Shown: positions 1 to 64,000 of the stretch, piece after piece
Layout of the letters: each line of letters starts with the position of its first letter
How positions within the stretch are numbered: the first letter of the stretch is position 1
Made by a program: the position numbers and the translations under genes
Assembly (NCBI GenBank): GCA_950097015.1
Contig: CATNEN010000039.1
Coordinates: 16,368,001 to 16,432,000, forward strand
Length of the DNA stretch: 64,000 bases
From: Macrostomum hystrix
Taxonomy: Eukaryota; Animalia; Platyhelminthes
Direction of reading: 5' to 3'
The notes under the pieces: generated by a model
Seen by the model: the letters and a program-made list of their open reading frames with translations, nothing else
Told to the model about the DNA's origin: nothing
Databases searched by the model: none

Positions 1-67
1 GCATATCTTGCCGGTTTGTTGCATTGTAAACAATATTCAAATTGTTATATGACAAAAATGTGTCCTT

Positions 68-175
68 GTTAACGCGTTTGCTCTCGCAACAAGGTCCCTG
101 AGCTCGATTCCGCGGTGAGGCCACATTTATTTGGGGCGCAGCCGCTGATAGAAGGCTTGGGTTGTTGTGAAATGT
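68..175 (+). mobile_element. Partial tRNA-derived SINE (same family as 5030-5243)
   Basis: GTTAACGCGTTTGCTCTCGC...CTCGATTCC...GAGGCCACATTTATTTGGGGCGCAGCCG...GAAGGCTTGG aligns with the reverse complement of about 5130-5225. Confidence 0.7.
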
Positions 176-249
176 GCACATCTGTACGTGCAGGTGTCAG
201 CCTACCCTTTGTACCCCGCATCCGCCTCCATCGTCGGTGAATTCCTCAG

Positions 250-525
250 GTGGACATTGAAGCCACGGTGACCATCTCGAATCCCGACCAGCCGGAGGGT
301 CGCTTCTATTGTCGGTCTCGAGTCGACGACGTCGCCTACATGGCCTCGCAGGCGGGCGCCTTGCGCCTGGCGGTCGCCCGCGCCATCGCCTGCCACCTGC
401 CAACCAAACAGCTGCGCGATCGGCTGCGCATGTCCGGCTTGCTAACTCCAGACATGCGCCTGCCCGAGAGGACCTACTACGGTCAGGACGGGCCGAGAGC
501 CAAGTGGACCTGGAAGGCCCGTTGA
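250..525 (+). CDS. MRPS9: Terminal exon of mitochondrial ribosomal protein S9 (uS9m)
   Basis: SQAGALRLAVARAI...LRMSGLLTPDMRLPERTYYGQDGPRAKWTWKAR matches the uS9 C-terminal pattern (QAGAIRL...GLLT.D.R..ERK..G...AR...W.KR); CAG acceptor at 247-249; AATAAA about 648-660. Confidence 0.85.
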   Translation: MDIEATVTISNPDQPEGRFYCRSRVDDVAYMASQAGALRLAVARAIACHLPTKQLRDRLRMSGLLTPDMRLPERTYYGQDGPRAKWTWKAR

Positions 526-1110
526 TCGCTGTCAAACTTATAAAGTACCCTGTTTAGTTTTTCGTGTCTTAGTTCATAAGTGCATTTTCTATGTTGAACA
601 TCTTTGCGAAGTTTTTTTAACTTGTTAAAATGCACAATTTGCTAGTTAATAAAAATAAAATAAAACAAATAAGAAAATATTTCAATAGCTTTTTTTTTAA
701 ACATCTTACATTTGCGAACGGTAGCAAATCAATTTGTATATTTTTTTAGTTTCAGAAAAAATGGCTGCGGAATTCGTACATTTCTACTGACAGTAGACTA
801 AACCGACCTTCATGTATTTCTTTTTATCTTTGTCTCTCCGTCTTTCCGTCGCGTCACCCCTCAACCCCACGCACGCTGCAACTCAGTGTTCATATGGGCT
901 TTCTATTTTCTCAGTGTACATTTATAATGCAGTAAAAGTACAACGTGGATTCAGAAATAAGGAACTTAGATGTTTTTTGTGCCTTGTAAATGGCATTTCA
1001 AGTACAGTCACTGGTACACAACCCAGCATTTTAACAAAATGCATCTGCACCTTGGTGCGAATGATATTCTCATTGAATAACTGCGGCAGCCTAACCGAAT
1101 CCCGTGTTTC

Positions 1111-3219
1111 ATGGAGCATTGGCGGTTGGCCGCCACGCTCATGCTTGGCTCTGTCGCGCTGAAGAATATTCAAAGCCGACTCAAGAGCGCTGACTCCGCC
1201 ACACAAATTTTCATCTTTGGTGAGCACGCGGCAACCCTAGTGTTGGGGTCAGAGTTCTGTAGCTGACACCAGTGTTGGGGTCAGAGTTCTGTAGCTGACA
1301 CCAGTGTTGGGGTCAGAGTTCTGTAGCTGACACCAGTGTTGGGGTCAGAGTTCTGTAGCTGACACCAGTGTTGGGGTCAGAGTTCTGTAGCTGACACCAG
1401 TGTTGGGGTCAGAGTTCTGTAGCTGACACCAGTGTTGGGGTCAGAGTTCTGTAGCTGACACCAGTGTTGGGGTCAGAGTTCTGTAGCTGACACCAGTGTT
1501 AGGGTCAGAGTTCTGTAGCTGACATACTTCCAAACTTGAAGAATGTTTTAAGACGGTACTGTAGACACGAGTTCTCATGCAAACCCACTGCAATATTGCA
1601 CAGGCTGCATTTTACTGATTCTGTCGGCATCCACCAAACAGCGGATGATGCGTTACAAGGACCGACTGTCCAGCTTCACGGCCAAGCAGTCTGAACTCGC
1701 GTTCTCCGACTTCTGTGCGGATGAGCATGCCACGGCAGGCTTCTACCAAGATGACAATGAGCTGCACTGCTTCCACTGCTCGGCGAAGCTGCCACAAAAG
1801 TTCTCAGCTGTTGATCAACCAGATCCACTGGAAAGGCATCGTGAGCAGAGTCCGCGCTGCTACCTGCAGAAGCTGCTGAGATTGGTTGCATCCCGCGAAG
1901 ATGCCGAACTGCTTGCTGAAGTGGCCTCCGACTCAGTCAGGTGTGACGACTCTCTGAAGTTTGAAGCGTAAATTATAATCCGAATTGTCAAATAGGAGGC
2001 AACTGATCTACTGCCCCTTTCGCTGACCCTTTTGACCAAGCAAAAGAGCCTGTTTTTGTGCTTTCGGGTTGACCCTCATAGGCGTAAATTGCACTAAAAA
2101 GCTTCAATGACTTTTGTCAGCGGCTGCGTCTCGAATAAGCGGGGTCCCGACGAGCGGAATCGAGCTCAGGACTTGATTGTTAAATCTTTCACAAAAAGGG
2201 ATGCGAAAGAAATCAGATTAATCCACTGTTCCCCTCCAGTTAAAAATTTTTGTTCAGAAAAGACAGTTCGACACTTTTAACCGATGTCTTAGAGACTATT
2301 CTTTTCTCAGTATCGTAGGAAAATTTCTCACAGAATGCCCCAGGGCGGTGATTGGTCGGCAAGATAGGGGCTGATATGAGTGTGTGTAGGGCTGGGGAGG
2401 GGTCGGTGGGTAGGGCTGGGGAGGGGTTTGAAGGGTCGATGCGTTGGGCTGGGTATGGGTCTGAGGGGTCGGTGTGTAGTTCTGGGGAGGGGTTTGAGGG
2501 GTCGGTGGGTAGGGCTGGGGAGGGGTCTGAGGGGTCGGTGGGTAGGGCTGGGGAGGGGTTTGAGGGGTCGATGCGTAGGGGAGGGGTCTGAGGGGTCGGT
2601 GGGTAGGGCCGGGGAGGGGTTTGAGGGGTCGGTGGGTAGGGCTGGGGAGGGGTCTGAGGGGTCGGTGGGTAGGGCTGGGGAGGGGTCTGAGGGGTCGGTG
2701 GGTAGGGCCGGGGAGGGGTTTGAGGGGTCGGTGGGTAGGGCTGGGGAGGGGTGTAAGGGGTCGGTGCGTAGAGCTGATGAGGGGTATTGTGGGGTCGGTA
2801 TACCCCTCCCGACCAATCACCGCCCTTAGGCGAAGTCAAGCAATTTCCTACTACTTCTGTCCGAATATTTAGAATCAAAAGCTATCACAAAGCAGCAGAT
2901 CAATAATTATTGGTTCAATTGAACTATTGACAGATTTAGACGCGCCCTGACTCGCCTGACAGTCGATCTGAAATCCAGCGTCGCCATTCAGTTTGCCGAA
3001 TCCTTCGGCTTCAGCCCGTCGGAGCTTCAGCTGGCAGCCACGCGGCACTTCATGCAGCACGGCGCTGTTGTGCCCGAGCGCACTGGCGACCTCATCAGGC
3101 TGGTGCATGAGAACTCTAGTCTGGTTCATTCCAGCCTGTTTGGGGTGCAAGTAGTGCGCGTTCTAGACGAATTGCCTGCCACCATTGAGGCTGTTGAATT
3201 TGGCATCTCGAAAAGCTAA
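1111..3219 (+). CDS. IAP-like gene 1 (BIR + UBA-like, no RING seen); exons 1111-1219, 1604-1940, 2934-3219
   Basis: Phase-compatible junctions G|GTGAGC...CAG|GC (phase 1) and AG|GTGTGA...GACAG|A (phase 2). BIR: RLSSF...AGFY...CFHC...DPLERHREQSPRC. Exon 3 reads ...AIQFAESFGFSPSELQLA...TGDLIRLVHE...KS*, matching the UBA-like segment of the paralogues. Confidence 0.75.
1239..1523. repeat. 32-bp minisatellite, about 9 copies (AGTGTTGGGGTCAGAGTTCTGTAGCTGACACC), in intron 1 of IAP-like gene 1
   Basis: Directly visible tandem identical units, no spacers. Confidence 0.95.
2342..2826. mobile_element. MITE-like element with 18-bp terminal inverted repeats enclosing a 33-bp G-rich tandem array
   Basis: AGGGCGGTGATTGGTCGG (2342-2359) and its exact reverse complement CCGACCAATCACCGCCCT (2809-2826); interior about 2390-2770 is (GAGGGGTCGGTGGGTAGGGCTGGGGAGGGGTTT)n. 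Confidence 0.7.
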
Positions 3220-3749
3220 TTTTTTTAATGCAGACAGAAAGCTTTTTTAGACCTTTCGTTAAATGTCTAAAAAAGTCACGGAAGTGATCTTGTAGTACAA
3301 AGGGAAGCTTTTTCGCAAAGTTCATTGCTACGATTGACTTTTACAGACGGGCGTATATTTGATTACTTCACTTTTTGTTTCAGCTTTTAGTAACATTTAT
3401 CTCTTAGCTAATTCACTAATTGCACTTGTATAAATATTACCTAAATATAACACACTACTCGTATCTTCGCTTGTCTTCACTTGATTTGGTTTTTATTTTG
3501 TTTGGTTTGAGAAGGCTTAACAGTCGTGACTCACTACTATGGCTATTGCTGCGAGACAGCCTTTTCGTCGACTGATTTGTGTAACGATCTCAAACTGCCA
3601 GTCATTGCCTATCCCTATGGACTTAGTGGTCCAGGGGCTGATGGAACAATTACATTGAAATGCAAAATCGGACGGCTCACATCAAGTCATCTTTCTTGGA
3701 CTCTACCTCTTGGAGAGTAGAAAGTTCTGAATGAAAGTAGAGTGAATAT

Positions 3750-4835
3750 GGCTAGAATGAGAGTGGAGTGGGTAGAATGAGAGTAGGGTGGGTAGAATGA
3801 GAGTAGGGTGGGTAGAATGAGAGTAGGGTGGGTAGAATGAGAGTAGGGTGGGTAGAATGAGAGTAGGGTGGGTAGAATGAGAGTAGGGTGGGTAGAATGA
3901 GAGTAGGGTGGGTAGAAAGAGAGTAGAGTGGGTAGAATGAGAGTAGGGTGGGTAGAATGAGAGTAGGGTGGGTAGAATGAGAGTAGGGTGGGTAGAATGA
4001 GAGTAGGGTGGGTAGAATGAGAGTAGGGTGGGTAGAATGAGAGTAGGGTGGGTAGAATGAGAGTAGGGTGGGTAGAAAGAGAGTAGAGTGGGTAGAATGA
4101 GAGTAGGGTGGGTAGAATGAGAGTAGGGTGGGTAGAATGAGAGTGGGGTGGGTAGAATGAGAGTAGGGTGGGTAGAATGAGAGTAGGGTGGGTAGAAAGA
4201 GAGTAGAGTGGGTAGAATGAGAGTAGGGTGGGTAGAATGAGAGTAGGGTGGGTAGAATGAGAGTGGGGTGGGTAGAATGAGAGTAGAGTGGGTTGAATGA
4301 GAGTAGGGTGGGTAGAATGAGAGTAGGGTGGGTAGAATGAGAGTAGGGTGGGTAGAAAGAGAGTAGAGTGGGAAGAATGAGAGTAGAGTGGGTAGAATGA
4401 GAGTAGAGTGGGTAGAATGAGAGTAGAGTGGGTTGAATGAGAGTAGGGTGGGTAGAATGAGAGTAGGGTGGGTAGAATGAGAGTAGGGTGGGTAGAAAGA
4501 GAGTAGAGTGGGTAGAATGAGAGTAGGGTGGGTAGAATGAGAGTAGGGTGGGTAGAATGAGAGTGGGGTGGGTAGAATGAGAGCAGAGTGGCTAGAATGA
4601 GAGTGGAGTGGGTAGAATGAGAGTGGAGTGGGTTGAATGAGAGTAGAGCGGCTAGAATGAGAGGAGAGTGGGTTGAATGAGAGTAGAGTGGGTAGAATGA
4701 GAGTAGAGTGGGTTGAATGAGAGTAGAGTTGGTAGAATGAGAGTGGAGAGGGAAGATTGAGAGTAGAGTGGGTTGAATGAGAGTAGAGTTGGTAGAATGA
4801 GAGTGGAGAGTGGGTTTAATGAGAGTAGAGTGGTT
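3750..4835. repeat. 20-bp purine-rich minisatellite (GAGTAGGGTGGGTAGAATGA)n, about 54 copies
   Basis: Directly visible; degenerate at both ends. Confidence 0.97.
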
Positions 4836-5029
4836 AAGTTATGAACAAAAAAATTATAAACGAAGTGGCGTAATAATGATAATAATAATTGCAGGAGGGC
4901 TGCTGGCAATGGTTCATCATTTAGTGACACTGGACCCGCAGCCAGCGAGCCTGAATTGCCTCTGCCCATTTCGCTGACTCCTGAGCACACACGCACACAG
5001 ATACTTTACGCAGGCAAACGCTCACACAG

Positions 5030-5243
5030 GTGTGTACATCTGCCCTGACTTTCTCATCGTCAGGCAGTGTACACTTTCACAGTCCCTTGGATGTTGGCCC
5101 TCAAGGGCGGAAATTGCACGACAAGCCCCCAAGCCTTCTCTCCGCGGCTGCGCCCCCCAAATGAATGCGGCCTCGCTGTGGAATCGAACTTAGGGACCGT
5201 GGTGCGAGAGGCAAACGCGTTAACCGCTCTGCCACCGACCCCC
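5030..5243 (-). mobile_element. tRNA-derived SINE (tRNA-Glu-like head)
   Basis: Minus strand reads GGGGTCGGTGGCAGAGCGGTTAACGCGTTTGCCTCTCGCACCACGGTCCCTAAGTTCGATTCC, with A box and B box but no paired acceptor stem; related copies at 68-175 and about 6395-6532; left boundary approximate. Confidence 0.7.
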
Positions 5244-5570
5244 TAAACTAAGTGGCATAAAAAAGATCAGTTTTTAAGATATAAATTTTTGGAGAGATAC
5301 TGAATATTATGCTTTTCCATGCGAAACTTCCGGTATCAAGTTTAATAGTTAGTTATTTTCATCGTTTCTGCACACCTTCAAGGTGCAAGGTCACTCTTCT
5401 CTCACTCTAACCACTCTACTATAAGTATTTTGTCAAGCAAACATTGGTTACCTCATAAACTTTGTGGGCTTTTCCACGGAAAGGCAGCGGAATTTTCTCC
5501 ACTTTTTGGTTAAAATGACTTTGAATTCTCGACTCATTGCTCACTCAGTAAACCGATTTCATGCCTGCAG

Positions 5571-7099
5571 CTGCGGCTCATTTGTCGTCGCTTCAGCGGC
5601 GGTGGCGGCCGCATCCTGGAGGGCTCCTCCGAGTCCGCGGGCTGCCGGCTGTCGGAGCGCCCGGTTCCTGACGTGTCGCAACTGCTGCCGTCGGCTGATT
5701 TCCAGTCGTCCAGCGGGAAGCCGATCGCCTTGTCGATCCTCATGGAGCCGTCGGCAGCCTTCGCCCGGTCGTTGGTCGCCTGCAGGGCGGTCGAGGGCGG
5801 TCTGTCGTGCCTAGCAGTGCCACTGTGCGCCGCGCACTCGCTGCCTGAGCTGTTGTACGCTGTGCGCGACTCCGGCGCCCGCGCCATCCTAGCCAACCGC
5901 GACGGCGCCCTGACGAAGGCCGAGAAGCTCCCGACGGCTGATGGCCTGCCGATGTGCCACGTTGAACCAGCTGCCGCAGCTGATGCCGTCGTCGGCGCGG
6001 AGCCGGCGTAAGCGAGTTGTTGGGCTAGGCGAGAAGGAGAACTCAATGGCTTGCAGTGTCAGTTTGATAATAGTTCTATGAATGAGCCTGTAGTTCTCGT
6101 AGAAAAGCCTATTTGAGGTAGGAATAGCTCGCGTACACCGCTTAGTTCACATTCTGGGGAATCCAGGACCAAGATTCCCCAGATAGGTCCTAGGCTATTT
6201 TTAGTCCTTGAGTTTCTGTAGATCTTTTGTAGCGGTAAAAATTTTCTATTGTAGGAGTGCTAGTTTCAGTGTAATGTTAAAAAAAACTTTTTTACTAGGG
6301 AGGGAGCGGGCTGTGAAAGATGATTTTGCGACAGTAGACCAGCAGCTAGCGAGGAGGACGCTGACTCGTGAGAACTAAATGATTCGTACGCATGCAGGTA
6401 CGCCTACCCCGTGCATATTGTCAGGCAGTTTGCACTTTAACTGTGCCTTGGAGTTTGGCTGCACGACAAGCCTCCAAGGCTTCTCGCCGTCGCTGCGACT
6501 TTAAAACTCGTCCGGGAAGTTGGTGCGAGAGTCGACTAATAAAATTCAATTTAAACACTTTAGAATAGCTCTATATATTAATACCTCCATTGCTCCCTCT
6601 CACACCCCAGCAACATAGTCTACAACAGCGGAAGCACTGGCCAGCCCAAAGGAGTAACCCATGGCAACGCCAGAGCCCAACTGTTGCGCTGTGGCCCAGG
6701 CCTGGCGCTGCATCACGTGAACGGCCTTGAGAACTATCTGCTAGCTCCGCTGCAGGCCGGTAGCTGCGTGCTCATCCATAGCGGCTTCTGGCCCGAGCAA
6801 GTCTGGCAGCAGCTCACGTTTTGGCTGTACCCGACGATACCTGGGGCGAGCGCCTTGTGCTGGCAGTTGTGCCGGCGCCTGATCGACCGGTTGCTGACCT
6901 TCCTCAGATGCAAGCTTGGGCGGCGCAGCGGCTGGCGAAGTATAAATCGCCTCGAGAGCTGCGGGTGAGTGCACATCCGATGTACAGTAAGTGTACATTG
7001 AACTTTTACTGAGTACATTCAATGTACATTTTTTACTCTTCAATGCAGATTGTTGCCAGATTGCCCAGAAACGCGATGGGAAAAGTTAACAAGAAGTAG
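5571..7099 (+). pseudogene. ACSF3: ACSF3-like (malonyl-CoA synthetase / AMP-binding) pseudogene with internal deletion
   Basis: Exon remnants about 5571-6007 (AVPLCAAHSLPELLYAVRDSGA), 6611-6964 (IVYNSGSTGQPKGV; LALHHVNGLENYLLAPLQAG; PEQVWQQL; then shifted frame VPDDTWGERL...WAAQRLAKYKSPRELR) and 7049-7099 (LPRNAMGKVNKK*). The central part of the domain is missing and frames shift. Confidence 0.75.
6395..6532 (-). mobile_element. Degraded copy of the tRNA-derived SINE family
   Basis: GTCAGGCAG..TGCACTTT...CCTTGGA...TGCACGACAAGCC.CCAAG.CTTCTC...GGTGCGAGAG shared with 5060-5210. Confidence 0.6.
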
Positions 7100-7364
7100 C
7101 TGAAACTGCACGTGCTTTTAGAGAGGCCGACAGTCGCTCAGAATTGACATGCCTGGCAACGACTTCGTCCCTGAGCATCTCCGTTCGTTTAAACTGTTTC
7201 GCCTGCATTGCTTCGAAGCTAGGCTAGAATTGAATAGAAAGATTAAATGCGAGAGAAACATTGCTCAGATTACTGCTGCTTACTTTTGCTTGTTTATTTC
7301 CTTTGCCTACGCTTCACCAGAGAAATTCAGAGAAATTAAAAAACTAAGGGCTTTCAGTTATTAA

Positions 7365-7931
7365 CAGTAGAACTACCAAGGGGGGGACAATTTTTTGCTG
7401 CACCCGAACGGAACAATGCAAGCACACGAAACTCAAGAACACGGGCCAACTTTTTGTTGCGCATCTTCTGAAACAAGAAACAAGTCGCCAGCTCTTCAGA
7501 CCGTCGAGATATTCAATGTTTCTGGCCGAAGGTCCGATTTTTCCCATAAGAGCTAGTGTATTTCATGCACCCCATACATGCACGTATTTGCACTGCGCCT
7601 CAGTGCGGCCTTTCCAGACCTTCAAACTTTGTCAGCATGTCACCCGAATGTGCCTGCATCATACTCCGTCTTTGGTGGTCACCTAACTTTATCTAGACGG
7701 ACTGTGGGACGTTCAAATGCAAAAATGTGGAAATAGGCCACTCTGGACACCCTGACGCGAATTTCTAAAATTTCACTGCTGAAGCCTAAATATTAGGCGC
7801 TGCTCAACTACAGTACACCATCGCCTAGTCTGTCAACCAATCAGTTACCACCAACGCGGTTAGCTTTCAGGCGCTGCCAAAAATGTTCAACTAATAAAAA
7901 CGGGCTGCAAAATGGCTTGGTAGTCCTACTG
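7365..7931. mobile_element. Non-autonomous piggyBac-like DNA transposon (TTAA-flanked MITE)
   Basis: TTAA|CAGTAGAACTACCAAG ... CTTGGTAGTCCTACTG|TTAA: 16-bp TIR with one mismatch, TTAA on both sides; homologous copies at about 32820-33335 and about 57528-58043. Confidence 0.8.
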
Positions 7932-8190
7932 TTAACTAGCTGTATGGGGCAAGCGATTTAATTGATGATTTATATTTTTTATTATGATTAGCTTGAATCG
8001 CTGCTTCGCACTATTTCAGCGTTTCTACCGCTAAGATTCGAGCAGCAGAGCTTTCAAATTCAGCACCATTACATCGATTCACTACACACCAGCTTGTGAT
8101 TTGAAATTGAAACGACTTTTACTTATGCTGTTATTCAGCCTTGATTTGCACACTGTTATTTCGATCTTGTCGTTTGGTTAATTCTGCCAA

Positions 8191-9897
8191 ATGACGGCAG
8201 TGTTACAGCCAACCCAGCAAAAGTCGCTGTGCTCAGCCCTGAGCGCAGTATCCAACGCACTTTCAAGCCGCCTGTCCCCTCTGGCCGGCTCAGTGAACCC
8301 GCTAGACGTCTACGAGGCGCTGACGGCTGCAGTCTACCTGATGTCCAGCGCATCCAACCCGCTGTTCGTCAGCCGGGAGTCCCGTCGGCTCTCCTTCGAC
8401 CAGGGCGCCTGGAGCCTCCTAGGCAAGACCCAGACTGTCGAGGACATGGTCGAGAGCGGCTTCTTCTACCTGCAGGTGAGTCGCATTGCTCAGCCAGTCT
8501 GTGCTAAATAACAGGCTACTTCATACTGCAGGTGAGTCGCATTGCTCAGCCAGTCTGTGCTAAATAACAGGCTACTTCATACTGCAGGTGAGTCGCATTG
8601 CTCAGCCAGTCTGTGCTAAATAACAGGCTACTTCATACTGCAGGTGAGTCGCAGTGCTCAGCCAGTCTGTGCTAAATAACAGGCTACTTCATACTGCAGG
8701 TGAGTCGCAGTGCTCAGCCAGTCTGTGCTAAATAACAGGCTACTTCATACTGCAGGTGAGTCGCAGTGCTCAGCCAGTCTGTGCTAAATAACAGGCTACT
8801 TCACACGTGTTGGATAGAGCAGAAGGCGCTGGTTCCTGGCCATGTTTTTCAGTGAGCCGGCCAACTTTCCAACTTTGAGCAAAGTGTCATTACCTTGTAC
8901 CAGGACTTGTTGGTCCGCGAAATGGGGTAGTTGGTGTAATTGTCTCCGGGTTGTGAGCTTCAGAGCTCCGTGGCCATAAACAGTCAGAGGCACAGCTAAA
9001 GGCTGCATTAAGAATCACTGTAGTGTCACAGTTATACTACAGTGAACCATGAGCTGCACACAGATGTACAGTCTAAGGACTGGTTGTGGGGCGTCACTGC
9101 GAATCGATGATTCGTTGTTCTACGATTCGAAAATTGTTCTACGAATCGATGCAGATTCGTAAATTGTTCTACGAATCTGCCCGCAGGAAGATGACCACGT
9201 CAAATGCTTCTTCTGTGACCTGGGCCTCAAGGACTGGGACGCGGGCGACCAGCCCGAGTTGGAGCACGCCAAGTTCAGTCCGCTGTGCTTCTTTCTCAAG
9301 AGCTCTCGTGGGCTGGATTGGATGCGGAGGTCGAGCCCGCGACCTCCAAACTACCCGACGTCCTACACACGCCAGGACCACAACCAGCTGCTGCGGATTC
9401 TATCAGACGAGCTGCTCAGCGAGGCGGTGGACATTGTGTGCAAGCTGGGATTCAACGACACCAAAGTGCTGCTCTGCATCTCCAGGAAGTTCATCCGTTT
9501 CAGGCAGATGTTCACTCGCCAGGAGCTGCTGCTGGAGATGCAGAAGGAGTGGGACCGGGAGATGCTCGGCCAGACTGAGCACTTCATCGGGCGCTTCGAC
9601 CTGTCGACCGTGCTCAGAGAGTTCCGCAGCTTCATTACCTCGCAGCCGGGACCCAGCTTCTTCGGTGTCGGCAACCGTTGCCGCAGCTGCAACACTCGCG
9701 AAGTTGAGATCGTCTGCCTGCCCTGCGGCCACCTCAGCCTGTGCATGACATGCAGCCGCTCCGCCCGCACCTGCCCGGCCATCGGCTGCAGACAGCAAGT
9801 CAACAGCCTCACTGGAACGAATTCTTACTCCATGCAGGTGTCGCGTTTAACTGTACGCGTCGAAAGTGCTCCCCGGTATGACATTGCGAATTTCTAA
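8191..9897 (+). CDS. IAP (baculoviral IAP repeat protein): BIR + UBA-like + RING; exons 8191-8475 and 9187-9897
   Basis: Phase-0 splice CAG|GTGAGT...CGCAG|GAA joins ESRRLSF...MVESGFFYLQ to EDDHVKCFFCDLGLKDWDAGDQPELEHAKFSPLCFFL (canonical BIR, CX2CX16HX6C). EAVDIVCKLGF is UBA-like. CRSC...LPCGHLSLCMTC...CPAIGCR is an IAP-type RING. Confidence 0.9.
8470..8803. repeat. 56-bp tandem repeat x6 that copies the exon-1 splice donor of the IAP gene
   Basis: CTGCAGGTGAGTCGCA(T/G)TGCTCAGCCAGTCTGTGCTAAATAACAGGCTACTTCATA starting at 8470, 8526, 8582, 8638, 8694, 8750. Confidence 0.95.
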
Positions 9898-10014
9898 CTA
9901 GAGCTGTCTGTCGGTCCGCAAAAAACTGTTGATAATTTCATCCCAGCCATTGAAATGTATTTTTTTGTTTCTATTGTCTCTGATCTGTTTTTGTTACTGG
10001 TCTAGCAAAATAGC

Positions 10015-13000
10015 AAGAGTTGAAGATTTGGAGAGTTGGAGAGTTAAAGAGTTGGAGAGTTGGAGAGTTAAAGAGTTGGAGAGTTGGAGAGTTAAAGAGT
10101 TGGAGAGTTGGAGAGTTAAAGAGTTGGAGAGTTAAAGAGTTAAAGAGTTGGAGAGTTAAAGAGTTGGAGAGTTAAAGAGTTGGAGAGTTGGAGAGTTAAA
10201 GAGTTGGAGAGTTAAAGAGTTGGAGAGTTAAAGAGTTGGAGAGTTAAAGAGTTGGAGAGTTGGAGAGTTAAAGAGTTGGAGAGTTAAAGAGTTGGAGAGT
10301 TAAAGAGTTGGAGAGTTAAAGAGTTGGAGAGTTAAAGAGTTGGAGAGTTGGAGAGTTAAAGAGTTGGAGAGTTAAAGAGTTAAAGAGTTGGAGAGTTAAA
10401 GAGTTGGAGAGTTGGAGAGTTAAAGAGTTGGAGAGTTGGAGAGTTAAAGAGTTGGAGAGTTAAAGAGTTGGAGAGTTAAAGAGTTGGAGAGTTAAAGAGT
10501 TGGAGAGTTAAAGAGTTGGAGAGTTGGAGAGTTGAAGAGTTGGAGAGTTGGAGAGTTGGAGAGTTAAAGAGTTAAAGAGTTGGAGAGTTAAAGAGTTGGA
10601 GAGTTGGAGAGTTAAAGAGTTGGAGAGTTGGAGAGTTAAAGAGTTGGAGAGTTAAAGAGTTGGAGAGTTAAAGAGTTGGAGAGTTGGAGAGTTAAAGAGT
10701 TGGAGAGTTAAAGAGTTGGAGAGTTAAAGAGTTGGAGAGTTAGAGAGTTGGAGAGTTGGAGAGTTAAAGAGTTAAAGAGTTGGAGAGTTAAAGAGTTGGA
10801 GAGTTGGAGAGTTAAAGAGTTGGAGAGTTAAAGAGTTGGAGAGTTAAAGAGTTAAAGAGTTGGAGAGTTAAAGAGTTGGAGAGTTAAAGAGTTGGAGAGT
10901 TAAAGAGTTGGAGAGTTAAAGAGTTAAAGAGTTGGAGAGTTAAAGAGTTGGAGAGTTGGAGAGTTAAAGAGTTGGAGAGTTAAAGAGTTGGAGAGTTAAA
11001 GAGTTGGAGAGTTAAAGAGTTAAAGAGTTGGAGAGTTAAAGAGTTGGAGAGTTAAAGAGTTGGAGAGTTGAAGAGTTGGAGAGTTGGAGAGTTGGAGAGT
11101 TAAAGAGTTGGAGAGTTAAAGAGTTAAAGAGTTGGAGAGTTAAAGAGTTGGAGAGTTAAAGAGTTGGAGAGTTGAAGAGTTGGAGAGTTGGAGAGTTGGA
11201 GAGTTAAAGAGTTAAAGAGTTGGAGAGTTAAAGAGTTGGAGAGTTAAAGAGTTGGAGAGTTAAAGAGTTGGAGAGTTAAAGAGTTGGAGAGTTAAAGAGT
11301 TAAAGAGTTGGAGAGTTAAAGAGTTGGAGAGTTGGAGAGTTAAAGAGTTGGAGAGTTAAAGAGTTGGAGAGTTAAAGAGTTGGAGAGTTAAAGAGTTAAA
11401 GAGTTGGAGAGTTAAAGAGTTGGAGAGTTAAAGAGTTGGAGAGTTGAAGAGTTGGAGAGTTGGAGAGTTGGAGAGTTAAAGAGTTGGAGAGTTAAAGAGT
11501 TAAAGAGTTGGAGAGTTAAAGAGTTGGAGAGTTAAAGAGTTGGAGAGTTGAAGAGTTGGAGAGTTGGAGAGTTGGAGAGTTAAAGAGTTAAAGAGTTGGA
11601 GAGTTAAAGAGTTAGAGAGTTGGAGAGTTAAAGAGTTGGAGAGTTAAAGAGTTGGAGAGTTAAAGAGTTGGAGAGTTAAAGAGTTGGAGAGTTAAAGAGT
11701 TAAAGAGTTGGAGAGTTAAAGAGTTGGAGAGTTAAAGAGTTGGAGAGTTAAAGAGTTGGAGAGTTGGAGAGTTGGAGAGTTGGAGAGTTAAAGAGTTAAA
11801 GAGTTGGAGAGTTAAAGAGTTGGAGAGTTGGAGAGTTAAAGAGTTGGAGAGTTAAAGAGTTAAAGAGTTGGAGAGTTAAAGAGTTGGAGAGTTAAAGAGT
11901 TGGAGAGTTAAAGAGTTGGAGAGTTAAAGAGTTGGAGAGTTAAAGAGTTAAAGAGTTGGAGAGTTAAAGAGTTGGAGAGTTGGAGAGTTGGAGAGTTAAA
12001 GAGTTGGAGAGTTAAAGAGTTGGAGAGTTGGAGAGTTGGAGAGTTAAAGAGTTGGAGAGTTAAAGAGTTGGAGAGTTGGAGAGTTGGAGAGTTAAAGAGT
12101 TGGAGAGTTAAAGAGTTGGAGAGTTAAAGAGTTGGAGAGTTAAAGAGTTGGAGAGTTAAAGAGTTGGAGAGTTGGAGAGTTGGAGAGTTAAAGAGTTGGA
12201 GAGTTAAAGAGTTGGAGAGTTAAAGAGTTGGAGAGTTAAAGAGTTGGAGAGTTAAAGAGTTGGAGAGTTGGAGAGTTGGAGAGTTAAAGAGTTGGAGAGT
12301 TAAAGAGTTGGAGAGTTAAAGAGTTGGAGAGTTAAAGAGTTGGAGAGTTAAAGAGTTAAAGAGTTGGAGAGTTAAAGAGTTGGAGAGTTAAAGAGTTGGA
12401 GAGTTAAAGAGTTGGAGAGTTAAAGAGTTGGAGAGTTGGAGAGTTAAAGAGTTGGAGAGTTAAAGAGTTGGAGAGTTGGAGAGTTAAAGAGTTGGAGAGT
12501 TGGAGAGTTGGAGAGTTAAAGAGTTGGAGAGTTAAAGAGTTGGAGAGTTAAAGAGTTGGAGAGTTAAAGAGTTGGAGAGTTAAAGAGTTGGAGAGTTGGA
12601 GAGTTGGAGAGTTGGAGAGTTGGAGAGTTAAAGAGTTGGAGAGTTAAAGAGTTGGAGAGTTAAAGAGTTGGAGAGTTAAAGAGTTGGAGAGTTGGAGAGT
12701 TGGAGAGTTAAAGAGTTGGAGAGTTAAAGAGTTGGAGAGTTAAAGAGTTGGAGAGTTGGAGAGTTAAAGAGTTGGAGAGTTGGAGAGTTAAAGAGTTGGA
12801 GAGTTAAAGAGTTGGAGAGTTAAAGAGTTGGAGAGTTGGAGAGTTAAAGAGTTGGAGAGTTGGAGAGTTAAAGAGTTAAAGAGTTGGAGAGTTGGAGAGT
12901 TAAATAGTTGGAGAGTTGGAGAGTTGGAGAGTTAAAGAGTTGGAGAGTTGGAGAGTTGGAGAGTTAAAGAGTTGGAGAGTTAAAGAGTTGGAGAGTTAAA

Positions 13001-16000
13001 GAGTTGGAGAGTTAAAGACTTGGAGAGTTAAAGAGTTGGAGAGTTGGAGAGTTGGAGAGTTGGAGAGTTGGAGAGTTAAAGAGTTGGAGAGTTGAAGAGT
13101 TAAAGAGTTGGAGAGTTAAAGAGTTGGAGAGTTAAAGAGTTGGAGAGTTAAAGAGTTGGAGAGTTGGAGAGTTAAAGAGTTGGAGAGTTAAAGAGTTGGA
13201 GAGTTGGAGAGTTAAAGAGTTGGAGAGTTGGAGAGTTGGAGAGTTAAAGAGTTGGAGAGTTAAAGAGTTGGAGAGTTAAAGAGTTGGAGAGTTAAAGAGT
13301 TGGAGAGTTAAAGAGTTGGAGAGTTGGAGAGTTGGAGAGTTGGAGAGTTGGAGAGTTAAAGAGTTGGAGAGTTAAAGAGTTGGAGAGTTAAAGAGTTGGA
13401 GAGTTAAAGACTTGGAGAGTTAAAGAGTTGGAGAGTTAAAGAGTTGGAGAGTTAAAGAGTTGGAGAGTTGGAGAGTTGGAGAGTTAAAGAGTTGGAGAGT
13501 TGAAGAGTTAAAGAGTTGGAGAGTTAAAGAGTTGGAGAGTTGGAGAGTTAAAGAGTTGGAGAGTTAAAGAGTTGGAGAGTTAAAGAGTTGGAGAGTTAAA
13601 GAGTTGGAGAGTTAAAGAGTTGGAGAGTTAAAGAGTTGGAGAGTTGGAGAGTTAAAGAGTTGGAGAGTTGGAGAGTTAAAGAGTTGGAGAGTTAAAGAGT
13701 TGGAGAGTTAAAGAGTTGGAGAGTTGGAGAGTTAAAGAGTTGGAGAGTTGGAGAGTTAAAGAGTTGGAGAGTTGGAGAGTTGGAGAGTTAAAGAGTTGGA
13801 GAGTTAAAGAGTTGGAGAGTTAAAGAGTTGGAGAGTTAAAGAGTTGGAGAGTTAAAGAGTTGGAGAGTTGGTGAGTTGGAGAGTTAAAGAGTTGGAGAGT
13901 TAAAGAGTTGGAGAGTTGGAGAGTTGGAGAGTTAAAGAGTTGGAGAGTTAAAGAGTTGGAGAGTTGGAGAGTTGGAGAGTTGGAGAGTTAAAGAGTTGGA
14001 GAGTTAAAGAGTTGGAGAGTTAAAGAGTTGGAGAGTTAAAGAGTTGGAGAGTTGGAGAGTTGGAGAGTTAAAGAGTTGGAGAGTTGGAGAGTTAAAGAGT
14101 TGGAGAGTTAAAGAGTTGGAGAGTTAAAGAGTTGGAGAGTTAAAGAGTTGGAGAGTTAAAGAGTTAAAGAGTTGGAGAGTTAAAGAGTTGGAGAGTTAAA
14201 GAGTTGGAGAGTTAAAGAGTTGGAGAGTTAAAGAGTTGGAGAGTTAAAGAGTTGGAGAGTTGGAGAGTTGGAGGGTTAAAGAGTTGGAGAGTTGGAGAGT
14301 TGGAGAGTTAAAGAGTTGGAGAGTTGGAGAGTTAAAGAGTTGGAGAGTTAAAGAGTTGGAGAGTTGGAGAGTTAAAGAGTTGGAGAGTTGGAGAGTTAAA
14401 GAGTTGGAGAGTTGGAGAGTTAAAGAGTTGGAGAGTTGGAGAGTTAAAGAGTTGGAGAGTTAAAGAGTTGGAGAGTTAAAGAGTTAAAGAGTTGGAGAGT
14501 TAAAGAGTTGGAGAGTTGGAGAGTTAAAGAGTTGGAGAGTTGGTGAGTTAAAGAGTTGGAGAGTTGGAGAGTTAAAGAGTTGGAGAGTTAAAGAGTTGGA
14601 GAGTTAAAGAGTTGGTGAGTTAAAGAGTTGGAGAGTTGGAGAGTTAAAGAGTTGGAGAGTTAAAGAGTTGGAGAGTTGGAGAGTTAAAGAGTTGGAGAGT
14701 TAAAGAGTTGGAGAGTTAAAGAGTTGGAGAGTTGGAGAGTTGGAGAGTTGGAGAGTTAAAGAGTTGGAGAGTTGGAGAGTTGGAGAGTTAAAGAGTTGGA
14801 GAGTTAAAGAGTTGGAGAGTTAAAGAGTTGGAGAGTTAAAGAGTTGGAGAGTTAAAGAGTTGGAGAGTTGGAGAGTTGGAGAGTTAAAGAGTTGGAGAGT
14901 TAAAGAGTTGGAGAGTTAAAGAGTTAAAGAGTTGGAGAGTTAAAGAGTTGGAGAGTTAAAGAGTTGGAGAGTTGGAGAGTTGGAGAGTTAAAGAGTTGGA
15001 GAGTTGGAGAGTTGGAGAGTTGGAGAGTTAAAGAGTTGGAGAGTTGGAGAGTTAAAGAGTTGGAGAGTTAAAGAGTTGGAGAGTTAAAGAGTTGGAGAGT
15101 TGGAGAGTTGGAGAGTTAAAGAGTTGGAGAGTTAAAGAGTTGGAGAGTTAAAGAGTTGGAGAGTTGGAGAGTTGGAGAGTTAAAGAGTTGGAGAGTTAAA
15201 GAGTTGGAGAGTTAAAGAGTTGGAGAGTTAAAGAGTTAAAGAGTTGGAGAGTTAAAGAGTTGGAGAGTTAAAGAGTTGGAGAGTTGGAGAGTTGGAGAGT
15301 TAAAGAGTTGGAGAGTTGGAGAGTTGGAGAGTTAAAGAGTTGGAGAGTTGGAGAGTTAAAGAGTTGGTGAGTTGAAGAGTTAAAGAGTTGGTGAGTTGGA
15401 GAGTTAAAGAGTTGGAGAGTTAAAGAGTTGGTGAGTTGAAGAGTTAAAGAGTTGGTGAGTTGGAGAGTTAAAGAGTTGGAGAGTTAAAGAGTTGGAGAGT
15501 TGAAGAGTTGGAGAGTTAAAGAGTTGGAGAGTTAAAGAGTTGGAGAGTTAAAGAGTTGGAGAGTTAAAGAGTTGGAGAGTTAAAGAGTTGGAGAGTTAAA
15601 GAGTTGGAGAGTTGGAGAGTTAAAGAGTTGGAGAGTTAAAGAGTTGGAGAGTTAAAGAGTTGGAGAGTTAAAGAGTTGGAGAGTTGGAGAGTTAAAGAGT
15701 TGGAGAGTTAAAGAGTTGGAGAGTTAAAGAGTTGGAGAGTTAAAGAGTTGGAGAGTTGGAGAGTTAAAGAGTTGGTGAGTTGGAGAGTTAAAGAGTTGGT
15801 GAGTTAAAGAGTTGGAGAGTTAAAGAGTTGGAGAGTTAAAGAGTTGGAGAGTTGAAGAGTTGGAGAGTTGGAGAGTTGGAGAGTTGGAGAGTTAAAGAGT
15901 TGGAGAGTTAAAGAGTTGGAGAGTTAAAGAGTTGGTGAGTTGGAGAGTTAAAGAGTTGGAGAGTTAAAGAGTTGGAGAGTTAAAGAGTTGGAGAGTTGGA

Positions 16001-19000
16001 GAGTTGGAGAGTTGGAGAGTTAAAGAGTTGGAGAGTTAAAGAGTTGGAGAGTTAAAGAGTTGGTGAGTTGGAGAGTTAAAGAGTTGGAGAGTTAAAGAGT
16101 TGGAGAGTTAAAGAGTTGGAGAGTTAAAGAGTTGGTGAGTTGGAGAGTTGGAGAGTTGGAGAGTTAAAGAGTTGGAGAGTTGGAGAGTTAAAGAGTTGGT
16201 GAGTTGGAGAGTTGGAGAGTTGGAGAGTTAAAGAGTTGGAGAGTTAAAGAGTTGGTGAGTTGGAGAGTTAAAGAGTTGGAGAGTTAAAGAGTTGGAGAGT
16301 TAAAGAGTTGGAGAGTTAAAGAGTTGGAGAGTTAAAGAGTTGGAGAGTTGGAGAGTTAAAGAGTTGGAGAGTTAAAGAGTTGGAGAGTTAAAGAGTTGGA
16401 GAGTTGGAGAGTTAAAGAGTTGGAGAGTTAAAGAGTTGGAGAGTTAAAGAGTTGGAGAGTTAAAGAGTTGGAGAGTTGGAGAGTTAAAGAGTTGGAGAGT
16501 TAAAGAGTTGGAGAGTTAAAGAGTTGGAGAGTTAAAGAGTTGGAGAGTTAAAGAGTTAAAGAGTTGGAGAGTTAAAGAGTTGGAGAGTTGAAGAGTTGGA
16601 GAGTTGGAGAGTTGGAGAGTTAAAGAGTTAAAGAGTTGGAGAGTTAAAGAGTTGGAGAGTTGGAGAGTTAAAGAGTTGGAGAGTTAAAGAGTTGGAGAGT
16701 TGAAGAGTTGAAGAGTTGGAGAGTTGGAGAGTTAAAGAGTTAAAGAGTTGGAGAGTTAAAGAGTTGGAGAGTTAAAGAGTTGGAGAGTTGGAGAGTTAAA
16801 GAGTTGGAGAGTTGGAGAGTTAAAGAGTTGGAGAGTTGGAGAGTTAAAGAGTTGGAGAGTTAAAGAGTTGGAGAGTTAAAGAGTTGGAGAGTTGGAGAGT
16901 TAAAGAGTTGGAGAGTTAAAGAGTTGGAGAGTTAAAGAGTTGGAGAGTTAGAGAGTTGGAGAGTTGGAGAGTTAAAGAGTTAAAGAGTTGGAGAGTTAAA
17001 GAGTTGGAGAGTTGGAGAGTTAAAGAGTTGGAGAGTTAAAGAGTTGGAGAGTTAAAGAGTTAAAGAGTTGGAGAGTTAAAGAGTTGGAGAGTTAAAGAGT
17101 TGGAGAGTTAAAGAGTTGGAGAGTTAAAGAGTTAAAGAGTTGGAGAGTTAAAGAGTTGGAGAGTTGGAGAGTTAAAGAGTTGGAGAGTTAAAGAGTTGGA
17201 GAGTTAAAGAGTTGGAGAGTTAAAGAGTTAAAGAGTTGGAGAGTTAAAGAGTTGGAGAGTTGAAGAGTTGGAGAGTTGGAGAGTTGGAGAGTTGGAGAGT
17301 TAAAGAGTTGGAGAGTTAAAGAGTTAAAGAGTTGGAGAGTTAAAGAGTTGGAGAGTTGGAGAGTTAAAGAGTTGGAGAGTTAAAGAGTTGGAGAGTTAAA
17401 GAGTTGGAGAGTTAAAGAGTTGGAGAGTTAAAGAGTTAAAGAGTTGGAGAGTTAAAGAGTTGGAGAGTTAAAGAGTTGGAGAGTTAAAGAGTTGGAGAGT
17501 TGGAGAGTTGGAGAGTTGGAGAGTTAAAGAGTTAAAGAGTTGGAGAGTTAAAGAGTTGGAGAGTTGGAGAGTTAAAGAGTTGGAGAGTTAAAGAGTTAAA
17601 GAGTTGGAGAGTTAAAGAGTTGGAGAGTTAAAGAGTTGGAGAGTTAAAGAGTTGGAGAGTTAAAGAGTTGGAGAGTTAAAGAGTTAAAGAGTTGGAGAGT
17701 TAAAGAGTTGGAGAGTTGGAGAGTTGGAGAGTTAAAGAGTTGGAGAGTTAAAGAGTTGGAGAGTTAAAGAGTTGGAGAGTTGGAGAGTTGGAGAGTTAAA
17801 GAGTTGGAGAGTTAAAGAGTTGGAGAGTTAAAGAGTTGGAGAGTTAAAGAGTTGGAGAGTTAAAGAGTTAAAGAGTTGGAGAGTTAAAGAGTTGGAGAGT
17901 TAAAGAGTTGGAGAGTTAAAGAGTTGGAGAGTTAAAGAGTTGGAGAGTTGGAGAGTTAAAGAGTTGGAGAGTTAAAGAGTTGGAGAGTTGGAGAGTTAAA
18001 GAGTTGGAGAGTTGGAGAGTTGGAGAGTTAAAGAGTTGGAGAGTTAAAGAGTTGGAGAGTTAAAGAGTTGGAGAGTTAAAGAGTTGGAGAGTTAAAGAGT
18101 TGGAGAGTTGGAGAGTTGGAGAGTTGGAGAGTTGGAGAGTTAAAGAGTTGGAGAGTTAAAGAGTTGGAGAGTTAAAGAGTTGGAGAGTTAAAGAGTTGGA
18201 GAGTTGGAGAGTTGGAGAGTTAAAGAGTTGGAGAGTTAAAGAGTTGGAGAGTTAAAGAGTTGGAGAGTTGGAGAGTTAAAGAGTTGGAGAGTTGGAGAGT
18301 TAAAGAGTTGGAGAGTTAAAGAGTTGGAGAGTTAAAGAGTTGGAGAGTTGGAGAGTTAAAGAGTTGGAGAGTTGGAGAGTTAAAGAGTTAAAGAGTTGGA
18401 GAGTTGGAGAGTTAAATAGTTGGAGAGTTGGAGAGTTGGAGAGTTAAAGAGTTGGAGAGTTGGAGAGTTGGAGAGTTAAAGAGTTGGAGAGTTAAAGAGT
18501 TGGAGAGTTAAAGAGTTGGAGAGTTAAAGACTTGGAGAGTTAAAGAGTTGGAGAGTTGGAGAGTTGGAGAGTTGGAGAGTTGGAGAGTTGGAGAGTTAAA
18601 GAGTTGGAGAGTTGAAGAGTTAAAGAGTTGGAGAGTTAAAGAGTTGGAGAGTTAAAGAGTTGGAGAGTTAAAGAGTTGGAGAGTTGGAGAGTTAAAGAGT
18701 TGGAGAGTTAAAGAGTTGGAGAGTTGGAGAGTTAAAGAGTTGGAGAGTTGGAGAGTTGGAGAGTTAAAGAGTTGGAGAGTTAAAGAGTTGGAGAGTTAAA
18801 GAGTTGGAGAGTTAAAGAGTTGGAGAGTTAAAGAGTTGGAGAGTTGGAGAGTTGGAGAGTTGGAGAGTTGGAGAGTTAAAGAGTTGGAGAGTTAAAGAGT
18901 TGGAGAGTTAAAGAGTTGGAGAGTTGGAGAGTTAAAGAGTTGGAGAGTTGGAGAGTTAAAGAGTTGGAGAGTTAAAGAGTTGGAGAGTTAAAGAGTTGGA

Positions 19001-22000
19001 GAGTTGGAGAGTTAAAGAGTTGGAGAGTTGGAGAGTTAAATAGTTGGAGAGTTGGAGAGTTGGAGAGTTAAAGAGTTGGAGAGTTGGAGAGTTGGAGAGT
19101 TAAAGAGTTGGAGAGTTAAAGAGTTGGAGAGTTAAAGAGTTGGAGAGTTAAAGACTTGGAGAGTTAAAGAGTTGGAGAGTTGGAGAGTTGGAGAGTTGGA
19201 GAGTTGGAGAGTTGGAGAGTTAAAGAGTTGGAGAGTTGAAGAGTTAAAGAGTTGGAGAGTTAAAGAGTTGGAGAGTTAAAGAGTTGGAGAGTTAAAGAGT
19301 TGGAGAGTTAAAGAGTTGGAGAGTTGGAGAGTTAAAGAGTTGGAGAGTTGGAGAGTTAAAGAGTTGGAGAGTTAAAGAGTTGGAGAGTTAAAGAGTTGGA
19401 GAGTTGGAGAGTTAAAGAGTTGGAGAGTTGGAGAGTTAAAGAGTTGGAGAGTTGGAGAGTTGGAGAGTTAAAGAGTTGGAGAGTTAAAGAGTTGGAGAGT
19501 TAAAGAGTTGGAGAGTTAAAGAGTTGGAGAGTTAAAGAGTTGGAGAGTTGGAGAGTTGGAGAGTTAAAGAGTAATTGGAGAGTTAAAGAGTTGGAGAGTT
19601 GGAGAGTTGGAGAGTTAAAGAGTTGGAGAGTTAAAGAGTTGGAGAGTTGGAGAGTTAAAGAGTTGGAGAGTTAAAGAGTTGGAGAGTTAAAGAGTTGGAG
19701 AGTTAAAGAGTTGGAGAGTTAAAGAGTTGGAGAGTTGGAGAGTTGGAGAGTTAAAGAGTTGGAGAGTTGGAGAGTTAAAGAGTTGGAGAGTTAAAGAGTT
19801 GGAGAGTTAAAGAGTTGGAGAGTTAAAGAGTTGGAGAGTTGGAGAGTTGGAGGGTTAAAGAGTTGGAGAGTTGGAGAGTTGGAGAGTTAAAGAGTTGGAG
19901 AGTTGGAGAGTTAAAGAGTTGGAGAGTTAAAGAGTTGGAGAGTTGGAGAGTTAAAGAGTTGGAGAGTTGGAGAGTTAAAGAGTTGGAGAGTTGGAGAGTT
20001 AAAGAGTTGGAGAGTTGGAGAGTTAAAGAGTTGGAGAGTTAAAGAGTTGGAGAGTTAAAGAGTTAAAGAGTTGGAGAGTTAAAGAGTTGGAGAGTTGGAG
20101 AGTTAAAGAGTTGGAGAGTTGGTGAGTTAAAGAGTTGGAGAGTTGGAGAGTTAAAGAGTTGGAGAGTTAAAGAGTTGGAGAGTTAAAGAGTTGGTGAGTT
20201 AAAGAGTTGGAGAGTTGGAGAGTTAAAGAGTTGGAGAGTTAAAGAGTTGGAGAGTTGGAGAGTTAAAGAGTTGGAGAGTTAAAGAGTTGGAGAGTTAAAG
20301 AGTTGGAGAGTTGGAGAGTTGGAGAGTTGGAGAGTTAAAGAGTTGGAGAGTTGGAGAGTTGGAGAGTTAAAGAGTTGGAGAGTTAAAGAGTTGGAGAGTT
20401 GGAGAGTTAAAGAGTTGGAGAGTTAAAGAGTTGGAGAGTTGGAGAGTTGGAGAGTTAAAGAGTTGGAGAGTTAAAGAGTTGGAGAGTTAAAGAGTTGGAG
20501 AGTTAAAGAGTTAAAGAGTTGGAGAGTTAAAGAGTTGGAGAGTTAAAGAGTTGGAGAGTTGGAGAGTTAAAGAGTTGGAGAGTTGGAGAGTTAAAGAGTT
20601 GGAGAGTTAAAGAGTTAAAGAGTTGGAGAGTTAAAGAGTTGGAGAGTTAAAGAGTTGGAGAGTTGGAGAGTTGGAGAGTTAAAGAGTTGGAGAGTTAAAG
20701 AGTTGGAGAGTTAAAGAGTTGGAGAGTTAAAGAGTTAAAGAGTTGGAGAGTTAAAGAGTTGGAGAGTTGGAGAGTTGGAGAGTTGGAGAGTTAAAGAGTT
20801 GGAGAGTTGGAGAGTTAAAGAGTTGGAGAGTTAAAGAGTTGGAGAGTTAAAGAGTTGGAGAGTTGGAGAGTTGGAGAGTTAAAGAGTTGGAGAGTTAAAG
20901 AGTTGGAGAGTTAAAGAGTTGGAGAGTTGGAGAGTTGGAGAGTTAAAGAGTTGGAGAGTTAAAGAGTTGGAGAGTTAAAGAGTTGGAGAGTTAAAGAGTT
21001 AAAGAGTTGGAGAGTTAAAGAGTTGGAGAGTTAAAGAGTTGGAGAGTTGGAGAGTTAAAGAGTTGGAGAGTTGGAGAGTTAAAGAGTTGGAGAGTTAAAG
21101 AGTTGGAGAGTTAAAGAGTTGGAGAGTTGGAGAGTTGGAGAGTTAAAGAGTTGGAGAGTTGGAGAGTTAAAGAGTTGGTGAGTTGAAGAGTTAAAGAGTT
21201 GGTGAGTTGGAGAGTTAAAGAGTTGGAGAGTTAAAGAGTTGGAGAGTTAAAGAGTTGGAGAGTTAAAGAGTTGGAGAGTTAAAGAGTTGGAGAGTTAAAG
21301 AGTTGGAGAGTTGGAGAGTTAAAGAGTTGGAGAGTTAAAGAGTTGGAGAGTTAAAGAGTTGGAGAGTTGGAGAGTTAAAGAGTTGGAGAGTTAAAGAGTT
21401 GGAGAGTTAAAGAGTTGGAGAGTTAAAGAGTTGGAGAGTTGGAGAGTTAAAGAGTTGGTGAGTTGGAGAGTTAAAGAGTTGGTGAGTTAAAGAGTTGGAG
21501 AGTTAAAGAGTTGGAGAGTTAAAGAGTTGGAGAGTTAAAGAGTTAAAGAGTTGGAGAGTTGGAGAGTTGGAGAGTTGGAGAGTTAAAGAGTTGGAGAGTT
21601 AAAGAGTTGGAGAGTTAAAGAGTTGGTGAGTTGGAGAGTTAAAGAGTTGGAGAGTTAAAGAGTTGGAGAGTTAAAGAGTTGGAGAGTTAAAGAGTTGGTG
21701 AGTTGGAGAGTTGGAGAGTTGGAGAGTTAAAGAGTTGGAGAGTTAAAGAGTTGGTGAGTTGGAGAGTTAAAGAGTTGGAGAGTTAAAGAGTTGGAGAGTT
21801 AAAGAGTTGGAGAGTTAAAGAGTTGGAGAGTTAAAGAGTTGGAGAGTTGGAGAGTTAAAGAGTTGGAGAGTTAAAGAGTTGGAGAGTTAAAGAGTTGGAG
21901 AGTTAAAGAGTTGGAGAGTTGGAGAGTTAAAGAGTTGGAGAGTTAAAGAGTTGGAGAGTTAAAGAGTTGGAGAGTTAAAGAGTTGGAGAGTTAAAGAGTT

Positions 22001-25000
22001 AAAGAGTTGGAGAGTTAAAGAGTTGGAGAGTTGAAGAGTTGGAGAGTTGGAGAGTTGGAGAGTTAAAGAGTTAAAGAGTTGGAGAGTTAAAGAGTTGGAG
22101 AGTTGGAGAGTTAAAGAGTTGGAGAGTTAAAGAGTTGGAGAGTTAAAGAGTTGGAGAGTTAAAGAGTTGGAGAGTTAAAGAGTTAAAGAGTTGGAGAGTT
22201 AAAGAGTTGGAGAGTTAAAGAGTTGGAGAGTTAAAGAGTTGGAGAGTTAAAGAGTTGGAGAGTTGGAGAGTTGGAGAGTTGGAGAGTTAAAGAGTTAAAG
22301 AGTTGGAGAGTTAAAGAGTTGGAGAGTTGGAGAGTTAAAGAGTTGGAGAGTTAAAGAGTTGGAGAGTTAAAGAGTTAAAGAGTTGGAGAGTTAAAGAGTT
22401 GGAGAGTTAAAGAGTTGGAGAGTTAAAGAGTTGGAGAGTTAAAGAGTTGGAGAGTTAAAGAGTTAAAGAGTTGGAGAGTTAAAGAGTTGGAGAGTTGGAG
22501 AGTTGGAGAGTTAAAGAGTTGGAGAGTTAAAGAGTTGGAGAGTTAAAGAGTTGGAGAGTTGGAGAGTTGGAGAGTTAAAGAGTTGGAGAGTTAAAGAGTT
22601 GGAGAGTTAAAGAGTTGGAGAGTTAAAGAGTTGGAGAGTTAAAGAGTTAAAGAGTTGGAGAGTTGGAGAGTTGGAGAGTTGGAGAGTTAAAGAGTTGGAG
22701 AGTTAAAGAGTTGGAGAGTTAAAGAGTTGGAGAGTTAAAGAGTTGGAGAGTTGGAGAGTTAAAGAGTTGGAGAGTTAAAGAGTTGGAGAGTTAGAGAGTT
22801 AAAGAGTTGGAGAGTTGGAGAGTTGGAGAGTTTAAGAGTTGGAGAGTTAAAGAGTTGGAGAGTTAAAGAGTTGGAGAGTTAAAGAGTTGGAGAGTTAAAG
22901 AGTTGGAGAGTTGGAGAGTTGGAGAGTTAAAGAGTTGGAGAGTTAAAGAGTTGGAGAGTTAAAGAGTTGGAGAGTTGGAGAGTTAAAGAGTTGGAGAGTT
23001 GGAGAGTTAAAGAGTTGGAGAGTTAAAGAGTTGGAGAGTTAAAGAGTTGGAGAGTTGGAGAGTTAAAGAGTTGGAGAGTTGGAGAGTTAAAGAGTTAAAG
23101 AGTTGGAGAGTTGGAGAGTTAAATAGTTGGAGAGTTGGAGAGTTGGAGAGTTAAAGAGTTGGAGAGTTGGAGAGTTGGAGAGTTAAAGAGTTGGAGAGTT
23201 AAAGAGTTGGAGAGTTAAAGAGTTGGAGAGTTAAAGAGTTGGAGAGTTAAAGAGTTGGAGAGTTGGAGAGTTGGAGAGTTGGAGAGTTGGAGAGTTGGAG
23301 AGTTAAAGAGTTGGAGAGTTGGAGAGTTAAAGAGTTGGAGAGTTAAAGAGTTGGAGAGTTAAAGAGTTGGAGAGTTAAAGAGTTGGAGAGTTAAAGAGTT
23401 GGAGAGTTAAAGAGTTGGAGAGTTAAAGAGTTGGAGAGTTAAAGAGTTGGAGAGTTGGAGAGTTAAAGAGTTGGAGAGTTGGAGAGTTAAAGAGTTGGAG
23501 AGTTAAAGAGTTGGAGAGTTAAAGAGTTGGAGAGTTGGAGAGTTAAAGAGTTGGAGAGTTGGAGAGTTAAAGAGTTAAAGAGTTGGAGAGTTAAAGAGTT
23601 GGAGAGTTGGAGAGTTAAAGAGTTGGAGAGTTAAAGAGTTGGAGAGTTAAAGAGTTGGAGAGTTAAAGAGTTGGAGAGTTAAAGAGTTAAAGAGTTGGAG
23701 AGTTAAAGAGTTGGAGAGTTAAAGAGTTGGAGAGTTAAAGAGTTGGAGAGTTAAAGAGTTGGAGAGTTGGAGAGTTGGAGAGTTAAAGAGTTGGAGAGTT
23801 AAAGAGTTGGAGAGTTAAAGAGTTGGAGAGTTAAAGAGTTGGAGAGTTAAAGAGTTGGAGAGTTAAAGAGTTGGTGAGTTGGAGAGTTAAAGAGTTGGAG
23901 AGTTAAAGAGTTGGAGAGGTAAAGAGTTGGAGAGTTAAAGAGTTGGTGAGTTGGAGAGTTAAAGAGTTGGAGAGTTGGAGAGTTAAAGAGTTGGAGAGTT
24001 GAAGAGTTGGAGAGTTAAAGAGTTGGAGAGTTGAAGAGTTGGAGAGTTAAAGAGTTGGAGAGTTAAAGAGTTGGAGAGTTAAAGAGTTGGAGAGTTAAAG
24101 AGTTGGAGAGTTGGAGAGTTGGAGAGTTGGAGAGTTGGAGAGTTAAAGAGTTGGAGAGTTAAAGAGTTGGAGAGTTAAAGAGTTGGAGAGTTAAAGAGTT
24201 GGAGAGTTGGAGAGTTGGAGAGTTGGAGAGTTAAAGAGTTGGAGAGTTGGAGAGTTGGAGAGTTGGAGAGTTAAAGAGTTGGAGAGTTGGAGAGTTAAAG
24301 AGTTGGAGAGTTGGAGAGTTGGAGAGTTAAAGAGTTGGAGAGTTAAAGAGTTGGAGAGTTGGAGAGTTAAAGAGTTGGAGAGTTGGAGAGTTAAAGAGTT
24401 GGAGAGTTGGAGAGTTAAAGAGTTGGAGAGTTGGAGAGTTAAAGAGTTGGAGAGTTAAAGAGTTGGAGAGTTGGAGAGTTGGAGAGTTAAAGAGTTGGAG
24501 AGTTAAAGAGTTGGAGAGTTAAAGAGTTGGAGAGTTAAAGAGTTGGAGAGTTAAAGAGTTAAAGAGTTGGAGAGTTAAAGAGTTGGAGAGTTGGAGAGTT
24601 AAAGAGTTGGAGAGTTAAAGAGTTGGAGAGTTAAAGAGTTGGAGAGTTGGAGAGTTGGAGAGTTGGAGAGTTAAAGAGTTGGAGAGTTGGAGAGTTGGAG
24701 AGTTAAAGAGTTGGAGAGTTAAAGAGTTGGAGAGTTAAAGAGTTGGAGAGTTAAAGAGTTGGAGAGTTAAAGAGTTGGAGAGTTAAAGAGTTAAAGAGTT
24801 GGAGAGTTAAAGAGTTAAAGAGTTGGAGAGTTAAAGAGTTGGAGAGTTAAAGAGTTGGAGAGTTAAAGAGTTGGAGAGTTAAAGAGTTAAAGAGTTGGAG
24901 AGTTAAAGAGTTGGAGAGTTGGAGAGTTGGAGAGTTGGAGAGTTAAAGAGTTGGAGAGTTGGAGAGTTAAAGAGTTGGAGAGTTAAAGAGTTGGAGAGTT

Positions 25001-27230
25001 AAAGAGTTGGAGAGTTGGAGAGTTGGAGAGTTAAAGAGTTGGAGAGTTAAAGAGTTGGAGAGTTAAAGAGTTGGAGAGTTAAAGAGTTGGAGAGTTAAAG
25101 AGTTGGAGAGTTAAAGAGTTGGTGAGTTGGAGAGTTAAAGAGTTGGAGAGTTAAAGAGTTGGAGAGGTAAAGAGTTGGAGAGTTAAAGAGTTGGTGAGTT
25201 GGAGAGTTAAAGAGTTGGAGAGTTGGAGAGTTAAAGAGTTGGAGAGTTGAAGAGTTGGAGAGTTAAAGAGTTGGAGAGTTGAAGAGTTGGAGAGTTAAAG
25301 AGTTGGAGAGTTAAAGAGTTGGAGAGTTAAAGAGTTGGAGAGTTAAAGAGTTGGAGAGTTAAAGAGTTGGTGAGTTGGAGAGTTAAAGAGTTGGAGAGTT
25401 AAAGAGTTGGAGAGTTAAAGAGTTGGTGAGTTGGAGAGTTAAAGAGTTGGAGAGTTAAAGAGTTGGAGAGTTAAAGAGTTGGAGAGTTAAAGAGTTGGTG
25501 AGTTGGAGAGTTAAAGAGTTGGAGAGTTGGAGAGTTAAAGAGTTGGAGAGTTAAAGAGTTGGAGAGTTAAAGAGTTGGTGAGTTGGAGAGTTGGAGAGTT
25601 AAATAGTTGGAGAGTTGGAGAGTTGGAGAGTTAAAGAGTTGGAGAGTTAAAGAGTTGGAGAGTTAAAGAGTTGGAGAGTTAAAGAGTTGGAGAGTTAAAG
25701 AGTTGGAGAGTTAAAGAGTTGGTGAGTTGGAGAGTTAAAGAGTTGGAGAGTTGGAGAGTTAAAGACTTGGAGAGTTAAAGAGTTGGAGAGTTGGAGAGTT
25801 AAAGAGTTGGAGAGTTGAAGAGTTGGAGAGTTAAAGAGTTGGAGAGTTGGAGAGTTGGAGAGTTAAAGAGTTGGAGAGTTGGAGAGTTAAAGAGTTGGTG
25901 AGTTGAAGAGTTAAAGAGTTGGTGAGTTGGAGAGTTAAAGAGTTGGAGAGTTGGAGAGTTGGAGAGTTAAAGAGTTGGAGAGTTAAAGAGTTGGAGAGTT
26001 AAAGAGTTGGAGAGTTAAAGAGTTGGAGAGTTAAAGAGTTGGAGAGTTAAAGAGTTGGTGAGTTGGAGAGTTAAAGAGTTGGAGAGTTAAAGAGTTGGAG
26101 AGGTAAAGAGTTGGAGAGTTAAAGAGTTGGTGAGTTGGAGAGTTAAAGAGTTGGAGAGTTGGAGAGTTAAAGAGTTGGAGAGTTGAAGAGTTGGAGAGTT
26201 AAAGAGTTGGAGAGTTGAAGAGTTGGAGAGTTAAAGAGTTGGAGAGTTAAAGAGTTGGAGAGTTAAAGAGTTGGAGAGTTAAAGAGTTGGAGAGTTAAAG
26301 AGTTGGTGAGTTGGAGAGTTAAAGAGTTGGAGAGTTAAAGAGTTGGAGAGTTAAAGAGTTGGTGAGTTGGAGAGTTAAAGAGTTGGAGAGTTAAAGAGTT
26401 GGAGAGTTAAAGAGTTGGAGAGTTAAAGAGTTGGTGAGTTGGAGAGTTAAAGAGTTGGAGAGTTGGAGAGTTAAAGAGTTGGAGAGTTAAAGAGTTGGAG
26501 AGTTAAAGAGTTGGTGAGTTGGAGAGTTGGAGAGTTAAATAGTTGGAGAGTTGGAGAGTTGGAGAGTTAAAGAGTTGGAGAGTTAAAGAGTTGGAGAGTT
26601 AAAGAGTTGGAGAGTTAAAGAGTTGGAGAGTTAAAGAGTTGGAGAGTTAAAGAGTTGGTGAGTTGGAGAGTTAAAGAGTTGGAGAGTTGGAGAGTTAAAG
26701 ACTTGGAGAGTTAAAGAGTTGGAGAGTTGGAGAGTTAAAGAGTTGGAGAGTTGAAGAGTTGGAGAGTTAAAGAGTTGGAGAGTTGGAGAGTTGGAGAGTT
26801 AAAGAGTTGGAGAGTTGGAGAGTTAAAGAGTTGGTGAGTTGAAGAGTTAAAGAGTTGGTGAGTTGGAGAGTTAAAGAGTTGGAGAGTTAGAGAGTTGGAG
26901 AGTTGGAGAGTTAAAGAGTTAAAGAGTTGGAGAGTTAAAGAGTTGGAGAGTTGGAGAGTTAAAGACTTGGAGAGTTAAAGAGTTGGAGAGTTGGAGAGTT
27001 AAAGAGTTGGAGAGTTGAAGAGTTGGAGAGTTAAAGAGTTGGAGAGTTGGAGAGTTGGAGAGTTAAAGAGTTGGAGAGTTGGAGAGTTAAAGAGTTGGTG
27101 AGTTGAAGAGTTAAAGAGTTGGTGAGTTGGAGAGTTAAAGAGTTGGTGAGTTGAAGAGTTGGAGAGTTGGAGAGTTAAAGAGTTGAAGAGTTGAAGAGTT
27201 AAAGTTTTAAAGAGTTAAATAGTTAAAGAC
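10015..27230. repeat. About 17.2 kb satellite of two interspersed octamers GGAGAGTT / AAAGAGTT
   Basis: Directly visible; rare variants GGTGAGTT, GAAGAGTT, AAATAGTT, AAAGACTT. Confidence 0.99.
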
Positions 27231-27324
27231 TGCACTCATTTTATCGAAAAAGGCTCATAAAATAAATGTACCGTGATGCAAATGTTGACGATAGCTAAAT
27301 ATATGAATGCATTCATTCTTTCTG

Positions 27325-27475
27325 TGGTGTGGGGTTGAAGCTTAGTATTTAGAGCTTCGGACCCACGAACTTGAGGGTCTAGGGTTCGATTCCCGACTGC
27401 ACTGGAACACTTTGTGTCCAGTGCAGTGCAAGACACTGTGTTGCTTCAGTTCACCCAGCTGTTAAAATGGATATT
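27325..27475 (+). mobile_element. tRNA-derived SINE with CORE-like body
   Basis: B box GGTTCGATTCC followed by TTGTGTCC...CAAGACACT...TGCTTCAGTTCACCCAGCTGTTAAAATGG; related copy at about 43800-43925. Confidence 0.6.
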
Positions 27476-27572
27476 CGTGTGTTCTTTGCCGCATGCTAAC
27501 AGATTTTGTATTTTTATTCGTTGCTTCTAAAAATATCGAGCTAAATAAATCAGCTGCAAAGTCTGTTGCGAA

Positions 27573-27796
27573 GACACCCAATACTGTTAGACACCCAATA
27601 CTGTTAGACACCCAATACTGTTAGACACCCAATACTGTTAGACACCCAATACTGTTAGACACCCAATACTGTTAGACACCCAATACTGTTAGACACCCAA
27701 TACTGTTAGACACCCAATACTGTTAGACACCCAATACTGTTAGACACCCAATACTGTTAGACACCCAATACTGTTAGACACCCAATACTGTTAGAC
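27573..27796. repeat. 17-bp minisatellite (AGACACCCAATACTGTT)n, about 13 copies
   Basis: Directly visible; abuts a BIR-coding segment. Confidence 0.97.
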
Positions 27797-28726
27797 CTGC
27801 TTACCTGCTTCGGATTATCTCGCCTTCAAAAGCCGTCAGAAATCATTCTCGGGCATTGTTGACGAGGCGACCGCTCAGCAGCAGGCACAGAACGGATTCT
27901 ACAGTAACTCTCTCGATGGAGCTAGCTGCTTTGTCTGCGGCGCCAGCTCTGTTAAATTGAGCCAAGCTGCAGCTCAGGAGGACTCGAACCATCGACCTGG
28001 ATGTTTGCTTCCGCGGCTGCTGCAGCTGTTGCAAAAAAATGGCGCCGTGACGGAAACTGACATTGCGGTGGATTTGGCCAGACTACAAAATACTGTAATG
28101 CGACTTTTCCTGTTTCTGACTGATCAGAAAGTCGCATTTGTTGAATCTTTTGGATTCTCAAAATCCCAAACAATCCTAGGAGCACTTCGCCTGGCCTTTA
28201 AAACTAATTTCAAAGAGAATGGCTGGAAACTGGTGAGCTGATAGAGATTCTGCAGTCCTTCAACGAGGAGGTCTCCGCTCTGGCTGAAATTGTGTCGAGT
28301 CTTCTAAGGTCCTTGAGTCAGGGCGCTAGTCAAGGCTACAGCATAGGCAGCACAAGGACACAGCCTAATTTAATTCAAAATGAGCCGATTGGCACAACAA
28401 TCAGACCATGCGGCAGGTGAGGGACATCAATTTTTACCTCGACCTCAATTTGTCTTTTCTCGCTGCTTAATCTGAGCAATTTTTACCTGCTTCAAACAAT
28501 AACCCACAGCGCCTCAGTACAAGCTCCTAGTGTGGAAGCGAAACCACAAAGCGAACTAATTGAAGGCAGTCCATTTTGCACAATGTGCAAGACGCGGTCG
28601 CGCGATGTGGTCCTGCTTCCGTGCGCGCACCTCCTGTACTGCCGTCAGTGCGTCCTGGGAGCTCAAAGGTGTCCGCAGTGCGGTTCGCACATTTTGGCTG
28701 AGAAGAACGCATTTCTGACCTTATAG
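27795..28726 (+). pseudogene. IAP-like gene 3 (divergent BIR, UBA-like, RING) with one frameshift; exons about 27795-28416 and 28510-28726
   Basis: DYLAFKSRQKSFSG...AQNGFYSNSLDGASCFVCG...NHRPGCLL; VAFVESFGFSK; frameshift about 28210-28230 into TGELIEIL (paralogues TGDLIRLV, PGDIIRII); phase-2 intron 28417-28509; RING CTMC...LLPCAHLLYCRQC...CPQC. No 5' exon found. The frameshift could be an assembly error. Confidence 0.75.
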
Positions 28727-29228
28727 GGAACTGACGATGCTGTGGCCTCCTAAACCCCACGACGCATACGTCATCAGCTGCCGGCTGGGTCAGACTCTTG
28801 TGGTAAGCATCAGTTATAAATGGCTTATGGCACTACCGACCGGGCTTAACCCTTTGAAGATTCCGCTCAAAACGAAACTGGACATAAAAGTGAAGGTAAC
28901 TGTGTGGCTTTAGCATACATTACATTACATTATATAGCACAGTAACACAACTGTTCTTCAGAAAAATCTTCAAAGATTTGGGTTTGGGACTTATGATGGA
29001 ATTAGGATGTCTAAGCCTAAAGCAGTAATGTATCGATGCACATTGCTGCCAGTAGAAAGGAAGCGGCAGAAACTTTGGGTTTCACACTTGATTATGCTAC
29101 CTGCCGTGCCCCACAACATTTGATACTCGATTCTATTTCTTAATAGGTGAAATGTACGAGGCAAAGTGCCAGAGCCGTTATAAATAATTCAATTTCTAGA
29201 GATTAGAAAAACATTTAAATTTTTGAAT

Positions 29229-29449
29229 TCATCGTTTATATTCATCGTTGACATAATGTTCGCAGTTGATATAGGTTTCAGTGAGGTAATTAGATTTAGA
29301 AATCAGTTTAATGCACTTTTCTGATGGAGGGCAAAAATTTTCAGAGAAATGTCCCGGCTGTGGATCTACATCTCGTTTCACGTAGGAAAGGCATGGTACC
29401 AGATCACGTTCTAGATCATTGATCAAGTTAAATACACTCGCTTTATTGC
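29229..29449 (-). pseudogene. Inverted fragment of exon 2 of the Ly6/uPAR-like gene family
   Basis: NKASVFNLINDLERDLVPCLSYV...ENFCPPSEKCIKLI...INCE matches exon 2 of the forward copies; no exon 1 attached. Confidence 0.8.
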
Positions 29450-30090
29450 GAGAACAATTGACAGAACCCCTCCCTGTCGAATGAGATATAGGATCTCGGA
29501 TGTAGGATCAGCGGCATCCCATATTGGATGTATTTTCTGGGATATGGGATCTGTGGCACAGGATGCGGGATCTGAGGTGCGGAGAAATCTGAGAAAGAAC
29601 GATTTGATGTGACTGAAGAAAAGTCACTAGCTTTCGTTAACCTGGCTCTGTCTAAAAAGTCTGTCAAATATGGGCCCATGGGAAACATTCATTCGATGCT
29701 TGTAAAGTGCAATACTTCTTTGTTAGAGAGAAACTCCAGTAAGCTAGAAAGATTTCTAATAGTACAACACAAAAGTTCATCTCAGAAAAGTAATGCATGA
29801 AAAACGCAAAGTAGAGCTGAAATTTGTCATAGACAAAAGGCGGGCACCCCTGTGTCAGCCAGCACTGCCATAGACCGAGCCGGCTCGGACCTGTACTTTC
29901 TGCAGCATATTGAAGGGGCAGCGGCCCGAAACGAAGAATCAAATCCAACAACTGACAACACTGGACTAAGCATTCTGGCCGATTCTACTCAGCCGTTGCA
30001 AACCTGATCAGCAATTCAACTGCCACCTGCCAGCTAATCGACCAAATCTAACTGGGCTATTCGGAATCGAAGCTGGCAATCGTGACGACT

Positions 30091-30782
30091 ATGAAGCTGG
30101 TTATTGTTTGCGTGTTTCTTGCACTTGGAGGCATCCAGCTGGCTGATTGTATTAAATGTATCTGGTCGAGAAATAGAAGAGTAAAATTTTACGAATATAA
30201 GAATGACCATACTGAAACAGATTGTACTCCTGCGAACGTCACCAAGTGTAAAGTGGAATATCATCCAACTCATGGTGATGTTGAATTTCCTGAAGTGGTG
30301 AGCGACCGAATGAATTAAACTACTTTGATTAGCATATCAATTCGAAATCATAAAGCTACAGTTCGCCCTATAAATTTTACCCTATGCGGAAACTTTTTTA
30401 GGCACTGAAATATGGTTGCGGCGCCTGTCCTCCTACAAAATATTGCAAAGACTGCACGGGTGATAACTGCAATAAAGCGAGTGTATTTAACTTGACCAAT
30501 GATCTAAAACGTGATCTGGTACCATGCTTTTTCAAGTCGGAAGTGTTTTTCCCTGGTCAAGGCGTATTCCCAAGTCTCACAGAAGAAAATTTTTGCCCTC
30601 CATCCGAAAGGTGCTTTAAAATGGTTACTAAAAATTCTATACCCGAAGTGCATTTGAAAACCCTCATCGGCTGTGAAGAAGCGGTTAGACGCACTCACAG
30701 AGATTCACAAAATGGCTATCTTTTAAAGCTTGAAGGCTACGAATGCAAACCAAACCCAGAACAATCTGCTTGCATCCCATAG
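30091..30782 (+). CDS. Ly6/uPAR (three-finger)-like secreted protein, copy A; exons 30091-30297 and 30402-30782
   Basis: Signal peptide MKLVIVCVFLALGGIQLADC; IKC at mature N-terminus; phase-0 intron GTG|GTGAGC...TTTTAG|GCA; YGCGACPPTKYCKDCTGDNCN (LU-like C-terminal CxxxxCN); second Cys domain ending SACIP*; no membrane anchor. Confidence 0.7.
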
Positions 30783-31257
30783 AGTCTCCATGCTGATTCT
30801 GCGACTATTCTGCAAAATCTCTCTTATTACGCTTACCGTTTATGTCTATGTCAGCTTATTTCACTTGTCTCGCTAGAAAATTAATGAGGTCTTGAAAAAC
30901 TCGCTGCTTATTTAATGTTTAACTTAACAGACTCCTTCAGCTTTGCTACACTCTAATATTTTTAACACTAACAAATTATTCAAATGCACAAAGCCAAACA
31001 CAATAGCTAATCGACGATTTTTTACGCAAACCATCCCGTATTAATTTTGCGGCGCAACTAATGTTTTCTGCATGCGTTTTAACTTTAATAGAGCTATCTT
31101 TTAGTTGCACAGAGTACAACAATAAAATAGAATGAAAAATCATTTTTGGTTTTAGTAAATTTCACTAGCAAATTTTGCCCCCCTACAGGGAGCAGAAATA
31201 TTTTTAATTCGTCTAGTATATACTTTTTAGCTGCTGTATTTTCAGTTTTTTAAGCTA

Positions 31258-31528
31258 TAATGATCCCCCAGTTGACAATGATCCCCCAGTTGACAATGAT
31301 CCCCCAGTTGACAATGATCCCCCAGTTGACAATGATCCCCTAGTTGACGATGATCCCCCAGTTGACAATGATCCCCCAGTTGACAATGATCCCCCAGTTG
31401 ACAATGATCCCCCAGTTGACAATGATCCCCCAGTTGATGATGATCCCCCAGTTGACAATGATCCCCCAGTTGATGATGATCCCCCAGTTGATGATGACCC
31501 CCATTTATGATGATCCCCAGTTGACAAT
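31258..31528. repeat. 18-bp minisatellite (AATGATCCCCCAGTTGAC)n
   Basis: Visible; homologous arrays at about 41000-41238 and about 52268-52556 downstream of each LU-like copy. Confidence 0.95.
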
Positions 31529-31682
31529 GTTCTCCAGCTGCTTTTGTATAAAATTGAGAAGAACAATTTAGTTAAATGAATATTAGGCAAAATTATTATC
31601 ATACAAACATATATCATTATGACGTTATAAGATAACAAAATCAAAATGTAGACAATTCAGATCAATGACAAAAGAAAAATAG

Positions 31683-31861
31683 ATTTAAATTCTGGTTGGC
31701 TATGATTCAAACGCTGGTTCAGCCATGATTCAAACGCTGGTTGGCTATGATTCAAACTTGGGTTTAGCTATGATTCAAACTCTGGTTGGCCATGATTCAA
31801 ACTCTGGTTGGCTATGATTCAAACTCTGGTTGGCTATGATTCAAACTCTGGTTAGCTATGA
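31683..31861. repeat. 22-bp minisatellite (GGTTGGCTATGATTCAAACTCT)n
   Basis: Visible; homologous arrays at about 41393-41721 and about 52708-52832. Confidence 0.92.
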
Positions 31862-32212
31862 TGATAGGTAGCTGCTTTGGACTGCCCGAAACGGAACTTA
31901 ATTCCCGTCTGACTGAAATCGTCGGGGTGAATACCACAGGCGCGGTACGCTTCGCTGAGGTCCACCTTTGTCATAAAACAGCCTCTGGACAGCTTTATCG
32001 CAAAGTTATCGGCGCACGTGAGTCGCAGCTTCTCCTGGCTGACCCATCTGGAGTTCAAAGTGTTGTTCAAAGGCCGACTGCAGTCGGGAATAAGGCGCAC
32101 ACGATCACTATCTTTGGGCAGGGCTTCAAGGGCGCTGACCACTTTTGGACGTCCGCCGGTCGGGCACTCGCGATACCGCCCACACTTGAGCTCTTTGTTA
32201 ATCTGCGTTTAG
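31862..32212 (-). mobile_element. DIRS/Ngaro-type (tyrosine-recombinase retrotransposon) RT fragment
   Basis: SALEALPKDSDRVRLIPDCSRP...LN...GCFMTKVDLSEAYRACGIHPDDFSQTGIKF follows the DIRS RT pattern (PK..RLI.D.S.P; K.DL..AYR...HP.D...G). Confidence 0.75.
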
Positions 32213-32819
32213 ATTAAACAGTGACTAAGCATGCCAAACTTAACAAACCCAATGTGAAACTAAAGAATCAAATGCTTTCACTGTCAATTACTTTCTTCGA
32301 TCTCTTTCTGACTTGCTCATGCCAGTTTAAAGAAATGACTTCCCTGTACACCTGCTCACTGCTCACTACCTCACTTCCTGTCACCCATTGGTTTTGGTTT
32401 TTTTCCAATGTCCTTGCCGCGGAAAAACCACGGCACGGACAAGGGAAAACCTATTTAGCTTAGTAGAGAAAGGGAACTACATTCAACATTCGATTTGATT
32501 ATATTTACTCATAGTCCGTTACCAACGATGAGTTTAATTTCTGCCTGTTTCTGAAGTTTACTTTTTTGGTTAATATGTGTTGTTGAGAACTGTATTTCAC
32601 ATTGCATGTTTGTAGTTGAACTGTATCTGAGCGTGGTTCCCAGAATATTTAAATGCAGTTAAATAGAAAAAAACGTGTTAATCTCCGGTGGAGTATCCCT
32701 GCTCATGTCTATGGTAAAAGTCAAGGAGAGAGAAAAGAGAAAAAGAAGCTACTACGAGTCAAACCTAAACTACTTTTTTCTGTGTTTGTCCCAAAATAAG
32801 GCACAAATCTGACTAGTTG

Positions 32820-33335
32820 AAATGGGGGGAGCTTTAATTACCGCCGACGATGTAATTGAGAGCTATAATTTTCCGCTCTATCCGATGAAACAACTTCCAG
32901 AATCACAAAACACGGGCCAACTTTTTGTTGCGCAACTTCTGAAACAAGAATCAAGTCACCAGCTCTTTAGACCGTCGAGATATTAAATGTTTCTGGCCGA
33001 AGGCCAGGCCTTCAAAATTTATCAGCATGTCACCCAAATGTGCCTGCATCTCCGTCTTCGGTGTTTACCTGCATTTATCTATACCAATTTGCTGGACCTT
33101 CAAGGGCTACAACAGGTGGAAATAGGCCACTATGGACACCCTGACGCGAATTTATCCAATTTCACTGATCAAGCCTAAATATTAGGCGCAGCTCAACCAC
33201 ATGACACCATCGTCTAGTCTGTCAACCACCACAACCCAACGCTGTTAGCTTTCAGGCGCTGCCAAAAGAAATTGCAAGAGGGATCCCCCTTGGAATAAAA
33301 ACGGGCGGCAAAATGGATTGGTAGTCCTACTTTTA
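32820..33335. mobile_element. Copy of the piggyBac-like MITE (left end decayed)
   Basis: Homologous to 7380-7935; ends TTGGTAGTCCTACTTTTAA. Confidence 0.7.
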
Positions 33336-33740
33336 ATAGGCATGTTGTTCTATTGATTTGTAAAATAAAGGCCTATGTACTTGTGTAACTTATATTAGTG
33401 ACACTGCCTTAAGACCACAAGGAAATCTACGTTACATTAATTTAGTCTTGTCTAGCATATCCTAATAGTCCTTGATTAGGAGGTGAGTCTAGTAAAGCAA
33501 CAGGTTCTACTTTGCACCTGGGTACCTGAGCTCGAATTCAATCTTATTTCTGGCCAAGTCCAAGAAGACACAGTGAGAGTGTACACTGCTTAAAAAATGT
33601 TATCCGCCAGTTTTACAGCAAGGATTTAAAGTGGCCCGAAGCTTACTGCATGACCACTGGAACCCAATATCGCAAGAATAATCCCATACCCTATGCATCG
33701 AGAAAACATGTCCTTGCCAGTGTAATTCAGTCTCTCCTTG

Positions 33741-34108
33741 ATAATCTCACAGAATACTTCTTATTGACAATGTCACCTTGATAATCTCACAGAATATTTC
33801 TTATTGACAATGTCACCTTGATAATCTCACAGAATATTTCTTATTGACAATGTCACCTTGATAATCTCACAGAATATTTCTTATTGACAATGTCACCTTG
33901 ATAATCTCACAGAATATTTCTTATTGACAATGTCACCTTGATAATCTCACAGAATATTTCTTATTGACAATGTCACCTTGATAATCTCACAGAATATTTC
34001 TTATTGACAATGTCACCTTGATAATCTCACAGAATATTTCTTATTGACAATGTCACCTTGATAATCTCACAGAATATTTCTTATTGACAATGTCACCTTG
34101 ATAATCTC
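33741..34108. repeat. 40-bp minisatellite, 9 copies
   Basis: ATAATCTCACAGAATATTTCTTATTGACAATGTCACCTTG. Confidence 0.97.
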
Positions 34109-35235
34109 TTATTGTTAATACGAGCCTATCATCCAGATAAACTCACTCAGATCATGCCGAAAATCTCTACTTGATAATCTCTTCTTGGCAATCTCATTTA
34201 GAAAATCTCTCGTTGATAGTCTCAGCCAGATAATCTTTACTTGACAATGACACCCAAATAATATCGTTCTGAAAATATAAGCATCTGTTATTCCTCGAGA
34301 ATACCAAACTAAGGAAATTTACTATTGAAAGCTGCTTACAGCAGATAATATTTAATATTTTTATGCGAGATAATATTATCCTCTAAAAAATCCACTATTC
34401 ATATTTTTACACCTCGAGACTCGAACGTTTAAAGTAGAGCTTTGGATGCAACCTTACAAAAATGAATTAAAAAACACATTTGTTTTTCGAAAGCGAACTT
34501 TCAAGTGTGCAAGGCGCTTTTCCGCTGCACACATGTGCACGCTTGTACTCGCACACATGCTAGCAGAAGTGAGTGCTATAGACTTTAAAAATAGAAAACT
34601 TCAAAGCCGGGGATTTACCGCGGTTCAACCCAGGTTTGGCCTTGGAAACGCCGCTCTGGTTTAAATATGAAACTTTTTTAAACCTGTTTATTAGTGCTGA
34701 AATTTTGAAATTTGAAATTATACTAGAAGAATTCACGTGGCGTCGTGAAGTAATCCTTGGCTTGGTCGTCGTCGAAAGAAAGTTTCGAGTAAGAATCTAA
34801 ATCAGCTTGTCAAACGAGCTTTAGACTAGGGCAAATATATTTTCAGGGAAACAGCTTTTTGTTGTTGAAGTAAGATCCAATTTAAATAAGATAGACAATG
34901 AACTACAATATTTTACTTAGGCCAAAAAGAAGTAAAAATCATTACTTGTTTACATTTTCAATGCATAAGCAGACTAAGCATATACGCGAGTCCATAATAC
35001 TCATAAAAATTAATAATTAATAATTTAACTGAAGTAATGCATTGTGTCTTGCTCCCCGAATCCCCGACCTTCAACCACAAAGCTACCCTTCCTGCTACTC
35101 TAAGTGCACCCAATCAGCGCCGTACATTAGAAAGCTCAGCGTGTCAAATAGATGTTTCTAAAATTAGCCACTTGACAGACTACAAAAGCGTGAAGGGGGG
35201 CCTGCACCCGTTTATTTCCAGGACGCACAAGCCTG

Positions 35236-36290
35236 ATGATGGCCCACGCCAACGACGAAAGCCTTGCAAATGGGCAGCCTCACGACTCCATGCATCATTC
35301 TCTGGAGCTTACCAGTGACAGACACGAAGAAAACTGGCAGCAATGGGCTGCTGAACCTGTCAGGCAGTACAGGCCAGCTCAAACAAGCTCATCTAGTGCC
35401 GAAGCAACCCTGACAGTGCGGCCAGACCAGCTAGGTCTCCTGACAGATAAGCAAGCCTGCATGTTGGATAAATTAATGCACAACTGCAGTGATATTGAGC
35501 GCTGCATTCTGCTTGGCTGCTTGTTGCACATCTACACACGGACCAGGAACGTTTTCTTGGCTATGAGAGTCGTCTCCGATCGTTTGGAGACTCGCCTGAC
35601 GAAGCGTACGCTCTTCGATGGGCGCAGAGCGGATTCTACAGCGAGGGCTTTCGCCGAGTCGTCTGCTGCCACTGCGGTATGCAGTACGTCCATCCGAGGT
35701 CCGAAAATGAAGTTGATCGCAAGAAGTGTCCCAGCCAGAGTGATGAATCGCATAGTTGCGCGCTCTCTTGGCTTCTGAACTTTATCGACAATGACGGAGA
35801 TGTGAAAGGGGCGTCAAAAGCTGAGCTTTTGAAAAGCTGAGTAGGACGAGTTGAGGCAGCACTGGGAAGCCAGGCTGTGCAACTCGCCGATTCGTTCAGA
35901 TACTCGAGAGGATTGGATCTGGCAGTGCTCATCGCAGCGTGTGACCAAGCTCCTACTCACCCGAGGGCTGGCGAGCTCATTCAGTTGAGGACAAACGCTC
36001 CTGAGAACAGTTCAACGGAATTTCTTTGGCTGGAAGCCAAGCCGGCAGGACTGATGGACAAGAACGAGCAAGCCTCAGCAAGCTCAGTTGATGGAGGACA
36101 ACTACAGCGGGCTTCGGCAAGCAGTAATGAAAGCGACCTGTGTCAAATGTGCTCCTGCAGGCGAAGGGATCGAATAACTCTACCCTGCGCACACCTGAAT
36201 TAGTTCTGTCATGTCTGCTTGAGTAAAGCTTGCGAGTGCCCCGCTTGCCACTCCGTAATTTTAGGCATGCTCGTTGCAAATATAAGCTAG
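35236..36290 (+). pseudogene. Intronless IAP-like pseudogene (BIR-UBA-like-RING)
   Basis: After CILLGCLLHIY...VFL a frameshift (about 35560) gives YESRLRSFGDSPDEAYALRWAQSGFYS...CCHCG; in-frame TGA at 35838; AVQLADSFRYS...AGELIQL; RING CQMC...LPCAHLN*FCHVC...CPAC with in-frame TAG at 36201. Confidence 0.8.
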
Positions 36291-36779
36291 TTGATCCCCA
36301 AAGATGCAACATTTACTGGTCATCAAAATAAATTGACACAAAAGCGAGTTATTTGCTTTCTCGTTTCATCGTATCTATCCATTCATTTACTCAAATGACT
36401 CGTTTTGGTGCACATTTTAGTGCAGTGCTCAAATAAATGTTAATATAAAATAATGTACAATCACGTCAACTGGCCTCTACAGATGGCTGTTTAAATGAGC
36501 CTTTAGACTCGACAAGACTGGGTAGAATAGTACAGCACTAGCGAGGAGAATACGAGAATTAAACATTTTTTGCTTTCCTGTAAGCTAAGAAGGACCTTAA
36601 AATGTTGTCAGTGTGTTAAAAATGTACTTGTACAGTATAGGCTAATGTACATTCATACCATTGCTCATGCCACTCCAGTGTTCATGAGCATTCGTTGAAA
36701 AATAAATTGTAATAAAACTTGTTCAAATTCTTATACTCGTAGCTTTATGATTTCGAATTGATATGCTGATTAAATTAGC

Positions 36780-37001
36780 TTAATTCATTCGGTCGCTCTC
36801 CACTTCGCCTTCAGTTGGATGATATTCCACTTTACACTTGGTGACTCTGGCAGGAGTACAATATATAGCAGTATGGTCATTCTTATATTTAGAAAATGAT
36901 ACTCTTGTATTTCTCGACCAGATACATTTAATACAATCAGCCAGCTGGATGCCTCCAAGTGCAAGAAACACGCCAACAATAACCAGCTTGATAGCCGTCA
37001 T
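36780..37001 (-). pseudogene. Inverted exon 1 of the LU-like gene with mutated splice donor
   Basis: Signal peptide + IKCIWSRN...C...C; donor GTGAGC changed to GAGAGC, so it reads into an intron stop; homology covers about 36740-37245 including the 5' flank. Confidence 0.75.
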
Positions 37002-37245
37002 GATTTCCAGCTTCGATTCCGAATAGCCCAGTTAGATTTGGTCGATTAGCTGGCAGGTGGCAGTTGAACTGCAGTCAATTCTTGATCCGATTTGCAACGG
37101 CTGAGTAGAATCGGCCAGAATGCTTAGTCGAGTGTTGTCAGTTGTTGGATTTGATTCTTCGCTTCGGGCCGCTGCCTTTTCAAAATGCTGCAGAATATGC
37201 AGGTCCGAGCCGGCTCGGTCTATGGCAGCGCTGGCTCACACAGGG

Positions 37246-38460
37246 GCCTCTCGTGCAGACTGTGAGGTCGTCAGCGTATTGAGTCAGCTGGATCTGGCCA
37301 GGAGGAGCCGGGATGTCGCTCATGTAGTAGGCAAAGAGGAGCGCGGACAGAACCCCTCCCTGAGGCACGCCCGCTCTGAGACGCCTGGCCGAGGAGAGCG
37401 AGCCGCGGAAGAGGACTCTCGTGCTCCGACCGCACAGGTACGCACTGAGCCACCTGGTGAGGCATTTCGGCAGGCTGGAGTTGAAGAGCATCCGGAGGAG
37501 CTTGGCGTGATTGACTTTGTCGAACGCTTTTTGCATATCGAGTGCGATGAGCAGAGTCCTCTCAGCAGGTTTAGGTTGGTTAAGGCCATTGCTGATGGAG
37601 CTGGTGAGGCTGGTGAGGGCGGTGGCGGTGGAGTGCCCCGCGCGGAAGCCATGCTGCCAGGTGGGGAGCGGGAGTGCGCTCTGAAAGGTGGACAGCAGGC
37701 ACTTTTCCAGCAATTTGGCGGCTGGAGAAAGGATCGAGATTGGCCTGTAGGAGGAGCTGCAGGTAGCATCTTTGTTCCTTTGAGAAGAGGCACTACCTTC
37801 GCAGATGTCCAGGTGCTAGGAACGATATACTGGTGGTAGGGCTCAGATTGAATAGGCAGCAGAGGAAGGCAATTCCCCTTGGTCCAAGATGCTTCAGGAC
37901 GATTGGGGAAAGGCCATCCGGTCCGGTGGCTTTGGACGGCGAAGAGCTTTTGATGGCCGACGTGACGTCACTTGGACGTGAGCAGGAAGCCATTGGTGGG
38001 GGAAAGCATGTCCCTTTTGAGGCGTCTGTCTTCCGGGGTGGCCGGATGAATTTGATCAAAGAACTGCCTGTTGGAGGCCTTGGCAATGCGTTTGGGATCA
38101 GTTAAGGGAAGCTCGTCAAAAAGGATGCCAGCGGAGTTTTCTTTGTGGCCTTTACCGCTGAGGTTCTTGATGGTTCGCCACAGTTCAGAGACCTGGTGCT
38201 TGATGCTGAACTGCTCAAGCTTTTCCCTCCAGTTCGCCCGGCGAAAGTTGGAGCAGATCTGGTTGATTTCGTCTTGAATGATGGTGATAGCTTCCGTGCG
38301 GGTTATCCGTGCGAATGAGGTCTCTTTGCTTGCAGAGGGTGTCGGCTTCCGGCGGGAAGTGGGGACGAAAATTTCCCAGCTAGGATGTGGTGCTTAGCTG
38401 CTTGAAGGACAGCTTGCCTGAAGGCTTTCTCTCCAGGATGAGGATGCGATTTGGGATCTA
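37246..38460 (-). mobile_element. Non-LTR retrotransposon (LINE) ORF2/RT fragment, truncated just after YADD
   Basis: KATGPDGL; SYRPISIL; QHGFRAGHST; LDMQKAFDKVNH; GVPQGGVLSALLF; QYADDL; frameshifted. Confidence 0.92.
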
Positions 38461-39071
38461 AGGTCTGTCGAATGAGATATAGGATCTCGGATGTAGGATC
38501 AGCGGCATCCCATATTGGATGTATTTTCTGGGATATGGGATCTGTGGCACAGGATGCGGGATCTGAGGTGCGGAGAAATCTGAGAAAGAACGATTTGATG
38601 TGACTGAAGAAAAGTCACTAGCTTTCGTTAACCTGGCTCTGTCTAAAAGTCTGTCAAATATGGGCCCATGGGAAACATTCATTCGATGCTTGTAAAGTGC
38701 AATACTTCTTTGTTAGAGAGAAACTCCAACAAGCTAGAAAGATTTCTAATAGTACAACACAAAAGTTCATCTCAGAAAAGTAATGCATAAAAAACGCAAA
38801 GTAGAGCTGAAATTTGCCATAGACAAAAGGCGGGCACCCCTGTGTCAGCCAGCGCTGCCATAGACCGAGCCGGCTCGGACCTGTACTTTCTGCAGCATAT
38901 TGAAGGGGCAGCGGCCCGAAACGAAGAATCAAATCCAACAACTGACAACACTCGACTAAGCATTCTGGCCGATTCTACTCAGCCGTTGCAAACCTGATCA
39001 GCAATTCAACTGCCACCTGCCAGCTAATCGACCAAATCTAACTGGGCTATTCGGAATCGAAGCTGGCAATC

Positions 39072-39930
39072 ATGACGACTGTGAAGCTGGTTATTGTTGG
39101 CGTGTTTCTTGCACTTGGAGGCATCCAGCTGGCTGATTGTATTAAATGTATCTGGTCGAGAAATAGAGGAGTAACATTTTACGAATATAAGAATGACGAT
39201 ACTGATATATATTGTACTCCTGCCAGCGTCACCAAGTGTTACGTGGAATATCAACCTAAAGGTCCAACTCATTTATTTTTTCATCCCGAAGTGGTGAGCA
39301 ACCGAATGAATTAAACTAATTTAATTTGCATATCAATTCGAAATCATAAAGCAACAGTTCGCCCTATAAATTTTACCCTATGCGGAAACTTTTTAGGAAC
39401 TGAAATATGGTTGCGGCGCCTGTCCTGCTGCAAACTATTGCAAAGACTGCACGGGTCATAAATGCAATAAAGCGAGTGCATTAAACTTGATCAATGATCT
39501 AGAACGTGATCTGGTACCATGCCTTCACTACGTTAAATCGCTGCCGAATGACAATGATCCTGATCAAAGCGAAAAAGTGCAAGGTCCAACTGAAAATTTT
39601 TGCCCTCCATCAGAAAAGTGCTTTAAAATTGTTGCTAAGAGGTCTGTACCACGAATGCATTTTAAAACCATCATCGGCTGTGAAAAACGGCTTCAATACA
39701 TACACGAAAAAGTATTGAGAAAGGAACATTTAATGCTTGAACGATACGAATGCAGACCAAACGCCGAAAAATCAGATTGTATCCCATTGTACACTCCGCC
39801 TGCAACCCCGACTACAACCCCGACTGCTGTGGATGCTTCGCACCAAAATTTGCTGTTCGTATCCGTAGTGCTCGGCTGCACGACGCTGCTAACGATGCTG
39901 CTTGCACAGTTTATTTGGTTTTGTTGTTGA
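39072..39930 (+). CDS. Ly6/uPAR-like protein, copy B, with Thr/Pro stalk and C-terminal hydrophobic segment (GPI signal or TM); exons 39072-39293 and 39397-39930
   Basis: Signal peptide; phase-0 intron; CTGHKCN; second Cys domain; YTPPATPTTTPTAVDASHQNLLFVSVVLGCTTLLTMLLAQFIWFCC*. Confidence 0.78.
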
Positions 39931-40149
39931 TTTTTATATCTTTTCTTTTGAATCTTATTTTCATGTTTTGTGTACTGAATGCACTGAAAGCTCTGCCTGA
40001 AAATGTGCTGAAAAATCAAGGCGCTAAAAGTCTCCTCTCAATAACAAAAACTGACCGATTTCCGTTGCAAATCCCAAGCATGCCAGGCTTGTCATATTTT
40101 ATGACAAAATATACATATATATCTGTTCCGAATTATTTTTATATATATA

Positions 40150-40410
40150 TGAGAACACTAATCTGAGATTGCTCAGGTGAGATTAAGAACACTCAGATCA
40201 AAGACTGATCAGGTGAGATTGAGAACACTCAAATCAAAGACTGATCAGGTGAGATTGAGAACACTCAAATCAAAGACTGATCAGGTGAGATTGAGAACAC
40301 TCAAATCAAAGACTGATCAGGTGAGATTGAGAACACTCAAATCAAAGACTGATCAGGTGAGATTGAGAACACTCAAATCAAAGACTCATAAGGTGAGATG
40401 GAGAATCACA
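40150..40410. repeat. 36-bp minisatellite (GATCAGGTGAGATTGAGAACACTCAAATCAAAGACT)n, about 6-7 copies
   Basis: Visible. Confidence 0.93.
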
Positions 40411-40999
40411 TAATAGAATATGAAAAATGAAATTTAAGTTTCAATAAAATTTAAATTTAAGTCGGCTTACTTAAAAAACAGAGGTCTGACCACTGATTGT
40501 ATCCCAGTTATTAGTGAAATTAGTCTCATCTAAGCTGATTCTGCGACCATTCTGCAAAGTCTCTCTTATTACGCTTACCGTTTTTTTCTATGTCAGCTTA
40601 TTTCACTTGTCTCGCTAGTAAATTAATGAGGTCTTAAAAAGCTCGCTGCTTATTTAATGTTTAACTTAACAGACTCCTTCAGCTTTGCTACACTCTAATA
40701 TTTTTAACACTAACAAATTATTCAAATGCACAAAGCCAGACACAATAGCTAATCGACGATTTTTTACGCAAACCATCCCGTATTAATTTTGCGGCGCAAC
40801 TAATGTTTTCTGCATGCGTTTTAACTTTAATAGAGCTATCTTTTAGTTGCACAGAGTACAACAATAAAATAGAATGAAAAATCATTTTTGGTTTTAGTAA
40901 ATTTCACTAGCAAATTTTGCCCCCCTACAGGGAGCAGAAATATTTTTAATTCGTCTAGTATATACTTTTTAGCTGCTGTATTTTCAGTTTTTTAAGCTA

Positions 41000-41238
41000 T
41001 AATGATCCCCCAGTTGACAATGATCCCCCAGTTGACAATGATCCCCCAGTTGACAATGATCCCCCAGTTGACAATGATCCCCTAGTTGACGATGATCCCC
41101 CAGTTGACAATGATCCCCCAGTTGACAATGATCCCCCAGTTGACAATGATCCCCCAGTTGACAATGATCCCCCAGTTGATGATGATCCCCCAGTTGACAA
41201 TGATCCCCCAGTTGATGATGATCCCCCAGTTGACAATG
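41000..41238. repeat. 18-bp minisatellite (second array)
   Basis: Same unit as 31258-31528. Confidence 0.95.
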
Positions 41239-41392
41239 TTCTCCAGCTGCTTTTGTATAAAATTGAGAAGAACAATTTAATTAAATGAATATTAGGCAAA
41301 ATTATTATCATACAAACATATATCATTATGACGTTATAAGATAACAAAATCAAAATGTAGACAATTCAGATCAATGACAAAAGAAAAATAGA

Positions 41393-41721
41393 TTTAAATT
41401 CTGGTTGGCTATGATTGAAACTCTGGTTTAGCCATGATTCAAACGCTGGTTTAGCCATGATTCAAACTTGGGTTTAGGCATGATTCAAACTTGGGTTTAG
41501 CCATGATTCAAACTTGGGATTAGCCATGATTCAAACTCTGGTTTAGGCATGATTCAAACTCTGGTTGGCCATGCTTCAAACTCTGGTTTAGCCATGATTC
41601 AAACGCTGGTTTAGCCATGATTCAAACGCTGGTTGGCTATGATTCAAACTCTGGTTGGCTATGATTGGTTGGCTATGATTCAAACTCTGGTTGGCTATGA
41701 TTCAAACTCTGGTTAGCTATG
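41393..41721. repeat. 22-bp minisatellite (second array), followed by a short DIRS RT remnant to about 41810
   Basis: Same unit and the same junction GCTATGATGATAGGTAGC as at 31856. Confidence 0.9.
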
Positions 41722-41811
41722 ATGATAGGTAGCCGCTTTGGACTGCCCGAAACGGAACTTAATTCCCGTCTGACTGAAATCGTCGGGGTGAATACCTTAG
41801 GCGCGGTACGC

Positions 41812-42353
41812 ATAATGAGCCAGGCGGCTGCCAAGGGCTGGGCGCGGCTTGCCCAGAGCCGGTCCGCGAGCTGCGCGACCACCCGCGGGTCTTTAAAATC
41901 GGCGGAGACCAGTGCCATAGGGATGTCGGCTGACAGTTTCTTGTGGAACAGCTCCTCGAAGAGCATGCATGGCCGATGATCGCCGAGCAGGGCCAGCATC
42001 TCGTCCATGAGTTCGGACGGGCGGCGGTCACCAAGGCCGGCCAGGTTGAGCAGCCGGCTGGCCCGCTGCTGCTGTGTCAGGCCGAAAGTGCCAAGAAGCC
42101 GGTCCTTGAGCATGCCGTACTTGCTTTCCGTGGGCGGATTCTCCAGCACGTCCAGCAGACGCTCGCCCGATGGATGATCGACACTTCGAGGTGGCAGTGC
42201 CTGGTGTCGTCCTGTGAAATGCCACAGAGAGTGAATTGTGCCTCCGCCTGGATAAACCAGGCGCGGGGCTGGCTGACCCAAAACGTGGGCAGCTTGAGTG
42301 CTACTACAGACTCAGTAATCTCAAACTATCGGTTTGAGAGTCGGGCTCACCAA
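41812..42353 (-). mobile_element. Gypsy-type gag fragment with primer-binding-site-like start
   Basis: ALKLPTFWVSQPRAWFIQAEAQF...KYGMLKDRLL...QQRASRLL...LGDRRPSELMDEM...AQLADRLW; minus strand ...GCACA-T-TGGTGAGCCCGAC resembles an LTR end plus PBS. Confidence 0.8.
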
Positions 42354-42624
42354 TGTGCCGATCGCAGCCACGTAATGTTTATTTTTATTTGACGGAGAAC
42401 AGGTTACCCGGTGGGACATTACTATACGCCCCCTCTGTATGCCCCACCTAGCGCCCCGAGCCGCGCGCCAGTCGCCCGGGCGTATAGCATGTCCGCGCGC
42501 CCTTTTGGTCGCACCGCCGGCGGGGGGCGCAGGGTAAATAAAATTCGGCGTAATTTCCTCAGTCTACTGTTAGTAGGCTGTGCTGTACTTTTTGTGCTAT
42601 AACTGAACGCCGTAAAAAGCCTAG

Positions 42625-42835
42625 CAGCAGCTCCGCTCCTGCCCAGCAGCTCAGCTCCTGCCCAGCAGCTCCGCTCCTGCCCAGCAGCTCCGCTCCTGCC
42701 CAGCAGCTCCGCTCCTGCCCAGCAGCTCAGCTCCTGCCCAGCAGCTCCGCTCCTGCCCAGCAGCTCCGCTCCTGCCCAGCAGCTCCGCTCCTGCCCAGCA
42801 GCTCCGCTCCTGCCCAGCAGCTCAGCTCCTGCCCA
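42625..42835. repeat. 19-bp minisatellite (CAGCAGCTCCGCTCCTGCC)n, about 11 copies
   Basis: Visible. Confidence 0.95.
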
Positions 42836-43269
42836 TGTACTTTTTATACGTATGTTTCATTCTGTGATAGGCATGCTTTATGTATTAAGCGGCAGTCACT
42901 TTTTAAATAAAAAGTATTGAACATGCTCATGTTAATTTTCGATTCGTCACCGCTAAATAAATGGTTTACGAATACGTCCATTCTAGTCTCATTAAATCCT
43001 TTTGACGCAGCTAAAGGTACAAATTTATTATCAAGTTCAAAGCGAATATGCATAAGAAACATGTTATAAAGCACATTCAGAAAGTGAAAAGCCATGATTG
43101 AAAAGAAGAGTAACGGAAGTACAGACATTATTTATATTGCAATGTTTTAGAGTGTCATCATGCAAAGACAGTACGGTATAAGTTTTTATTTTATGTAACT
43201 ACAATTAGCACGAAAATTATTCCACATTTTGTCCCCGTCATGCCAGCTCTGCCAATCGTCCCTGTCAAG

Positions 43270-43641
43270 CCACCTGCGCGCCAGTCAGTCGTCCCTGCCA
43301 TGCCACCTGCGCCAGTCGTCCCTGCCATGCCACCTGCGCCAGTCGTCCCTGCCATGCCACCTGCGCCAGTCGTCCCTGCCATGCCACCTGCGCCAGTCGT
43401 CCCTGCCATGCCACCTGCGCCAGTCGTCCCTGCCATGCCACCTGCGCCAGTCGTCCCTGCCATGCCACCTGCGCCAGTCGTCCCTGCCATGCCACCTGCG
43501 CCAGTCGTCCCTGCCATGCCACCTGCGCCAGTCGTCCCTGCCATGCCACCTGCGCCAGTCGTCCCTGACATGCCACCTGCACCAGTCGTCCCTGCCATGC
43601 CACCTGCGCCAGTCGTCCCTGCCATGCCACCTGCGCCAGTC
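43270..43641. repeat. 27-bp minisatellite (GCCAGTCGTCCCTGCCATGCCACCTGC)n, about 13-14 copies
   Basis: Visible; open in several frames. Confidence 0.95.
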
Positions 43642-43799
43642 TGCATTAGCTTGAGGACAAAAGCGTAGGCTGGGAGGCTCCAGAGAGTCATCCAGGTATA
43701 CCTAAAGTAGTCAATTTTAGAAAATATCTTTTAGAGACAAAATTAAAACGGATTGTTGGCCAGACTGACTAGACTGACATGGATATTTCTACGGGGTTT

Positions 43800-43925
43800 T
43801 TGTAGGGGTTGAAGCCTGCAGGTCGGGGTTGATTCCAGACTTTACTGGTTCAATTTGTGTCCTTTAGCAAGACACTTGACAGCTCTATATTGCTTCATTT
43901 TACCCAGCTGTAAAATGGTGACCAA
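43800..43925 (+). mobile_element. CORE-like SINE remnant
   Basis: TTGTGTCCTTTAGCAAGACACTTGAC...TGCTTCATTTTACCCAGCTGTAAAATGG, similar to 27410-27470. Confidence 0.55.
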
Positions 43926-44621
43926 CTTTGGCTGGGGTTAATAAAGTTAGGCGCGGCGTGCTGCTGCTACCCAGATACTTTTGTCTGTCTATAAATATAC
44001 ATCTCTACATGTGGCATATATCGTAAATCAAAAATGTGCTTTCCATCTCAGCTGGAGGACTTCAGCTGCGTAGACTCTGCCTGCATATTTGGCCGTGCAG
44101 CGCCACCTCTCTTCACTGTCTCTTGACAGTGACAACTCAGGTACTGTTAGATTTTTCAACTCACATGGACGTTCAACTAATTCGCTCGCCTTCACTTCGA
44201 CAACCTGCCTGTCCTCTTCAAATAAAACTAGGAACTTCATGACTGCAGAAAGTACTTCAAAATTTTGAAATTTTTAGAACGACAGGAGGTTAGGGGAGCG
44301 TGAAGATACGCTAAAGCTTTAGTTATATGTCAGATCAAACTGCACGGCCTAGACAGTCGGAAGACATCGCGCGCCCATTGGTTAGTTTTGAAAAATCCTC
44401 TAACCCACTAACCGATAGCTATCAATTGTGCCATTTATGCCGACTATGGAAAATGGAGTCAGTTTGTTTTGGGGAAATCTTTGTATTGTAGCTATTGAAA
44501 GTGCGTTGAAAGTGAAAGACTAAGACTACGACTAATACTAAGACTGAGACTGAGACTAAGACTGAGACTAGGACTAAGACTAAGATTAAAGACAGTACAG
44601 AAAGTAATAAACATTTACAGC

Positions 44622-45780
44622 ATGTCCTCTAGGAATGTTAGAAGACTGACAAGCAGGAGTTTGATGGCCGTGTTTAGAGAAGAAGAGAGGCCCAGAAGTG
44701 TCCAGATTGGAGGGCAGTCGGCTAGTCAAGGCGATGGAGACTGAAGAAGATTTTAGTAGGGTAGAATTTGACGACTTCTACCTTCTACTATTACTATAAC
44801 AGGAAAGTTTTGTCTTCCTGTTACCTTCTGCCACAGCAACAGAGAGATAAACGCTCCACGGGCCAGAGGCCCGTTTCTGTGTGGACTCCGGAGTCACATG
44901 AAAAGCGGCAGCGAAGCTCTGCCTCTCGCTTCCAGTGTATTTAAATTCAAGCAGCGCGCACAACAGAGGCAGAATGGGGAGAGAGGGAGAAACGCTGGGA
45001 GATTGCTAACACAGGGGCAGCTGTTTCTTTGTCCCACACGCACACGCTCCCCAGCGAACGCTTGCCGAACTTCTTCCTCACATTCCTGGGCCGTATCGAT
45101 CCACGGACGCCTCGTCGTGTACGCGAATCATGTGAGCCATGCAAATACAATGTTCTGAAGCGTATTTGCAAGGCTTACAATTACTGCTATTCCACGGAAA
45201 GGCATGCTAATCTATCGGATTCAGCGAAAAGCTGCATCGAGGTATTCGTCGAACAGATGTCAACAATGAACAGATTTGGCCAACAATGAATTAGCTACAA
45301 CATTCATGCACTTCTTCATCTCGACCAGTTTGTTAGAAGGCTAGGTAACTTACATAATTTCAGTACATTTCCATTCGAAAGCTATCTGGGAGCCATCAAG
45401 AGAAGGGTCAAAGTGGACCAGGCATGTCGCTGCTCATTCAGTTTGTCAAGCACTACAAGTACGAAATATGTACCCCAGCCAGCCAGCAGAAACAACTATA
45501 GAATTCAGCACGAAGAAGGGTGACAATTGCTGCTTCGTTGGGACGACATGCATTCATATTGATGAAGTTAAACCGGATGGCACAGTAAGTGGCAGAGTGC
45601 TCCAGGAATTCGACAGTCCCTACAACTATCCTTTCGACTCCCTGGCACTTGGGATTGGAGTTTACCGCTTAACATCCGAAATCGCAACTGGCCGTCCGGA
45701 GCAAAAATGTTGGCTGCTTCCGAAAGCTCTTACAGTGGCCCAAAATGACGACTTTTTTGCGTGATTCCGCTAACGGGACA
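44622..45780 (+). mobile_element. Decayed EnSpm/CACTA (CMC)-type transposase
   Basis: About 45290-45410 reads ISYNIHALLHLDQFVRRLGNLHNFSTFPFESYLGAIKRR, the CMC motif YN.H.L.HL...V...G.L..+S.FPFE..L..+K; stops, frameshifts and deletions; outer limits approximate. Confidence 0.7.
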
Positions 45781-46431
45781 GGAAAGTTAGGCTTCGCTTA
45801 TCCCCTTCTGTGAGTGCAACATTTTCATAAACTTTCTTATCCACTCTATAAACTACTCAAAACTTGGATTTGGGGTTTTCGCTTCCCATATTCGCTTGCA
45901 ACGCAGACGAGCGGACCAGGGACCACAGACGGAGATAAGCTGAAGCGCATTGTGTCTGGTGTGCAATAAGAAATAGGTTTTCTTGTTTACCCTTGAAATG
46001 CATACAGCATAACTTTGACTTGACTTGCATCTGCGGTGTGGCAAGGTGGCAACTTAAAATCCACTATTCTATGGAAATTCGAAGCAGCTAGACAAGTGTC
46101 CAGGTAGCTGTTATTTGCCAACTCAACTAGCCAGGATCTATGCCATTTGTCATGGCTAAGGTGTTATTGTACATACACAATTTATACTGTTCATAGAACA
46201 GTGCATGTATATACAATTTCTTTCAGCATCTTCGCATCTTAAAATCGAACAGAAAACACCAAAATTTACTGCCAGGATCTATGTCATTTGTCAGGCCTAA
46301 GCTATAATTATTATCTAATATATATAAGACATACAATTTATCCTGTTTATACAATTGTGTTTATCTACATAAAATTTCCTTCAGCATCATTGCATCTGAA
46401 AATAAATGGAAAAAACACAAAAATGCTATTT

Positions 46432-46890
46432 ACATACCCGCACATCTTGCACATGCCCGCACATCTTGCACATGCCCGCACATCTTGCACATGCCCGCAC
46501 ATCTTGCACATGCCCGCACATCTTGCACATGCCCGCACATCTTGCACATACCCGCACATCTTGCACATGCCCGCACATCTTGCACATACCCGCACATCTT
46601 GCACATGCCCGCACATCTTGCACATGCCCGCACATCTTGCACATGCCCGCACATCTTGCACATACCCGCACATCTTGCACATGCCCGCACATCTTGCACA
46701 TACCCGCACATCTTGCACATGCCCGCACATCTTGCACATGCCCGCACATGTTGCACATGCCCGCACATCTTGCACATGCCCGCACATCTTGCACATGCCC
46801 GCATATCTTGCACATGCCCGCACATCTTGCACATGCCCGCACATGTTGCACATGCCCGCACATCTTGCACATGCCCGCACATCTTGCACA
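46432..46890. repeat. 19-bp minisatellite (CACATCTTGCACATGCCCG)n, about 24 copies
   Basis: Visible. Confidence 0.97.
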
Positions 46891-47219
46891 TCACTTCAAA
46901 GTTGCTTACTGTAGGCGCACAAACGTCACACAGATTTCATCATGTTGCACTGCTACGTACGTATGTTGTATACAGACTGAACACATGCGCGATAGAGGCT
47001 TCATTTCAATTTAAAACTTGTTCTTTTACGAATACAAACCATTAAATTAATGTCTATAACTGTATACAGACTTAAACAGTGACTAAGCATGCCAAACTTA
47101 ACAAACCCAATGTGAAACTAAATAATCAAATGCTTTCACTGTCAATTACTTTCTTCGATCTCTTTCTGACTTGCTCATGCCAGTTTAAAGAAATGACTTC
47201 CCTGTACACCTGCTCACTG

Positions 47220-48110
47220 CTCACTACCTCACTTCCTGTCACCCTACTGCATCTCACTACCACACTTCCTGTCACTCTACTGCAGCTCACTACCACACTT
47301 CCTCTCACTCTACTGCAGCTCACTACCACACTTCCTCTCACTCTACTGCAGCTCACTACCACACTTCCCCTCACTCTACTGCATCTCACTACCCCACTTC
47401 CCCTCACTCTACTGCATCTCACTACCCCACTTCCTGTCACCCCTACTGCATCTCACTACCACACTTCCTCTCACTCTACTGCATCTCACTACCACACTTC
47501 CTCTCACTCTACTGCAGCTCACTACCACACTTCCTCTCACTCTACTGCATCTCACTACCACACTTCCTCTCACTCTACTGCAGCTCACTACCACACTTCC
47601 TCTCACTCTACTGCAGCTCACTACCACACTTCCTCTCACTCTACTGCAGCTCACTACCACACTTCCTCTCACTCTACTGCAGCTCACTACCACACTTCCT
47701 CTCACTCTACTGCAGCTCACTACCACACTTCCTGTCACCCCTACTGCATCTCACTACCACACTTCCTCTCACTCTACTGCATCTCACTACCACACTTCCT
47801 CTCACTCTACTGCATCTCACTACCACACTTCCTCTCACTCTACTGCAGCTCACTACCACACTTCCTCTCACTCTACTGCATCTCACTACCACACTTCCTC
47901 TCACTCTACTGCATCTCACTACCACACTTCCTCTCACTCTACTGCAGCTCACTACCACACTTCCTCTCACTCTACTGCAGCTCACTACCACACTTCCTGT
48001 CACCCCTACTGCATCTCACTACCACACTTCCTCTCACCCTACTGATCTCCCTCTCACCCTACTGCTCTCCCTCAAACCCTACTGCTCTTCCTCTCACCCT
48101 ACTAATCTCC
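47220..48110. repeat. 33-bp pyrimidine-rich minisatellite (CTCACTACCACACTTCCTCTCACTCTACTGCA[G/T])n
   Basis: Visible. Confidence 0.97.
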
Positions 48111-49229
48111 CTCCCAGTTGATTGAAGCCCATAGTTACCGAAACTTCATATAAGTATTTTTGCATAGCGACTGATTCGCTATAGTTAACGGGCGGTGCCA
48201 AACGCAGGATTTGAGACGTGCGAAAGTGAGCCGCCACAGTCCGTTCTTTATCCTTTCCATTGTCCTTCCATTGCCTTGGCATTTTCCATGACAAATTCTA
48301 CCACTAAGCTTCTAAGGTGCGATTGGGGATCAGACACGTGCAAAACACGTGTGCAAAACATCGAATACGAATGTCAAGCTGCTGGCTGCAGAGCTGTTCA
48401 GTCCATGGACTGAGTTGCGCCATGCTGACCCCAATTCACCCCAGCAACTCCTGGTACAGCTGGGTGTTTTTTACTAATTATTAAACATTAAGCAGCCATT
48501 TTTTAAACATTGGCTAGCTATTACACTAAGTTGTCATGCAGACTCGTGTAGTTGCAGTCTACATGTACAGGTGTCATTCTTTACATGTAACTTCACATGC
48601 ACATTTCCATGCAGGCCTCTTGGATAGGAGGAGTTGAGCAATATACTCGTATATATTCCTTCTTTCGGAAGGAATGAGCTATAGAATATGACTGGAACAC
48701 TATCATATCGGTTCTACTAATAGTAGCATATGGCGAATTAATCCTCCTCCAAATATTTTCGCAAACGAAAAAAATTAAGAAAATTTAGTAGAGAATTTCG
48801 AAAAAAAAATGCTAATTATTGTGCCATACTTCAGAGCAATTAGACATGTTAAAGGTGAAATAATTTTTCTGCAACCACAAGTCACGAGTACTACACGAAA
48901 AGAAAAAAAACCGAGACAGTCGGAAGACATCGCGCGCCCATTGGTTAGTTTTGAAAAATCCTCTAACCCACTAACCGATAGCTATCAATTGTGCCATTTA
49001 TGCCGACTATGGAAAATGGAGTCAGTTTGTTTTGGGGAAATCTTTGTATTGTAGCTATTGAAAGTGCGTTGAAAGTGAAAGACTAAGTTTTCCAGGCATT
49101 CTCGAAAAAATCAATTACACTCACGCACGCACGAATACAGCGCAAAATTAGTTTATAGATGAGTATGACTATGAGTATGCTTACTTGTATAAAACATCAA
49201 TAAAATTTATTAATTAATGAGAACTACCA

Positions 49230-49790
49230 ACTACCAAATGAGATGGCTGCGGAGCTGGTTAACCAACAGGCTGGCGCAAGTGCGATACGAAGGTAAATTG
49301 AGCAAGGTTGTCCGTATGAAGCAGGGTTTGCCACAATGCTCAGTGTTATCGCCGGTGCTGTTTTTGATCTTCATTGATCTGCAGCAAAGAGGAGGAGGCG
49401 GTAAAAAAGGTGGAGAAGGCGGTGAAGCTGGTGGAGGAGTGGAGCAGCAGGTGGCTAATGCCGGTCTCTGCAGGGAAATACACGTTGACGCTGTTCAGCC
49501 TTGGCAGGAAAAGCAGGATAGAAGGGAGCCGGATGGTTAAGATCGGAGACACTCCAATGAAATGGTGCCAAAACCCGAAGTTCCTAGGGTTAACTTATGA
49601 TAAAACGCTAAGGTTTGACAAGCACGTGCAAGAGATTCTGGCGTCCTGCAAGAACCGGATACAATTGCTCAGAAGACTAGCAGGCAGCGACTGGGGCTGG
49701 CCGAGTAACATCCTCAGGCAAACGTACACTGCGTTAAAAGCCTCAAAGATCATTTATGGGGCCTAGCGAGAACCCCAAGGAAGCTCTGAG
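49230..49790 (+). mobile_element. LINE RT fragment (C-terminal half; YADD segment deleted)
   Basis: RWLRSWLTNR...QGLPQCSVLSPVLFLIFI; then EWSSRW...KFLGLTYDKTLRFDKHV...LLRRLAGSDWG...LRQTY. Confidence 0.85.
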
Positions 49791-50278
49791 GCATTGGGAG
49801 TGGTGAAGAAGGTGTAAAAAGAAGCAAGAATGTTGACGACATCAGAAACAATAGCAGCAGCAGCAACAACAACAACCCTATCAGCATCCATTACAGAAAC
49901 AGCAGCAGCAGCAGCAACAGAATTCACTGCAACGTTAGCCAAAGCCACCTTTGCGGCCTCGAGTAAACGATTCAAATTTTGGTTCTCATGGCTATCGATC
50001 GTCCCAAATATCGATTCCCAGGACTAAAATCTCTAAGCTACACGCTTAATAAACTTATACACTGTTGTTAAAATTGTACAAGCCGAAAGTAATGCTGCTG
50101 GAACAAGCCACAAGCCAGATAAAGAATCGTTCTTCAAAGGTATCCAATATCTGTCAATATTGTTTACCGTAGCACCCTGTACAAATGCACAAATACAAAA
50201 TTATGTGAAAAGCGTGTTAATCGTATTGTGAAATATTCGTAACATTTCAAGACAAACAGACAAGTTCTTCCTGAAGGT

Positions 50279-50530
50279 TCTCCGCCGATTTTAAAGACCC
50301 GCGGGTGGTCGCGCAGCTCGCGGACGGGCTCTGGCCAAGCCGCGCCCAGCCCTTGGCAGCCGCCTGGATTGCGCACGACCAGCCAGTAGTTGCCGCCGCA
50401 GCTCGGCAGGCCACGGCAGCCGGTCCGGCCCGCGCCCAGCCACAGCAGCACCAGCCCGGTAGGCGGTCCGGTCTGTTTTTTTTCCACCGGAAGTTCGGCT
50501 CCAAGTCCCGGCGTTGTGAACCAACACGAA
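50279..50530 (+). mobile_element. Gypsy gag C-terminal fragment (same family as 41812-42353)
   Basis: SADFKDPRVVAQLADGLWPSRAQP...FFHRKFGSKSRRCEP (decayed zinc knuckle). Confidence 0.7.
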
Positions 50531-50739
50531 ATTTTTGTATATTGCAAATTAGTCAGTTCTCAGTTTCCACGCGGCTCGAAATAGATCGAAGCCTTTTAAT
50601 TGTCTCAAAATGATATTTCTGATCATGGAAACACTGTGCGATCCAAACGAATGCCAGTGAGCTTCGACCTGCTGCCAGATAGGCTATAGGATATTCTGAA
50701 AACACACTGGACGCTCGGCAGCGCGGAATTTAGAAACTA
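50530..50739 (+). pseudogene. 5' stub of the IAP-like gene at 54370, fused to the LU-like 5' flank
   Basis: Near-identical to about 54290-54500 (ATGGAAACACTGTGCGATCCAAA...GAATTTAGAAACTA) with a 2-bp deletion and CAG>TAG. Confidence 0.85.
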
Positions 50740-51074
50740 GAAATATATCTAATAGTACAACACAAAAGTTCATCTCAGAAAAGTCGTGCATGAAAAACGC
50801 AAAGTAGAGCTGAAATTTGCCATAGACAAAAGGCGGGCACCCCTGTGTCAGCCAGCACTGCCATAGACCGAGCCGGCTCGGACCTGTACTTTCTGCAGCA
50901 TATTGAAGGGGCAGCGGCCCGAAACGAAGAATCAAATCCAACAACTGACAACACTCGACTAAGCATTCTGGCCGATTCTACTCAGCCGTTGCAAACCTGA
51001 TCAGCAATTCAACTGCCACCTGCCAGCTAATCGACCAAATCTAACTGGGCTATTCGGAATCGAAGCTGGCAATC

Positions 51075-51816
51075 ATGACGACTGTGAAGCTGGTTATTGT
51101 TTGCGTGTTTCTTGCACTTGGAGGCATCCAGCTGGCCGATTGTATTAAATGTATCTGGTCAAGAAATAGAAGAGTAACATTTTACGAATATAAGAATGAC
51201 GATACTGATATATATTGTACTCCTGCCAGCGTCACCAAGTGTTACGTGGAATATCAACCTAAAGGTCCAACTCATTTATTTTTTCATCCCGAAGTGGTGA
51301 GCAACCGAATGAATTAAACTAATTTAATTAGCATATCAATTCGAAATCATAAAGCAACAGTTCGCCCTATAAATTTTACCCTATGCGGAAACTTTTTAGG
51401 AACTGAAATATGGTTGCGGCGCCTGTCCTGCTGCAAACTATTGCAAAGACTGCACGGGTCATAAATGCAATAAAGCGAGTGCATTAAACTTGATCAATGA
51501 TCTAGAACGTGATCTGGTACCATGCCTTCACTACGTTAAATCGCTGCCGAATGACAATGATCCTGATCAAAGCGAAAAAGTGCAAGGTCCAACTGAAAAT
51601 TTTTGCCCTCCATCAGAAAAGTGCTTTAAAATTGTTGCTAAGAGGTCTGTACCACGAATGCATTTTAAAACCATCATCGGCTGTGAAAAACGGCTTCAAT
51701 ACATACACGAAAAAATATTGAGAAAGGACAATTTAATGTTTGAACGATACGAATGTAGACCAAACGCGGAAAAATCAGATTGTATCCCAGTTATTAGTGA
51801 AATTAGTCTCAACTAA
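51075..51816 (+). CDS. Ly6/uPAR-like protein, copy C, secreted form; exons 51075-51296 and 51400-51816
   Basis: Nearly identical to copy B but ends SDCIPVISEISLN* with no stalk or hydrophobic tail. Confidence 0.75.
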
Positions 51817-52267
51817 GCTGATTCTGCAAAATATCTCTTATTACGCTTGCTGTTTTTTTCTATGTCAGCTTATTTCACTTGTCTCGCTAGAAAATTAATG
51901 AGGTCTTAAAAAGCTCGCTGCTTATTTAATGTTTAACTTAACAGACTCCTTCAGCTTTGCTACACTCTAATATTTCTAACACTAACAGATTATTCAAATG
52001 CACAAAGCCAAACACAACAGCTAATCGATGATTTTTTACGCAAACCATCCCGTTGTTGCGGCGCAACTAATGTTTTCTGCATGCGTTTTAACTTTAATTG
52101 AGCTACCTTTTAGTTGCACAGAGTATAACAATGAAATAAAATGAAAAATCATTTTTGGTTTTAGTAAATTTCACTAGCAAGTCTTGCCCCTATTCAGGGA
52201 GCAGAAAAGTTTTAAATTCCTCTAGTATATACTTTTTAGCAGCTGTATTTTCAGTTTTTTAAGCTAT

Positions 52268-52556
52268 AATGATCCCCTAGTTGAAAATGATCCCCCAGTT
52301 GACAATGATCCCCCAGTTGACAATGATCCCCCAGTTAACAATGATCCCCCAGTTGACCATGAACCCCCAGTTGACAATGATCCCCCAGTTGACAATATTC
52401 ACCCAGTTGATGATGATCTAACCCAGTTGATGATGACTCCCCATTGATGATGATCCCCAGTTAATGATGATCACCCAGTTGACAATTATCTCCCAGTTGA
52501 CAATGATCCCCCAGTTGATGATGACCCCATTTATGATGATCCCCAGTTGACAATGT
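52268..52556. repeat. 18-bp minisatellite (third, more diverged array)
   Basis: Same unit as 31258-31528. Confidence 0.9.
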
Positions 52557-52832
52557 TCTCCAGCTGCTTTTGTATAAAATTGAGAAGAACAATTTAATTA
52601 AATGAATATTAGGCAAAATTATTATCATACAAACATATATCATTATGACGTTATAAGATAACAAAATCAAAATGTAGAGAATTCAGATCAATGACAAAAG
52701 AAAAATAGATTCAAACTCTGGTTGGCCATGATTGAAACTCTGGTTTTGCCAAGATTCAAACTCTGGTTTAGCCATGATTAAAACGCTGGTTTAGCCATGA
52801 TTCAAACTCTGGTTTACGCATGATTTAAACTC

Positions 52833-53011
52833 TGTGTAAACTAGGTCAGAAGGCGAGACTTGCGCGAGAACCGAGAAAACACGAGGTGACTAAAGCCTCA
52901 AGTGAGCGACTTTATATTTGGCTATGTACACCAGAGAGTGTACATCGCATTGCACAATTTGCGAAGCCAACTTACGACGCGATGCGAGAATGAATCACCG
53001 CACACCTTACA
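52833..53011 (-). mobile_element. 3' LTR (about 179 bp) of a Gypsy element
   Basis: Minus strand: purine-rich tract AGGGATGGAGTGA (53012-53024), then TGTAAGG...TTTACACA, downstream of the integrase. Confidence 0.7.
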
Positions 53012-53123
53012 TCACTCCATCCCTAAATTGAGGACATTAAAAACAAAAAAATAAACAAATATTTTAGGCAGCTTAAAATGATGCACTACAAGCTTTATAA
53101 GAACAAAAAAAATAGTTAGCAGC

Positions 53124-54200
53124 TCAAAATTGCGCGACGAAAAAATCTGGCTGCCTCCGAGTTCGATTCGAGCGTCTGGGCCCAGCAGGCGCCGGTTCGT
53201 CCAGCAGCTCCTGCCAGGTCTCACGCGGGTCGGCAGCCGGACTGGGCGGCCGGTCGCTCTCTGCAGCGGGTGGGTCGGCGGCGGGCTGCGGGACAGCGGG
53301 CTGCGGCCGCCTCGCCACGAACGCCTTCAGCCGGTCGTGGTGCACCACCGAGCTCCGCCTCCGCCCGGTGGGCTTGGAGATCCGGTAGGTGACTGGGCCC
53401 AGCTTCTCGAGCACGCGGTACGGCCCCCACCACCGCCGGCGGAGCGCCTTGGACTGGCCCTTCTGCACCGCCGGGTTGTTGAGCATCACCAGCTGGCCGA
53501 CTTGGAACGGAGTGAAGTGCTGGCGCTTGTCGTACTGCTGCTTCCGCGATCGCTGCGTCGACTGCAGGCGCTGCCGCACTAGCTGCAGGCCGGCGCGGGC
53601 GTCCGCCAGCGCGTCCGTGACGACCGGCCTCTCACCGGCGGCGGGCAGGCTGAGCTCGGCTGGGATCCGGGGGTCGCGGCCGTGCAGCACTGCGTACGGT
53701 GACCGCTTGGTGGTGCTGTGGACCGATGAGTTGTACGCCCAGATGACCTACGGCAGGAAAGCCGCCCACCTGTCCTGCTGCTCCATGCAGTAGGCCGCCA
53801 GCATGTCGCCCAGAGTCCGGTTGAATCGCTCGACCACCGGATTGCCGCTGGGGTGGAATGGTGTCGTCCTGGTCTTTCGAATGTCGAGCAGCCGGCACAG
53901 CTCCTGGAAGATGTCGCTTTCGAACTGGCGACCTTGATCGGAGTGGATGACCTCGGGCGACCCGTGGCGGAGGACGACGCTGCGCAGCATGGCTTCAGCG
54001 ACCGTGCGAGTCTCGATGTTGGTCGCTGGGGCCGCTTCGACCCACTTGGAGAACACGTCGGTGAAGCAGATGATGTACTTCTGACCGGCCTCTGTGGCCG
54101 GCAGCGGTCCTTTGATGTCCACCTGCACCATCTCCCAGGGAGTTGACGGCACGGTGTTGTCCTGCAGCGGCGCCCTTTGGTGCTGGTGCGGTACCTTGCG
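53124..54200 (-). mobile_element. Gypsy LTR retrotransposon integrase fragment
   Basis: PWEMVQVDIKGPLP...TDVFSKWVEA...HSDQGRQFES...TTPFHPSGNPVVERFNRTL; in-frame stop at about 53748; GPY motif WWGPYRV...VVHHDRLK. Confidence 0.93.
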
Positions 54201-54369
54201 ACGTTCGAAATGAAACAGTTCTTAGAGGCAATTCCATGGCACTACCTCGGAACAGAATTGGCAGTCCCATGGAAATGCTTCCAATACTAAATTTTCGAAT
54301 ATCGCAAATTAGTCATTTTTCTGTTTCCATGCGGCTCGTAATAGATCAAGGCTTTTTAATTTTCTCAAA

Positions 54370-55203
54370 ATGAGATTTCTGATCATGGAAACACTGTGCG
54401 ATCCAAATGAACTGCCAGTGAGCTTCGACCTGCTGCCAGATAGGCTACAGGATATTCTGAAAACACACTGGACGCTTGGCAGCGCGGAATTTAGAAACTA
54501 CATCGCACAAACCCTGCTCCTTATTTTTGGTTCGTCGTTTCGAATTGATCAGCTAAGCTTCAAGAACCGCGTGATGTCCTTCCGAGGCCATATTGACGAT
54601 ACCATCTCCCTAAGATGGGCGGAGAGCGGATTTTTCAGCCACGGACCCAACGGCGCCAGCTGCTGCCACTGCGGCAAAACAATCGAGCGACTCGCGCCTG
54701 GAGACCCCTCGGAGTGGCACTCAAACCGAGGACAATCGGGCTGTTCGCTGCTGCGGTTGCAGCGAATTCTTCAATGGACACCCAGAGCCGCGTGTCAGGA
54801 TGTCGAAATCGGTAGCCAAGCTGGAAGATACGAACAGCTAATTAGGAGACTTTTAGCTGCTCTCAGAGACCCAGTCAGTGAGCTGGTTGAGTCCTTCGGA
54901 TTCTCTAAAAATGAGGTCGCTTTGGCTTGGCTGAAAACAGTCGCATATAACAAAGCACCGAAACTAGCGAAACCAGGAGACATCATTAGGATCATTCACG
55001 ATCTACCAGCTGATCAGCCAAACGTTCTAGAAGTACTGTCAGCCTCGCCTGTCGTTCAATATCTGTACAGTTCAGCTGTGGATAATGCGCCTTTGTCACT
55101 GGAGATAAGAGGCAATGAACTTTTCCATCCGTTGGACTGGCGGCAAGAATTGACAGATGACTCAAGAAACGATGACTTTAGTTGCAACGCAAAAATCATT
55201 TGA
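54370..55203 (+). CDS. Intronless IAP-like protein (divergent BIR + UBA-like, no RING), 277 aa
   Basis: Intact ORF; SFKNRVMSF...WAESGFFSHGPNGASCCHCG...DPSEWHSNRGQSGC; DPVSELVESFGFSK...PGDIIRIIH; AATAAA about 55237. Confidence 0.78.
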   Translation: MRFLIMETLCDPNELPVSFDLLPDRLQDILKTHWTLGSAEFRNYIAQTLLLIFGSSFRIDQLSFKNRVMSFRGHIDDTISLRWAESGFFSHGPNGASCCHCGKTIERLAPGDPSEWHSNRGQSGCSLLRLQRILQWTPRAACQDVEIGSQAGRYEQLIRRLLAALRDPVSELVESFGFSKNEVALAWLKTVAYNKAPKLAKPGDIIRIIHDLPADQPNVLEVLSASPVVQYLYSSAVDNAPLSLEIRGNELFHPLDWRQELTDDSRNDDFSCNAKII

Positions 55204-56309
55204 GCGAGGAACTTATTATTTCCGTGCTTCTAATTAAATAAATTGCCTTCCTCATATTGCCATTTCATATTGTATATTCTTCTATGCATTATTTGTAAAT
55301 ATATTAAAACTTCAGTTTACAATAATTCTCTATTTACAATAGAGAATCTTTATCAACGAGATACTATGCCACACAAGCATTTATGAAATTATGAAATTGT
55401 CGATTGATTAGAGAAATGTCTAAACAGCGCTGTGTCTATTTTTGTGATTTTTACGAGTGGCTTACGATAGGCAGACTTTCAAAGATGTGTCGTTTAGAAA
55501 TTCGCTAGGAACAGAGAAGATGGGTGTACGAACAAATCTCTATGCCTCCAAATGTGCATCAAAGACAGAAATTTGCAGTTGTACGTTTTGGTACCTTGTT
55601 CAGTTGTGCTTGCTCAGTTCAGCACTAACACGTACGTATTCAAAATGCTGTATTACCTTGTAGCATGGCTAGAAAAATTGTTCTCTTTTCTAAGAGGCTC
55701 GCTAAACTAAGTCCCTAAAAGGAAACGCAATAGTCCGTGTACTTCAGGTAAAAATCCAATTTTTTACGCTACGCGCCTCGACGTTTTACCTCGTTTGAAC
55801 CCGAGCAGCCTATTCATATTGGTGTTGTAGTTAGCGTACGTGAAATGCGTTTCACGGCCCTCTGAGACTTTCTATGGTCTTGTTAACATAAAATTTGTCC
55901 TGTGTTCTACGCGATCTTTGATTAACTTCGTACTAATCACAACATACACAGTGGTACTAATTAAGTAATTGTGATTGTGATTGTGATTACACAATTGTAA
56001 CTGTGTAATTGTAATTGCCGCTCTCTCCAGCGCCCTGCGTGGTGCCGGGGCGGCCAACCCAACCTTGGATTTTGACTAGCGCTTGCATAGAGCTTAAGCT
56101 CATGTACACGCGCCGGCGTGTACATTTCAATCGGGAAGCCGGGTGCAGCAGAAGAAGCTGCAAATTTGCTCATTAGTGCCGTAGATGCGGCATAGGCCAC
56201 TCAGAAGCTGCTGCCGATCGGGATGGCGAGGGCAGTGAGACGACTAGGCATTCGCACTGACTTGGTGCTTGTTCTGATTTTAACGCCCTGGTTTTATCTA
56301 CAGATCTAA

Positions 56310-56745
56310 AATTAGCAGAGTGGAAGAAGGAGCTGATGTGCACTGATTTACCTGAGGATAGGAACAGTTTTATTCTCGATGGTGTTGCTTACGGATTCCG
56401 CATTACTATCAAGAGTGCTTCTGGTTTCAAGCCAGTTGAAGCTGATAACTACCATTCTGTCAATATTTCATCTTGAAGCTGTCTAAACGCAGATTAACAA
56501 AGAGCTCAAGTGTGGGCGGCATCGCGAGTGCCCGACCGGCGGGCGTCCAAAATTGGTCAGCGCCCTTGGAGCCCTGCCCAAAGATAGTGATCGTGTGCGC
56601 CTTATTCCCGACTGCAGTCGGCCTTTGAACAACTCTGGGAACTCCAGATGGGTCAGCCAAGAGAAGCTGCGACTCACGTGCGCCGATAACTTTGCGAGAA
56701 AGCTGTCCAGAGGCTGTTTAATGACAAAGGTGGACCTCAGCGATC
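56310..56745 (+). mobile_element. DIRS/Ngaro-type RT fragment (same family as 31862-32212)
   Basis: FILDGVAYGFRI...LVSALGALPKDSDRVRLIPDCSRP...MTKVDLS. Confidence 0.75.
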
Positions 56746-57527
56746 CATCAAGCACCTATCCATTTAATAATCTAAATTCATCGCTCCTAATATGGTGTTG
56801 TTAGGTGCTAGGTGGATAGATGCTAGGCAACTAGTTTACTAGGTAGTGTTAACATTTTAGGAAAGTAACCTCCATAAACAAGGCAATTTCGTGGAAAAGC
56901 CGGAAAGAAACGCTATTTCTTAATTCTATTTAAAACTTCTATTACAAATGAATGACCTGTTTGCATAAATGTCATAAAAGTGCATTGTGAATGCGGTTCA
57001 TTGTTTTTCTTATGTACCTTATGTAACTTCTACCTTATGTTCGCAGAACAATAATCAACAATAATGAAACAGTAACGAACATTGACTATGGCCATTGGTT
57101 TTGGTTTTTTTCCAATGTCCTTGCCGCGGAAAAACGACGGCACGGACAAGGGAAAATCTATTTAGCTTAGTAGAGAAAGGGAACTACATTCAACATTCGA
57201 TTTGATTATATTTACTCAGAGTCCGCTACCAACGATGAGTTTAATTTCTGCCTGTTTCTGAAGTTTACTTTTTTGGTCAATGTGTGTTGTTGAGAACTGC
57301 ATTTCACATTGCATGTTTGTAGTTGAACTGTATCTGAGCGTGGTTCCCAGAATATTTAAATGCAGTTAAATAGAAAAAAACGTGTTAATCTCCGGTGGAG
57401 TATCCCTTGCTCATGTCTATGGTAAAAGTCAAGGAAAGAGAAAAGAGAAAAAGAAGCTACTACGAGTCAAACCTAAACTACTTTTTTCTGTGTTTGTCCC
57501 AAAATAAGGCACAAATCTGACTAGATG

Positions 57528-58043
57528 AAATGGGGGGAGCTTTAATTACCGCCGACGATGTAATTGAGCGCTAAAAGTTTCCGCTCTATCCGATGAAACA
57601 ACTTCCAGAATCACCAAACACGGGCCAACTTTTTGTTGCGCAACTTCTGAAACAAGAATCAAGTCACCAGCTCTTTAGACCGTCGAGATATTAAATGTTT
57701 CTGGCGGAAGGCCAGGCCTTCAAAATTTATCAGCATGTCACCCAAATGTGCCTGCATCTCCGTCTTCGGTGTTTACCTGCATTTATCTATACCAATTTGC
57801 TGGACCTTCAAGGGCTACAACAGGTGGAAATAGGCCACTATGGACACCCTGACGCGAATTTATCCAATTTCACTGATCAAGCCTAAATATTAGGCGCAGC
57901 TCAACCACATGACACCATCGTCTAGTCTGTCAACCACCACAACCCAACGCTGTTAGCTTTCAGGCGCTGCCAAAAGAAATTGCAAGAGGGATCCCCCTTG
58001 GAATAAAAACGGGCGGCAAAATGGATTGGTAGTCCTACTTTTA
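57528..58043. mobile_element. Copy of the piggyBac-like MITE
   Basis: Duplicate of 32820-33335. Confidence 0.7.
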
Positions 58044-58448
58044 ATAGGCATGTTGTTCTATTGATTTGTAAAATAAAGGCCTATGTACTTGTGTAACTTA
58101 TATTAGTGACACTGCCTTAAGACCACAAGGAAATCTACGTTACATTAATTTAGTCTTGTCTAGCATATCCTAATAGTCCTTGATTAGGAGGTGAGTCTAG
58201 TAAAGCAACAGGTTCTACTTTGCACCTGGGTACCTGAGCTCGAATTCAATCTTATTTCTGGCCAAGTCCAAGAAGACACAGTGAGAGTGTACACTGCTTG
58301 AAAAATGTTATCCGCCAGTTTTACAGCAAGGATTTAAAGTGGCCCGAAGCTTACTGCATGACCACTGGAACCCAATATCGCAAGAATAATCCCATACCCT
58401 ATGCATCGAGAAAACATGTCCTTGCCAGTGTAATTCAGTCTCTCCTTG

Positions 58449-58656
58449 ATAATCTCACAGAATATTTCTTATTGACAATGTCACCTTGATAATCTCACAG
58501 AATATTTCTTATTGACAATGTCACCTTGATAATCTCACAGAATATTTCTTATTGACAATGTCACCTTGATAATCTCACAGAATATTTCTTATTGACAATG
58601 TCACCTTGATAATCTCACAGAATATTTCTTATTGACAATGTCACCTTGATAATCTC
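58449..58656. repeat. 40-bp minisatellite, 5 copies
   Basis: Same unit as 33741-34108. Confidence 0.97.
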
Positions 58657-59783
58657 TTATTGTTAATACGAGCCTATCATCCAGATAAACTCACTCAGAT
58701 CATGCCGAAAATCTCTACTTGATAATCTCTTCTTGGCAATCTCATTTAGAAAATCTCTCGTTGATAGTCTCAGCCAGATAATCTCTACTTGACAATGACA
58801 CCCAAATAATATCGTTCTGAAAATATAAGCATCTGTTATTCCTCGAGAATACCAAACTAAGGAAATTTACTATTGAAAGCTGCTTACAGCAGATAATATT
58901 TAATTTTTTTATGCGAGATAATATTATCCTCTAAAAAATCCACTATTCATATTTTTACACCTCGAGACTCGAACGTTTAAAGTAGAGCTTTGGATGCAAC
59001 CTTACAAAAATGAATTAAAAAACACTTTTGTTTTTCGAAAGCGAACTTTCAAGTGTGCAAGGCGCTTTTCCGCTGCACACATGTGCACGCTTGTACTTGC
59101 ACACATGCTAGCAGAAGTGAGTGCTATAGACTTTAAAAATAGAAAACTTCAAAGCCGGGGATTTACCGCGGTTCAACCCAGGTTTGGCCTTGGAAACGCC
59201 GCTCTGGTTTAAATATGAAACTTTTTTAAACCTGTTTATTAGTGCTGAAATTTTGAAATTTGAAATTATACTTGAAGAATTCGCGTGGCGTCGTGAAGTA
59301 ATCCTTGGCTTGGTCGTCGTCGAAAGAAAGTTTCGAGTAAGAATCAAAATCAGCTTGTCAAACGAGCTTTAGACTAGGGCAAATATATTTTCAGGGAAAC
59401 AGCTTTTTGTTGTTGAAGTAAGATCCAATTTAAATAGGATAGACAATGAACTACAATATTTTACTTAGGCCAAAAAGAAGTAAAAATCATTACTTGTTTA
59501 CATTTTCAATGCATAAGCAGACTAAGCATATACGCGAGTCCATAATAGTCATAAAAATTAATAATTAAGAATTTAACTGAAGTAATGCATTGTGTCTTGC
59601 TCCCCGAATCCCCGACCTTCAACCACAAAGCTACCCTTCCTGCTACTCTAAGTGCACCCAATCAGCGCCGTACATTAGAAAGCTCAGCGTGTCAAATAGA
59701 TGTTTCTAAAATTAGCCACTTGACAGACTACAAAAGCGTGAAGGGGGGCCTGCACCCGTTTATTTCCAGGACGCACAAGCCTG

Positions 59784-60838
59784 ATGATGGCCCACGCCAA
59801 CGACGAAAGCCTTGCAAATGGGCAGCCTCACGACTCCATGCATCATTCTCTGGAGCTTACCAGTGACAGACACGAAGAAAACTGGCAGCAATGGGCTGCT
59901 GAACCTGTCAGGCAGTACAGGCCAGCTCAAACAAGCTCATCTAGTGCCGAAGCAACCCTGACAGTGCGGCCAGACCAGCTAGGTCTCCTGACAGATAAGC
60001 AAGCCTGCATGTTGGATAAATTAATGCACAACTGCAGTGATATTGAGCGCTGCATTCTGCTTGGCTGCTTGTTGCACATCTACACACGGACCAGGAACGT
60101 TTTCTTGGCTATGAGAGTCGTCTCCGATCGTTTGGAGACTCGCCTGACGAAGCGTACGCTCTTCGATGGGCGCAGAGCGGATTCTACAGCGAGGGCTTTC
60201 GCCGAGTCGTCTGCTGCCACTGCGGTATGCAGTACGTCCATCCGAGGTCCGAAAATGAAGTTGATCGCAAGAAGTGTCCCAGCCAGAGTGATGAATCGCA
60301 TAGTTGCGCGCTCTCTTGGCTTCTGAACTTTATCGACAATGACGGAGATGTGAAAGGGGCGTCAAAAGCTGAGCTTTTGAAAAGCTGAGTAGGACGAGTT
60401 GAGGCAGCACTGGGAAGCCAGGCTGTGCAACTCGCCGATTCGTTCAGATACTCGAGAGGATTGGATCTGGCAGTGCTCATCGCAGCGTGTGACCAAGCTC
60501 CTACTCACCCGAGGGCTGGCGAGCTCATTCAGTTGAGGACAAACGCTCCTGAGAACAGTTCAACGGAATTTCTTTGGCTGGAAGCCAAGCCGGCAGGACT
60601 GATGGACAAGAACGAGCAAGCCTCAGCAAGCTCAGTTGATGGAGGACAACTACAGCGGGCTTCGGCAAGCAGTAATGAAAGCGACCTGTGTCAAATGTGC
60701 TCCTGCAGGCGAAGGGATCGAATAACTCTACCCTGCGCACACCTGAATTAGTTCTGTCATGTCTGCTTGAGTAAAGCTTGCGAGTGCCCCGCTTGCCACT
60801 CCGTAATTTTAGGCATGCTCGTTGCAAATATAAGCTAG
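59784..60838 (+). pseudogene. Duplicate of the intronless IAP-like pseudogene
   Basis: Same frameshift and same two stops as 35236-36290. Confidence 0.8.
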
Positions 60839-61327
60839 TTGATCCCCAAAGATGCAACATTTACTGGTCATCAAAATAAATTGACACAAAAGCGAGTTAT
60901 TTGCTTTCTCGTTTCATCGTATCTATCCATTCATTTACTCAAATGACTCTTTTTGGTGCACATTTTAGTGCAGTGCTCAAATAAATGTTAATATAAAATA
61001 ATGTACAATCACGTCAACTGGCCTCTACAGATGGCTGTTTAAATGAGCCTTTAGACTCGACAAGACTGGGTAGAATAGTACAGCACTAGCGAGGAGAATA
61101 CGAGAATTAAACATTTTTTGCTTTCCTGTAAGCTAAGAAGGACCTTAAAATGTTGTCAGTGTGTTAAAAATGTACTTGTACGGTATAGGCTAATGTACAT
61201 TCATACCATTGCTCATGCCACTCCAGTGTTCATGAGCATTCGTTGAAAAATAAATTGTAATAAAACTTGTTCAAATTCTTATACTCGTAGCTTTATGATT
61301 TCGAATTGATATGCTGATTAAATTAGC

Positions 61328-61549
61328 TTAATTCATTCGGTCGCTCTCCACTTCGCCTTCAGTTGGATGATATTCCACTTTACACTTGGTGACGCTGGCA
61401 GGAGTACAATATATAGCAGTATGGTCATTCTTATATTTAGAAAATGATACTCTTGTATTTCTCGACCAGATACATTTAATACAATCAGCCAGCTGGATGC
61501 CTCCAAGTGCAAGAAACACGCCAACAATAACCAGCTTGATAGCCGTCAT
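61328..61549 (-). pseudogene. Inverted LU-like exon 1 (duplicate)
   Basis: As 36780-37001; PARV vs PASV difference. Confidence 0.75.
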
Positions 61550-61793
61550 GATTTCCAGCTTCGATTCCGAATAGCCCAGTTAGATTTGGTCGATTAGCTG
61601 GCAGGTGGCAGTTGAACTGCAGTCAATTCTTGATCCGATTTGCAACGGCTGAGTAGAATCGGCCAGAATGCTTAGTCGAGTGTTGTCAGTTGTTGGATTT
61701 GATTCTTCGTTTCGGGCCGCTGCCCCTTCAAAATGCTGCAGATAATGCAGGTGCGAGCCGGCTCGGTCTATGGCAGCGCTGGCTCACACAGGG

Positions 61794-63008
61794 GCCTCTC
61801 GTGCAGACTGTGAGGTCGTCAGCGTATTGAGTCAGCTGGATCTGGGCAGGAGGAGCCGGGATGTCGCTCATGTAGTAGGCAAAGAGGAGCGCGGACAGAA
61901 CCCCTCCCTGAGGCACGCCCGCTCTGAGACGCCTGGCCGAGGAGAGCGAGCCGCGGAAGAGGACTCTCGTGCTCCGACCGCACAGGTACGCACTGAGCCA
62001 CCTGGTGAGGCATTTCGGCAGGCTGGAGTTGAAGAGCATCCGGAGGAGCTTGGCGTGATTGACTTTGTCGAACGCTTTTTGCATATCGAGTGCGATGAGC
62101 AGAGTCCTCTCAGCAGATTTAGGTTGGTTAAGGCCATTGCTGATGGAGCTGGTGAGGCTGGTGAGGGCGGTGGCGGTGGAGTGCCCCGCGCGGAAGCCAT
62201 GCTGCCAGGTGGGGAGCGGGAGTGCGCTCTGAAAGGTGGACAGCAGGCACTTTTCCAGCAATTTGGCGGCTGGAGAAAGGATCGAGATTGGCCTGTAGGA
62301 GGAGCTGCAGGTAGCATCTTTGTTCCTTTGAGAAGAGGCACTACCTTCGCAGATGTCCAGGTGCTAGGAACGATATACTGGTGGTAGGGCTCAGATTGAA
62401 TAGGCAGCAGAGGAAGGCAATTCCCCTTGGTCCAAGATGCTTCAGGACGATTGGGGAAAGGCCATCCGGTCCGGTGGCTTTGGACGGCGAAGAGCTTTTG
62501 ATGGCCGACGTGACGTCACTTGGACGTGAGCAGGAAGCCATTGGTGGGGGAAAGCATGTCCCTTTTGAGGCGTCTGTCTTCCGGGGTGGCCGGATGAATT
62601 TGATCAAAGAACTGCCTGTTGGAGGCCTTGGCAATGCGTTTGGGATCAGTTAAGGGAAGCTCGTCAAAAAGGATGCCAGCGGAGTTTTCTTTGTGGCCTT
62701 TACCGCTGAGGTTCTTGATGGTTCGCCACAGTTCAGAGACCTGGTGCTTGATGCTGAACTGCTCAAGCTTTTCCCTCCAGTTCGCCCGGCGAAAGTTGGA
62801 GCAGATCTGGTTGATTTCGTCTTGAATGATGGTGATAGCTTCCGTGCGGGTTATCCGTGCGAATGAGGTCTCTTTGCTTGCAGAGGGTGTCGGCTTCCGG
62901 CGGGAAGTGGGGACGAAAATTTCCCAGCTAGGATGTGGTGCTTAGCTGCTTGAAGGACAGCTTGCCTGAAGGCTTTCTCTCCAGGATGAGGATGCGATTT
63001 GGGATCTA
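61794..63008 (-). mobile_element. LINE RT fragment (duplicate)
   Basis: As 37246-38460. Confidence 0.92.
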
Positions 63009-63619
63009 AGGTCTGTCGAATGAGATATAGGATCTCGGATGTAGGATCAGCGGCATCCCATATTGGATGTATTTTCTGGGATATGGGATCTGTGGCATAG
63101 GATGCGGGATCTGAGGTGCGGAGGAATCTGAGAAAGAACGATTTGATGTGACTGAAGAAAAGTCACTAGCTTTCGTTAACCTGGCTCTGTCTAAAAGTCT
63201 GTCAAATATGGGCCCATGGGAAGCATACATTCGATGCTTGTAAAGTGCAATAATTCTTTGTTAGAGAGAAACTCCAGTAAGCTAGAAAGATTTCTAATAG
63301 TACAACACAAAAGTTCATCTCAGAAAAGTAATGCATAAAAAACGCAAAGTAGAGCTGAAATTTGCCATAGACAAAAGGCGGGCACCCCTGTGTCAGCCAG
63401 CACTGCCATAGACCGAGCCGGCTCGGACCTGTACTTTCTGCAGCATATTGAAGGGGCAGCGGCCCGAAACGAAGAATCAAATCCAACAACTGACAACACT
63501 CGACTAAGCATTCTGGCCGATTCTACTCAGCCGTTGCAAACCTGATCAGCAATTCAACTGCCACCTGCCAGCTAATCGACCAAATCTAACTGGGCTATTC
63601 GGAATCGAAGCTGGCAATC

Positions 63620-64000
63620 ATGACGACTGTGAAGCTGGTTATTGTTGGCGTGTTTCTTGCACTTGGAGGCATCCAGCTGGCTGATTGTATTAAATGTATC
63701 TGGTCGAGAAATAGAGGAGTAACATTTTACGAATATAAGAATGACGATACTGATATATATTGTACTCCTGCCAGCGTCACCAAGTGTTACGTGGAATATC
63801 AACCTAAAGGTCCAACTCATTTATTTTTTCATCCCGAAGTGGTGAGCAACCGAATGAATTAAACTAATTTAATTTGCATATCAATTCGAAATCATAAAGC
63901 AACAGTTCGCCCTATAAATTTTACCCTATGCGGAAACTTTTTAGGAACTGAAATATGGTTGCGGCGCCTGTCCTGCTGCAAACTATTGCAAAGACTGCAC
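63620..64000 (+). CDS. Ly6/uPAR-like protein, copy D (exon 1 63620-63841; exon 2 from 63945, truncated by the window)
   Basis: Exon-1 protein identical to copy B. Confidence 0.75.

What the first reader, a model, noticed from the sequence alone, without database searches (positions are those of the whole stretch)
27795..64000. Repeated IAP + three-finger (Ly6/uPAR-like) gene module: candidate immune/recognition locus
Seen: the order IAP-like(+), inverted LU fragment(-), LU gene(+), 18-bp array, 22-bp array occurs at 27.8-31.9 kb and 35.2-41.7 kb, again from 59.8 kb to the window edge, and in collapsed form at 50.5-52.8 kb, where an IAP 5' stub is fused to the LU flank. The IAP partners at 27.8, 35.2 and 54.4 kb are highly diverged from each other, so the pairing is not just the one recent duplication. 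Known: IAPs control apoptosis and innate signalling and are expanded in several invertebrates; LU proteins act as surface receptors, modulators or toxins. Inference: an extracellular hypervariable recognition protein and an intracellular cell-death regulator are co-amplifying by birth-and-death evolution. I do not know of a described linkage like this.
Basis: partly seen in the sequence, partly recalled or inferred. Interest (0 to 1): 0.85.

Follow-up and report, generated by a model that had tools for sequence, protein, structure and literature searches.

The report
Hypervariable three-finger-like genes amid old IAPs
In a likely Macrostomum flatworm, a young, fast-varying family of predicted three-finger (Ly6-like) surface or secreted proteins sits inside a much older cluster of apoptosis-inhibitor-like genes, and their repeated pairing is most likely a by-product of local duplication rather than a working unit.

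Summary
The repeated layout is real, but the case for a co-amplifying module is not supported. The window holds seven IAP-like loci. The IAP partners are 27-31% identical as proteins, while the LU cassettes differ by only about 1.4% in their flanks, so the two families have very different ages. Duplicating a segment that runs LU...IAP behind another IAP gives the same order with diverged partners; the IAP3 stub and the truncated inverted fragments look like such breakpoints. The fourth unit is a 99.5% copy and could be a haplotype. The better finding is the LU-like family: spliced, present as many transcript variants, no homolog found, weak three-finger fold support. LU1 and LU2 keep all 15 cysteines but differ at about 32% of bases in domain 2; the copies are mosaics; one carries a membrane tail between 12-bp direct repeats, two lack it. 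dN/dS is about 1.5, not significant. Against my reading: an IAP1-like transcript is spliced and in frame, and three junctions lie in or close behind IAP genes (rough chance 0.04).

The parts
1552..3219 (+).
   Evidence: Pfam BIR 28.2 bits vs 22.9; tblastn; tree
8182..9897 (+). IAPb: canonical BIR + RING gene, two frames separated by a predicted intron holding a 56-bp array; no LU nearby (span = the two open frames)
   Evidence: Pfam BIR 39.0, zf-C3HC4_3 35.9 bits; 63% identity to M. lignano P0003
10015..27229 (.). 17-kb satellite, 16-bp unit, separating IAPa/b from the rest
27795..28726 (+). IAP1: degenerate BIR-like domain, helical region, intact RING; intron about 28414-28506; the window copy lacks its 5' part (17-bp array in its place) and has a one-base gap near 28226 that the laid contigs do not have
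   Evidence: Pfam BIR 18.0 (below cut-off), RING 41.7; contigs of X5-X8
29232..29449 (-). Inverted LU fragment A: part of exon 2 only, 40-43% diverged in domain 2, early stop
30091..30782 (+). LU1: signal peptide, two cysteine-rich domains, intron 30298-30401, no hydrophobic tail (195 aa, predicted secreted)
31259..31862 (.). 18-bp and 22-bp arrays of the LU cassette 3' flank (unit A)
   Evidence: variant order shared with unit B
32385..35200 (.). Spacer with 40-bp array, repeated at 57092-59750
35236..36290 (+). IAP2: frameshift near 35560, in-frame stops at 35838 and 36201; covered by contigs, one of which carries the first stop; likely transcribed pseudogene or short product
36739..37246 (-). 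Inverted LU fragment B: upstream flank, exon 1 (36798-37001), cut inside the intron
37180..38393 (-). LINE-type reverse transcriptase fragment
   Evidence: Pfam RVT_1 E 3e-29; frames
39072..39930 (+). LU2: 251 aa; signal peptide, domain 1 (9 Cys), domain 2 (6 Cys), Thr/Pro stalk, hydrophobic C-terminal helix (TM or GPI signal); intron 39294-39396
39775..40506 (+). Tail segment of LU2 (stalk, membrane helix, 3' UTR, 36-bp array) bounded by 12-bp direct repeats at 39775-39786 and 40495-40506; absent from LU3 and LU1
41001..41723 (.). 18-bp and 22/23-bp arrays (unit B)
50521..50739 (+). IAP3 5' stub (7.8% diverged from IAP3) fused through a few shared bases to the LU upstream flank
51075..51816 (+). 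LU3: 212 aa, coding close to LU2, no tail (predicted secreted); intron 51297-51399
52268..52834 (.). 18-bp and 23-bp arrays (unit C)
53124..54221 (-). LTR-retrotransposon integrase fragment
   Evidence: Pfam rve E 1.5e-15
54370..55203 (+). IAP3: open 277-aa frame, BIR-like with near-canonical zinc ligand spacing, no RING; not followed by LU
57092..64000 (+). Unit B': near-exact copy of spacer, IAP2, inverted fragment B, LINE piece and start of LU2 (cut by the window edge)

Best explanation
The locus is an old cluster of diverged IAP-like genes that likely received a young cassette of a predicted three-finger gene family, after which local duplications likely rebuilt the IAP-then-LU order as a by-product. 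Shown: IAP1/2/3 and IAPa are 25-31% identical as proteins; LU cassette flanks differ by 1-6%; three IAP loci lack an LU neighbour; the stub and both inverted fragments are truncated at sharp junctions; B' copies B. Inferred: the cassette was first a head-to-head LU pair behind IAP1; copying a segment that starts in the LU pair and ends just after IAP2 (or inside IAP3) places an IAP end in front of the next LU, giving IAP2-fragment-LU2 and stub-LU3; B' is a last duplication or a second haplotype. The LU genes encode extracellular disulfide-bonded two-domain proteins (signal peptide shown by sequence, fold predicted) in an anchored form (LU2) and tail-less, likely secreted forms (LU1, LU3). Inferred: recombination or gene conversion among copies keeps flanks alike and reshuffles variable loops, and the proteins likely bind variable foreign or partner surfaces. 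My odds for that role, with no tissue data: epidermal or mucus defence 0.4, reproduction 0.35, toxin 0.1, other 0.15. The IAP-like genes likely act, where intact (IAP1, IAPb), as independent BIR/RING ubiquitin-ligase-type regulators.
For: Age mismatch: IAP pairs 27-31% amino-acid identity and only 45-61-bp nucleotide hits against LU1/LU2 flanks 15 of 1,075 differences. IAPa groups with IAP1-3 (100/100, long-branch warning) and has no LU within 26 kb; IAPb none within 19 kb; IAP3 none within 6.1 kb downstream. Inverted fragments are different halves, and junctions are sharp. No similarity between the IAP1 and IAP2 3' regions. Transcript-like contigs: 136 and 115 contigs laid on 34300-40140 in X5 and X6, many being LU variants down to under 90% identity, against single tiling paths on IAP2 and 3-4 contigs per run on IAP1. 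Mosaicism: LU2/LU3 differ at 6 of 279 bases in domain 2 but 26 of 447 in the 3' flank; LU1/LU2 at 86 of 267 in domain 2 but 8 of 459 in the 3' flank. IAP2 has three breaks, and X6 record 26 spans the first stop with no difference.
Against: Three independent LU junctions all fall inside or within about 510 bp behind an IAP gene; such sequence is 20% of the non-LU DNA at 27.2-57.1 kb, so two extra hits have a rough post-hoc chance of 0.04 and three of 0.008. An IAP1-like transcript is spliced and in frame in the runs, so not all partners are dead, and its 3' end reaches 29198, next to the inverted LU piece. The duplication order is a reconstruction; DNA upstream of the stub and of IAP3 does not match beyond 220 bp. 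The three-finger fold is weakly supported (Z at most 4.3; no Pfam hit). dN/dS above 1 is not significant (p 0.09 overall, 0.11-0.39 by domain). Only one 64-kb window could be examined.
Confidence: 0.75

Rival explanations
1. One reading: IAP-like and LU-like genes form a selected, co-regulated recognition and cell-death module that amplifies as a unit.
For: Three independent IAP-LU junctions, rough chance 0.008-0.04; IAP1-like and LU-like sequences are both transcribed in the same runs; both families are linked to immunity elsewhere (PMC8917759 listing; PMC13719153 introduction).
Against: Very different ages of the two families; 3 of 7 IAP loci lack LU; IAP2 is broken and the stub is 220 bp; many LU variants but single IAP1 and IAP2 paths in contigs.
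Confidence: 0.08
2. The LU cassette (flank, gene, 18-bp and 22-bp arrays) is carried by a mobile element and inserted several times, perhaps favouring transcribed DNA near IAP genes.
For: The cassette keeps the same flanks and arrays in three places and transposon fragments border it; many LU variants exist beyond this window.
Against: The 5' boundaries differ between units (29474, 38465, 50734) and look like deletion or fusion junctions; spacer and IAP2 are copied together with LU in B'. I did not run a dedicated search for terminal repeats or Helitron ends.
Confidence: 0.1
3. Part of the repetition is an assembly artefact: B' is the other haplotype of B (this does not exclude the best explanation).
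For: B and B' differ by 0.5%, below the roughly 1.4% difference between the window and run contigs at IAP1 (20 listed sites over about 1.4 kb); separately assembled haplotypes are reported for Macrostomum assemblies (PMC10468722, passages).
Against: Differences are 29 substitutions and no indels, so not raw read error; the 40-bp array has 9.3 against 5.3 copies; upstream contexts differ and both lie on one contig. LU1, LU2 and LU3 differ too much in structure to be collapsed.
Confidence: 0.25
4. The LU coding divergence comes from relaxed constraint and occasional recombination, not from diversifying selection.
For: dN/dS is not significantly above 1 in any region; synonymous sites are also about ten times more diverged than flanks (21 of 133 vs 15 of 1,075, p 2e-12), which selection on amino acids does not explain.
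Against: All 15 ectodomain cysteines and the reading frame are kept across LU1-3 at 63% protein identity; point estimates of dN exceed dS in every LU1/LU2 region; many variants are transcribed and spliced.
Confidence: 0.3

Closest known systems
Ly6/uPAR (LU, three-finger) proteins, Pfam clan CL0117, including two-domain members such as TEX101 and C4.4A and invertebrate Activin_recp-, QVR- and DUF753-type proteins
   Same: Signal peptide, small cysteine-rich beta domains, domain 1 begins C-x2-C and ends in a C-x4-C-N motif, anchored and secreted forms; best fold and feature matches are in this clan.
   Different: No Pfam hit; 9 and 6 cysteines instead of the usual 8-10 per domain (usual count recalled); predicted helix in domain 2; no sequence homolog found.
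Snake three-finger toxin / LY6 cluster (PMC10421932, passages read)
   Same: Birth-and-death cluster with orphan exons; secreted forms arise by loss of the membrane-anchoring region.
   Different: Two domains; tail present or absent through a 720-bp segment between 12-bp direct repeats; no evidence of toxicity or a venom system; that cluster rarely includes other gene families.
Hypervariable cysteine-rich secreted families such as mussel MgCRP-I (PMC4558851, abstract and passages) and conotoxins (recalled)
   Same: Conserved signal region, invariant cysteines, hypervariable mature part, many copies.
   Different: Larger two-domain protein with an optional anchor; positive selection not shown here.
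Expanded invertebrate IAP clusters (PMC13159474, passages; PMC8917759, listing only)
   Same: Tandem and proximal duplicates, RING loss by premature stops, transposon-rich surroundings.
   Different: IAP1-3 have degenerate BIRs below Pfam's cut-off; the family here is in a free-living flatworm lineage that the 312-species survey did not sample.

Membership tests
Ly6/uPAR three-finger proteins | Match to a CL0117 profile | tested here: not met
   No Pfam family of the clan for either exon at E up to 1 or for 4 of 4 domain-2 copies at E up to 10; domain 1 is split by the intron and was not scanned whole.
Ly6/uPAR three-finger proteins | Three-finger beta fold | tested here: inconclusive
   Domain-2 model pLDDT 68; 8 of the top 9 and 28 of 50 VIA rows are three-finger proteins (assigned by me from entry titles), best Z 4.3, rmsd 3.9 over 66 residues; Foldseek none at E 0.001; Atlas scores 0.82-0.86, leads only.
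Ly6/uPAR three-finger proteins | Conserved 8-10 cysteine pattern ending in C-N (recalled) | tested here: inconclusive
   Domain 1 has 9 Cys with the terminal C-N; domain 2 has 6 and no C-N; all 15 are invariant in LU1-3. Disulfide pairing not tested.
Ly6/uPAR three-finger proteins | Signal peptide; GPI/TM anchor or secretion | tested here: met
   Hydrophobic N-terminus read from the sequence (no SignalP run); LU2 C-terminal 19-mer hydropathy 2.36 and predicted helix, LU1 0.82 and LU3 0.43.
IAP (BIR-containing proteins) | BIR domain above Pfam cut-off 22.9 bits | tested here: not met
   IAP1 18.0, IAP3 14.5, IAP2 no BIR hit (zf-C3HC 19.4). Met only by IAPa (28.2) and IAPb (39.0). IAP1-3 align with IAPa over BIR and helical region, so they are IAP-derived.
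IAP (BIR-containing proteins) | Zinc ligands C-x2-C-x16-H-x6-C (recalled) | tested here: inconclusive
   Counted: IAPb canonical; IAPa x19/x6; IAP3 x15/x7; IAP1 x17/x3; IAP2 x25/x1.
IAP (BIR-containing proteins) | C-terminal RING (RING-type IAPs) | tested here: met
   IAP1 41.7 and IAPb 35.9 bits vs cut-off 27; IAP2 RING interrupted by a stop; none in IAP3 or IAPa.
IAP (BIR-containing proteins) | Caspase or IBM binding, ubiquitin-ligase activity | not testable with these tools
   No functional data.
Co-evolving linked gene module | Partners of similar age with congruent histories | tested here: not met
   IAP partners 27-31% protein identity vs LU flanks 98.6% DNA identity.
Co-evolving linked gene module | Genome-wide and cross-species co-occurrence; co-expression | not testable with these tools
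   No genome held; no related loci found; only contigs, no tissue or treatment data.

The most novel reading that the evidence does not exclude
A selected recognition-and-death supergene in a free-living flatworm: hypervariable three-finger receptors, reshuffled by gene conversion with inverted fragments as donors and switched between anchored and secreted forms by a repeat-bounded tail segment, are kept next to divergent IAP-derived regulators because the two act in one non-self response.
Probability: 0.07. Interest if true: 0.85.

Novelty: new member of a known kind. Interest (0 to 1): 0.4.

Why it matters
The IAP-LU pairing itself most likely does not matter. The LU-like family does: it is a lineage-restricted, multi-variant, transcribed family whose mature domains vary far more than signal peptide, intron and flanks, with anchored and tail-less forms. 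Such families usually mark a biological conflict (pathogen recognition, mating, defence), and Macrostomum is open to RNAi and in situ work, so the question is directly testable. A side result: BIR+RING IAPs exist in this lineage, which limits the published statement that platyhelminths lost them (that survey sampled four parasitic species).

Tried and rejected
No whole genome is held, so genome-wide co-occurrence was not tested. Homolog searches with LU2 exon 2 (14 candidates, none at E 0.001; 2 hits) and IAP3 (2,151 candidates, none) gave nothing usable; the two hits P0001 and P0002 are a bacterial Ig-repeat protein and a RAP-domain repeat protein scored by summed repeats, rejected. Only near-length proteins were searched. 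Metagenome scans with the LU domain-2 alignment and with IAP3 found no relative. The single-sequence model of exon 2 had pLDDT 50 and was not used for a fold search. Foldseek on the domain-2 model gave no match at E 0.001. phmmer of IAP3 against PDB gave only weak XIAP/survivin BIR rows (E 0.18-0.9) and a glycosyltransferase row I treat as chance. No run is on record as RNA; I treat X5-X8 as transcript-derived because contigs skip GT..AG introns. Contig depth was not used to rank genes. The transcript's 5' part of IAP1 was not found in the window. Significant positive selection was not found. Earlier findings of the scan: three look-ups, nothing. Paper searches listed no paper on an IAP-Ly6 linkage or a Macrostomum three-finger family; one search found nothing and 52 and 56 gave only general parallels; the library lacks most subscription papers, and supplements were read only for PMC13159474. 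PMC5977470 (passages) has no mention of Ly6 or cysteine; bioRxiv 2025.01.09.632098 has no mention of three-finger, Ly6 or Macrostomum (term search only; its supplements are closed and could bear on flatworm toxin families).


Full report
Setting. The window is eukaryotic and rich in tandem arrays. The best-conserved IAP frame (9187-9828) finds 7 proteins among 68 candidates, at 47-63% identity; the 4 that carry a species name are Macrostomum lignano. I infer a Macrostomum or close relative. No whole genome is held.

Observation. Unit A: IAP1, inverted LU piece, LU1, 18-bp and 22-bp arrays. Unit B: IAP2, inverted LU piece, a LINE fragment (RVT_1), LU2, arrays. Unit C: a 220-bp IAP3 5' stub fused to the LU flank, LU3, arrays. 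Unit B' repeats 32.4-39.45 kb at 57.1-64 kb: 29 substitutions and no indels in 5,343 bases, IAP2 coding identical. The inverted fragments are not one part: unit A holds a piece of exon 2, unit B the flank, exon 1 and half the intron.

The IAP side. IAP1, 2 and 3 are 27-31% identical as proteins and share only 45-61-bp nucleotide hits. Their BIR-like domains fall below Pfam's cut-off (18.0, none, 14.5 bits); IAP1 has a good RING (41.7), IAP2 a RING cut by a stop, IAP3 none. Two more IAP genes lie at 1.55-3.22 kb (BIR 28.2 bits) and about 8.2-9.83 kb (BIR 39.0, RING 35.9). In a tree of 12 rows, IAPa joins IAP1-3 (100/100) apart from IAPb and the seven database proteins; the tool warns that long branches meet, but the four also share motifs in the helical region. 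So the cluster is old. Of 7 IAP loci, 4 have LU sequence within about 510 bp downstream (IAP1, IAP2, stub, IAP2'); IAP3, IAPb and IAPa have none within 6.1, 19 and 26 kb.

Transcript evidence. Eight runs hold part of the LU2 stretch; none is on record as RNA, but contigs skip introns. On IAP1, 3-4 contigs per run tile one path in X5-X8; 3 of 4 runs skip a 93-base GT..AG intron at about 28414-28506; 4 of 4 have one extra base after 28226, which removes the window's frameshift; 3 of 4 continue 5' of 27812 into sequence that is not in the window. So an in-frame IAP1-like transcript exists, while the window copy is 5'-truncated by a 17-bp array. IAP2 is covered by one 1.1-kb contig in X5 and three in X6, one of which spans the stop at 35838 with no difference; X1 and X3 do not cover it. 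Whether the IAP2 frameshift and second stop are in the contigs could not be read from the shortened tables. On 34300-40140, 52, 52, 136 and 115 contigs were laid in X1, X3, X5 and X6, with many LU variants from over 99% to under 90% identity, several joined across the intron at the same place. Depth cannot rank genes in this tool, but the variant count shows a multi-copy LU family beside single IAP1 and IAP2 paths.

The LU-like genes. Each has two exons with a 103-104-base intron. LU2 encodes 251 residues: hydrophobic N-terminus, domain 1 with 9 cysteines, domain 2 with 6, a Thr/Pro stalk and a hydrophobic C-terminal helix. LU1 (195) and LU3 (212) lack the tail. In LU2 the tail lies in a 720-bp segment between 12-bp direct repeats; LU3 has one repeat copy. 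Tail sequence is in contigs of X1, X5 and X6 with no differences, and the LU3-type continuation appears as loose ends at 39786 in X1 and X3. No homolog was found and no Pfam family. A domain-2 model from four window copies reached pLDDT 68. Foldseek gave nothing at E 0.001. VIA-align over 48,161 chains gave a best Z of only 4.3, but 8 of the top 9 and 28 of 50 rows are three-finger proteins. Atlas features point to the same clan at 0.82-0.86, leads only. I rate the fold as likely, not shown.

Divergence pattern. LU1 against LU2: flanks 15 of 1,075, signal region 2 of 60, intron 5 of 103, exon 1 mature 18 of 144, domain 2 86 of 267 (inflated by one gappy loop). Protein identity is 63% with all 15 cysteines kept; dN 0.27, dS 0.18. 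dN above dS is not significant (p 0.09; by domain 0.11-0.39). Synonymous sites exceed flanks about tenfold (p 2e-12), which points to recombination or conversion rather than amino-acid selection alone. The copies are mosaics: coding groups LU2 with LU3 (domain 2, 6 of 279), the 3' flank groups LU1 with LU2 (8 of 459 against 26-27 of 447), and the 18-bp arrays of units A and B share variant order.

How the pairing arose (inferred). A cassette whose flanks are 1-6% apart cannot have been duplicated together with partners that are 70% apart. If a head-to-head LU pair lay behind IAP1, copying a segment from inside that pair to just after IAP2 gives IAP1-LU-IAP2-fragment-LU. A copy ending 220 bp into IAP3 gives stub-LU3 followed by full IAP3; the junction joins the two through a few shared bases. 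B' is a final copy or a haplotype. What remains unexplained: three independent junctions all lie in or just behind IAP genes, which make up 20% of non-LU DNA here (rough chance 0.04 for two, 0.008 for three; post hoc), and the DNA before the stub does not match the DNA before IAP3.

Comparison with what is known. LU proteins occur in all metazoan phyla surveyed, 61 in five flatworm genomes, as anchored, TM or secreted forms (PMC13719153; abstract, introduction, methods and passages). The snake LY6/3FTX cluster shows orphan exons, birth-and-death and secretion by anchor loss (PMC10421932, passages). Mussel MgCRP-I shows the conserved-signal, hypervariable-mature pattern (PMC4558851, abstract and passages). 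IAP expansion by tandem and proximal duplication with RING loss is widespread (PMC13159474, passages). That paper states RING-containing IAPs were lost in platyhelminths; its supplement lists four parasitic species and no Macrostomum, while IAPb and M. lignano P0003 carry BIR and RING. Searches listed no report of an IAP-Ly6 linkage.

Verdict. Observation partly confirmed; module interpretation not supported (0.08); by-product of local duplication most likely (0.75). The hypervariable three-finger-like family is a new member of a known kind and worth follow-up. Interest 0.4.

Noticed in passing
window 8182-9897 (+); P0003: Canonical BIR+RING IAP here and in M. lignano, although a 2026 survey (PMC13159474) says platyhelminths lost RING-containing IAPs; it sampled only four parasitic species.
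   Followed up: yes
window 8458-8803: A 56-bp array of 6.2 copies overlaps the end of IAPb's first coding frame; each unit repeats the apparent splice donor, so several donors lie in tandem.
   Followed up: no
window 10015-27229: 17-kb satellite of a 16-bp unit (about 1,098 copies) with GC skew near 1.0, splitting the IAP cluster.
   Followed up: no
window 241-525 (+): 3' end of a ribosomal protein S9/S16-family gene (Pfam E 2.6e-11), a possible synteny anchor for finding this locus in other species.
   Followed up: partly
window 5514-6968 (+): Fragments of an AMP-binding (acyl-CoA ligase-like) gene between IAPa and IAPb (Pfam E 4.7e-7 and 0.029).
   Followed up: partly
window 27572-27811: A 17-bp array replaces the 5' part of IAP1 that run contigs show; that 5' sequence is absent from the window.
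   Followed up: partly
window 39525-39808 (X6 record 31 and joint table): A contig joins the end of the linker region to the tail and skips domain 2, hinting at single-domain anchored paralogs.
   Followed up: no
window 31952-32213 and 56482-56743: The same 262-bp transposon-like piece (96% identical) lies in opposite orientations just upstream of the two spacer copies.
   Followed up: no
window 7440-7930 and 32890-33330: By eye, a diverged copy of part of the unit-B spacer lies upstream of IAPb, a possible trace of older duplication in the IAP cluster or a dispersed repeat.
   Followed up: no
window 41676-42311 (-), 50279-50367, 49214-49766, 53124-54221 (-): Gag-like (weak DUF7041), LINE-like and integrase fragments and several GC-rich arrays fill 41.8-54.2 kb.
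   Followed up: partly

Follow-up and report, generated by a model that had tools for sequence, protein, structure and literature searches.

A clustered family of two-domain cysteine-rich genes in a Macrostomum flatworm with variable loops between near-identical flanks

Snakes and salamanders both have hypervariable three-finger protein families whose non-coding DNA has stayed frozen. The cause is still argued, with selection on untranslated regions (UTRs) and segment switching both proposed. In the salamander three-finger pheromone PMF, co-expressed isoforms share approximately 30% amino-acid identity and their UTRs are approximately 98% conserved, according to the available parts of the sources (PMC6487043, PMC8904931). 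The snake ASSET genes have two introns and encode one domain, and in the available text their authors judged canonical recombination unlikely (PMC2474615). A model in which a divergence peak arises under gene conversion has also been described (PMC3924837, available in part).

The window analyzed here is a stretch of 64,000 nt from a Macrostomum flatworm, and copy counts apply within this window, on one haplotype. It contains a two-domain cysteine-rich family of three whole genes (A, B and C), a truncated copy (D) and three inverted fragments (F1 to F3). The gene models were read from the sequence and have a single phase-0 GT..AG intron per gene, all on the forward strand. In copy A, a 5' flank of upstream DNA and 5' UTR (29474..30090) precedes coding exon 1, which by translation encodes the signal peptide and the start of domain 1 (30091..30297, followed by the donor GTGAGC). 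The aligned 104-bp phase-0 intron (30298..30401) lies at the predicted tip of loop II. Coding exon 2 (30402..30782; open reading frame list and domain 2 model) holds the end of domain 1, the linker, the six-cysteine domain 2 and the stop, and the 3' flank (30783..31950), common to the downstream flank of B, carries AATAAA at 31121 and two minisatellites. The product of copy A has no tail and is predicted to be secreted.

Copy B consists of a 5' flank (38465..39071), in which the main contig cover starts near 38960, exon 1 (39072..39293; translation and alignment), a 103-bp intron (39294..39396) and exon 2 (39397..39930; open reading frame list), whose last part encodes a Pro/Thr stalk followed by a hydrophobic C-terminus. 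The stalk and hydrophobic end belong to an aligned tail module of 708 bp (39787..40494, forward strand) with its own 3' UTR and a 35-bp minisatellite, bracketed by 12-bp direct repeats at 39775 and 40495. The A-like downstream flank follows (40495..41811; self-BLAST and alignment). The module is absent from A and C, and C keeps a single copy of the repeat. By inspection, a hydrophobic N-terminus was present in all copies, and a stalk with a hydrophobic end in B only. Hydropathy at the B C-terminus reached 1.98 per 19 residues, and the tail is predicted to be anchor-like, resembling a GPI signal. In copy C, the aligned 5' flank is short, its upstream part being missing (50734..51074); the gene has a B-like core without a tail (exon 1, 51075-51296; intron; exon 2, 51400-51816), and its 3' flank (51817..52834) is approximately 7% diverged from those of A and B (31/449 and 30/450 sites, respectively). 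Copy D (63013..64000) comprises a flank, exon 1 (63620-63841), an intron and exon 2 from 63945, is truncated by the window end, and is identical to B in its coding part.

The inverted fragments lie on the reverse strand. F1 (29229..29447) is a broken linker and domain 2 piece of a divergent paralogue, with 48-49% tblastn identity to exon 2 of A and B; its loops I and II are shorter and its reading continues to a stop in loop III. F2 (36739..37246; self-BLAST and alignments) comes from a further paralogue, of which it holds the 5' flank, exon 1 and the intron start; a canonical donor is missing. It adjoins a broken LINE reverse-transcriptase fragment on the reverse strand between F2 and copy B (37180..38464; RVT_1, E 3e-29). 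F3 (61287..61794) duplicates F2 by the same searches, and together with copy D it sits within a 5.56-kb duplicate of 33893-39452 (99.46%, 30 differences). Genes with BIR/RING (IAP-like) domains are interleaved with the cluster.

That the genes form a spliced family was borne out by contigs from four public runs, none of those listed being recorded as RNA: the intron was skipped in 4 of 4 runs, with zero depth in the bin 39315-39371 and joints bridging the gap. All five joints of known inner length were in frame, and the contigs contributed further in-frame loop variants; among the joints listed, none carried the loop of B itself. Contigs of two runs matched positions 39803-39930 of copy B with 0 differences, and both tailed and tail-less forms were found. 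In run X1, the whole depth across the 5' UTR and the signal region came from one 162-nt unitig, and the loops split into variants. Among 20 contig variants classified from 40 of 167 rows, 18 were nonsynonymous and 2 synonymous, a ratio not clearly beyond the neutral 3.5:1. One loop variant was letter-identical across runs labelled as three organisms, labels that are coded and may mean one species.

When copies A and B were compared, 6 of 607 sites differed in the 5' flank (1.0%) and 3 of 66 in the signal region, compared to 28 of 150 in mature exon 1 (19%). The intron differed at 5 of 103 sites (4.9%), the remainder of domain 1 at 6 of 72, and the linker with domain 2 at 90 of 306 (29%), with divergence peaking over the loops at up to 24 of 50 sites. 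In the 3' flank, where the match of B to A begins only past the tail module of B, the differences were 8 of 464 up to the first repeat (1.7%), then 1 of 146 and 3 of 88. Cysteine positions were kept in A, B and C, and coding indels preserved the frame. These results agree with the initial annotation, which had described near-identical flanks, signal peptide and intron against divergent mature loops, a contrast now measured as far beyond chance with silent sites included, and a fixed cysteine scaffold with variable loops; the peptides that it quoted were all present in six-frame translations where it had placed them. Copy D, F3, the tail module of B and the continuation of F1 to its stop come on top of what it had listed. 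Identity between the A and B flanks extends over approximately 490 bp ahead of the main contig cover and approximately 800 bp beyond the AATAAA signal. That purifying selection on the UTRs alone accounts for the flank identity was rejected, because this identity continues past the likely transcript ends and through the minisatellites.

Silent sites followed the loops. Fourfold sites differed at 6 of 37 between A and B compared to 13 of 936 flank sites (p = 3.8e-5), and at 7 of 37 between A and C compared to 40 of 936 (p = 0.0013), so that silent core sites were approximately tenfold more diverged than the flanks; the A-C intron was at flank level (4/103). In the flanks (936 sites), private changes numbered 7 in A, 5 in B and 32 in C, and in the neutral core (intron and fourfold sites, 140 sites) they numbered 10, 1 and 1, respectively (Fisher p = 1.8e-5). 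Changes private to A thus fell on 10 of 140 neutral core sites compared to 7 of 936 flank sites (p = 9e-6). The flank tree, ((A,B),C), conflicts with the core tree, ((B,C),A). Copies B and C showed 18 differences in 1056 bp, concentrated at both ends, with 6 in the last 75 bp compared to 5 in the 857 bp before (p = 7e-5); the B-C comparison of core and flank gave p = 0.15, and the pattern fits more than one choice of recipient for a foreign core. Transversions to transitions were 21:7 in exon 1, 17:21 in the flanks and 52:47 in exon 2. Judged from these site patterns, the exon-flank contrast needs recombination between copies, beyond fast amino-acid change since duplication. Given the silent core divergence and the conflict between flank and core trees, the cores were therefore likely exchanged by gene conversion.

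Pairwise dN/dS was 1.43 for A-B and 1.22 for A-C, with dN-dS intervals that include zero. In a home-made site model on the three sequences, a kind of test that recombination inflates, M2a was favored over M1a with 2dL = 18.2 over 174 unmasked codons, a result that leans on possibly misaligned loops, and with 2dL = 6.3 (p = 0.044) over 133 codons when the gap-flanking loops were masked. The masked M2a placed 38% of sites in a class with omega 3.75, and with a single ratio omega was 0.71 without and 1.27 with masking. Some sites seem to be under positive selection, weakly so on these codon models. The diversifying selection proposed earlier was hence retained in part: a site class with omega > 1 was favored (p = 0.044), but the pairwise dN/dS was not significant and recombination is also required.

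Both domains have a cysteine spacing that fits the bridges of three-finger proteins, as far as sequence spacing goes. The superfamily is defined, in the available part of PMC3812095, by at least six half-cystines for bridges B1, B2 and B4, five strands and an Asn beside the last half-cystine; this Asn is present in domain 1 and absent from domain 2. Domain 1 has nine cysteines (eight if the first lies in the signal peptide) and domain 2 has six. A screen for fluke Ly6/uPAR proteins of the PF00021 type used at least 10 cysteines per 120 residues and the motifs C-x-x-C and C-N (PMC8763315). Here, a 120-residue span reaches ten cysteines only across both domains, and domain 1 has C-x-x-C (depending on the cleavage site) and C-N, both of which domain 2 lacks. 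Folded alone, domain 2 gave a model of five strands and a loop III helix (pLDDT 60.5). Three-finger chains made up 17 of the 50 matches listed in its fold search, the best of them in that listing being TEX101 (Z 4.0, rmsd 4.2, 67 aligned), tied with PsaD at Z 4.2, and uPAR matched the model at Z 4.2 (rmsd 3.6, 70 aligned). The best Z of 4.2-4.4 belonged to PsaD, level with the three-finger chains. Foldseek with this model gave nothing below E 0.001, with type I BMP receptor chains at ranks 1, 3 and 4. For B exon 2, the model built from the single sequence reached pLDDT 48, and searching with it for similar folds was uninformative. The ESM Atlas gave the TGF-beta receptor II ectodomain (0.79) and DUF753 (0.76) as leads, both < 0.9, and a second search there gave no usable match.

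Pfam scans with 6 queries (E up to 5) and with 5 queries (E up to 10), each query being an exon or a domain and domain 1 being searched as exon halves, found no LU-clan match, and domain 2 and exon 1 showed no similarity when compared as profiles. In the protein searches, none of 14 candidates passed E 0.1 for B exon 2 and none of 378 passed E 1 when exon 1 was aligned to longer proteins, the PDB sequence search gave one chance match (E 0.66), and a 29-base motif was absent from the metagenome contigs searched. Three matches from a search of representatives were discarded as repeat artefacts, being long repetitive proteins with unrelated domains, and no link was found to the two-finger toxin fold as presented in the available part of PMC12514838. 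The LU/three-finger fold named in the initial annotation was accordingly upheld as likely on cysteine spacing and weak structure matches (Z about 4), but not by any LU-clan profile match, and its best Z is tied with PsaD. The family appears undescribed: literature searches on Macrostomum together with Ly6, three-finger or hypervariable proteins gave no account of it, and no relative was found in the protein searches.

We consider it somewhat probable that this is a spliced multigene family of predicted secreted and membrane-anchored proteins with two likely three-finger domains, in which gene conversion likely swaps old, divergent cores between young, near-identical copies and selection likely keeps the loops different. 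Conversion or unequal crossing-over would homogenise promoter, signal peptide, intron and flanks; linked silent sites would remain diverged, forming the divergence peak, because exchanges that erase loop differences would be selected against. Recombination at the 12-bp repeat would add or remove the anchor tail. The reading of the initial annotation, that A and B are recent duplicates with loops driven apart by selection on point mutations and no exchange, fits the dN of 0.30, far above non-coding divergence, the favored site class and the in-frame indels; it is nevertheless very unlikely, since amino-acid selection neither raises silent divergence tenfold nor switches the tree between flank and core, and the pairwise dN-dS intervals contain zero. 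Hypermutation or segment switching aimed at the mature exons would strike silent and replacement sites alike and could account for silent divergence raised in exons and not in the A-C intron, for the transversion excess in exon 1 (against 17:21 in the flanks) and for loop segments that are unalignable replacements, as in the ASSET genes (PMC2474615, in its available part). We hold this for improbable: B, C and D share cores with few or no differences, which means that not every copy changes at a high rate, the exon 2 ratio is unremarkable and the tree conflict is left unexplained. The near-identical flanks could even be an artefact of chimeric or falsely duplicated haplotypes, as the 5.56-kb block might be a second haplotype, but the A and B flanks have private differences and in independent contigs a single conserved 5' unitig leads into many loop variants; such an artefact is the least credible reading, and at most D and F3 are doubtful on this ground. 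Somewhat less remote, and still unlikely, is a diversity system by cassette exchange, in which a loop pool, with the inverted fragments as silent donors, would be shuffled, perhaps during the lifetime of one animal, into expression shells that are identical, and recombination at the 12-bp repeat would switch between anchored and secreted forms. If true, it would do for three-finger proteins what gene conversion does for antibodies or surface antigens, in the recognition of mates, self or pathogens.

In the favored account of exchange with selection, the shared promoter and signal peptide would release loop variants as a mixture, and the loops may bind a fast-changing partner. Our tentative first guess for the arena is reproduction, in seminal fluid or on the sperm surface, narrowly ahead of surface defence; the mark of the seminal fluid proteins of Macrostomum (Mlig-pro; candidates in PMC5977470) would be expression limited to the prostate. 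The same genes and the same exchange could instead serve epidermal or mucus defence by binding microbes, parasites or non-self tissue, with the anchored form as receptor and the soluble form as decoy, which is possible and rather doubtful. The tailed and tail-less contigs fit this, as do the interleaved BIR/RING genes, although neighbourhood is not function, and the identical loop variant under three organism labels is what balancing selection would give, unless the coded labels mean one species. In its mix of conversion and pseudogene fragments the family is reminiscent of MHC and R-gene clusters, as far as the available text describes them (PMC3924837). Schistosome CD59-like proteins are partly surface-localised, but two members were assayed for complement inhibition and the needed residues were not found in that family, according to the available part of PMC3812095. 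Toxins or deterrents of gland secretions, from rhabdites or for prey capture, seem improbable: snake toxins are among the weak fold matches and contig depth is high, but a two-domain protein with an anchor-like tail does not resemble a snake toxin, and many non-toxic LU proteins match at equal or higher Z. The eight-cysteine pattern of domain 1, which we take to resemble that of short-chain snake toxins, was counted in their favor.

Compared with known systems, as portrayed in the available parts of the sources, the family is like PMF in having divergent, here putatively three-finger, isoforms with conserved non-coding sequence, and no sequence homology was found between the two. PMF has one domain, whereas the flatworm family has two and an optional anchor tail; and PMF UTR conservation was ascribed to purifying selection, whereas the flatworm conservation enters probably untranscribed DNA and minisatellites and comes with a tree conflict. 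A signal peptide followed by two tandem cysteine domains is shared with amphibian SPF and the double-domain SmLy6D of Schistosoma, and SPF second domains likewise alter the C-terminal motif, but the flatworm domains carry 8-9 + 6 cysteines instead of 10 + 10, with no Pfam or sequence match, and the two-domain form probably arose by independent duplication. Snake toxins are recognised by a single secreted domain, three exons, venom expression and toxicity; here there are two domains, one coding intron and, in B, an anchor-like tail. As in the ASSET genes (PMC2474615), introns are alike, exon segments are swapped for unrelated ones and cysteines are fixed; unlike them, the flatworm genes have one intron and site patterns that indicate whole-core recombination. 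Macrostomum is tractable by RNAi and in situ methods, so mechanism and binding partner are testable. In divergence pattern there is a likeness to red/green opsin exon 5, MHC and R genes (PMC3924837), with low flank and intron divergence, a peak over selected sites and pseudogenes as possible donors; the flatworm cluster differs in its very high peak (up to 24/50 sites), many paralogues, length-variable loops and apparent gain or loss of an anchor module. To the debate on hypervariable three-finger families, the flatworm copies add a direct genomic signal of recombination, in the conflict between flank and core trees and in identity that extends into probably untranscribed DNA.

Self-comparison and translation showed that the family comprises three whole two-domain, cysteine-rich genes on the plus strand, A, B and C (starting at 30091, 39072 and 51075, respectively), a fourth copy, D (63620), cut by the window end, and three inverted fragments, F1, F2 and F3 (29229-29447, 36739-37246 and 61287-61794, all minus strand). 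A single phase-0 intron (103-104 bp) interrupts domain 1 in every gene, and the protein consists of a hydrophobic leader, domain 1 (nine cysteines, with C-N at its end), a short linker and domain 2 (six cysteines). The small-residue rule for signal cleavage permits a cut after the first cysteine; with cleavage there, the cysteines left in domain 1 number eight and are patterned as in short three-finger proteins. The stop codon of A and C lies just past domain 2. In B, domain 2 leads into a Pro/Thr stalk; the end beyond it is hydrophobic and lacks a cytoplasmic tail, which makes it a putative GPI signal by resemblance. On either side of the 708-bp tail module of B (39787-40494) stands the same 12-bp sequence (39775 and 40495); C has a single copy of this sequence and no module. 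The start codons of A and B are swapped (30082-30093 vs 39072-39083): B's ATG corresponds to GTG in A, whose own ATG lies three codons downstream at the position of B's GTG; F2 and F3 retain the upstream ATG. The 5.56-kb duplicate that contains D and F3 shows 30 differences from its counterpart; it may have arisen by true duplication or may represent a second haplotype.

When A and B were compared, the 5' flank differed at 6/607 sites, the leader at 3/66, the intron at 5/103 and the 3' flank at 8/464, compared to 28/150 for mature exon 1, 6/72 for the remainder of domain 1 and 90/306 for the linker and domain 2. In 50-column windows, divergence was 0 upstream, peaked over the loops (9/38, 20/42 and 22/50) and dropped between the peaks. 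This bears out the initial annotation, which described strongly differing mature loops within near-identical flanks, leader and intron.

The same annotation attributed the pattern to diversifying selection. In the mature region (Nei-Gojobori), dN and dS between A and B were 0.297 and 0.207 (omega 1.43), but the bootstrap interval of dN-dS, -0.03 to 0.19, spans zero; omega was 1.22 for A-C and 0.46, from only 8 changes, for B-C. Our own codon site model, on a tiny sample (A, B and one fragment) and with a test inflated by recombination, favored including an omega > 1 class (p = 1e-4, 174 codons; p = 0.044, 133 codons with gap-flanking loops masked); the one-ratio omega was 0.71 and 1.27, respectively. 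Selection would be only part of the explanation; exchange between copies is also needed. Silent divergence in the core (the coding part including the intron) is far above that of the flanks, given the A-B dS and 6/37 fourfold sites differing compared to 13/936 flank sites (p = 3.8e-5). C is the outlier in the flanks (32 private changes, vs 7 and 5 in A and B) and A in the intron and fourfold sites (10, vs 1 and 1; flank vs core p = 1.8e-5), and the flank and core trees of the three copies conflict. Of the differences between B and C, 6 lie in the final 75 bp of domain 2, and the 857 bp before it contain 5 (p = 7e-5); because the differences crowd there, the end of B, including the tail, was likely derived from another donor. 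Upstream, A and B stay alike for approximately 490 bp beyond the main contig cover; downstream, their identity continues past the polyadenylation signal through two minisatellites. Together, these silent differences, the tree conflict, the B-C clustering and the A-B identity beyond contig cover call for exchange of coding cores. Exchange by itself does not suffice, because A-C fourfold sites exceed the flanks (7/37 vs 40/936, p = 0.0013) and the A-C intron does not. The best fit would be a divergence peak that selection maintains over the loops while gene conversion acts between copies, a situation covered in the review PMC3924837. In the distal 5' flank (38550-38730 vs 63098-63278), A equals B; five changes are private to D, elsewhere a nearly identical duplicate of B, and this may be another conversion tract.

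No relatives were found in Pfam, PDB-sequence or database searches. In the domain 2 model (four-sequence alignment; pLDDT 60.5, pTM 0.45), five strands and a helix are arranged in the order of a three-finger fold. Among the 50 matches listed in a wide structural search with this model, 17 were chains that we take to be of three-finger fold (TEX101, CD177, irditoxin, GPIHBP1, PSCA, Prod1 and others) and 8 were PsaD. The three-finger chains span most of the model; all listed matches had Z < 5, with a tie at the top. uPAR reached Z 4.2 (rmsd 3.6, 70 aligned). An Atlas search gave weak leads to two families of three-finger fold type; a second found nothing. The proposed three-finger fold is likely; the model covers domain 2, and domain 1 is intron-split. 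Cysteine spacing and weak matches favor the fold, and the low Z scores and PsaD among the top matches count against it. The family falls outside Ly6 proteins as strictly delimited in PMC8763315; the superfamily definition applied is that quoted in PMC3812095. It is a new, divergent three-finger-like family, and no account of it was found in the literature searched on Macrostomum Ly6, hypervariable or three-finger proteins, in agreement with its having been called uncharacterised.

Eight public runs, none recorded as RNA, matched part of the window, and contigs of four were compared with B. Depth in the intron-internal bin was zero in 4/4 runs and contigs joined across the intron in all four; the contigs therefore behave as spliced transcripts, on which the earlier proposal depended. 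All five joints with a given inner length were in frame relative to B, and the loop tips that they encode differ from all those in the window; B's own loop was absent from all joints among those listed. In run X1, the entire depth across the 5' UTR and leader came from one 162-nt contig (2 differences), and the loops were split among many contigs. Two runs matched the B tail with 0 differences; a third contained the short ending of C type. In three runs (X3, X5 and X6), abundant contigs at 39007-39133 matched the 5' UTR and leader at approximately 90% and continued into unrelated coding-like sequence, which points to a member with an extended or different N-terminus, or to another protein that employs the same leader. 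The 20 classified mature-region variants, from 40 listed of 167 and with one leader-region row excluded, split 18 nonsynonymous vs 2 synonymous (p approximately 0.15 against neutrality, by hand arithmetic). The family is real and, judged by the contigs matched to B, expressed.

A ribosomal protein S9 exon at the start of the window has 88% identity to a Macrostomum lignano protein, which places the DNA in a Macrostomum flatworm, probably other than M. lignano. The window contains many repeats, BIR- and RING-encoding frames, and LINE and integrase fragments. A cluster of IAP-like frames is interspersed with the family (1645-1971, 8200-9850, 27795-28726, 35499-36290, 54313-55203 and 60047-60840), with matches to BIR at 1645-1968 (E 3e-6), BIR and RING at 9187-9834 (E 2e-9 and 5e-9), weakly BIR at 27795 and RING at 28421 (E 1e-10); in several, the frame seems disrupted or the BIR domain degenerate. 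The 8-bp-type, CpG-free units at 10015-27229 form an array of 17 kb, unusually long for a simple satellite. A broken LTR-retrotransposon integrase lies at 53124-54221 (minus; rve E 1.5e-15). Two related reverse-transcriptase-like fragments (31852-32208 and 56487-56804, minus), one of which gave no match in a Pfam scan, may belong to a tyrosine-recombinase (DIRS-type) retroelement. A 17-bp LINE-fragment piece (29460-29476, equal to 37346-37362) lies exactly at the junction of F1 and the flank of A, and a LINE reading frame adjoins F2 and F3, hinting that template switching at a LINE made the inverted fragments.

Because cysteines are fixed, loops variable, promoter and leader common, and forms both soluble and anchored, the products would fit a mixture of binding proteins against a changing partner. 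A role in reproduction is a reasonable possibility, short of probable: across Macrostomum, genes related to reproduction show faster evolution (PMC8662610), and many secreted candidates are limited to the prostate (PMC5977470), among which a homologue could be found. A role in surface defence is only slightly less likely than one in reproduction, and one as a toxin is improbable. Snake toxin genes show segment replacement similar to that of the flatworm family (PMC2474615). The closest analogue is salamander PMF, whose isoforms are approximately 30% identical and whose UTRs are approximately 98% conserved, according to PMC6487043 and PMC8904931. The evolutionary mode is known in kind, and is unusually clear in this flatworm family.
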